From Gammaproteobacteria bacterium (lineage in GTDB: Bacteria; Pseudomonadota; Gammaproteobacteria; Burkholderiales; Burkholderiaceae_C), in NCBI GenBank assembly GCA_030054245.1, contig JASGCH010000001.1, forward strand, positions 1-26,364: a stretch of DNA of 26,364 bases, written 5' to 3'. The position numbers were made by a program, and so were the translations under genes. Numbering within the stretch: position 1 is the first letter of the stretch; each line of letters starts with the position of its first letter. Positions 1 through 26,364 of the stretch are shown piece by piece. The notes beneath the pieces were generated by a model. That model ran no database searches, was not told where the DNA came from, and worked only from the letters and a program-made list of their open reading frames with translations.

Positions 1-60
1 GGAGCATAGCCGCCCCACAAAGCCACCATGAAACTGAAGTTCAAGGCGCAAAACTGCTAT
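1..60 (+). pseudogene. Remnant of a type III res gene start (27-nt leader plus MKLKFKAQN...), truncated after about 11 codons
   Basis: Bases 1-27 match the leader at 3184-3210 at 24/27 positions. The peptide MKLKFKAQNCY resembles the N-terminus of the intact Res ([11 protein letters not shown]). Confidence 0.65.
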
Positions 61-94
61 AAAATAGCGTTAACCCGATTTAAGAGTAAACAAC

Positions 95-1978
95 ATGAAC
101 AAACCAAAGATGCACTCGCCCAACCTCACGCACGACCATATTGCCCGTATTCGCGCATGCTTCCCCAACTGCGTGACCGAAGCCCAAGGCAAAGACGGTC
201 ATGTCAAGCTGGCGGTGGACTTTGACTTGTTGAGGCAGGAGTTGTCGGAATCTATAGTGGAAGGTCCGCAAGAACGCTACCAACTCAATTGGCCCGGTAA
301 ACGCCAGGCCTTGCTGACCGCCAACGCGCCCATTGCCAAGACCCTGCGCCCTTGCCGCGAAGAGAGCGTGGACTTTGACACCACCCAAAACTTGTTCATC
401 GAAGGAGATAACCTCGATGCGCTGAAACTACTGCAAGAAACCTATTTGGGTAAGGTAAAAATGATTTACATCGACCCGCCGTATAATACGGGCAACGATT
501 TTATTTATGAAGACGACTTTGCTGAGGATATGCAAAGCTATCAATTGCGCTCTCATCAAAAAGACGAACAAGGCAAGCGCTTGCAAGTTAATACTGAAAG
601 CAATGGGCGGTTTCATTCGGATTGGTTGAGCATGATGTATTCCCGTTTGAAACTGGCACGAAATCTGTTGCGTGAGGATGGCGTAATTTTTATTTCGATT
701 GACGATCATGAGCAGGCGAACTTAAAGCGCTTGTGTGATGAGGTTTTTGGAGAGGAGAATTTTTTGGCAAATATCGTTTGGCAAAAAAAATATGCAGCAA
801 CCAATGATGCTAAAGGTTTTTCAAACTTACACGACCATATTTTAGTTTTTCAAAAATCAAATAGCTTTGAACGCCGTTTACTACCAAGAACCGAAGAACA
901 AAATAAACCTTACAAAAATGATAATGGTGATGGAAAAGGTTTATGGCGTTCTGATAATTTACTTGTTAAATCATTTTCACAAAGCGGGGTTTATCCAATT
1001 ATAAACCCGAATACAAGAGTTGGGTATTTACCACCAGAAGGCAGTAGCTGGAGAGCAAGTAAAGAAACTATGCAAAAATGGCTAGAAGAAAACCGTATTT
1101 ATTTTGGTAAAGATGGAACAGGTGCACCTCAATTAAAACGATATTTGAATGAAGTGCAGGATGGACGAGTGCCTACAACATGGTGGACATTTGAAGATGC
1201 TGGGCATAATGATGCAGCAAATAAAGAATTGAGTAACTTGTTTAAGTCTAAAACTCCTTTTGATACTCCAAAACCTTCAAGCCTAATCAGGCAAATGTTG
1301 AGAATTTCAACGAAAACCAACGACACTATCCTCGACTTCTTCTCCGGCTCCGCCACCACCGCCCACGCAGTCATGCAGTTAAACGCCGAAGACGGCGGCA
1401 ACCGCAAGTTCATTATGGTACAAATACCCGAACCGTGCGACGAAAAAAGCGAAGCATTTAAGGCAGGTTTCAAAACCATTGCCCAAATAGGCCAAGAACG
1501 CATTCGCCGCGCCGGGCAAAAAATCAAAACTGAATACGCCAACAAAGAGAGTATAGCCAAGCTCGACATCGGTTTTCGCGTCCTCAAAATCGACACCTCG
1601 AATATGGCAGACATTTATTACCGCCCCGACCAAACCCAACAACCAGACCTCATAAACCTTGTGAACAACATCAAGCCCGACCGCACTGCCGAAGACCTGC
1701 TGTTCCAAGTACTGCTCGACTGGGGTGTGGACTTGGCTCTACCCATTGCCCAAGAAACCATCCAAGGCAAAGAAGTGTTCTTGGTGGACGGCAACGCGCT
1801 GGCGGCCTGCTTTGACGCACAAGGCGGGGTTGATGGGCCCTTCGTTAAGGAATTGGCCAAGCGCCAGCCCCTGCGCGCGGTGTTCCGTGACGCGGGCTTT
1901 AAGAACGACGCCACCAAAATCAATGTCGAGCAAATCTTCAAACTGCTGTCACCGGCTACTGAAGTGAAATGTATTTGA
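95..1978 (+). CDS. mod: Type III restriction-modification DNA methyltransferase (Mod subunit)
   Basis: 627-aa ORF with [16 protein letters not shown] (motif IV) and [10 protein letters not shown] (motif I) around a central variable region; lies upstream of res. Confidence 0.95.
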
Positions 1979-1988
1979 GGGTGCGCAC

Positions 1989-3104
1989 ATGAATCCCTAT
2001 ATTCCCGACGCATTACCGTTGACAGGGCTAGATTATCAAAGGCTGTTCCCTCTGGTGGGGCGGGCAAACGCGACGCTAGCACGCTACGATGGCTTACTGC
2101 AGGGCATCCCCAATCCGGCGGTACTGCTTTCGCCACTGACCACGCAAGAAGCGGTGTTGTCTTCCAAGATTGAGGGCACTCAAGCCACGGTGGACGAGGT
2201 TCTGCAACAAGAAGCTGGGTTGCTACAAGAGGGTGAGAAGTTTCAAGACATTCAGGAAATTGTCAACTACCGCCAAGCCTTGTTTTCTGCCCAAAATTAC
2301 CTGAAGGACTACCCCATTCGCTTGGGGTTGGTGCGTGAACTGCATCGCATTTTGATGAATAGCGTGCGTGGCAAAGACAAGACCCCAGGCGAGTTCCGTA
2401 AAGACCAGAACTGGATTGGCCAGTACGGCTGTACCCTAGAAGAAGCCAGTTTTGTACCCCCTAACCCGTTCCAGCTACCGGATTACCTGCAGGCTTGGGA
2501 GTGTTATGTGGACAGCGATGATGGTGATTTTTTGTTGCAAACCGCCGTGATTCACGCACAGTTTGAGCTACTACATCCATTTAAGGACGGTAACGGCCGC
2601 ATCGGCCGCATCTTGATCCCCTTATTTCTATATCAGAAGCGGGCATTGTCACAACCCATGTTTTATCTATCCGAATACCTAGAGAGTCACCGTGAGGAAT
2701 ATTACCAGCGGCTAAAAGCCATCTCGGCCGAAGGTGACTGGAACGGCTGGATCGCTTTTTTCCTCCAGGCCATCACGACCCAAGCCGAGCAAAATAGTGC
2801 CCGCGTCAAAGCCATTCAGGCGCTTTACGAAGCAATGAAGCTAGCCATCCAAGAGGCCACACACTCCCAGTACACCGTGCATGTGCTCGATGCGATCTTC
2901 ACCAAGCCCATCTTCCGAACCTCGGATCTGACTGCCAAACTTCATAAGGATTTCGGCATCCACGAAAAGACTGCACTCGGACTACTACGGCAGATGAAAA
3001 AGAACGGAATTTTGCGTGAGCTGAAGTCGGGGAGTGGCAGACGCCCAGCCACACTGTGCTTCCCCCGGCTGATCAATACCGCCGAAGGACGGAATGTACT
3101 GTGA
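1989..3104 (+). CDS. Fic-family AMP-transferase with N-terminal inhibitory helix and probable C-terminal HTH
   Basis: Canonical HPFKDGNGRIGR motif; SSKIEG matches the (S/T)xxxE(G/N) inhibitory motif. Confidence 0.93.
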   Translation: MNPYIPDALPLTGLDYQRLFPLVGRANATLARYDGLLQGIPNPAVLLSPLTTQEAVLSSKIEGTQATVDEVLQQEAGLLQEGEKFQDIQEIVNYRQALFSAQNYLKDYPIRLGLVRELHRILMNSVRGKDKTPGEFRKDQNWIGQYGCTLEEASFVPPNPFQLPDYLQAWECYVDSDDGDFLLQTAVIHAQFELLHPFKDGNGRIGRILIPLFLYQKRALSQPMFYLSEYLESHREEYYQRLKAISAEGDWNGWIAFFLQAITTQAEQNSARVKAIQALYEAMKLAIQEATHSQYTVHVLDAIFTKPIFRTSDLTAKLHKDFGIHEKTALGLLRQMKKNGILRELKSGSGRRPATLCFPRLINTAEGRNVL

Positions 3105-3105
3105 A

Positions 3106-3204
3106 CCATTTGTGGAGCGCCCATCAGCCACAAACTGGTTTGTGGAGCCTAAAACTAAATTTAAGCTCCGCAAAACCATTTATGGAGCACAGCCGCTCCA
3201 CAAA
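3106..3204. repeat. Three tandem short palindromes (tttRtggagc...gctccRcaaa)
   Basis: Units at about 3106-3138, 3137-3177 and 3179-3204. The first unit is only partly paired. A partial copy also sits at 1-21. Confidence 0.7.
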
Positions 3205-3227
3205 CCCACCATGAAAAAGACTGAAGT

Positions 3228-3244
3228 AAGACTGTTGCACAACC
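3228..3244 (+). mobile_element. Solo left terminal inverted repeat of the palindromic MITE family, directly upstream of res
   Basis: AAGACTGTTGCACAACC, identical to the left end of the copy at 15095. Confidence 0.85.
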
Positions 3245-3260
3245 CAATGGAAGTAGCAAA

Positions 3261-6200
3261 ATGAAACTCAAATTCAAAACCCAAGACTATCAGACAGCCG
3301 CGGTGCGTGCCGTGGTCAACTGTTTTAAGGGACAAGCTCCCGCGTCCGTGGACGCCATGCGTTACCGCATGGATCCGGGCAGTAACGACAATGTGTTTGT
3401 GGAAATCGGCAGTGGAATCAAAAACGCTGACCTGTCGTTGTGCGAGGCGACTCTGCTCACCAACATCTGCGACATACAACGCACCCAGAACCTGCCATTG
3501 TCCGATCAACTGGTTGAGACCAAGGTCGCCAAAGTCAACCTCGACATCGAGATGGAAACTGGCACCGGCAAAACCTATTGCTATATCAAGACCATTTTCG
3601 AGCTAAACCAGCAGTACGGCTGGAGCAAGTTCATCATCGTCGTACCCAGCATTGCTATTCGCGAGGGTGTGGCCAAGTCGCTCGACATCACTGCGGAACA
3701 TTTCCTAGAGTTTTACCACAAGAGATTGCGTTTTTTCATCTACAACTCTAAACAATTACACCACTTGGAAAGTTTCTCGTCGTCTGCTGGTATCCAGGTC
3801 ATGGTAATCAATGTCCAAGCGTTTAATGCCACTGGTAAGGATGCCCGCCGTATCTACGAAGAGTTAGATGATTTTCAGTCTCGTCGCCCGATTGATGTGA
3901 TCAGCGCTAACCGCCCAATCCTGATCCTTGACGAACCACAAAAAATGGAAGGTACTGCGACCCTGAAGTCCTTAGAAGAATTTAAGGCTTTAATGGTTTT
4001 GCGCTACTCTGCCACACACAAGACCACGCACCACAAGATTTACCGCCTCGATGCACTGGATGCCTACAACCAGAAGCTGGTGAAGAAAATTGCTGTGCGT
4101 GGCATATCGGTAAAAGGGCTAGCCGGAACCAACGCTTACCTTTACCTACAATCCATCGAAATCTCCAGCAAGAAACCGCCCGAGGCGCGTGTGGAGTTTG
4201 AGCAAAAACTAGCGGGCGGCAGAATCAAACGGCTCGTGAGGAAGCTCTCCAAAGGACACAACCTGTTCGACTTGTCAAACCAACTCGATGAATATCGCCA
4301 TGGTTTTGTCGTAGCCGATATCAACGCCAACCTCGACACCCTGAGCTTCACCAATGGTGTTGAGCTGACCGTTGGGGATGCAACCGGTGATGTTACTGAA
4401 GACGCACAGCGCCGTATCCAGATCCGCGAAGCCATTAAGGCACATTTCGACAAGGAACAGATGCTGTTCCCGCAAGGGATTAAGGTCCTGACCCTATTTT
4501 TCATCGACGAAGTGGCTAAGTATCGCGATTACTCTGCAGAAGATGAGAAAGGCGACTATGCGCGGATCTTTGAAGAAGAATACGGACTGTACTTGAACGA
4601 GTTGCTGGGGCAAGATGAAACGCCGTACACCAAGTACCTAAAAGGCATTTCGGCCGACAAGACCCACAGCGGCTATTTTTCCATTGACAAGAAGAACCAG
4701 CGGCTGACTAACCCCAACTTCACGCTACGAGGTGAGAACGCCGGATTCTCCGACGATGTCTCTGCCTACGACCTGATCCTAAAGGACAAGGAACGGCTGT
4801 TATCACTCACCGAGCCAGTGCGTTTTATCTTCTCCCACTCGGCCCTGCGCGAAGGCTGGGACAATCCCAATGTGTTTGTCATCTGCGCACTCAAGCACAG
4901 CGACAACACGATTTCTCGGCGTCAGGAGGTGGGGCGCGGCTTGCGTCTTTGCGTGAATCAAAAGGGTGAGCGCGTGGATCATCCGGCCACGGTGCACGAT
5001 GTGAATGTGCTAACCGTAATCGCCAGTGAGAGTTATAAGGATTTTGTCGCGGCACTGCAAAAGGACATCAGCGATTCGCTGTCGGCGCGACCAAGGGTGG
5101 CAGACGCGACCTACTTCACCGGCAAGGAGCTGGCTACCTCAACTGGGTCACTGGTTGTCACGAAAGAACAGGCGGACGACATTGAGTTCTACCTGATCCA
5201 AAATGGCTATGTTGATAAAAAACGCAACATCACCGAAAAGTACCACCAAGCTAAGAAAGACGGCACACTGGCGGTGTTGCCCGGCGAGTTGGCAGAACAC
5301 CCCGAACAGGTCTTCAAGCTCATCAACAGCGTTTTCAGCGACAGCCAGTTACCCGAAATCAGCGACGACCGTCGCCCCAAAAAGAACCCGATTAACGCTA
5401 ACTTTCACAAGCAGGAGTTTATCGAACTGTGGAATAAGCTCAATCGCAAGGCCGCCTACAGCGTGGACTTTCATTCACCTGAATTGGTCAAGAATGCCAT
5501 CACGGAACTGAATAAGTGCCTGCGCGTAACGCCGTTGCAATATACCATCCAGACAGGCGAACAAGCCGATCAGGTAAGCTATCACCAATTAAAAGGCGGT
5601 GAAGCCTTTGTGCTCAAGGAAACTGAAATAGAAACCAATATACCCTCCATACATTCGGCAGTAAAATACGACCTCATAGGCAAGATCGCTGAAGGGACGG
5701 AGCTCACGCGACGCACCGTAACTGAGATCCTCAAGGGAATCGACCACGCAAAATTTGCACAGTTCCGTAGCAATCCGGAGAGCTTTATGGCCGAGTCTAT
5801 TCGCCTGATCAACGAGCAGAAGGCCACGATGCTCATCGAACACTTGGCCTACGACCCGGTTGAGGACAAATTTGACCTCGACATTTTCACTGACGGGCAA
5901 ACCAAGCAGGACTTCAGCCAAGCCGGTAAAAAGCTCAACCAACACATCTACGACTACGCCATCACGGGCTCCGACATAGAAAGGGATTTTGTAAAGGAAC
6001 TCGACACCAGCACGGAGGTCGTGGTGTACGCCAAATTGCCCCGTGGCTTCCTAATACCCACCCCCGTCGGCGACTACAACCCCGACTGGGCTATCGCGTT
6101 CAAGGAAGGTTTGATCAAGCACATTTATTTCGTGGCTGAAACCAAGGGATCTATGTCGTCCATGGCACTCACGAAGATCGAACATACAAAAATCGAGTGT

Positions 6201-6302
6201 GCGCGCAAGTTCTTCAACGAAATCAACAAGAAATACGCCCCTGAAAATGTCAAGTACGATGTAGTGAATAGCTTCGAAAAACTGATGGAACTGGTGAAAT
6301 GA
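3261..6302 (+). CDS. res: Type III restriction endonuclease (Res subunit)
   Basis: 1013 aa; METGTGKT (Walker A), [13 protein letters not shown] and C-terminal NPDWA...AETKG nuclease motif. Confidence 0.95.
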
Positions 6303-6307
6303 GTATG

Positions 6308-6340
6308 ACCGTGGCACCAGCCCGATGGCGCAACAGTCTT
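6308..6340 (+). mobile_element. Right arm and terminal repeat of the MITE family, 5 bp after the res stop
   Basis: accgtggcaccagcccgatgGCGCAACAGTCTT, near-identical to the right arm of the copy at 6894-7124. Confidence 0.85.
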
Positions 6341-6373
6341 GTCTCAAGGATGACAGCTCACAGAACCAAGATT

Positions 6374-6408
6374 TTTATGTTATAATCTAAATCCGTAATC
6401 CCTTTTTT
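6374..6408 (+). promoter_or_regulatory. Repeated AT-rich motif with an extended -10 box (TGtTATAAT), copy A
   Basis: tttatgttataatctaaatccgtaatccctttttt; a similar copy lies at 8920-8953. Confidence 0.45.
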
Positions 6409-6482
6409 GAGCTTACGCCACCTGGGTGAGCTAGCAACATATAAGGCTGAAGAACGATCGCAACCAGCTTCATTTCCAAAGA
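6409..6482 (+). mobile_element. Truncated internal module of the MITE family
   Basis: ggtgagct...aaggctg...gcaaccagcttcatttccaaaga aligns with 13659-13717 and is interrupted by a terminal repeat at 6483. Confidence 0.65.
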
Positions 6483-6499
6483 AAGACTGTTGCACCATC
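6483..6499 (+). mobile_element. Solo left terminal inverted repeat
   Basis: AAGACTGTTGCACCATC. Confidence 0.85.
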
Positions 6500-6893
6500 A
6501 AGCGACATGCCGATGAGCACCCGCGACCAAAGCAAATCGCAGAGGACTTGCTCAAACTCTGACATCTGGCTAAGCGCTACCCAATCAAAAAAGCCCAGCG
6601 GGAGGCATTATTGAAGCACCTATCGAAGACCGCGAAAGACACAGTCAGAAATTCAATTGACTGCATCGCCGATTATAAGGGCACGCTGAAATGACCCAAT
6701 CTGAACGCACAAATGAGCATCGAAGTACGCCAACTCCGTCCGAACCTACTTGGATGCCGGTTCCGTCGCAGAGGCGATGACCGCGTTAGGTTCCCAGTTC
6801 GAGGGGCTATTGGCTGATTTCGGAAAAGCTGATGGAGACATTTTTTTTAAAGATCCTCCATTCGCACAGCTTGCGGAATTTGCCCAACGCTAT
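6497..6893 (+). pseudogene. Decayed fragments of two unidentified, translationally coupled genes
   Basis: Frame IKRHADEH...YKGTLK* has an internal TGA and overlaps (ATGA) a second start. That second gene frameshifts into KYANSVRTYLDAGS...AQRY and is cut by the element at 6894. Confidence 0.45.
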
Positions 6894-7124
6894 AAGACTG
6901 TTGCCCGGCGGCTGGTGCCGCTCGGTGAGCCGTCATCATTACAAGGCTTCCGCGAATGCCTCCAGCGGAATTTACTCAAATGATCATGGTGGGTGCTCCC
7001 AGTCTCGCATATTGAGTATATGCGAGACTGGGAGCGGAAGCGCAATGGATAGCGCAACGAACGGGGCACATACATAACGCAGTCATTTGGCAACCGCGGC
7101 ACCAGCCGATGGTGCAACAGTCTC
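6894..7124 (+). mobile_element. Long-form (231 bp) palindromic MITE
   Basis: Ends AAGACTGTTGCCC / GTGCAACAGTCTC; central 18-bp hairpin at 6995-7035 with loop TGAGT. Confidence 0.9.
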
Positions 7125-7173
7125 AAATAAGTATGGAGCACACTATTTTTTTTTACATTTAACAGGAATTTTT

Positions 7174-8346
7174 ATGACAATATACCACAGTTTTCAAAAA
7201 CTGAGTTTGCTTCTACTGCTTGGTCTTAGTGTTCAAGTGGGCGCACAAACCCAAGGAGTAGAGAAGGACAGTATTTTGGTAGGCTCCATCCAAGATTTGT
7301 CGGGTCCTGGTGCTAGTTATGGCAAACAAGCACGCTTCGGTATGATGCTACGAGTTGACGAAATCAACGAACAAGGGGGTATCCACGGAAGGAAATTGAT
7401 TCTTAAAGTTGAAGACTCAGGGTACGACCCTAAAAAAGCTTTGTTAGCCGCCCAAAAATTGGTCAATCAGGACAAAATTTTTATCATGTTAGCCCACATA
7501 GGCACCACCACCAATTTGGCGACCATGCCAGTGCAGTTTGAGAAAAATGTCATCAACTTCATGCCACTAGCCGCGGCTAGGCAAATGTACGAACCCTTTC
7601 ATAAATTAAAATTCGCTCTGCTCGCGACTTACTATGATCAGATGCGTGCGGCGGTCCCCGTTTTGGTCAAAGAAAAAAACGCCAAAGTCGTCTGCACCTT
7701 ATACCAAGACGATGAATTTGGCTTAGAAGTAGCCACTGGTGGCGAAGACGGCTTAAAAAAACTCGGCATGACTTACGCTGAAAAAACCACCTACAAACGA
7801 GGTGCTACTGATTTTTCTTCGCAAGTTGCCAAATTAAAATCCAGCCATTGTGATTTTGTGGTGCTAGGTACCATTCTTCGAGAAACCATAGGTACCTTAT
7901 CAGAAGCTAAAAAGATTGGATTTAACCCAGTTTTTCTAGGTAGCAATACATCTTATACCGACCTCATTCACAAATTAGGTGGCAAAACGGTAGAAGGATT
8001 TTACGCGACCATGACCACTCAAAATCCCTATACGGATGATATTTCCGAACCTATTCGCCTTTGGGCTAATAAGTACAAAACCAAGTTTAATGAAGATCCT
8101 AATGTGATTTCTGTGTATGGCTATACCATTATGGATATCTTTGCTTTAGCCACCTCAAAAGTTGGCACCGATTTGACAACCGAAAACTTTATCAAAGCCA
8201 TGGATACGCTCCAAATTCCTAGAGACATTTTTGGTGGTCCTGAGATTTCGTTTGGACCTACCAAACGCTTAGGAAGTGATGAGTCTAGGATTTCGCAAAT
8301 TAAAGACGGGAAATGGGTAGCCGTGTCTAATTACACCAAACCTTGA
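7174..8346 (+). CDS. ABC transporter substrate-binding protein, branched-chain amino acid (LivJ/K-like) family
   Basis: Signal peptide, DLSGP, EINEQGGIHGRK and EDSGYDP motifs. Start placed at the ATG at 7174 after ACAGGA; the ORF-track start at 7087 lies inside the MITE. Confidence 0.88.
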   Translation: MTIYHSFQKLSLLLLLGLSVQVGAQTQGVEKDSILVGSIQDLSGPGASYGKQARFGMMLRVDEINEQGGIHGRKLILKVEDSGYDPKKALLAAQKLVNQDKIFIMLAHIGTTTNLATMPVQFEKNVINFMPLAAARQMYEPFHKLKFALLATYYDQMRAAVPVLVKEKNAKVVCTLYQDDEFGLEVATGGEDGLKKLGMTYAEKTTYKRGATDFSSQVAKLKSSHCDFVVLGTILRETIGTLSEAKKIGFNPVFLGSNTSYTDLIHKLGGKTVEGFYATMTTQNPYTDDISEPIRLWANKYKTKFNEDPNVISVYGYTIMDIFALATSKVGTDLTTENFIKAMDTLQIPRDIFGGPEISFGPTKRLGSDESRISQIKDGKWVAVSNYTKP

Positions 8347-8369
8347 TGGGCGGAACCTTTTATCTCTGA

Positions 8370-8607
8370 AAAACTGTTGCACCGACGGTTGGTGTCGCTC
8401 GGTAAACTGTCATCATTACAAGGCTTCCGCGAATGCCTCCAGCGGAATTTACTCAAATGACCATGGTGGGCGCTCCTGATCTCGCATATACTCAATATGC
8501 GAGATCAGGAGCGGAAGCGCAATGGATAGCGCAACGAACTTAAGCACATACATAACGCAGTAATTTGGCAGTTTAGCCGATGGCGTAGCTGTCGGTGCAA
8601 CAGTCTT
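8370..8607 (+). mobile_element. Long-form (238 bp) palindromic MITE with inverted hairpin loop
   Basis: Ends AAAACTGTTGCAC / GTGCAACAGTCTT; 19-bp hairpin at 8471-8513 with loop ACTCA. Confidence 0.9.
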
Positions 8608-8628
8608 TAGCCTGATAGTTCCCAAGGT

Positions 8629-8668
8629 AAGACTGTTGCACAGCTCGTCTGAGTTGTGCAAAGATCTT
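8629..8668. mobile_element. 40-bp mini derivative of the MITE
   Basis: AAGACTGTTGCACAgctcgtctgagtTGTGCAAAGATCTT forms an imperfect hairpin. Confidence 0.7.
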
Positions 8669-8919
8669 TGTTTGATGATACCACATACGCTTTCTACTAA
8701 ACTGTGCACCTGGAGTGCTTATAAAATTGTAACAGAAAAAAACTCCTAGGTCATTGTTCAATTTGCCCCAGTTTTCCACTCCCACAGTTGGAGGATCATG
8801 GGTTCTAGGTTTTGCGTTTAAATAAGAAATCAGGCCCAGAACGGCACATAGCTCCGGTAGCGGGTGGAGATTTGGGAGGGATCTGCGACTTTGATCTTTT
8901 CCCCGTCCAATCAGGAGTG

Positions 8920-8953
8920 TTTATGCTATAATCAAACTTGTAATTCCCTTTTT
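8920..8953 (+). promoter_or_regulatory. Repeated extended -10 motif (TGcTATAAT), copy B
   Basis: tttatgctataatcaaacttgtaattcccttttt, similar to 6374-6408; lies upstream of the RND operon. Confidence 0.45.
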
Positions 8954-9089
8954 GAGACCATTGCGCCACTGACTGTACTGCCAAATGACTGCCTGATATG
9001 CTTCACCCCGGATGAACACCTAAGTATATTCCGCTGGTTGCGCATAGCCTTGTAATTTGGCAGTTCGCCTGAGGTTGTACAAAGATCTA
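8954..9089 (-). mobile_element. Short-form (136 bp) degenerate MITE
   Basis: Degenerate ends GAGACCATTGCGC / GTACAAAGATCTA; internal modules (caaggct, accagcggaat, gcagtcatttggca) in reverse orientation; TTTTT on both sides. Confidence 0.7.
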
Positions 9090-9107
9090 TTTTTAGCAAC
9101 CTTGTCC

Positions 9108-12100
9108 ATGCCACTCATCGCACTGTTGGTACTCAGACCCGTTGCTTCCGTTCTCATTCTTTTGGGCTTGTGCTTTGCGGGTGCTTTAGCTTACTTTCAA
9201 TTGGCGGTAACACCTCTGCCGCACATTGAATTTCCTACGATATCCGTGAGTGCCTATATTCCAGGCGCCAGCCCAGAAACGATGAGCAACACGGTCGCAA
9301 CACCACTGGAACGGTTTTTAGGCACCCTAGAAGGCATTCGCGAACTTTCGTCTAACTCTTCTCAAGGGAGCACCCGTGTATCCATTCAGTTTAATCCTGA
9401 AAAAGATGTAAGCTTAGCAGAGAAGGAAGTACAAGCCGCTTTGCAAGCCGCCAGCTCTTCTTTATCAGCAGATCTACCTAACCCACCCACTTACCGTAAG
9501 GTCAACCCAGCGGATACCCCCATCCTTATTCTGGCTTTGATGTCTTCAGTGGTTAGTAGAGGTGAAATGTACGATTTAGCCACTACGACTTTAGGACAAA
9601 AATTATCCCAAATTCCGGGTGTCGGTCAGGTTACTTTTAACGGCGGTGCCTTGCCAGCCGTGCGCATCGATATATACCCCGAAGTTCTAGAGCTTTATAA
9701 AATATCTTTAGAAGAGGTCCGCCTCGCGGTCTTAGCCAACCATTCAAACCGGCCGAAAGGCATTATAGAACACTCAGACAAAAGTTGGCGTATTACCAGC
9801 AATAGCCATCTGACAAATGCCCAAGACTATGCCTCTATCATCGTTCGTTACCAAGATGAAAAACCCATCTATTTACGCGACTTAGCTCGCGTTTATCAAT
9901 CGGTACAAGATTTAAAAAATACGGGTTTGGTCAACGCCACCCCAGCAATTTCTATTTCCATCTACAAACAAGCCAACGCCAATGTCATTGAGACCATAGA
10001 CAAAATCAAAGAGCGCATGCCTCAATTTCAATCCATGTTGCCAGCAACCGTGGAGTTGCAAGCGGTACTCGATAGAACGACCAACTTGCGGGCATCTATC
10101 AACGAAATGCAAAAGGCTTTTCTATGGGCTTTGTTCTTGGTCATCGCCATCGTAGGCATTTTTTTGAAAAGACTAACCGCTACTGCGGTGGTCATTTTCA
10201 TTGTGCCAGCCACTCTGGCCACCACGGCGGTAACTATGTACTTCTTGCAATTTAGCCTCAATAACTTATCTATTTTGGCTCTGATCATCGCGATTGGATT
10301 TGTCATTGACGATGTCATCGTCGTGATCGAAAATATTTGTCGCAAAATAGATAGGGGCTTGGCTCCTCAAGAAGCAACCATTTCCAGTATGCAGGAAATT
10401 GGCTTTACGATTATAGGTATTAGTCTGGCTTTATGCGCAGTATTCTTACCCATTTTGTTAATGGGAGATATTTTGGGACAACTATTACACGAGTTTTCTG
10501 TGATCATTATATCTAGCGTCATCGCTTCCATGCTGATTGCCATCACCCTCACGCCAGCCCTATGTGCCCAATGGTTATCCAAACGCGCACATCCGCCGTC
10601 AAAACCACGCATAGGCTCAAAAGCTTGGAGAACGATCAGCCATCTAAGCCAAAAAATCTTGTTGTGGCATTTACGACACCAGTATATCGCTTGGCTGGCA
10701 CTCCTTTCCTTAACCGCAGGCAGTTATTTTTTGTTTCAACAACTCGATAAAATATTCTTTCCTCAGCAAGATACTGGACGCATTTTTGTGGTAACCCGAG
10801 CCGAACAAGGTAGTTCTTTCCAAAATATGCAAAGAACCTTAGAACAAGTGGTGGACATCGTACAACAAGACCCCGCCGTTGAGTATGTCAGCGGCAATGC
10901 TGGCAGTGGAGGTACAGCCACCATGGCCATTAGCTTAAAACCGCTGAAAATCAGGCAAGAGTCGGTACAAAAAATCATCAGTCGATTGCGCTTAAAACTC
11001 AATGCCATCGCCGGATTGCGTACTTTTTTAGTAGCCGGTCAAGATATGCGTATGGGAGCAATTGTCTCTAACTCCGAATTTCAGTACACCGTGAAAGCCG
11101 ACAGTTTAGAAGAGCTTCGCCGTTTCAGTCCACTGATTCGTAAAACCTTAGGTCATTTACCTGAACTAACCGATGTGGATTCAGAATACGAAGACAACAC
11201 CACCTTGACCTATTTGCACATTGATAGAGACGCCCTAAGCCGGTATGGCTTAAGCCTCAACTCGGTGTTAGCTTATATGCAGAATGCTTTTACGCAAAGA
11301 CTCATTGCTGTCATATACAACCCACTCAACCAATACCGCGTGGTGCTAGGGGTTGGGGAAAAATACTGGCAGGACGCATCGATCTTAGAGCAGATCAACT
11401 TACCCAATTCCCAAGGTGAATTGGTGCCTCTCACCAAAGTGGTACGCATACAACCCAAATTACAAAGCCAAACCGTCAGCCATGAAGGAGGTGTCCCCTC
11501 TAACACCTTTAGCTTTAATTTGGCTGACCAAGTCAGTTTATCAACAGCTTTAAATGCCATTCGACAAGCCATAGACGACTTAAACTTGCCAAGCTCTATT
11601 CGCAGTATTTACTCAGGGAGCGCCAACGCCTTGCAACGCTCCTTGGCCACTCAACCCCAATTTATAGCTTTGGCCTTAGTCGTTTTATTCATCGTATTGG
11701 GCATACTCTACGGCAATTTATGGCACCCCTTTTCGGTATTATCCACCTTGCCTATTGCCGCATTCAGTGCTTTTTTGGGTTTGTTGGTGAGTAATACCGC
11801 ATTTTCCGTCATTACTTTCATTGCCATGATGTTGTTGGTCGGGAGCTCGATGAAAAATGCCATCCTCATCAACGACAAAACTTTACAGCTCCAACAACTG
11901 GGGTTTTCCATCCACCCAGCAGTCTTTCTCGCCACCAAACAACGCATGCGACCTATGCTCATGACCACTATCGCCTCTAGTTTAACGGCACTACCCTTGA
12001 TTTGGGGGTACAATGAGGGAGCTGAAATCAGGCATCCCTTAGGTTACACTATGCTTATTGGGTTGTTCATGAGCCAATTGATGACTTTATATTTTACACC

Positions 12101-12182
12101 CTGCATCATCGTTTTTGTCGAACAATCCCGCCGCTACTTCAGATCCGTCCAGCGCCATGGCAAACTGTATCTCCCAAGATGA
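9108..12182 (+). CDS. RND efflux permease, MdtB/MdtC-like
   Basis: About 1024 aa with RPVA start, PTYRKVNPADTP, GFVIDDVIVVIENI, KNAIL and RMRPMLMTT. Start placed at ATG 9108; the track start at 9057 is inside a MITE. Confidence 0.9.
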   Translation: MPLIALLVLRPVASVLILLGLCFAGALAYFQLAVTPLPHIEFPTISVSAYIPGASPETMSNTVATPLERFLGTLEGIRELSSNSSQGSTRVSIQFNPEKDVSLAEKEVQAALQAASSSLSADLPNPPTYRKVNPADTPILILALMSSVVSRGEMYDLATTTLGQKLSQIPGVGQVTFNGGALPAVRIDIYPEVLELYKISLEEVRLAVLANHSNRPKGIIEHSDKSWRITSNSHLTNAQDYASIIVRYQDEKPIYLRDLARVYQSVQDLKNTGLVNATPAISISIYKQANANVIETIDKIKERMPQFQSMLPATVELQAVLDRTTNLRASINEMQKAFLWALFLVIAIVGIFLKRLTATAVVIFIVPATLATTAVTMYFLQFSLNNLSILALIIAIGFVIDDVIVVIENICRKIDRGLAPQEATISSMQEIGFTIIGISLALCAVFLPILLMGDILGQLLHEFSVIIISSVIASMLIAITLTPALCAQWLSKRAHPPSKPRIGSKAWRTISHLSQKILLWHLRHQYIAWLALLSLTAGSYFLFQQLDKIFFPQQDTGRIFVVTRAEQGSSFQNMQRTLEQVVDIVQQDPAVEYVSGNAGSGGTATMAISLKPLKIRQESVQKIISRLRLKLNAIAGLRTFLVAGQDMRMGAIVSNSEFQYTVKADSLEELRRFSPLIRKTLGHLPELTDVDSEYEDNTTLTYLHIDRDALSRYGLSLNSVLAYMQNAFTQRLIAVIYNPLNQYRVVLGVGEKYWQDASILEQINLPNSQGELVPLTKVVRIQPKLQSQTVSHEGGVPSNTFSFNLADQVSLSTALNAIRQAIDDLNLPSSIRSIYSGSANALQRSLATQPQFIALALVVLFIVLGILYGNLWHPFSVLSTLPIAAFSAFLGLLVSNTAFSVITFIAMMLLVGSSMKNAILINDKTLQLQQLGFSIHPAVFLATKQRMRPMLMTTIASSLTALPLIWGYNEGAEIRHPLGYTMLIGLFMSQLMTLYFTPCIIVFVEQSRRYFRSVQRHGKLYLPR

Positions 12183-12213
12183 CCCGTCTAAGCTCAATCT
12201 TTACCATCGCATA

Positions 12214-13605
12214 ATGCCTTACTGGATACTCTTTTTTATGGTAGGTACCTTGGTGGCTTGTCAAGTGCCCAAGTTACCCGCACCAGCCGACCTATCCTCC
12301 CCTTTACAATTACGCGCTTATGCCGACAAAATCGTCAATCCACAGCAGATCGACCATGACCAGCTTCATTGGTGGAGACATTTTGGCGACGCAGAACTCA
12401 ACGATTTACAAACGCTATTATCTAAACACTCGCCTAACCTAGAAATTTTAGCGGCTCAAATTCGTGCCGCCACAGCTTTGGTCGCCAGTACCAAGGCGAA
12501 TCCATACCCTGTAGTCAACCTAAGTACTTTCTCTTCTATCAGTAGCAATGCCAATACAGAGGCTTTGGTACGCAACTTTCAACCTAGTATCCCGATTTCT
12601 TGGCAAGTAGATGTCTGGGGACAAAACGACAAAAAAGTCCAACTCAATCAATCTGAAGTCTCCGCCCTACAAGCTGATTTTACCAGTGCCAAACTAGCCG
12701 CACAAAGCGATTTAGTACAGCTTTATTTTAACTTGAGAGCTTTGGATTATCAAACTTACCTCCAAAAGAAACTATGGCTTGCCTACCAACAAGCTGAAGC
12801 CGCGGTCTTGGCAAAACACCGCCTAGGCACAGCCTCTAGCTTAGATGTGGTGGTTTTACAAAAGCAAACGCAAACCCTAGCAACACACATTTTGGACTTA
12901 CAAACCGCGCGCGCACAAACTGAGCACGCCATGGTGGCATTGGTCGGTAAAACCCCGGCTGAACTGTCGATCCCGGCATGGCATGAGGACAAAGCCATGC
13001 AAAGCATTTCCCCCCTCCCCCCACTACCCCAAGAGATTCAAGCCGATATTTTAACCCGGCGCCCAGACTTACAAGCCGCCCAGTGGCGCGTACAAGAAGC
13101 TCATTTACAGCTAGGCATAGTACGCGACACATTCTTCCCTACCGTCAATTTTTCTTTGGCGCTAGGTTATCGATCGAACCAACTCGCCAACCTCGTCAAC
13201 GCCAGCAATACCTTTTGGTCACTAGGAGCCAACTCCTTAACTACCCTATTTGACTCTCAAGCCCGCCAAGCCAATTGGCAAATAGCTTATGCCAACTGGG
13301 AAAAATCCATAGCATTCTACCGTCTGCTCGTGATCAGTTCCTACCAAGCTTTAGAAGACAACCTAGTCAGCTACCAAAACCTCAGCTTAGAAATACCCTC
13401 AAGCCAACGCGCCTTAGAAGCCAGTGAAAAATACTTAAACCTCATCCAACAACAATACCACTTAGGTTATTTAGATGTCTTTGCCCTAACCACCGCCAAA
13501 ACGCAATACGCCAACGACCAGCTCCGCCATTACACAGTACTCAACCGTTTGCGCCTGACTGCCAGCCAATTGCTAGCACAGGGACTTATGTTACCTATAC
13601 CTTGA
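12214..13605 (+). CDS. Outer-membrane efflux lipoprotein (OMF, NodT/OprM family)
   Basis: Lipobox LVAC, SWQVDVWG and LTRRPDLQAA motifs. Start is uncertain (ATG 12214 chosen; ATG 12157 possible). Confidence 0.82.
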   Translation: MPYWILFFMVGTLVACQVPKLPAPADLSSPLQLRAYADKIVNPQQIDHDQLHWWRHFGDAELNDLQTLLSKHSPNLEILAAQIRAATALVASTKANPYPVVNLSTFSSISSNANTEALVRNFQPSIPISWQVDVWGQNDKKVQLNQSEVSALQADFTSAKLAAQSDLVQLYFNLRALDYQTYLQKKLWLAYQQAEAAVLAKHRLGTASSLDVVVLQKQTQTLATHILDLQTARAQTEHAMVALVGKTPAELSIPAWHEDKAMQSISPLPPLPQEIQADILTRRPDLQAAQWRVQEAHLQLGIVRDTFFPTVNFSLALGYRSNQLANLVNASNTFWSLGANSLTTLFDSQARQANWQIAYANWEKSIAFYRLLVISSYQALEDNLVSYQNLSLEIPSSQRALEASEKYLNLIQQQYHLGYLDVFALTTAKTQYANDQLRHYTVLNRLRLTASQLLAQGLMLPIP

Positions 13606-13628
13606 CTAGACCCAAGCTCCCCATACCT

Positions 13629-13855
13629 AAGACGGTAGTGCCATCAGCTGGTGCCGCTCGACGAGCTGTCAAAGTACAAGGCTGGAGGGAACACGCAACC
13701 AGCTTCATTTCCGAAGAGGATCATGGTGGATGCTCCCAGTCTCGCATATTGAGTATATGCGAGACTGGGAGCGAAAGCACCATGGATAGCACAACGAACT
13801 GGAGTACATACATAATGCAGTCATTTGGTAGTGCAGTAGGTTGCGCAACAGTCTT
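13629..13855 (+). mobile_element. Long-form (227 bp) palindromic MITE
   Basis: Degenerate left end AAGACGGTAGTGCC, right end GCGCAACAGTCTT; hairpin at 13732-13772 with loop TGAGT. Confidence 0.88.
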
Positions 13856-13898
13856 CACAATGTTATTCCAACTCTCTAACCATCTCTTCCTCGTTCAT

Positions 13899-13911
13899 GT
13901 GCAACAGTCTT
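13899..13911 (+). mobile_element. Solo right terminal inverted repeat
   Basis: GTGCAACAGTCTT, 43 bp beyond the previous element. Confidence 0.8.
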
Positions 13912-13931
13912 CTTATAGGTGTGTTTGCGGG

Positions 13932-14004
13932 AACTAACCAGCAAGCTCACCGGCGGCCATGGAGCGCAACGGAATTGCCACCGGTGCAACGCCCCTTGTT
14001 ATGT
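13932..14004 (-). other. Integron attC-like recombination site (73 bp)
   Basis: Minus strand reads ACATAAC...GTTGCACCGG...CCGGTGAGC...GTTAGTT, with R''/R' boxes and inner L boxes carrying an unpaired base. The MTase stop TAA lies inside R''. Confidence 0.75.
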
Positions 14005-14925
14005 GCCGGTCTTGAGTTCAAGGTTAGGCTGATAAATCTCTGGCAGACGCTCTTTGATTATTTCTACATATTTTACTTCTATTTCTATGCCAGTAAAATG
14101 ATAACCAAGCTGCTGAGCGGCTACTCATGTTGTACCACTCCCGGCAAACGGATCTAAAACAATGTTCTCTTTAGATTTTGGAACTAATGTAAGTATTAAC
14201 TTTTTATCAACTCCAGTGGCTTGACAGTACAGTGTGCGAATTTTTTTTTCGGATTTATTATAATAACCTTCGAAAATATTCGATTGAAAAGAGCCGTCTT
14301 CGTTGATTGTCTTAAATACACCAACACCTGTTTCTTGAAGCGTTTCCCAATAGTTGTTAAGAAGTGGTTTCTGAACTAACACAATGGATTCCCACTCGTT
14401 CCTGAAACAGGTATGCCAGCCATCCCATTTTTCCGCATCAGGATGGTTCATTTTTTCAAGTTTGCTATTGAGGTTTAGTCCTTTGGGAATACCAGAATGC
14501 CTACGGTAAACCAGAATATCTCGCGTATAAAACCCTACATCTTCCAGCGCAACTTGGATATGCGCCGCTGTCCTAGTGCTATTGAACACAGCAACGGGAG
14601 CGCCATGCTTACAAACCCTAAACAACTCTCGGCCCCATTGTTTACACCAATTGGTGTATTCAATAGTATTTTCCTGATTTCGTTCGTACCATCTAGCATT
14701 GCGTACTCCCCCCGCCAGTCCACTGCCGTAGGGTATATTTTTAACTAAAGTTTTACTGTCTTTGATTCGCTCTAGCCGCCGATTGATTTCCTTATTATCC
14801 CACTTGCGACCAATAAATTCATAGTTGTATGGCGGATCGGTGATACATGCCGCCATGGAGTCATTTGGCATTTCAGACATTACGGATACACAGTCACCTA
14901 AGATTATTTGATCTAAGTAATTCAT
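13999..14925 (-). pseudogene. Type II beta-class N4/N6 DNA methyltransferase, inactivated
   Basis: ITDPPY and VLDPFAGSGTT motifs. An in-frame TGA at 14125-14127 is followed by VAAQQLGYHFTGIEIE...GT*. The HCTVKP motif sits in a shifted frame between two homopolymer indels. Confidence 0.88.
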
Positions 14926-14927
14926 GA

Positions 14928-15640
14928 TCAACCCCTGGTAATAAAGAAGGTTTTTTGGTCGCTGTGGCAACGAAACCATTGATACAGATCAAAACCCGTC
15001 CTTCCCTTTAAATAATCGAATGTTGCCATTCCCGTGTAAACAGACCATCCACCTGCCTTGCAAGCTGTCATTGCAGACGGAAGATTATCTTCTCAAGACT
15101 GTTGCACAACCTCGACGAACTACCAAAGTGCAAGGCTTAGCGGAACGCAACCAGCGGAATTTACTCAAATGTAAATGAGCTGGTGAGTACCGCATAACGC
15201 AGTAATTTGGTAGTGCAGTCGGTTGTGCAACAGTCTTTTCTCGAAGACATAGAAACACAGGTCGATAACCATTCTCTTTCAGAAGGTATCCATACTGCTT
15301 GAACTTTTTCAAAGTTCCAGAATCACCGGAACCTACTCTATGTGTCAATAGCGTCCGTTCCGAGAACCAAGTAGCACAGTTCGTTACCACCCAATCTTAG
15401 AGCGCCGCTGAAATAAGAGCAAGTATTCTTGCAAAGTTCTACCACCAGAAGTTGCCAACACATTCCTAACTGCCTTCCCCAAAACTGTTTGTTTTCACGC
15501 TCCAACTCTTGCGTGATGCCAAATATCTCCATCAAAACATCTGTGGAGTCATCGTCATCCTCATAAACCTTATCGGAGAAGTTGCCTTGATATTTTTTGA
15601 GGATGTCTGAGAGATTTTTGTCAATGTCACTATGAGTCAT
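14928..15640 (-). pseudogene. Putative type II restriction endonuclease, broken by a frameshift and a MITE insertion
   Basis: AAGGA RBS then MTHSDID...DAIDT; frameshift near 15340 to RVGSGDSGTLKKFKQYG...LCLRE; MITE; then DNLPSAMTAC...FITRG*. The stop lies 2 bp before the MTase ATG. Nuclease function is inferred from context. Confidence 0.7.
15095..15237 (+). mobile_element. Short-form (143 bp) palindromic MITE with 5-bp target duplication
   Basis: Perfect 17-bp terminal repeats AAGACTGTTGCACAACC / GGTTGTGCAACAGTCTT; TTCTC at 15090-15094 and 15238-15242. Confidence 0.93.
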
Positions 15641-15665
15641 AGTTATCCTTTTTGATTTTATGGTC

Positions 15666-15678
15666 AAGACTGTTGCAC
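15666..15678 (+). mobile_element. Solo terminal inverted repeat 25 bp upstream of the nuclease pseudogene
   Basis: AAGACTGTTGCAC. Confidence 0.8.
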
Positions 15679-15779
15679 CTCGCGTGAGAGCGCGAAAGGT
15701 ATGCGTTCCTTTGCCTGAACGAGGGGACAAGCAAGAGCCGTGGGAGCAAGAAAACGACCACTTTTTTGCGTAATCTGGT

Positions 15780-16949
15780 TTAAAAGCTATAGCGATACAC
15801 CCGGGTATTTCTTGCTACAAAGCCCATACCTTGGTATAATTTGTGGGCTATTTCCCGGTCCGGTCTGGAGGTTAAATCTACATCCACTGCCCCCCATTCT
15901 TTAGACAGTTCCAAGGCTTTTGAGACTAATTTCTTGCTTATACCAAAACCACGCATTGTCTGATCAACCACCACATCGTTGATATGCGTGCGCAAAGCCG
16001 TTAGGTTAGCGTGTTGAATCAAGTTCAGCATTCCGACAATTTCCCCTTGATAGCGTGCCACTATTAAAGTTACATTCGAATTGCCTAGAAGCGTCTTTAT
16101 GTAGCCCAAGCTAGGGGGAGGGCGACTCGACAATTGCGGTATCAGGCTTTGGGAAGCCTGCCAAAATTCTTCGGCTTGCTCGGGTTGCACAGCAGATATT
16201 TCAAAGAGATCCGCCCATTTCTGGGTTAATATTTCTAGGTCATCTCTGGTATTAACCCCTCTCCAAGTCACATTTTCTTTAGGCATGCGTAGGCTACGCA
16301 CGGGCCATGCGCGTTCTCGAGCCAAACTGGCTATATCCGTCAAATAGTATTCATTTTGTTGGTTGTGGGGTGTCAGTAGAGGAATGAGTTGTTGCAGACA
16401 GCCCTTCGGTGCACACAAAATACCCGTATTGATGTGGTTGATGGTTTTTTCCTCTGGACTAGCGTCTTTTTCCTCTACGATGGTTTGAATATTGCCCAAG
16501 CGGTCTTCAACCACCCGACCATATCCATAAGACTCGTACACCTCAGCGGTTAAAAACACTAGGCTATTTTCTTGTTGTGATTGCTGTACCAGTTGGCGGC
16601 ACCAAGATAGGTCGATGAGTGGCACATCCCCGTATAACACCAAACAATGGTTTGCCGGATCAAGTTTGGCTAAACTAGCCCGCACCGCGTCTCCAGTGCC
16701 TCGGGGTACGGGTTGCTCAACAAATTGAATAGGCTCAAACTCCTCCAGCGAGGAACGCACTTGTTGTTGCTCAAAACCCACCACCACCAACAAGTTTGCA
16801 GGGTGTAATTTTTGGGCAGTTCGGATGACATGATGAAGTAACGGTATTCCCGAAAGCTCGTATAAGACTTTAGGTAAACTCGGCTCCCCTGCTTTTTGCA
16901 TACGCTTGCCTTGTCCAGCCGCTAAGATCACAATATCTAAGCCATTCAT
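15780..16949 (-). CDS. Fusion of a GlmU-type GlcNAc-1-P uridylyltransferase domain and a C-terminal GNAT acetyltransferase
   Basis: LAAGQGKRM, GTGDAV, YGDVP, YGRV, IVEEKD, EYYLTD and GVN in aa 1-about 245; HINDVVVDQTMRGFGISKKL...LYQGMGF in the C-terminal 140 aa; no hexapeptide repeats. Confidence 0.85.
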   Translation of the reverse strand: MNGLDIVILAAGQGKRMQKAGEPSLPKVLYELSGIPLLHHVIRTAQKLHPANLLVVVGFEQQQVRSSLEEFEPIQFVEQPVPRGTGDAVRASLAKLDPANHCLVLYGDVPLIDLSWCRQLVQQSQQENSLVFLTAEVYESYGYGRVVEDRLGNIQTIVEEKDASPEEKTINHINTGILCAPKGCLQQLIPLLTPHNQQNEYYLTDIASLARERAWPVRSLRMPKENVTWRGVNTRDDLEILTQKWADLFEISAVQPEQAEEFWQASQSLIPQLSSRPPPSLGYIKTLLGNSNVTLIVARYQGEIVGMLNLIQHANLTALRTHINDVVVDQTMRGFGISKKLVSKALELSKEWGAVDVDLTSRPDREIAHKLYQGMGFVARNTRVYRYSF

Positions 16950-16958
16950 ATACTCCCC

Positions 16959-17945
16959 CTACCCCTGCATTTGTTGCCACATTTGCAAATCCCGTTCAGC
17001 CGTCCAGATTCTGGGGTGCTTAATGCCACTTGCTTCATCATAAGCCCGACTGACATCAAAAGGCAAACAATGTTCATACAAAAAAACCTTAGCAAACACT
17101 GGGTCCATTTGTTGTCTGGTAAGTTCCATCGCTTGTTTAAGATTGAGTTGTTGTTGGACGGCTTGTTGGGCACTTTGCCACAAAATCTCAATCCACCTTT
17201 TGGTAAAATCTAGTCCTCGATTGACTTCTACAGACCCGCTTAATGCCGTACCTCGCCCTGGCACCAAGTGTTCCGGGGACAATAATCGCAATTGCTCTAA
17301 AGTATGGGGCCATTCTGCCAATTGGGCATCCCCAGTATAAACACCGGCGTCGCACTCTACCAAATCCCCACTAAACAATACCCTTTCACTTTCCAGCCAA
17401 ACAATCGTATCACCACGCGTATGGCCAGCCCCTGGGTGCCAAATTTCTACCGTGATACCCCCTAAATCCACACGCAGGGCGCTATCTCTGCCAACCGCTT
17501 TGGCACTGCCGCCAATAACCAAGGTTGGATAAGTCAAGCCTGGGATACTATCCACCCCACGAAACAACCTAGGAAACCTCTCAATTTCACTGCGCATATC
17601 TTGTGCGCCGCGTTCTTGAATCATTTCCCAAGTGGGGTAACTGGCAATAATCTCCGACAAGCCTTCGGCAACAAATCCTTGAGCACCCAATACCCGCACC
17701 GCATGGTAATGCGATAAAACAATATACTTAATCGGCAAATCACTAATTTGGCGAATTTCTTGGATCAGCTTTTGGGCCATCTCTGGAGTCGCAGTACAGT
17801 CGCAAACCAAAATAGCCTTTTGACCTATAATGACCCCTGAATTAGGGTCACCTTCGGCGATATAAGCCCAACAATGGGGGCTCATCTGAACAAGTTTAAT
17901 ATTTTGTTCACCCCAATCCGCTTGACTGGCAAATGTTTTATTCAT
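16959..17945 (-). CDS. MBL-fold metallo-hydrolase
   Basis: SHYHAVR (variant HxHxDH), GHTRGD and LFSGDLVE motifs; probably co-transcribed with the GlmU-GNAT gene (9-bp gap, GGAG RBS). Confidence 0.85.
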   Translation of the reverse strand: MNKTFASQADWGEQNIKLVQMSPHCWAYIAEGDPNSGVIIGQKAILVCDCTATPEMAQKLIQEIRQISDLPIKYIVLSHYHAVRVLGAQGFVAEGLSEIIASYPTWEMIQERGAQDMRSEIERFPRLFRGVDSIPGLTYPTLVIGGSAKAVGRDSALRVDLGGITVEIWHPGAGHTRGDTIVWLESERVLFSGDLVECDAGVYTGDAQLAEWPHTLEQLRLLSPEHLVPGRGTALSGSVEVNRGLDFTKRWIEILWQSAQQAVQQQLNLKQAMELTRQQMDPVFAKVFLYEHCLPFDVSRAYDEASGIKHPRIWTAERDLQMWQQMQG

Positions 17946-17972
17946 AAAAGTCCTAACTACAATGATCCATAA

Positions 17973-18007
17973 AAGACGGTTGCACCATCGGCTGGTGCAA
18001 CCGTCTT
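17973..18007. mobile_element. 35-bp mini MITE (perfect 14-bp arms)
   Basis: AAGACGGTTGCACC atcggct GGTGCAACCGTCTT; the same T-to-G change is present in both arms. Confidence 0.85.
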
Positions 18008-18158
18008 TTCATTATATCCTAAAAACTGTTGCTTCCTGCACACTTCACTCACCATGTCTGCAAACCACCTTCTCCTATAGGCTAAACCCGCCCTAAGGCA
18101 GTGATTGGTAGCCGGCCGCCATGCCACAACGCTGATAACCCCAGCATACTCCTTCGAT

Positions 18159-19985
18159 TTAGCTGTCTCTTGAGGCTTTTTTTCTCTCATGCCCTTTTAA
18201 ATGTTTTTTGCGTAGCCGAATATGTTTAGGTGTCATCTCGACCAATTCGTCGTCTTCAATAAATGCCACCGCAAACTCTATACTTAGATCTAATGGAGGA
18301 GTAATTTTGATAGCATCCTCTTTCCCACTGACCCGAAAATTGGTCAATTGTTTGGTGCGTGTGGCGTTAACTACCAAATCATTGTCTCGACTATGAATGC
18401 CCACAATCATGCCTTCATACACCCGATCACCATGGGTGACAAACATCCGTCCTCTATCATCTAGTTTACCTAAAGCGTAATTGACCACCACCCCCTCATC
18501 CATGCTGATAAGTACACCGTTTTTGCGACTAGGAAGCTCGCCTTTGTAGGGGGCGTATCCATGAAAAATACTGCTACTTAAACCAGTGCCCCGTGTAATA
18601 TTCATAAATTCGGTGTGAAATCCGATCAGTCCTCGTGCGGGAATTAGATATTCTAGGCGCACTCGGCCGATAGTATCCACTTGCATATTCGCCAATTCTC
18701 CCTTCCTTTCGCCTAAAATTTGCATGAGCGTACCTTGGCTTTGTTCCTCAATGTCTATAACCAGCAACTCTATGGGTTCATACATTCCATCAGCGCGCGG
18801 TTGTAAGACTACGCGTGGTTTAGAGACCGCTAGCTCGTAACCTTCTCGACGCATATTCTCCATCAGTATGGTGAGGTGTAATTCTCCTCTCCCAGACACC
18901 TCGAATACCCCGTCCTCCTCGGTTATATGCATTCTTAACGCCACATTGGTTTGTAGTTCTTTCTCTAAGCGATCGCGCAGATGACGGCTGGTCACAAATT
19001 TACCATCCTTACCTGCGTACGGAGAATTATTCACACAAAAGTGCATACTTAAAGTAGGAGGATCGACCTGCAAATTGGGCAAGGGTCTTGGATCGTCTAT
19101 ATCCGTAATGGTTGCCCCTATGGAAATTTCTTCCAAGCCACTGAGCAATACTATTTCTCCCGGACCAGCTTCTTCTATAGAGACTCTTTCTATACCCTGA
19201 AAATGCCAAATTTGACCGATTTTTCCATTATTGGCCACTCCACCCACACCGTGCACCACAGACACCAGACTGTTGGTTTTGACAATCCCTTGGCTGACTC
19301 GACCGATGGCAATGCGTCCGACATAGCTAGAGTAATCTAAGGAACTGATCTGCAATTGTAAAGGCGCGTGTTCATCACCTTGAAATGTACTAGCATGCCC
19401 CACAATCGTGGCAAATAATGGATCTAAATCAGTACCCCACGCTTCACCATCTGTACCTCTTTCTAAGGAAGCCCAGCCATTAAGACCTGACGCATAGACG
19501 ATAGGGAAATCTAATTGTTCCACCGTTGCCTGTAAATTATCAAACAAGTCAAATACCTCATTGATCACTTGATCAATGCGCACCCCTAATCTATCCACCT
19601 TATTAATCACGACGATCGGTTTAAGACCTAAAGCCAAAGCTTTTTGTGTGACAAAGCGTGTTTGGGGCATAGGTCCCTCCACCGCGTCTATCAACAGCAG
19701 TACTCCGTCCACCATCGACAAAGCTCGTTCAACTTCACCACCAAAGTCAGCGTGTCCTGGAGTGTCTACAATATTTATCCTAATCTCGTTCCAGTCCACG
19801 GCACAATTTTTGGCTAAGATGGTAATTCCGCGTTCTTTTTCCAAAGGATTACTATCCATAATGCGTTCTTGTGACGCTTGATTCTTGCGTAGGGCTCCGC
19901 TTTGTTTCAGCAGTTGATCGACTAAAGTGGTTTTACCATGATCGACATGGGCTATGATGGCTATATTTAATATTTTATTGGACAT
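18159..19985 (-). CDS. typA: Translational GTPase TypA/BipA
   Basis: [39 protein letters not shown] and [11 protein letters not shown] motifs; start at MSNKIL (ATG 19985). Confidence 0.97.
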
Positions 19986-20102
19986 AGAAAAAGATTGATT
20001 GAACAAGCTCGAAAAATGTTGATTACCATTATTTTCCGATGGTTATTGGGTTTTCAGGGTGTCTGATAACATCCTTCTGTAGCTCATTCCCATAATGAGG
20101 AT

Positions 20103-20500
20103 TTGGCACCGACGGCTCACCGAGCGGCGTAGCCGTCGGTGCCAAGGTCTCTTTATATGCGAGAATAGCGAGCCTAGGTGTAACCGCGGCGTAGCCGATG
20201 GTGCAACAGTAAGACTGTTGCACAACTGGTTACACTGCCCAATTACTGCGTTATGTATGTGCCTCAGTTCGTTGCGCTATCTATTGCGCTTCCGCTTCCA
20301 GTCTCGCATATACTCAATATGCGAGACTGGAAGCGCCACCAGCTCATTTACATCCGAGTAAATTCCGTTGGTTGCGTTCGCTCCAGCCTTGTAATTATAC
20401 AGCTCACCGAGCGGCGTAGCCGATGGTACAACAGTCTTACAGTCTTAACGCAGTAATTTTACAGTGTAACCGACGGCAAAGCCCTAGGTGAAACAGTCTT
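20103..20500. mobile_element. Nested cluster of MITE copies and fragments
   Basis: 15-bp-arm hairpin at 20103-20145; right ends at about 20151, 20201-20210 plus 20444-20446 (split), 20438 and 20500. Confidence 0.85.
20211..20438 (-). mobile_element. Long-form (228 bp) MITE inserted into the terminal repeat of another copy
   Basis: Ends AAGACTGTTGCAC / GTACAACAGTCTT; ACAGT duplicated at 20206-20210 and 20439-20443; 19-bp hairpin at 20293-20335. Confidence 0.92.
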
Positions 20501-20574
20501 ATTTTAGTTACGGAAACAAGCCATCGACAGAGGAACTGGGGGCTAACATGGGAAACCAAGATCAAGGTATCCGC

Positions 20575-21702
20575 TCATTTAAGCATCAGTTCGAAGGATT
20601 TGATGCCGCTGAGGGTCCTAGGCTGGCGGCCCGGATGCAATGTTCCGCTGACCTTTACAAAAGCCCCGTCCTTCATGTGAGCTTTGTCAGCCTGCTCGTA
20701 TTGCTCGGCGGTTAGAGTGGTGCGCGCCCGCACCAACTCGTCACCATCTGCCATGAGCAATCGGAGAATCACATCACCCACACGCCTGCCATCCTGTCCG
20801 ATGACACCCTCCAGCTGTTCAACCGTAGCCAGGAAGACATCCTCAAGGTCTTTCTCCTCTGGGCGAAGCGCACGGCGCACTTCTTCAATGCGGTGGAAAT
20901 AATCATGCTGAATGCGGATCATCGATACCCGCCCCTCGTTCGCTGGTTTGGGAATCGCCGATGCCCAAGTGATGCCAATCTCGACCGAGTTCTTGAGCGT
21001 TGAGTCCTCAAAACGCGCGAGTGCCTCACACAGATTCGAAGACACGACCGGGTTTTGGCCATTCTTAGTGGCTTCGACAAAGGTGTCCAAAGCATCGGTT
21101 TCGATCGCCGTAACGAGTTCTCCCAAGGCTTTGCGTAAGGTGACTATCGTGCGCCGGCCGAAAGGTGCATCAAACCATGTAGCCTGCACACCCAAACCCT
21201 GCACGGGGCATGACACATTCAGCACGAAGCTCCCATGCTGGGTGTGCCGAAACTTAGCAGTTTCGAGAAACTGCTGGGACTCTGCCCGGTTTAGTCGCGG
21301 ATAATGCGCCTGCGGCTTCAAAACGGTGCAGGCAGATGCCAGCAACAGTTGTTGGGCGCCGGTTATCATCGAGCCAACGAACACGAGGGGTAGCGACCTC
21401 TCATCAAGTCGCGGTGTCGTCACGCGAAAAGCAATGGCATCATCCCCTACTTCCAGAAGATTTTTGATGACCGCCTGTGCGCTTCGACCTTCCATCACGG
21501 CGAGTTTGTCCACGACCAACATGACGGCTTCGGAGTAATCTGGCGCTGTCGTGTCCATCGGAAACACCAATTGCCGCCCCTTGAAGTGAGGGTTGGTCAT
21601 CACATAAAGCCGGTCTTGAACAGCTTCCGTCAACAAAACCCAACCTTGATCCTTGGCATAATCGCGCAGGTCGGTCGGGGGAATGAACGGTTCAAGATTC
21701 AT
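20575..21702 (-). CDS. Hypothetical protein (375 aa), GC-rich and probably foreign, coupled to the upstream DUF4365-like gene
   Basis: Intact ORF from MNLEPF; its ATG overlaps the upstream TGA (ATGA). No motif recognised. Confidence 0.75.
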   Translation of the reverse strand: MNLEPFIPPTDLRDYAKDQGWVLLTEAVQDRLYVMTNPHFKGRQLVFPMDTTAPDYSEAVMLVVDKLAVMEGRSAQAVIKNLLEVGDDAIAFRVTTPRLDERSLPLVFVGSMITGAQQLLLASACTVLKPQAHYPRLNRAESQQFLETAKFRHTQHGSFVLNVSCPVQGLGVQATWFDAPFGRRTIVTLRKALGELVTAIETDALDTFVEATKNGQNPVVSSNLCEALARFEDSTLKNSVEIGITWASAIPKPANEGRVSMIRIQHDYFHRIEEVRRALRPEEKDLEDVFLATVEQLEGVIGQDGRRVGDVILRLLMADGDELVRARTTLTAEQYEQADKAHMKDGAFVKVSGTLHPGRQPRTLSGIKSFELMLK

Positions 21703-21962
21703 ACAGCAGAAGGATAACAAGGATAATCGCAACGAGAAAGCCGGCTAGCTATCTCAGTGAGAGCCTCTGGGGTGAATCTCTGCACCTTCGGCAGATACAC
21801 AGTCACACCACTGCTATTGCCAGTAGCGGGAGCCCGGCGCAGGCTCTGCCAATAGGCGCACTTGCGAAGCACCAATTCATCCTCTGAATGCGTTAACCAC
21901 TTCTGCGCGTCCGCTGGAAGAAACAGCACCACGAGGATGCGCGGTACGCTAACTTTAGCCAT
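21699..21962 (-). pseudogene. C-terminal fragment of a DUF4365-like (PD-(D/E)XK-type) protein
   Basis: VPRILVVLFLP...WL...LVLRKCAYWQSL...VTVYLP resembles the DUF4365 C-terminus as recalled; the 5' half is absent. Confidence 0.55.
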
Positions 21963-22009
21963 CTCACATCGGGGTCTGCCCCTTGTCGTTTTGTTACAAC
22001 TATCTTCAT

Positions 22010-22915
22010 TCAGATAGAGGCAGACTCAGTTTGCGGCAATAACCTCTTTGGACACAAGCAACCAGCCTCGATGGCCCCTAAACCAACAAAACGCCCTTCA
22101 TGGTACACCGATATTTGGGAGCAGTTGGTGTCCTCTACCATAAACTTTTTACCTTGTAAAAAACTTTGAAGTTGCTCGTTATTTAATTGCCAACGCGGTA
22201 ACTGCTTGAATAGGCTATCCAAAGGCAATATACAAGCTCGACGCTCTTCTTCCGTTAGTTTCTGTAAATTCTCAAAGCTAACGGCTTGATCTATTTGAAA
22301 AGGGCCGCATTGTACTCGCCTTAAGGAGGCTAAATAGCCATAGGTACCCAGAAATTGGGCCATATCTTCGGCTAAGGTACGAATATAAGTACCTTTACTA
22401 CATTGAACACTAACAACCAGTCTGCGCCCTAATGAAGATGGAGTGATTTCGGCAAGTTCTAATTGCAAGATTTCGATTTTACGCGGGGTTCTTTCAACAG
22501 TCTCTCCTCTTCTTGCATAAACATACAATGGTAACCCATTTTTTTTGAGGGCACTATACATAGGAGGTGTTTGCCAAATCGTTCCCAAAAATTTCAGCTT
22601 TAACTCATCCATTTTACTAGGGTGAAAATCGACGACCGCTTGGTTGATCATCTCTCCTTCAGCATCCGCGGTAGAAGTTTGATACCCTAACTGTATAACC
22701 GCCTGATAAGTTTTGGTGGCATCTAAGGCCAGTTGGCTATAGCGCGTAGCATACCCCAGAAGTATAGGCAATATCCCCGTGGCCATAGGATCAAGGGTAC
22801 CCGTGTGCCCGGCCTTAGATATCTTCAATAAACTTTTCAGCTGTTGCAATGCTTGATTGCTGGAAATATGTGAACATTTGTCCAACAATAATACGCCAGA
22901 GAAGGATGGATCCAC
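22010..22915 (-). CDS. truB: tRNA pseudouridine(55) synthase
   Basis: KAGHTGTLDPMATG, QTPPMYSALK and CSKGTYIRTLAED; GTG start. Confidence 0.97.
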   Translation of the reverse strand: MDPSFSGVLLLDKCSHISSNQALQQLKSLLKISKAGHTGTLDPMATGILPILLGYATRYSQLALDATKTYQAVIQLGYQTSTADAEGEMINQAVVDFHPSKMDELKLKFLGTIWQTPPMYSALKKNGLPLYVYARRGETVERTPRKIEILQLELAEITPSSLGRRLVVSVQCSKGTYIRTLAEDMAQFLGTYGYLASLRRVQCGPFQIDQAVSFENLQKLTEEERRACILPLDSLFKQLPRWQLNNEQLQSFLQGKKFMVEDTNCSQISVYHEGRFVGLGAIEAGCLCPKRLLPQTESASI

Positions 22916-22929
22916 GATTTGATATAGTT

Positions 22930-22950
22930 AAGACTGCTTTACACAGTCTT
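22930..22950. repeat. 21-bp minimal MITE remnant (both termini fused)
   Basis: AAGACTG ctttaca CAGTCTT between rbfA and truB. Confidence 0.6.
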
Positions 22951-22961
22951 AAAGTTAAAGT

Positions 22962-23306
22962 TCAGGTTAATTTTATCGCCTTGTCTATGAGTGCCTGCAT
23001 TGCCCTAGATTTTTCTAGGGTAGCGTCAAATTCAAAATAAAGTCGAGGGATCGTGTGTAATGTGAGTCTTTTGAATAGATGTTTTCTGATGATGTTGCTA
23101 GCCGCATTCAAAACTTTGGTAATAGTTGCCTCGTCACCTTTCAACAATGAAAAATACACTTTGGCAGTAGAATAATCAGGGGCAAGTTTAATATCTTGAA
23201 TAGACACAAACAACAAACGCGGATCTTTTAATTCCAAAACTAAAATTTCTGCAATATCCTTGGCTATTTGCGTAGCCACTATTTCTGAGCGAATTGGTTT
23301 TGGCAT
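22962..23306 (-). CDS. rbfA: Ribosome-binding factor A
   Basis: KDPRL, LAPDYSTAKVYF and IPRLYFEFD; lies between infB and truB; start at MPKPIRSE (the track start at 23408 is inside a MITE). Confidence 0.93.
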   Translation of the reverse strand: MPKPIRSEIVATQIAKDIAEILVLELKDPRLLFVSIQDIKLAPDYSTAKVYFSLLKGDEATITKVLNAASNIIRKHLFKRLTLHTIPRLYFEFDATLEKSRAMQALIDKAIKLT

Positions 23307-23376
23307 GATTATCAACAATTGACAAAAAATAGATAAGTTTACAACCCATTCAGATGTAGCGATAACTAAGGTCCTT

Positions 23377-23513
23377 ACCTCTGTTGCACAAGGGTCATAC
23401 ACTGCCAAATTACAGCGTTATACGACTTAACCCTAGCTGAATATCCTTCCGCTGTTCTGCAAAGCCTAAGCTTGTGGTTGACAAGAGTTTATCCGAATGT
23501 GTGCAACAGTCTT
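23377..23513 (-). mobile_element. Short-form (137 bp) degenerate MITE between infB and rbfA
   Basis: Ends ..CTGTTGCAC / GTGCAACAGTCTT; acactgccaaattacagcgttat aligns with 20232-20254. Confidence 0.8.
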
Positions 23514-23520
23514 TGTTTAG

Positions 23521-26364
23521 TTACTCGATACTACGCGACACTTCTGTTACCTCAAAAAACTCGATTTTATCTCCCACTCTAATATCCTTGGCATTTTTTA
23601 GGCTCAAGCCACATTCAAAACCTTCTTTTACCTCCCTCACATCCTCTTTAAACCTCTTCAAACTCTCAGGCTCAGTAGTCGAGATCACCAAATTATCTCT
23701 AATTAAACGCACCCTTGCTGTTCTCTTGATAATTCCATCAATCACAAAACAACCTGCCACCAATACAGTTTTTCCTACACGGAATAAGTCTCTCACCTCT
23801 GCAGTGCCGATGATTTGTTCCTTAATTTCAGGCGATAACAAACCGGACATGATGGATTTAACGACATCAACGACCTCATAAATAATATTGATAAAGTGTA
23901 TTTTAATACCTTGATTCTCGGCAAATTTACGCACATTAGCGTCTGCCCGGGTTTTAAACCCGATAATGATAGCCTTAGAAGCTATGGCTAAATTCACATC
24001 ACTCTCGGAGATACCTCCTACACCAATATAAACAATTTGTACACGCACTTCGTCCATGGACAATTCATTTAATACTTTAGCCAGTGCATCGTGCGTACCT
24101 TGCACATCTACTTTGGCGACAATGGGTAAAACTTGTGATTTATCCACACCCGAGGCAACCAAAGATAAATCTGGCTTATCGTTGATGCGTGCCTGCCTCA
24201 TTTCGCTACTACGAAATGTGGCAATTTCTCTAGCTCGTCGTTCATCCGCCAACACCCAAAATGTATCTCCAGGTAAAGGAACACCATTCAAGCCATGTAT
24301 TTCAGCCGGTATAGAGGGTCCTACACTTTTAATATCATGTCCTATTTCATCGTTAATGGAGCGTACTCGACCATAGGTTTGACCAGCTAATACCACATCT
24401 CCCACTTTTAAAGTGCCGGATTGTACCAATAAAGAGGCTACTGCACCACGACCTCTATCTAACTTAGCTTCTAATACCAGCCCCTTAGCCATGGATTGAA
24501 CGGGTGCTTTCAATTCCAAAACCTGAGCTTGTAACAATAAAATTTCCACCAATTCATCGATACCTTGACCTGTTTTGGAAGACACTCCTATGCAGGGGCT
24601 AGTACCCGAAAGCTCTTCGATCAAAACACCCGCTTGTAATAACCCAGATTTGACTTTCTCTATATTGGCATTGCCTTTATCGATTTTAGTAATCGCTACC
24701 ACAATAGGCACATTAGCGGCTTGAGCGTGTCGAATCGCTTCCTGAGTTTGTTGCATCACACCATCATCCGCCGCCACCACCAAGACCACAATGTCTGTAG
24801 CTTGAGCTCCGCGAGCACGCATAGCTGTAAAAGCCTCGTGCCCAGGTGTATCTAAAAAAGTGACCATCCCATGGTCAGTGGTAACATGGTAAGCACCAAT
24901 GTGTTGCGTAATTCCACCGGACTCTCCCGCCGCCACTCGAGTGCGTCGTATATAGTCTAACAAAGAAGTTTTTCCGTGGTCAACATGTCCCATTACCGTA
25001 ATAATAGGCGCTCTAGGCTCTAACACCGCCTCCATCGCCTTAGTTTCTTCCTCTGTAAATGCTTCAGGATCATCCAATTCTGCAATCACGGCTTTGTAGC
25101 CCATTTCTTCTACCACTATCATGGCCGTCTCTTGGTCCAAAGGTTGGTTTATGGTGGCGAGTTGTCCTAACTTCATCAAATGTTTAATAACTTCAGCCGC
25201 TTTAACAGACATTTTATGAGCCAAATCAGAAACCGTAATAACTTCAGGTATATGAACCTCAATAGTTTGTTTATCAGGCGCAACAATCGCCATTTTATGG
25301 GTATTAGCCCCTCCTATATTTTTCTTGCCCCGACCTCCACCAGCCCCTCGGATACGCCAAGTTTCTCTCTGTTCTACATCAAAAGGGTCATTCTTCTTGA
25401 TAGATTTGCGGGGTCTCCCCTCATCTTGCCAATGTGCATTCGCATTTTTATGTGGCTTATTATCCTTAGGGGCTTCACTGACCGTAGTTTTCTCAGAGAC
25501 TACGGGTTTTTTAGGAACAACGGTCGTTGCTGATTTATGGATGGTTCCTTTAATTCCAACCGACGAAGAAACTTTTTTATCCTCAACCTTACCACTTTTA
25601 TCTGAAGTGCCTTTAGCAGCGGCAAGCTCAGCCAATTTTGCCTTCTCCAATGCTTCAGCCTGTTCTTTTTTCTGAACCATGCTGGGTGAGGGTTTTGGCT
25701 TGACCCCAGTGGATGCACGCATAGCGTTAATGCGTTCAGCTTCTGACAACGCTTTTTGTTTAGCAGCGAATTTGACCTCTTCTGGGGTTTGCTCAATCAA
25801 AACTACTTGAGTAGGCTGGGTAGTAGGTTCGGTAGAGTCTGTAGATGCACCACCTTGGGTATCTCTGGGTCCACTCCCAATCGTGTAAGCTAACTTAGTA
25901 TCCACTTGGCTTGAAGTTGGCCTATCAGCTAGCTGGGTTTGGGTCCGAGTTTCAGTCGCTCCCGTCTGGCTTAACTCTGGATCAGGTCCTTTTGCAACAA
26001 TTTCAGCAAAACCATCCACTTGATCGGCTAATTTTTTACCGGACTGAGCAGATACTGATTTTTTTTCTCGAGGTTTCTTAGGTGTTTGAACGCCATCATC
26101 TGCTTCATTCAGATCTATATCTTTGAGATCTTTGCCCATAGTCTGCATCGCGGGCAAGTCTTTGGCCAAGTCTTGCTTTGCCTCCGGTTGATCAGTCAAC
26201 GCTTCGGCAAGAACAAGGTTCGCCGACAGGGAATCTGCCTCGGATCTATTCTCAGGCAATGCTAGGTCACTACCTTCCTCCGCATCCTTCGGCCATTTTT
26301 CAGCTGAGCTCTCTACGGTTTGGGGTAGATGACCTGCTAAAGTTTCTTCTCGCCCAGAATCTCC
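23521..26364 (-). CDS. infB: Translation initiation factor IF-2, 5' end beyond the window
   Basis: [31 protein letters not shown] and SLKRFKEDV; the frame stays open for 35 more codons from 26259 to the window edge. Confidence 0.97.

Follow-up and report, generated by a model that had tools for sequence, protein, structure and literature searches.

The window analysed here is a 26,364-nt stretch (JASGCH010000001.1, positions 1-26,364, assembly GCA_030054245.1) of an uncultured, metagenome-assembled genome of 1.58 Mb that lies in 270 contigs and is 55% complete. The host is indeed a betaproteobacterium, as a first-pass annotation had assumed: its TypA best matches Burkholderiales, at 72-73% identity. 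The window includes a res gene, a DNA methylase gene with an adjoining nuclease-like pseudogene, and numerous copies of a non-coding, palindromic repeat (Table 1). The window has 19 occurrences of the 13-nt terminus of this repeat, AAGACTGTTGCAC, allowing no more than two mismatches, compared with a mean of 0.77 in shuffled sequence (maximum 3).

Foldback elements in the window

All seven elements that the first-pass annotation had called complete were found, each starting where it had placed them, as were its three minis and its solo ends (3228, 6308-6340, 6483, 13899-13911, 15666, and 20444-20500). None encodes a protein that matches any family, in keeping with the claim that they carry no transposase. 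The internal modules said to be common to all, CAAGGCT, CAGCGGAATTTACTCA, and CATAACGCAGTAATTTGG, do recur in most copies and are variant or degenerate in those at 8954, 13629, and 23377. Target duplications of 5 bp flank three of the seven complete elements.

Table 1. Copies and fragments of the repeat family in the window
Position	Strand	Feature	Remarks
3228..3244	+	Solo left end AAGACTGTTGCACAACC	res start codon lies 16 bp downstream
6308..6340	+	Solo right arm, long-arm type	Directly past res stop codon
6422..6499	+	Interior element fragment (6422-6482) abutting solo left end (6483-6499)	
6894..7124	+	Complete 231-bp element, no target duplication	Long arms, core modules, central 41-nt perfect hairpin (6995-7035)
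8370..8607	+	Complete 238-bp element, no target duplication	88% identity to 6905-7062 over 158 nt
8629..8671	.	43-bp mini	Variant right end GTGCAAAGATCTT
8954..9089	-	Degenerate 136-bp element, reverse orientation, degenerate ends	TTTTT on either flank (target duplication)
13629..13855	+	Complete 227-bp element, no target duplication	Central hairpin identical to that at 6995
13899..13911	-	Solo end	
15095..15237	+	143-bp short-arm element, youngest subfamily	TTCTC target duplication
15666..15678	+	Solo left end	
17973..18007	.	35-bp mini, no target duplication	Perfect 15-bp stem, 5-nt loop; T6-to-G variant in both arms
20103..20150	.	48-bp mini, sister end type (…GGTGCCAAGGTCT)	
20186..20210	+	Host element right arm, interrupted by 20211 insertion	Continues at 20439 past ACAGT duplication
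20211..20438	-	Complete 228-bp element, ACAGT target duplication	Inserted in terminal repeat of another copy
20444..20500	+	Right portion of third element	End is GTGAAACAGTCTT
23377..23513	-	137-bp element, no target duplication	Left end degenerate, right end perfect

The left end at 3228 and the right arm ending at 6340, which lie on either side of res, are not paired by a target duplication (flanks GAAGT and GTCTC). The interior fragment downstream (6428-6482) is 76% identical to 13663-13717. The element at 6894-7124 folds with -117.7 kcal/mol (z -8.8), its central hairpin alone with -34.4 kcal/mol; in the copy at 8370-8607, changes in the stem of the central hairpin are compensated and the loop is flipped. 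The 143-bp element lies within the nuclease-like pseudogene and forms a full-length hairpin of -74 kcal/mol (z -11.8). No NCBIfam family was matched by the stop-free frames of this copy.

Across the family, units range from 35 to about 270 bp and take a foldback form. Their terminal inverted repeats have a 13-nt core and reach 17 nt in the short arm or 29 nt in the long arm, according to a terminus consensus built from 68 and 392 ends. The long arm encloses a nested hairpin, the longer forms have a central 41-nt hairpin module, copies are inserted into one another, and minis have 13-26 outer bases in common with the MITE arms. The description of a MITE family that is modular, palindromic, and non-autonomous and has inverted termini is supported. 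Hairpin stability is very high (z -8 to -12). Covariation is seen in the stems of the central hairpin, where 317 cells are compensated, compared with 157 in shuffles. By a rough estimate, the loop of the central hairpin is preferred roughly 50-fold as an insertion site. Arm variants are partly matched within copies.

Genome-wide abundance and target duplications

Termini of the AAGACTGTTGCAC type number 286 exact and 670 one-mismatch occurrences genome-wide, or about 695 by a degenerate pattern. The family forms 603 blocks, about one per 2.6 kb, and makes up at least 4.85% of the assembly. The window, said to be saturated with elements, is so at 5.8% coverage, and in this it is not peculiar within the genome. 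Only 11% of repeat bases fall in long open reading frames, compared with 78% for the remaining genome. Copies are found alike in tandem, tail-to-tail, and head-to-head spacers, and about 40% of the genome's spacers that separate long open reading frames hold one (range, ~32-59%), so that the adjacency to accessory genes seen in the window is not specific. In 70 of the 270 contigs, an element end lies no more than 150 bp from the contig terminus; the family accounts for the fragmentation of this metagenome-assembled genome, and its load in this divergent Burkholderiales lineage is unusually heavy.

The transposition scars that had been claimed are genuine. Among 132 bounded units, 23 are flanked by an exact 5-bp repeat, against 0.48 expected, and none by a repeat of 6-9 bp. 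We take the elements to be true MITEs because this exact duplication recurs and never reaches 6 bp or more. It is present in all four 143-bp copies, in 10 of 34 copies of 150-175 bp, and in 5 of 25 copies of 216-270 bp, and its composition is 70% A+T; of units with the sister end type, 10 of 46 have it. Most copies lack it: among bounded units the fraction without one is 77-83%, and of 37 minis, 34 have none. Simple in-place deletion does not explain its absence from the minis, which, like the nested-hairpin build, bear on how such elements diversify.

IS5-type termini and the origin of the family

Sequence comparison shows that the terminal repeats are the termini of an insertion sequence of the IS5 family. 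A remnant at C27:13364-14172 carries the end AAGACTTTTGCACAACCTAGG, identical to that of the MITEs in 19 of the 21 outermost bases, and continues inward into an IS5-family transposase pseudogene that matches NF033581 (E 2e-9 and 2e-8) and, by tblastn, four IS5 transposases (E down to 4e-17) before it is truncated by a 251-bp MITE. The same insertion sequence end is present on C39, C227, and C258, each time with a different outer flank, and a second transposase remnant lies at C69:15140-15306 (NF033581, E 5.7e-10). The DDE transposase partner that the first-pass annotation had suggested looking for is represented in the 55%-complete assembly by two decayed fragments only, and no intact transposase bounded by these ends was found there. 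The MITE interior has no similarity to the remnant past the first ~21 nt; the link between the two therefore rests on the termini, the length of the target duplication, and their co-occurrence. Three related IS5 copies have comparable ends and duplications: AAGACTGTTGA… with TTATC in Francisella, GAGACCGTTGCAC with ATATA in Desulfolutivibrio, and GAGACCAATGCAC with ATATC in Solidesulfovibrio. The motif (G/A)AGAC(C/T)NTTGCA is common to the MITEs and this IS5 subgroup (alignment; PMC4596501, Table 2), and the duplication is 5 bp long in the MITEs and in all three relatives.

We consider it likely (probability about 0.85) that the repeats are an IS5-derived, gene-less MITE family of modular foldback build, served by a transposase supplied in trans. 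An IS5-type DDE transposase would bind the 13-17 bp ends, (A/G)AGAC(T/C)NTTGCAC, excise or copy the element, and insert it at an AT-rich target with a 5-bp staggered cut. Changes in arms and centre, together with insertion of copies into copies, would then have diversified the family, and the minis of 35-45 bp would be apparent products of deletion between short direct repeats within both arms. The transposase is probably either dead or encoded in sequence that was not assembled, and the copies probably have no host function except for side effects of strong hairpins in intergenic spacers.

Other movers can be envisaged. Another transposase family that duplicates 5 bp (e.g., Tn3-, IS1380-, or IS701-type) could have spread the elements if the match to IS5 ends were coincidental or convergent, and both the missing intact IS5 transposase and the confinement of similarity to about 21 terminal bases would suit this. 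However, 19 of those 21 bases recur in the end of an IS5 remnant that the genome itself carries, motif and duplication length recur in three independent IS5 relatives, and a scan of the assembly with the rve and DDE_Tnp_1 models gave no rve match and no further DDE_Tnp_1 match; we regard such a mover as very unlikely. It is scarcely credible that the elements are REP-type extragenic palindromes whose single-stranded hairpins are spread by a RAYT, an IS200/IS605-like tyrosine transposase. The 35-bp minis do form perfect, REP-sized hairpins, most minis lack target duplications, and arms within a copy are partly matched, but the larger copies have a sharp 5-bp duplication, which IS200/IS605-type enzymes do not make, and the outer bases of the minis are those of the MITE arms. 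Y1_Tnp (PF01797) was also not matched in the genome, an absence that is not proof in an assembly of this completeness. IS5-type spread might itself have involved the hairpin form, propagated or repaired through a single-strand hairpin step or templated palindrome correction that drove the density. On this view the family would be more than selfish DNA in decay. It would fit the full-length foldback, the hairpin-bearing arms, the covarying central stems with flipping loops, the partly matched arm variants, the 35-bp hairpin minis without duplications, and the estimated preference for insertion into the loop of the central hairpin. We consider it improbable; if true, it took the family to a MITE density that ranks among the highest known for bacteria.

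It is highly doubtful that the repeats are retained mainly for host use, not as selfish DNA but as structured RNA or DNA signals such as terminators, mRNA stabilisers, RNase III sites, or protein-binding sites. Stable hairpins and covarying central stems are what such use would lead one to expect, and pairing in the 150-175 bp copies slightly exceeds the random-substitution expectation (0.862 versus 0.810). Broken pairs nevertheless far outnumber compensated ones (267 versus 43 cells), and transition bias and shared descent can yield the pairing excess. A search against Rfam gave nothing above noise, predicted promoters and terminators are no more frequent than in shuffles, and every type of spacer is occupied alike. 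The first-pass annotation had instead likened the elements to Rickettsia RPE-1, partly on motifs presumed to be similar. RPEs are defined by a conserved peptide that they encode and by frequent in-frame gene insertion (PMC10969869), and as relatives of RPE-1 the elements would be palindromic repeats with both properties. The length is similar (143 bp versus ~150 bp), build and high copy number are alike, one frame on the minus strand of the element is fully open, and one copy lies inside a pseudogene whose frame is unbroken over the junction once the element is excised. Yet the RPE1 model, TIGR01045, the test named beforehand, matched nothing at E≤10 when run on the genome in six frames, with its hundreds of copies, nor in the five stretches of 20 or more residues free of stops that were taken from the 143-bp copy, in four of its six frames. 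The elements lie overwhelmingly outside genes, as the small fraction of repeat bases within long open reading frames attests; in-frame genic insertion is not the pattern, the single genic case in the window being a frameshifted pseudogene. The clear 5-bp duplication and IS5-type termini point to a different origin, and we put the chance of kinship with RPE-1 close to nil. Because the element is not RPE-like, it has no bearing on how RPEs move, contrary to the earlier suggestion.

Comparison with known systems

Correia elements (CREE) of Neisseria are likewise abundant intergenic MITEs of betaproteobacteria that form hairpins upon transcription. Their characteristic 26-bp ends start with TATAGTGGATTAA… and are accompanied by a TA duplication. 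Identity with them was rejected, as the elements here have AAGACTGTTGCAC ends, a 5-bp duplication, and unrelated sequence.

The IS5 elements of the NF033581 type (transpos_IS5_4) on plasmids of Francisella novicida, Desulfolutivibrio, and Solidesulfovibrio share the terminal motif and the 5-bp AT-rich duplication, and the same model is matched by the transposase remnants of this genome. They are autonomous, about 1.2 kb long, and encode a transposase of 330-343 aa, whereas the elements here are gene-less. The ATR MITE of Neisseria meningitidis has ISNme1 (IS1106, IS5 family) as its proposed parent, with the end GAGACCTTTGCAAAA (PMC4596501, Table 2), and is present in about 19 copies per genome (PMC4596501). 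Both hosts are betaproteobacteria, the sister end GAGACCTTTGCAC found here equals the ISNme1 end over 12 bases, and the best tblastn matches of the transposase remnant include the Neisseria element. Interior and architecture differ, the element here being GC-neutral and a full-length foldback.

In Porphyromonas gingivalis, the MITEs MITEPgRS/MITE464 and BrickBuilt have ISPg1, ISPg4, and ISPg9 of the IS5 family as parents (PMC4596501), and the ends of ISPg4 and MITEPgRS/MITE464 are GAGACTGTTGCA (PMC4596501, Table 2). Like the present family, these MITEs are non-coding, multi-copy, often nested, and tied to an IS5-family parent via their terminal repeats, with the terminal motif GAGACTGTTGCA / TGCAAC(A/G)GTCTC compared with AAGACTGTTGCA here. 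The comparison is by published ends, beyond which no similarity was seen in the collections searched. Copy number is far higher than the 19 copies of BrickBuilt, at some 600 blocks in an assembly of about half the genome, and a sharp 5-bp target duplication contrasts with the irregular ones reported for BrickBuilt. The collections searched yielded no homologue of the element outside its own genome. Its kind, the IS5-dependent MITE, is already known. The element is of an ordinary kind, and its density and modular foldback build are its only notable points. It provides a clean case of a 5-bp-duplicating IS5 subgroup with (A/G)AGAC…TTGCA ends yielding MITEs, as in Porphyromonas and Neisseria.

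Distribution of the family in the window and in the genome

The window is an entire contig of a 1.58-Mb, 270-contig assembly (55% complete, 44% G+C). Because TypA finds its best matches among Burkholderiales and Comamonadaceae-type proteins at only 72-73% identity, the host is, judged by sequence, a divergent betaproteobacterium; the genome collection searched holds no other member of its genus. Within the window, the terminus AAGACTGTTGCAC occurs 19 times on both strands with at most two mismatches, against a mean of 0.77 and a maximum of 3 in dinucleotide-preserving shuffles of the window. Repeat finding recovered shared modules and long inverted matches between the copies. The seven complete elements named by the first-pass annotation are all present, as are its minis and solo ends; the ends are degenerate in the copies at 8954 and 23377. 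The internal modules had been described as common to all copies; most carry them, with variation, but not all. As had been claimed, no transposase is encoded: no element contains a recognisable protein (stop-free stretches of the 143-bp copy were searched).

Features of the window and of other contigs of the host assembly (C27, C39 and C192)
Feature	Position	Strand	Details
33-nt stretch ending ATGAAA	1-33		contig start, ~60 bp before methylase ORF
Mod	95-1978
Fic	1989-3104
33-nt stretch ending ATGAAA	3184-3216		before solo end upstream of res
Left end to right arm, inward-facing	3228-6340		enclose res; flanks GAAGT and GTCTC
Type III restriction res gene (Res)	3261-6302
MITE copy	from 6894		231 bp
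MITE copy	from 8370		238 bp
MITE copy	8954-9089		136 bp; TSD TTTTT (flank comparison)
MITE copy	from 13629		227 bp
MITE copy	15095-15237		143 bp; TSD TTCTC (flank comparison)
MITE copy	20211-20438		228 bp; TSD ACAGT; landed inside terminal repeat of another copy
MITE copy	from 23377		137 bp
Central 41-nt perfect hairpin module	6995-7035, 8472-8512, 13732-13772, 20294-20334
N6/N4 DNA methylase	14125-14979
Nuclease-like gene	14980-15730	minus	adjoins N6/N4 DNA methylase
Nucleotidyltransferase-GNAT fusion ORF	15780-16949	minus
Region holding the IS5-family pseudogene	C27:12570-15900		pseudogene lies between TraF-like and TraH-like genes
IS5-family transposase remnant	C27:13473-14165		stops and a frameshift
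Own end of the remnant	C27:13364		AAGACTTTTGCACAACCTAGG
IS-MITE chimera	C39:10219-10434		no TSD
Termini with matching 5-bp flank	C192:960-6316		5.4 kb; flank TAATA

The exact 13-mer terminus occurs 286 times in the assembly and 670 times with one mismatch; the degenerate pattern RAGAYNNTKGCAC gives 695 termini. BLAST with bounded copies delimits 603 blocks totaling 76.6 kb, equivalent to 4.85% of the assembly and, on average, to a block every 2.6 kb. The family had been said to saturate the window, and its coverage there is indeed 5.8%, but this density is typical of the genome rather than special to the window. Element ends lie within 150 bp of a contig end in 70 of the 270 contigs, and such copies probably explain the fragmentation of the assembly.

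Gene context was taken from a crude longest-ORF model rather than a gene caller. Under this model, long open reading frames hold only 11% of repeat bases versus 78% of other DNA, and the family makes up at least 17% of the DNA outside them. Copies occupy 32% of tandem, 53% of tail-to-tail and 59% of head-to-head spacers genome-wide; there is thus no specific tie to promoters, terminators or the accessory genes with which the copies had been associated. Across these spacer classes, placement is indifferent to gene orientation. Promoter and terminator motifs in the elements show no excess over shuffles, and Rfam returned nothing at the gathering threshold; at E ≤ 1, it matched only perfect hairpins, with spurious miRNA-like hits. 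Nothing points to a host function of the elements.

The locus at the contig start runs in the order Mod, Fic, Res, and the 33-nt stretch found at two sites there is repeated with 91% identity. The ends flanking res show no target duplication, and therefore there is no evidence that res moves as MITE cargo. Two lesions disrupt the nuclease-like gene: the inserted 143-bp MITE and, upstream, an independent frameshift. In the fusion ORF, a nucleotidyltransferase domain (MobA-like / NTP_transferase) is combined with a GNAT acetyltransferase domain.

Target duplications and age of the size classes

Among 132 units bounded by two termini, 23 carry an exact 5-bp direct repeat in their flanks, compared with 0.48 expected from flank shuffling. 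Repeats of 2-4 bp show no excess in these units, and repeats of 6-9 bp are absent. The duplicated 5-mers are 70% A+T, versus 56% for the genome. For the 143-bp copy in the window, removal in silico of the element and one TTCTC yields a continuous minus-strand frame across the junction.

All four 143-bp copies with both flanks carry the duplication (a fifth runs off its contig), as do 10 of 34 copies of 150-175 bp, 5 of 25 copies of 216-270 bp and 3 of 37 minis. Median pairwise identity is 91% in the 143-bp class (maximum, 98%) and 72% and 64% in the larger classes. By these sequence measures, the 143-bp class is the youngest, and the larger classes are older. A sister set in the same genome, with ends GAGACCTTTGCAC / GTGCAAAGGTCTC and 85 exact termini, shares arms and interior with the main family, and 10 of its 46 copies have a 5-bp duplication. 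Only one long stretch in the assembly, on contig C192, has termini that face inward together with a 5-bp match between its flanks; it may be due to chance or be a composite.

Hairpin architecture and the origin of minis

The 143-bp form is predicted to fold into a single hairpin spanning nearly its full length (-74 kcal/mol, z = -11.8). The 35-bp mini forms a perfect stem of 15 bp, and the forms of about 230 bp contain a central module with a perfect 18-bp stem. The short arm is 17 nt long and ends in …CACAACC, and the long arm (29 nt, …CACCATCGGCTGGTGCCGC) contains a small hairpin of its own. Hairpin minis of 35-45 bp have their outer 13-26 bases in common with the MITE arms. In the 35- and 45-bp minis, the left arm runs directly into the final bases of the right arm, with the junction at the short direct repeat GGTGC, which suggests that minis arose by deletion between the arms. 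Deletion in place from a TSD-flanked copy does not explain their lack of duplications.

Arms match weakly within copies (7.36 versus 7.98 mismatches per 29 nt, p = 0.018), an effect that is mostly subfamily structure; hybrid end types are common. Pairing over the whole hairpin slightly exceeds the random-substitution expectation (0.862 versus 0.810), in a simulation that took no account of transition bias, a factor that would raise the observed value, and pairs that are broken (267 cells) are far more numerous than those that are compensated (43 cells). Genome-wide, 73 copies of the central hairpin have at least 14 of 18 pairs, and 36 of them are perfect 18-bp stems. The stems show compensated changes between copies (317 compensated cells versus 157±12 in shuffles), and the 5-nt loop is found both ways round, even when the elements compared have the same orientation. 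This covariation could arise without selection, through shared descent or through templated correction of quasi-palindromes. The AT-rich loop is abutted by 22 termini, by a rough estimate about 50 times its share of the genome, indicating that nested insertion there is recurrent.

The parent element and related insertion sequences

The first-pass annotation had likened the family to the Rickettsia palindromic element RPE-1. Despite hundreds of copies, TIGR01045 finds no match at E ≤ 10 in the six-frame translated genome, and the RPE1 model likewise finds none on stop-free stretches of the 143-bp copy. The left end does translate as RLLHNL, but this has no bearing on the RPE-1 question. What defines RPEs is a conserved peptide that they encode and their frequent insertion in frame within genes (PMC10969869), and neither applies to the host MITEs. 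A REP/RAYT origin is rejected because target duplications are present and the Y1 (RAYT) transposase profile PF01797 has no match in the 55% complete assembly; rve-type transposases (IS3/IS481) are also absent from the assembly.

What the genome does contain is IS5-family debris. A single weak PF01609 match at the end of contig C69 corresponds to the C-terminal ~52 residues of an IS5-family transposase (NF033581 transpos_IS5_4, positions 226-277 of the 285-position profile, E = 5.7e-10). It sits between the outer ends of two MITE copies; a shared end with a MITE was rejected, since its orientation places the remnant outside both insertions. tblastn with a Francisella IS5 transposase and then three more uncovered a larger remnant on contig C27, which spans query residues ~106-338 and also matches NF033581. 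A further tblastn match, on contig C95, lies inside an ordinary gene and was discarded as a false positive. The C27 remnant keeps its own end, which points inward, in the direction of the transposase gene's 3' end, and a 251-bp MITE cuts off the 5' part of that gene. Further instances of this IS end, including up to 175 bp of the IS interior, are present on contigs C39, C227 and C258; the outer flanks all differ, which places the IS boundary at AAGAC. The IS end is identical to the short-arm MITE end AAGACTGTTGCACAACCTCGG at 19 of 21 bases, and the remnant and the MITE interior share no similarity beyond the terminal bases. Contig C39 holds a chimera that resembles an IS-to-MITE intermediate: a 175-bp piece of the remnant's end, in which the transposase gene's 3' terminus is contained, runs straight into the right arm of a MITE. 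The genes flanking the C27 pseudogene look conjugative-transfer-like by eye, and a conjugative element may have brought in the parent IS.

A DDE transposase partner is represented by IS5-family remnants, one with a matching end, but these are decayed and the assembly has no intact copy. Multi-copy ISs rarely assemble and the assembly is only half complete, so this absence is uninformative. The parent would be an element of about 1.2 kb with AAGAC(T)(G/T)TTGCACAACC on both sides, flanking 5-bp TSDs and an IS5-type transposase some 330 aa long. The family is best read as selfish, non-autonomous DNA whose driver is dead or unassembled.

Searches beyond the host returned no counterpart. Across 200 genera of the host family, nothing matches the transposase fragment at E ≤ 1e-8; blastn found no homologues of the MITE family in 150 genera of the host family, and a search of 40 relatives did not recover the exact mini pattern. 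Plasmids and phages gave no match, two metagenome scans gave none and one (which looks unrelated), and a literature search for the terminal-repeat string found no paper containing it. A contig scan of the genome collection, from which the host genome itself is perhaps absent, returned nothing but other hairpins, most of them from Selenomonas and Clostridia. Hairpins with the pattern GACTGTTGCAC-N-GTGCAACAGTC are numerous in Selenomonas genomes (e.g., CALIBA010000029.1, 14-53), and several lie at contig ends; they may represent Firmicutes ends or MITEs belonging to this IS5 subgroup.

We aligned side by side the ends of the IS5 copies closest to the remnant by tblastn. Those of a Francisella novicida plasmid (AAGACTGTTGATTT… / …CAACAGCCTT; TSD TTATC), Desulfolutivibrio (GAGACCGTTGCAC… / …GTGCAGCGGTCTC; TSD ATATA) and Solidesulfovibrio (GAGACCAATGCAC… / …GTGCAGTGGTCTC; TSD ATATC) have the same terminal motif and TSD length as the host MITEs. 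A Bealeia copy has ends AAGACCATTGCAT and no TSD, and a Neisseria IS1106-like remnant has the end TGCAAAGGTCTC. Among described elements, the IS5-family ISPg4 has ends GAGACTGTTGCA / CGCAACAGTCTC and MITEPgRS/MITE464 has GAGACTGTTGCA / TGCAACGGTCTC; BrickBuilt is also listed, as is ISNme1 with GAGACCTTTGCAAAA (Klein et al. 2015, PMC4596501, Table 2), the proposed parent of the Neisseria ATR MITE (PMC4596501). Because these elements are listed there, both the kind of element and its very end type are already described.

Follow-up and report, generated by a model that had tools for sequence, protein, structure and literature searches.

A MITE family of a betaproteobacterial MAG with loop inversions in its central palindrome, probably arising by replication template switching

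Described systems and the main reading

Correia/NEMIS elements of Neisseria, ERIC sequences and the RPEs of Rickettsia are small, non-coding, high-copy sequences, bounded by terminal inverted repeats (TIRs), intergenic, co-transcribed and strongly folding. Palindromes that occur in two inverted forms characterize linear ssDNA of the parvovirus type, where hairpin-transfer replication inverts the terminal palindromes and both forms occur in approximately equal amounts. On the mutational side, template switching is documented as a source of compensatory changes, single or several at once, and of inverted loops (PMC8794818), although in a survey of rRNA loop inversions were rare and mostly concerned 4-nt, partly self-complementary loops (Monttinen & Loytynoja 2022, PMC8794818). 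Hairpin-mediated inversions of 4-50 bp are pervasive in plastid DNA (PMC12371153). Minute hairpin-loop inversions in plastid non-coding DNA, as far as they are summarized in that source, involve short spacers that flip recurrently and homoplasiously and are fixed per locus (Kelchner & Wendel 1996; Kim & Lee 2005; as cited in PMC12371153).

The window, i.e. the whole stretch of 26,364 nt that was analysed, belongs to a 1.58-Mb betaproteobacterial MAG of 270 contigs, 55% complete. Each of its four hairpins forms the palindrome at the centre of a non-coding, TIR-bounded MITE with TIRs of ~28 nt and 5-bp target duplications, and these elements are chromosomal, lying between housekeeping genes. In size, copy number, TIRs, intergenic place and folding the element is similar to Correia/NEMIS, ERIC and RPE. 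It differs from them in lacking any sequence similarity, in a target duplication of 5 bp instead of TA, and in being modular and mosaic, with a 19-bp palindrome at its centre. As in parvoviral flip/flop, the palindrome is present in two mutually reverse-complement forms. However, it lies inside a chromosomal transposon, and its two forms, at 50:10, depart from 1:1 (p = 1.6e-7); because of these two features, the analogy with flip/flop termini drawn in the sequence-only reading is not supported.

Mirrored changes, several compensatory changes at once and loop inversion are shared with quasipalindrome template-switch mutations (PMC8794818, PMC5453318), and perfect stems are likewise maintained without stepwise selection. 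Compared with the rRNA survey, the loop studied here is a fully asymmetric one of 5 nt, inverted in 10 of 60 paralogues of one genome; events are deduced from these paralogues, whereas in the survey they come from ancestral reconstruction at orthologous sites. Recurrent, homoplasious spacer flips, each fixed at its locus, are also what the cited summary gives for plastid hairpin-loop inversions, but those concern single-copy loci across species, while the copies presented here are of a dispersed bacterial transposon within one genome.

We consider it probable (about 0.62) that the palindrome evolves mainly by DNA-level copying, through replication template switching within the hairpin and with no programmed flip/flop. 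During replication the nascent strand would fold or switch template across the hairpin, and one arm would be recopied from the opposite arm. A change in a single arm would then vanish or appear mirrored in the opposite arm, and occasionally the 5-nt loop would be copied as its reverse complement. Since this mechanism is already known, the value of the family is that of a clean additional case, and no new principle is added.

Anatomy and distribution of the family

A profile built from the four window copies gave 654 matches genome-wide, 81 of them near full length. Non-overlapping family loci number 564 in 1.58 Mb and are dispersed; by profile matches the family takes up 4.2% of the genome, i.e. 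at least 4% of what is assembled. Full copies are 225-243 nt long, typically ~230 nt, and non-coding: a stop-free frame spans some whole copies, with no evidence of a gene. Comparison of the ends of 46 full copies disclosed a terminal inverted repeat of ~28 nt, AAGACTGTTGCACCATCGGCTGGTGCCGC, and a 13-mer of the element end occurs 1067 times in the genome when up to 2 mismatches are allowed. Exact 5-bp target duplications surround 8 of the 46 copies (0.11 expected) and a further three copies have duplications matching at 4 of 5 positions; exact duplications of 4 bp or 6 bp were not found in this set. TIRs, 5-bp duplications and the non-coding length of ~230 nt thus define a MITE family.

The family is previously undescribed and apparently limited to a single lineage of uncultured betaproteobacteria. 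Element copies showed no Pfam or Rfam content; Rfam 15 at the gathering threshold gave no matches in the window, and at an E-value threshold copy 1 gave solely miRNA-like or generic hairpin matches, with scores far under the gathering threshold. When the element was compared by BLAST with 40 relatives and with 300 family genomes, just GC-rich matches of 20-28 nt were returned, at chance level. Exact searches were likewise negative, both for a 25-nt core in genome and metagenome contig collections and for a 23-nt element end in metagenome contigs, and a literature search with end and arm sequences produced unrelated primers and nothing else. As to an autonomous partner IS with matching ends, no transposase of the DDE_Tnp_1, rve, Y1_Tnp, IS110, DDE_3 or IS256 type was found in the assembled 55% of the genome.

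Two other classes of palindromic or invertible sequences were considered and rejected. REP/BIME sequences with RAYT are bare imperfect palindromes of 20-40 nt, without TIRs or target duplications and with a Y1 (RAYT) gene, whereas the palindrome described here sits in an element with TIRs and duplications, and Y1_Tnp is among the transposases not found in the assembled 55%. Enzyme-driven invertons have inverted repeats around a segment long enough to synapse and a dedicated invertase nearby; here the inverted segment is just 5 nt, no recombinase is encoded in the window, and only two tyrosine recombinases were found in the assembly.

Loop orientation in the window and in the genome

Inner arms of the sequence TCTCGCATAT, each with its complement, form four palindromes in the window, centred at 7013-7017, 8490-8494, 13750-13754 and 20312-20316; as a 10-mer, TCTCGCATAT has 10 matches in the window, compared with 1.2 expected by chance. 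Because the flanks are asymmetric, with GATCATGGTGGG marking the left side and GGAAGCGCAATGG the right, each element could be oriented.

Copy 1 (6894-7124, + strand, 231 nt) is a full-length profile match with the TIR AAGACTGTTGC.../...GCAACAGTCTC. Its hairpin at 6994-7036 (+ strand), with the stem GCTCCCAG... starting at 6995, has 18 perfect pairs, a T.G closing pair and the canonical loop TGAGT at 7013-7017. The same stem is found at 13732 in copy 3, a profile match of 227 nt (13629-13855, + strand) with its hairpin at 13731-13773 (+ strand) and the canonical loop TGAGT at 13750-13754. Copy 4 (20211-20438, - strand, 228 nt) is inserted in the end of another copy and has the 5-bp duplication ACTGT. 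In its hairpin (20293-20335, - strand) the stem CGCTTCCAG... at 20293 has 19 perfect pairs, including a C:G to T:A double change (CGCTTCC/GGAAGCG) found in this single copy, and the loop (20312-20316) is TGAGT in the direction of the element, hence ACTCA on the + strand. The flipped loop is carried by copy 2 (8370-8607, + strand, 238 nt): its hairpin at 8471-8513 (+ strand) has 19 perfect pairs, with the stem CGCTCCTGA... at 8471 (variant CTCCTGA), and the loop ACTCA at 8490-8494 is the reverse complement of the family loop. The window also contains a 143-nt family member (15095-15237, + strand) without the whole central module, hairpin included, which has the 5-bp duplication TTCTC on both sides, and a short end module (20155-20211, + strand) that runs up to a TIR and has a lone hairpin arm (ATATGCGAGAATAGC...); at other genomic loci, modules of this type give rise to mismatched, chimeric hairpins. 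The four hairpins, their 18-19 perfect pairs, the mirroring of every difference among the window stems in the opposite arm, and the restriction of ACTCA to the copy at 8370, with TGAGT in the other three, are all as the sequence-only reading had described them.

Counting loop orientation across genomic copies, as that reading had proposed, gave 50 canonical and 10 flipped loops among 60 oriented full copies. The flip is therefore not unique to the copy at 8370, and it extends over at least five stem variants: CTCCCAG, CTCCTGA/CTCCTAA, CGTTGG, TCTATGG and TTGGCTGG. One flip occurred on the loop variant GGAGT, and each stem variant with flips is also found unflipped. In all 10 copies the loop is exactly reverse-complemented, with arms and both flanks collinear, a hallmark of template switching. 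On the flank tree flips are scattered and form no clade, requiring 8 changes (9.3 with labels shuffled); the tree is poorly resolved, its 2 well-supported branches forcing only at least 3 flip changes. Perfect 17-bp stems are present in 9 of the 10 flipped and in 24 of the 50 canonical copies (p = 0.017), as expected on template switching, because a flip event would recopy an arm. Flips are rare mutations, at roughly 1-13 times the per-site substitution rate, the events being read from paralogues in one fragmented MAG.

Such fragmentation into 270 contigs, with 55% completeness, raises the question of an artefact of assembly or strain mixture. Contig ends cut through five or six hairpins, and flipped copies lie closer to a contig end than canonical ones (median 696 vs 2001 nt, p = 0.05), five of the ten being within 450 nt. 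Nevertheless, the other five, the window copy among them, are 959-8480 nt inside contigs, flanks on both sides are collinear with those of canonical copies, and sequencing errors do not give exact reverse complements. In addition, assemblers use k-mers in their final rounds that are longer than the 19-bp arms. An artefactual origin of the flips is very unlikely. The same locus assembled twice with opposite loop orientation was not found, the search yielding one unrelated flank duplicate only, and flips appear to be fixed at each locus as assembled. It is improbable that the palindrome still flips among living cells, so that single loci are of mixed orientation, and that a flip or loss of the hairpin, in elements co-transcribed in a fixed orientation, alters the fate of neighbouring mRNA as an enzyme-free, locus-by-locus switch; if it did, heterogeneity within the population would account for contigs breaking at hairpins and for flipped copies being in excess near contig ends.

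Stem covariation, hairpin loss and modular exchange

Pairing in the stem was examined across 58 copies, as had also been suggested from the sequence, and is far beyond chance. Paired cells make up 95.9%, and changes on both sides were observed in 11 of 20 stem pairs (78 cells), a level reached by 0 of 500 shuffles; when partners were slid by 1-3 columns as a control, merely 2-14 both-side cells were obtained. Four complementary double changes are strictly private to one copy. All are transversions, which cannot go through a wobble pair, and 0.058 were expected (P = 4.5e-7), an excess of ~70-fold. Joint complementary changes of this kind, without a wobble intermediate, are the second hallmark of template switching. 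The earlier proposal that the hairpin is inverted or re-templated as a unit at the DNA level fits these doubles, together with the genome-wide flips and the cleaner stems of flipped copies. Its two variants, cruciform resolution and template switching, look alike in the present data; we infer template switching rather than cruciform processing, and an in-place origin of each flip.

The sequence-only reading had also offered a structure under selection in RNA or ssDNA. According to this explanation, co-transcribed hairpins or transposition intermediates need the stem, and stem variants as well as the flipped loop are subfamilies of master copies. Consistent with it, elements located between tandem genes mostly share their orientation (88:23, p = 4e-10) and the RNA fold of the whole element is strong (z = -8.8 for copy 1, also -10.7). 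Moreover, the six double changes common to several copies are all transitions, and mismatches on the sense strand are slightly enriched in G.U over A.C types (43:25, p = 0.04). On the other hand, selection for pairing gives no exact reverse complement of an unpaired loop, flips form no clade, and the private doubles are transversions. Private single changes in stems, 24 plus 8 within doubles, occur at the rate of flanks, which predicts 27.7, so recent change is not purged by selection. We regard selected structure as a quite unlikely main cause: it is not needed to explain the stems, although, given the shared transitions and gene co-orientation, selection on a folded RNA or ssDNA may have acted in the lineages that amplified. 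Transition bias was rejected as support for wobble-mediated selection. By cells, the ratio of transitions to transversions is 224:55 in stems and 835:901 in flanks, but counted as event types the ratio is 10:6, and every private double is a transversion, so the argument was dropped. A general caution follows, that perfect covariation in a repeated hairpin alone is no proof of a selected RNA structure. Around copies 1 and 2, a scan for promoters and terminators gave counts no higher than shuffles, and no U-tract is present 3' of the hairpin.

The hairpin is lost at its base in ~10 copies, via at least four different junctions. One of these has TGGG microhomology and two retain remnants of the 5' arm. 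Losses of this kind indicate that the palindrome misbehaves during replication. About 60 palindrome copies dated by their divergence in one genome represent a natural mutation-accumulation experiment, in which inverted loops, templated double substitutions and deleted hairpins occur together and their rates can be set against that of point substitution.

The family is a mosaic, with no correlation between the distances of left and of right flanks (Mantel r = 0.06, not significant), and stem variants barely track the flank tree, with 23 changes against 26.3 for shuffled labels. Chimeric hairpins combine 5' and 3' arms of different variants (e.g. in contigs C26, C267 and C154), and 13-17 combinations of left halves with short modules were recorded. 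Copies 1 and 2, flank-sisters (SH-aLRT 90), have left flanks 91% identical and hairpins 72% identical (12 of 43 nt differ), copy 2 departing in three stem pairs plus the loop. This speaks against the template-switching reading, since in a mosaic family, and with the flipped copy of the window differing from its sister in the stem too, some flips could be imports from other copies. Exchange between copies would move the hairpin cassette among at least 100 family palindromes by gene conversion or copy-choice recombination, and antiparallel pairing with a donor would deliver the flipped loop. It accommodates all these mosaic features, but antiparallel pairing offers just 19 bp of homology, no donor for the four complementary doubles is found in the assembly, and the cleaner stems of flipped copies are not predicted. 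We hold exchange to be unlikely as the main process; mechanistically it also involves template switching, the main difference being the location of the template.

Many different left halves join one short right module exactly at the core. This could point to the 25-bp core (arm, 5-nt spacer, arm) as a recombination site recognised by a protein, formed of internal transposon ends or Xer-like, at which enzymatic exchange shuffles and re-orients halves. A lead in this direction is the arm, which presumably resembles the XerC half-site of dif, and the replacement of an arm by an element end, described below, agrees with it. Still, linkage is low throughout the element and not just across the core, spacers of tyrosine recombinases are usually 6-8 bp and so longer than that of the core, and no dif-like site was found. 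With no transposase of six families and two tyrosine recombinases only in the assembled half, enzymatic exchange at the core seems extremely unlikely.

At six or more loci, the true element end (..GTGCAACAGTCTT) stands in place of one arm, beside GCATAT-TGAGT-ATATGC. There, the inner 13 nt of the arm match the end and its flank at 12 of 13 positions. Judging from this identity at six loci, and as a secondary suggestion, the long element may consist of two half-units joined as a dimer, the hairpin being formed where their ends abut.

Element organization and the four central hairpins

The window contains four palindromes built from the 10-mer TCTCGCATAT and its complement (10 matches, 1.2 expected), each at the centre of an element of about 230 nt. 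They extend over 6994-7036 in copy 1 (6894-7124, + strand), 8471-8513 in copy 2 (8370-8607, +), 13731-13773 in copy 3 (13629-13855, +) and 20293-20335 in copy 4 (20211-20438, -). Stems of copies 1 and 3 are comprised of 18 perfect pairs and a T.G closing pair, and those of copies 2 (variant CTCCTGA) and 4 (variant CGCTTCC) of 19 perfect pairs. Different sequences adjoin the hairpin on its left (GATCATGGTGGG) and right (GGAAGCGCAATGG) sides, and this asymmetry allows copies to be oriented without using the palindrome. In this orientation, the loop is TGAGT (canonical) in three copies and ACTCA (flipped) in the 8370 copy. Palindrome search and flank-based orientation bore out in full the arms, coordinates and flipped 8370 loop described in the sequence-only reading.

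Ends of the element are inverted repeats that start with AAGACTGTTGCAC and match across about 28 nt. Exact 5-bp direct duplications surround 8 of the 46 full copies (0.11 expected), and exact flanking duplications of 4 or 6 bp were found around none of them. The element is a MITE family, in kind a bacterial MITE, and is unrelated in sequence to Correia, ERIC and RPE elements. The REP/BIME class was rejected, as the element has TIRs and target duplications and a Y1 transposase was not found in the assembled genome; the assembled half of the genome did not reveal transposases of any of six families. A profile constructed from the four window copies gave 654 matches in the genome (4.2% of bases), of which 81 are nearly full-length. 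Searches of 40 relatives, 300 genomes belonging to the same family and two large contig collections did not detect the element. When it is folded as RNA (z = -8.8, -10.7), its ends pair into an outer stem, accompanied by two small lateral hairpins and the central one. It matched no Rfam family.

The 13-nt end AAGACTGTTGCAC is present 19 times in the window between 3228 and 23513, where 0.8 would be expected, and 1067 times genome-wide. The latter amounts to roughly one every 1.5 kb, a density resembling that of uptake sequences. Solo ends and tiny end-to-end palindromes account for many of these, such as the palindrome at 17973-18007 between two convergent-looking gene ends. Comparison of the 46 full copies (e.g. 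C81:9847, C25:616, C232:2683, C1:4584, C94:2052, C55:2878 and window 8370-8607) disclosed the same copy-specific variants in both outer ends of one copy (AAGACGG/AAGACGG, GAGACCTTTG/GAGACCTTTG, CACCGAC/CACCGAC). Ends about 200 nt apart therefore also co-vary within a copy.

Frequency of the flipped loop

To assess loop orientation genome-wide, the loop served to orient 116 good hairpins, whose flanks were classed by separate left-half and right-half profiles. Among these hairpins, 53 are canonical and 10 flipped; the 60 copies that retain sufficient flank to the left and right give a ratio of 50:10, far from 1:1 (p = 1.6e-7). The flip is thus not unique to the 8370 copy. Flipped copies span at least five stem variants, one with the loop variant GGAGT, and each variant also exists unflipped. 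On a tree of flanks only, flips require 8 changes vs 9.3 for shuffled labels, and the few well-supported branches force at least three. The flip rate (10/60 copies) is about 1-13x the per-site substitution rate, bounded below by the median terminal branch (0.15) and above by the rate of single-copy (private) flank changes. Taken together, the ratio, the scattered flips and this rate show that the flip recurs, but rarely, and does not represent an ongoing flip/flop. The analogy with flip/flop terminal hairpins was not supported, since the hairpin has an internal position and the two orientations stand at 50:10; an enzyme-driven inverton was also rejected, as no more than 5 nt are inverted.

Flipped loops might alternatively be artefacts of a fragmented MAG (1.58 Mb in 270 contigs, 55% complete, 44% G+C; the window is on the longest contig). 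Contig ends truncate five or six hairpins, and the distance to a contig end is shorter for flipped than for canonical copies (medians 696 nt vs 2001 nt, p = 0.05). However, five flipped copies, the one in the window included, are located 959-8480 nt inside contigs. Contigs C4, C108, C111, C147, C221 (and C79) end within a central hairpin. Palindromes seem to break the assembly, which could reflect a coverage drop or within-population heterogeneity.

Paired changes in the stem and their origin

Across an alignment of 58 hairpins, pairing holds in 95.9% of cells, and changes on both sides occur in 11 of 20 pairs (78 cells). No shuffle reached this number, and partners slid by 1-3 columns yield 2-14 such cells. 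Thirteen distinct perfect 18-bp stems were observed among 29 copies. Private changes were used to tell selection from templating. Their rate in flanks, 0.0126 per site, predicts 27.7 in stem columns, where 24 singles and 8 changes forming four complementary doubles were found. Since this is near the flank expectation, recent change has not been removed from stems. The four private doubles (0.058 expected, P = 4.5e-7) are all transversions (C:G to G:C, C:G to A:T, A:T to C:G, T:A to G:C), a type of change that cannot proceed via a wobble pair.

The stem may also serve a function in RNA, or in transposition within those lineages that amplified. Such a role is favoured by the six double changes that recur across many copies, every one a transition, by mismatches of G.U type over A.C type on the sense strand (43:25, p = 0.04), and by the genome-wide co-orientation of elements with the tandem genes between which they lie (88 in the same direction vs 23 opposite, p = 4e-10). 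Accumulation of private singles in stems at about the flank rate, and private doubles lacking a wobble intermediate, speak against it.

Hairpins are also lost at the base in about ten otherwise complete copies, via at least four different junctions (C253:2584, C49:1190, C75:7747, C103:5955, C219:5574, C28:1672, C28:1921, C215:3797, C33:3826). The commonest junction has TGGG microhomology, and two still carry part of the 5' arm. Hairpin-less copies are therefore deletions and not the ancestral state, and they look like palindrome slippage deletions. In addition, a perfect 17-bp stem is present in 9/10 flipped vs 24/50 canonical copies (p = 0.017).

The best-supported explanation, with a probability of about 0.6, is that the hairpin is re-templated by a DNA-level process, as the sequence-only reading had mainly proposed. 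The palindrome would fold during replication and be recopied across itself; private doubles, unpurged singles, clean flipped stems and deletions are the expected footprints of such events. This mechanism matches template-switch (quasipalindrome) mutation, a single event of which produces compensatory changes, multiple compensatory changes and loop inversions in RNA genes (Monttinen and Loytynoja, PMC8794818), and hairpin-mediated minute inversions of plastid DNA (PMC12371153).

Mosaic structure and gene surroundings

Short forms without the central module exist (e.g. 15095-15237). In 13-17 copies the left half continues, from the hairpin core on, into a short end module, leaving outer arms unpaired, and at no fewer than six loci a true element end stands in for one arm. 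Left and right flank distances are uncorrelated (r = 0.06), and stem variant correlates with the right flank only (r = 0.25). Such mosaicism, along with the chimeric hairpins, demonstrates sequence exchange between copies. The hairpin of the flipped 8370 copy may accordingly have arrived from another copy in antiparallel register: copy 2 and its flank-sister copy 1 are 91% identical in the left flank and 72% in the hairpin, with three stem pairs and the loop differing. The small left-hand hairpin repeats the matched-arm pattern at a smaller scale, in alternative self-complementary versions (TTCCGC...GCGGAA or GCTGG...CCAGC) and in mixed unpaired chimeras (window 6942-6982 vs 13663-13717, 20351-20398).

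Genes around the elements are unremarkable (type III R-M, Fic, binding protein, AcrB/OEP, BipA, TruB, RbfA, IF-2), and the best match of BipA, in a betaproteobacterial MAG, is 72% identical. Elements are probably co-transcribed with tandem neighbour genes. Their co-orientation, exemplified in the window by 6894-7124, 8370-8607 and 20211-20438, points to a polar effect, for instance protection of mRNA 3' ends, or to selection against elements in the opposite orientation. Several elements begin about 24 nt past a stop codon (8346, 13605). A stop-free frame of 75-76 codons spans three of the four long copies (6894-7124, 13629-13855, 20211-20438), and about 20 elements genome-wide sit within long ORFs; genes may tolerate such in-frame insertions, as they do for Rickettsia RPEs. 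The assembly has just two tyrosine-recombinase genes, and one of them (locus L030, G000:C236:3731-4213; 322 aa, Xer-like by size) is situated ~800 nt away from C236:2884, where a degenerate hairpin of the family lies, probably by coincidence because element density is high.

Follow-up and report, generated by a model that had tools for sequence, protein, structure and literature searches.

The window analysed here is a stretch of 26,364 nt that makes up the whole of contig C251, from a MAG of 1.58 Mb in 270 contigs that is an estimated ~55% complete and has a G+C content of 44%. The spacer between a TolC-like outer-membrane gene and a glmU-like gene is filled by a restriction-modification (R-M) gene pair that is closed by an attC site, together with several MITE sequences (Table 1).

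Table 1. Features of the spacer and its two flanking genes. Positions are those of the window.
Feature	Position	Strand	Comment
TolC-like outer-membrane gene	12115-13605	+	PF02321
Full-length MITE, ~226 bp, same family	13630-13855		Between the 54-nt fragment and the TolC-like gene
MITE-end fragment, 54 nt	13858-13911	-	Terminus 13899-13911; 89% match to C218:5326-5379
R-M cassette	~15667 to 13938	-	Leader, endonuclease, methyltransferase and 73-nt attC
attC, 73 nt	13932-14004	-	R′′ ACATAAC 14004-13998 (holds the methyltransferase TAA); R′ GTTAGTT 13938-13932
Beta-class DPPY DNA methyltransferase pseudogene, 308 codons	13999-14925	-	ATG 14925; stop TAA 14001-13999; PF01555
Small type II restriction endonuclease pseudogene, predicted PD-(D/E)XK	14928-15640	-	ATG 15640; stop TGA 14930-14928
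MITE inside the endonuclease gene, 143 bp (15095-15237)	15090-15242 with duplication		284 short BLAST hits in the genome
Cassette leader, short, promoterless	15641-15667	-	From comparison of upstream regions across copies
Solo 13-nt MITE terminus motif AAGACTGTTGCAC	15666-15678	+	25 nt before the endonuclease ATG
glmU-like gene	15780-16949	-	Stop at 15780

The two genes are read from the same strand, i.e. the top strand of the attC, with the endonuclease preceding the methyltransferase and 2 nt separating the stop codon of the first from the ATG of the second. The endonuclease follows a leader of ~25 nt and the TAA of the methyltransferase lies inside the R′′ box, which is the layout of promoterless ORFs carried in a cassette. 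A nuclease-like gene and a methyltransferase on the minus strand had been recognized when the sequence was first read without database searches (the sequence-only reading), and the coordinates, the PF01555 match and the predicted nuclease fold all agree with this.

The endonuclease belongs to a family of proteins of 181-191 aa, with up to 90% identity, of which P0121 (189 aa, intact) matches the window gene at 90%. The family has the invariant residues D90...D99-T-K101 (D-x8-D-x-K). An AlphaFold model of the family (pLDDT 86) has as its best PDB matches by Foldseek PspGI, Ecl18kI and Card1, with probabilities of 0.93-0.99, so that a PD-(D/E)XK nuclease fold is predicted. The PADLOC REase_II profile matches weakly (E 4.5e-4). 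No Pfam family was found for the endonuclease, and no named enzyme family could be assigned; the label ‘ApaLI-like’ offered by precomputed annotations was dropped, as the Pfam RE_ApaLI profile scores 15 bits against a cut-off of 25.

The window gene aligns to P0121 in three pieces that lie in different frames. Five nucleotides are deleted between 15342 and 15341, removing the codon for Lys101 and shifting the frame, and conserved residues are altered (D86N, P88L and D90Y). At codon 136 the gene is interrupted by a MITE that is absent from the homologs and is flanked by a perfect 5-bp target duplication TTCTC (15090-15094 and 15238-15242). Excision in silico of the MITE together with one TTCTC repeat restores the frame (LCLRE/DNLP).

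The methyltransferase is 89% identical to the intact 308-aa protein P0001 and has the motif order DPPY...FAGSGTT. Nucleotide alignment shows that one A has been gained in an A9 run at 14241-14249 (a +1 frameshift) and one A lost from an A5 run at 14201-14205 (a -1 frameshift), so that the conserved FAHCTVKPLELI segment is garbled by the two together. In addition the codon for Leu267 is changed from TTA to TGA at 14127-14125. Errors of assembly might explain the two frameshifts in A runs, but not the TGA, the 5-nt deletion or the insertion of the MITE. Elsewhere in the window, at 1127-1381 on the plus strand, another region with DNA methyltransferase motifs (DTPKP...) gives a weak tblastn match to the cassette methyltransferase, to which it is unrelated.

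Both genes have therefore been inactivated. Judged from their sequences they are dead, lacking the intact frames and catalytic motifs of a functional type II R-M system. The sequence-only reading had described a two-gene R-M cassette lying outside a detectable integron; the cassette stands, while the intact system does not, both genes being pseudogenes, a state that was missing from that reading.

The site that follows the methyltransferase is an attC. Its R′′ and R′ boxes each depart at one position from the consensus sequences RYYYAAC and GTTRRRY, and the crossover point would fall between G13938 and T13937, i.e. at G/TT of R′. A hand-written attC regular expression combined with an energy scanner was too strict and missed known sites, and was replaced by a covariance model, R1. 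Its training set comprised the attC sites from five further copies of the cassette, that of the locus L063 (where the methylase is only 65% identical) and that of one unrelated cassette of the locus L033. The set left out the window and consists mostly of descendants of this one cassette. With R1 the window site receives 59.5 bits and an E value of 1.6e-12 over the whole 1.58-Mb assembly. This is the sole R1 match in the assembly, and a second attC in the window could not be found with R1 even with filters off. The earlier identification of a 73-nt attC-like site with the methyltransferase stop inside ACATAAC is borne out by this score.

Applied to same-family genomes and one Thiomargarita MAG, R1 found 13 sites beside eight genuine intI genes (TIGR02249 scores of 455-505 bits, against a cut-off of 265). 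All 13 are in divergent orientation to the integrase, as arrays require. Since these correctly oriented sites lie beside true integrases, R1 generalizes to independent attC sites. An Rfam scan of 13500-15900 returned nothing relevant, the only matches being chance miRNA-like ones on the MITE hairpin.

Across 19 aligned sites the TAAC/GTTA outer box is nearly invariant, and the AA/TT core pairs are kept in all 19. Standard pairs occupy 95.4% of the pair cells, compared with 74% for shuffled and at most 45% for slid sequences, and 13 of the 16 stem pairs have compensatory changes; note that for both counts the alignment of the 19 sites was fitted to the model. When folded as the bottom strand the best-preserved copies adopt the classical attC layout, in which a paired R box and an unpaired spacer of 4-5 nt lead into a stem that ends in a small loop and has two or three bases bulging from its R′′-L′′ arm. 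The family consensus has a bulged T and C on the 3′ arm of the bottom strand. In the window site a 1-nt deletion has removed one extrahelical base of this consensus and there is one A-G mispair; the site folds no better than shuffled sequences (z = +1.25 for the bottom strand and +0.53 for the top strand). Thermodynamics alone therefore neither supports nor refutes its identity as an attC. The departures from the consensus suggest that the site is crippled, and mobility of the relic has probably been lost.

The same cassette is found in other genomes. Copies that are 77-88% identical in nucleotide sequence occur in Trichloromonas, Thiomargarita, Terriglobia and Syntrophomonadaceae, and on a gammaproteobacterial chromosome. 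In five other genomes the homology spans both genes and the attC and ends at G/TT of R′, beyond which the contexts all differ. The sequence downstream of the methyltransferase is thus shared by homologous R-M loci, consistent with the site being part of the unit. One copy, at L033, lies in an array, with further cassettes that have their own attC sites and carry toxin-antitoxin (TA)-like and small ORFs. The unit therefore recurs in different contexts that include an array and has a fixed boundary at G/TT, as is expected of an integron cassette. A near-identical attC also closes the methylase gene of L063, despite the lower identity of the gene. L033 and L063 are unrelated metagenomic arrays that share a hairpin motif GGGGTGACGAAGGAAC(C/T)CCAA...TTGGGGTTC (L033:1218-1345 and L063:57-160). 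This directly follows a CCTAACAAG attC start, as if an element had been inserted into, or had replaced, the middle of an attC. Rfam gave no match on either array.

Other copies are solitary. In a Thiomargarita MAG (L006:4370-6076) the cassette and its attC lie alone, with rapZ on one side and the HPr gene on the other; in the nearest relatives these two genes are neighbours, 5-110 nt apart. In a gammaproteobacterial genome (L007:4290-6296) they lie alone between DUF58 and MoxR genes; this record is titled as a chromosome, and it contains no intI above the cut-off. Around the copies at L004-L007, R1 run without filters detected no further attC within ~5 kb. A candidate second attC upstream of the L006 cassette was rejected, since the similarity of 26 nt falls inside the coding sequence of rapZ. 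No empty site corresponding to the window could be found among 20 relatives and three Thiomargarita MAGs, where the glmU-like flank has only paralog-level matches of ~40% identity.

We note that further copies are degraded. Those at L003, L052 and L009 retain only the R′′ start of the attC. At L003 (5428-5992) the methyltransferase is 91% identical, the endonuclease is frameshifted, the attC is truncated after R′′ and transposase genes flank the locus. The loss of all but the R′′ start in three copies, and the frameshifted endonuclease of one of them, indicate that decay of this cassette is common.

That the window contains no integrase had been stated at the outset. The search was extended to the assembly, where no integron integrase was found either, the best TIGR02249 match being 59 bits against the cut-off of 265. 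This is the level of Xer-like proteins, and was seen in all control genomes too. Since the MAG is only 55% complete, and since intI exceeds the cut-off in 12 of 31 related genomes and is matched in 11 of 18 from the same family, the absence of intI is uninformative; an integron could lie elsewhere in the genome.

The sequence-only reading had invoked CALINs (2016, PMC4889954) for attC sites that lack a nearby integrase. An attC without a nearby integrase is indeed what is found, but the label does not apply. A CALIN is a cluster, of two or more attC sites, where the window has one and the assembly has no other. With its single attC the element is a SALIN, a class described by Loot et al. (bioRxiv 10.1101/2022.09.11.507474), in that one attC and its coding sequence lie without an att site or intI nearby, this being the case within a 26-kb contig of a MAG that is 55% complete.

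The MITE sequences around the unit require separate consideration. The terminus of the 54-nt fragment is the reverse complement of AAGACTGTTGCAC and lies 20 nt past the attC, so that this and the upstream terminus both face away from the cassette, at the distances given in the earlier description. Beyond the upstream motif the next ~100 nt, up to the stop codon of the glmU-like gene, are single-copy DNA. The motif AAGACTGTTGCAC is very common in this genome. It occurs 19 times in the window (0.26 expected) and, according to how many mismatches are allowed, 669-1067 times in the assembly. Its distribution is strongly biased, with 2.0 ends per kb of non-ORF DNA compared with 0.07 per kb of ORFs; 36% of non-ORF gaps contain one or more ends, and of all termini in the assembly 52% have no partner. 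There are 87 pairs of outward-facing ends that are 1.2-2.4 kb apart, this being the commonest orientation class. A 5-bp target duplication is present in only 33 of 257 crude pairs, so that young copies alone can be judged by whether they have one. There are also ‘mini’ forms, palindromes of 35-45 nt that comprise just the two termini (e.g. 17973-18007 of the window), and 74 of the 257 crude pairs are 30-50 nt in length.

The 5′ end of the cassette is less well defined than its 3′ end. Homology to the other copies starts at ~15663, i.e. ~22 nt before the endonuclease ATG. A start of TTATGT would be expected as the complement of R′′, but in the window this is eroded. The TT at 15667-15666 is likely to be the 5′ boundary; it overlaps the MITE-end motif and the boundary is not sharp. 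The presumed TT is preceded by C, compared with the G of the attG consensus GWT. If the 5′ flank GTGCAACAGTC is joined to the 3′ flank TTAGTTCC (15666-15667 with 13932-13937) a complete MITE terminus GTGCAACAGTCTT is generated. The cassette may thus have landed exactly at a MITE terminus, in which case the insertion site would be CTT, as against the GWT of the attG consensus.

We consider it very probable that the locus is a single two-gene integron cassette, now alone and with both genes decayed, that arrived away from any array and for which the MITEs were not the vehicle. The principal competitor is that the cassette is the last survivor of a local array, from which the integrase, attI and all other cassettes have been deleted. 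Integron integrases are common in the family, the sequence TTAGTT that follows the crossover point is a loose fit to TTRRRY, with which a neighbouring cassette would begin, and the 5′ junction departs from the GWT consensus. It is because this junction is not clean that a relic of an array is retained as a minor alternative. But ordinary chromosomal genes are reached within 116 nt on one flank and 326 nt on the other, neither another attC (in the window with filters off, or in the assembly) nor a fragment of intI is present, and in other genomes the same cassette is found solo inside conserved operons. On balance we regard a local array as improbable.

The sequence-only reading had the unit lifted from an array and placed here by the flanking MITEs, acting in effect as a composite transposon. 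The termini are only 25 and 20 nt from the unit and point outwards, and the family has been active enough to leave a fresh copy, with its 5-bp duplication intact, in the endonuclease gene. However, the upstream end is a bare motif of 13 nt that gives way to single-copy DNA, there is neither a complete pair of elements nor a common target duplication around the R-M unit, and the unit does not recur elsewhere in the assembly, as a composite transposon might. Where so many termini are unpaired and outward-facing pairs at this spacing are so frequent, such an arrangement is commonplace. Moreover, in other genomes the boundaries of the unit are those of the attC. Three Thiomargarita MAGs all carry the R-M family of the cassette, one of them (L006) with the attC as well, yet they are essentially devoid of the motif (one match in 8.9 Mb). 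Carriage by MITEs is therefore very unlikely, and this part of the reading was abandoned; the MITEs appear instead to be later arrivals, lineage-specific colonists of the surrounding non-coding DNA and of the dead gene. Least probable of all is that the downstream hairpin is not an attC, but a transcription terminator or a REP-like element travelling with the R-M operon. It is a G+C-rich, imperfect hairpin directly past a stop codon, and its folding energy is not better than that of shuffled sequences. By contrast it has no T-run, and a TAAC...GTTA box, an unpaired spacer and bulged bases on the expected arm are the features of an attC. R1 detects sites beside true intI genes in the orientation of arrays, a near-identical site ends a methylase of 65% identity, and the homology breaks at G/TT.

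Arrival of the lone cassette from an array can be envisaged as follows. An integron integrase would have released the R-M cassette from an array as a circle, and recombination would then have joined the folded attC of this circle to a chromosomal site outside any integron, downstream of the glmU-like gene. Such an attG, or secondary-site, route has been shown experimentally (Loot et al., bioRxiv 10.1101/2022.09.11.507474). Once in place the cassette would probably have been transcribed by read-through from the glmU-like gene. The endonuclease would have been inactivated first, through the 5-nt deletion, the catalytic substitutions and the arrival of a MITE in its gene. Loss of the endonuclease must precede or accompany loss of methylation because the cell would otherwise not survive. 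Decay of the methylase (by two frameshifts and a nonsense codon) and of the attC (by loss of one extrahelical base) would have followed.

The resemblance to known SALINs is close. These share with the window a coding unit with one attC, no att site or integrase nearby, ordinary chromosomal flanks and a 3′ junction at G/TT. The window cassette differs in having two genes, in being pseudogenized and in a 5′ junction that lacks the G of GWT, and here we infer insertion by IntI. Type II restriction systems have been reported to be common in integron cassettes (bioRxiv 10.1101/2024.07.02.601686), and the compact type II R-M pair in one cassette, with another copy in the L033 array, conforms to these; unlike them the window copy lies off-array and is non-functional. 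As an R-M system the pair corresponds to the orthodox type IIP arrangement of a beta-class N6/N4 methyltransferase with a small PD-(D/E)XK endonuclease. The order of the genes, the 2-nt gap, the DPPY...FxGxG motifs (PF01555) of the methyltransferase, and the D-x8-D-x-K motif and predicted PD-(D/E)XK-like fold of the endonuclease are all shared. It departs from that arrangement in that the RE_ApaLI match is below threshold and both window genes are broken.

More tentatively, this family of R-M cassettes might be a habitual escaper from integrons. Its copies are spread over five or more genomes that are phylogenetically distant from each other, and the majority are single off-array insertions in conserved operons; the off-array sites include those between rapZ and HPr, between DUF58 and MoxR, and between the glmU-like and TolC-like genes of the window. 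If post-segregational killing were to fix rare recombination events between an attC and a genomic site, selfish R-M cassettes should be over-represented among SALINs. The order of decay should then be the endonuclease followed by the methylase and attC, as would be the case in the window. We consider this possible but doubtful, including the fixation by killing, the over-representation and the ordered decay.

The wider consequence is small, as an element of this kind has already been described and is ordinary. Two cautions follow from the locus. MITE ends close to a gene are not evidence for transport by MITEs in a genome where there are two such ends per kb of non-coding DNA, and one attC does not make a CALIN. 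As a lone cassette the locus would provide a clean natural example of the spread of cassettes outside arrays, in this case with a defence cargo seen at the end of its life, and this MITE-rich lineage would also have, or have had, integron traffic.
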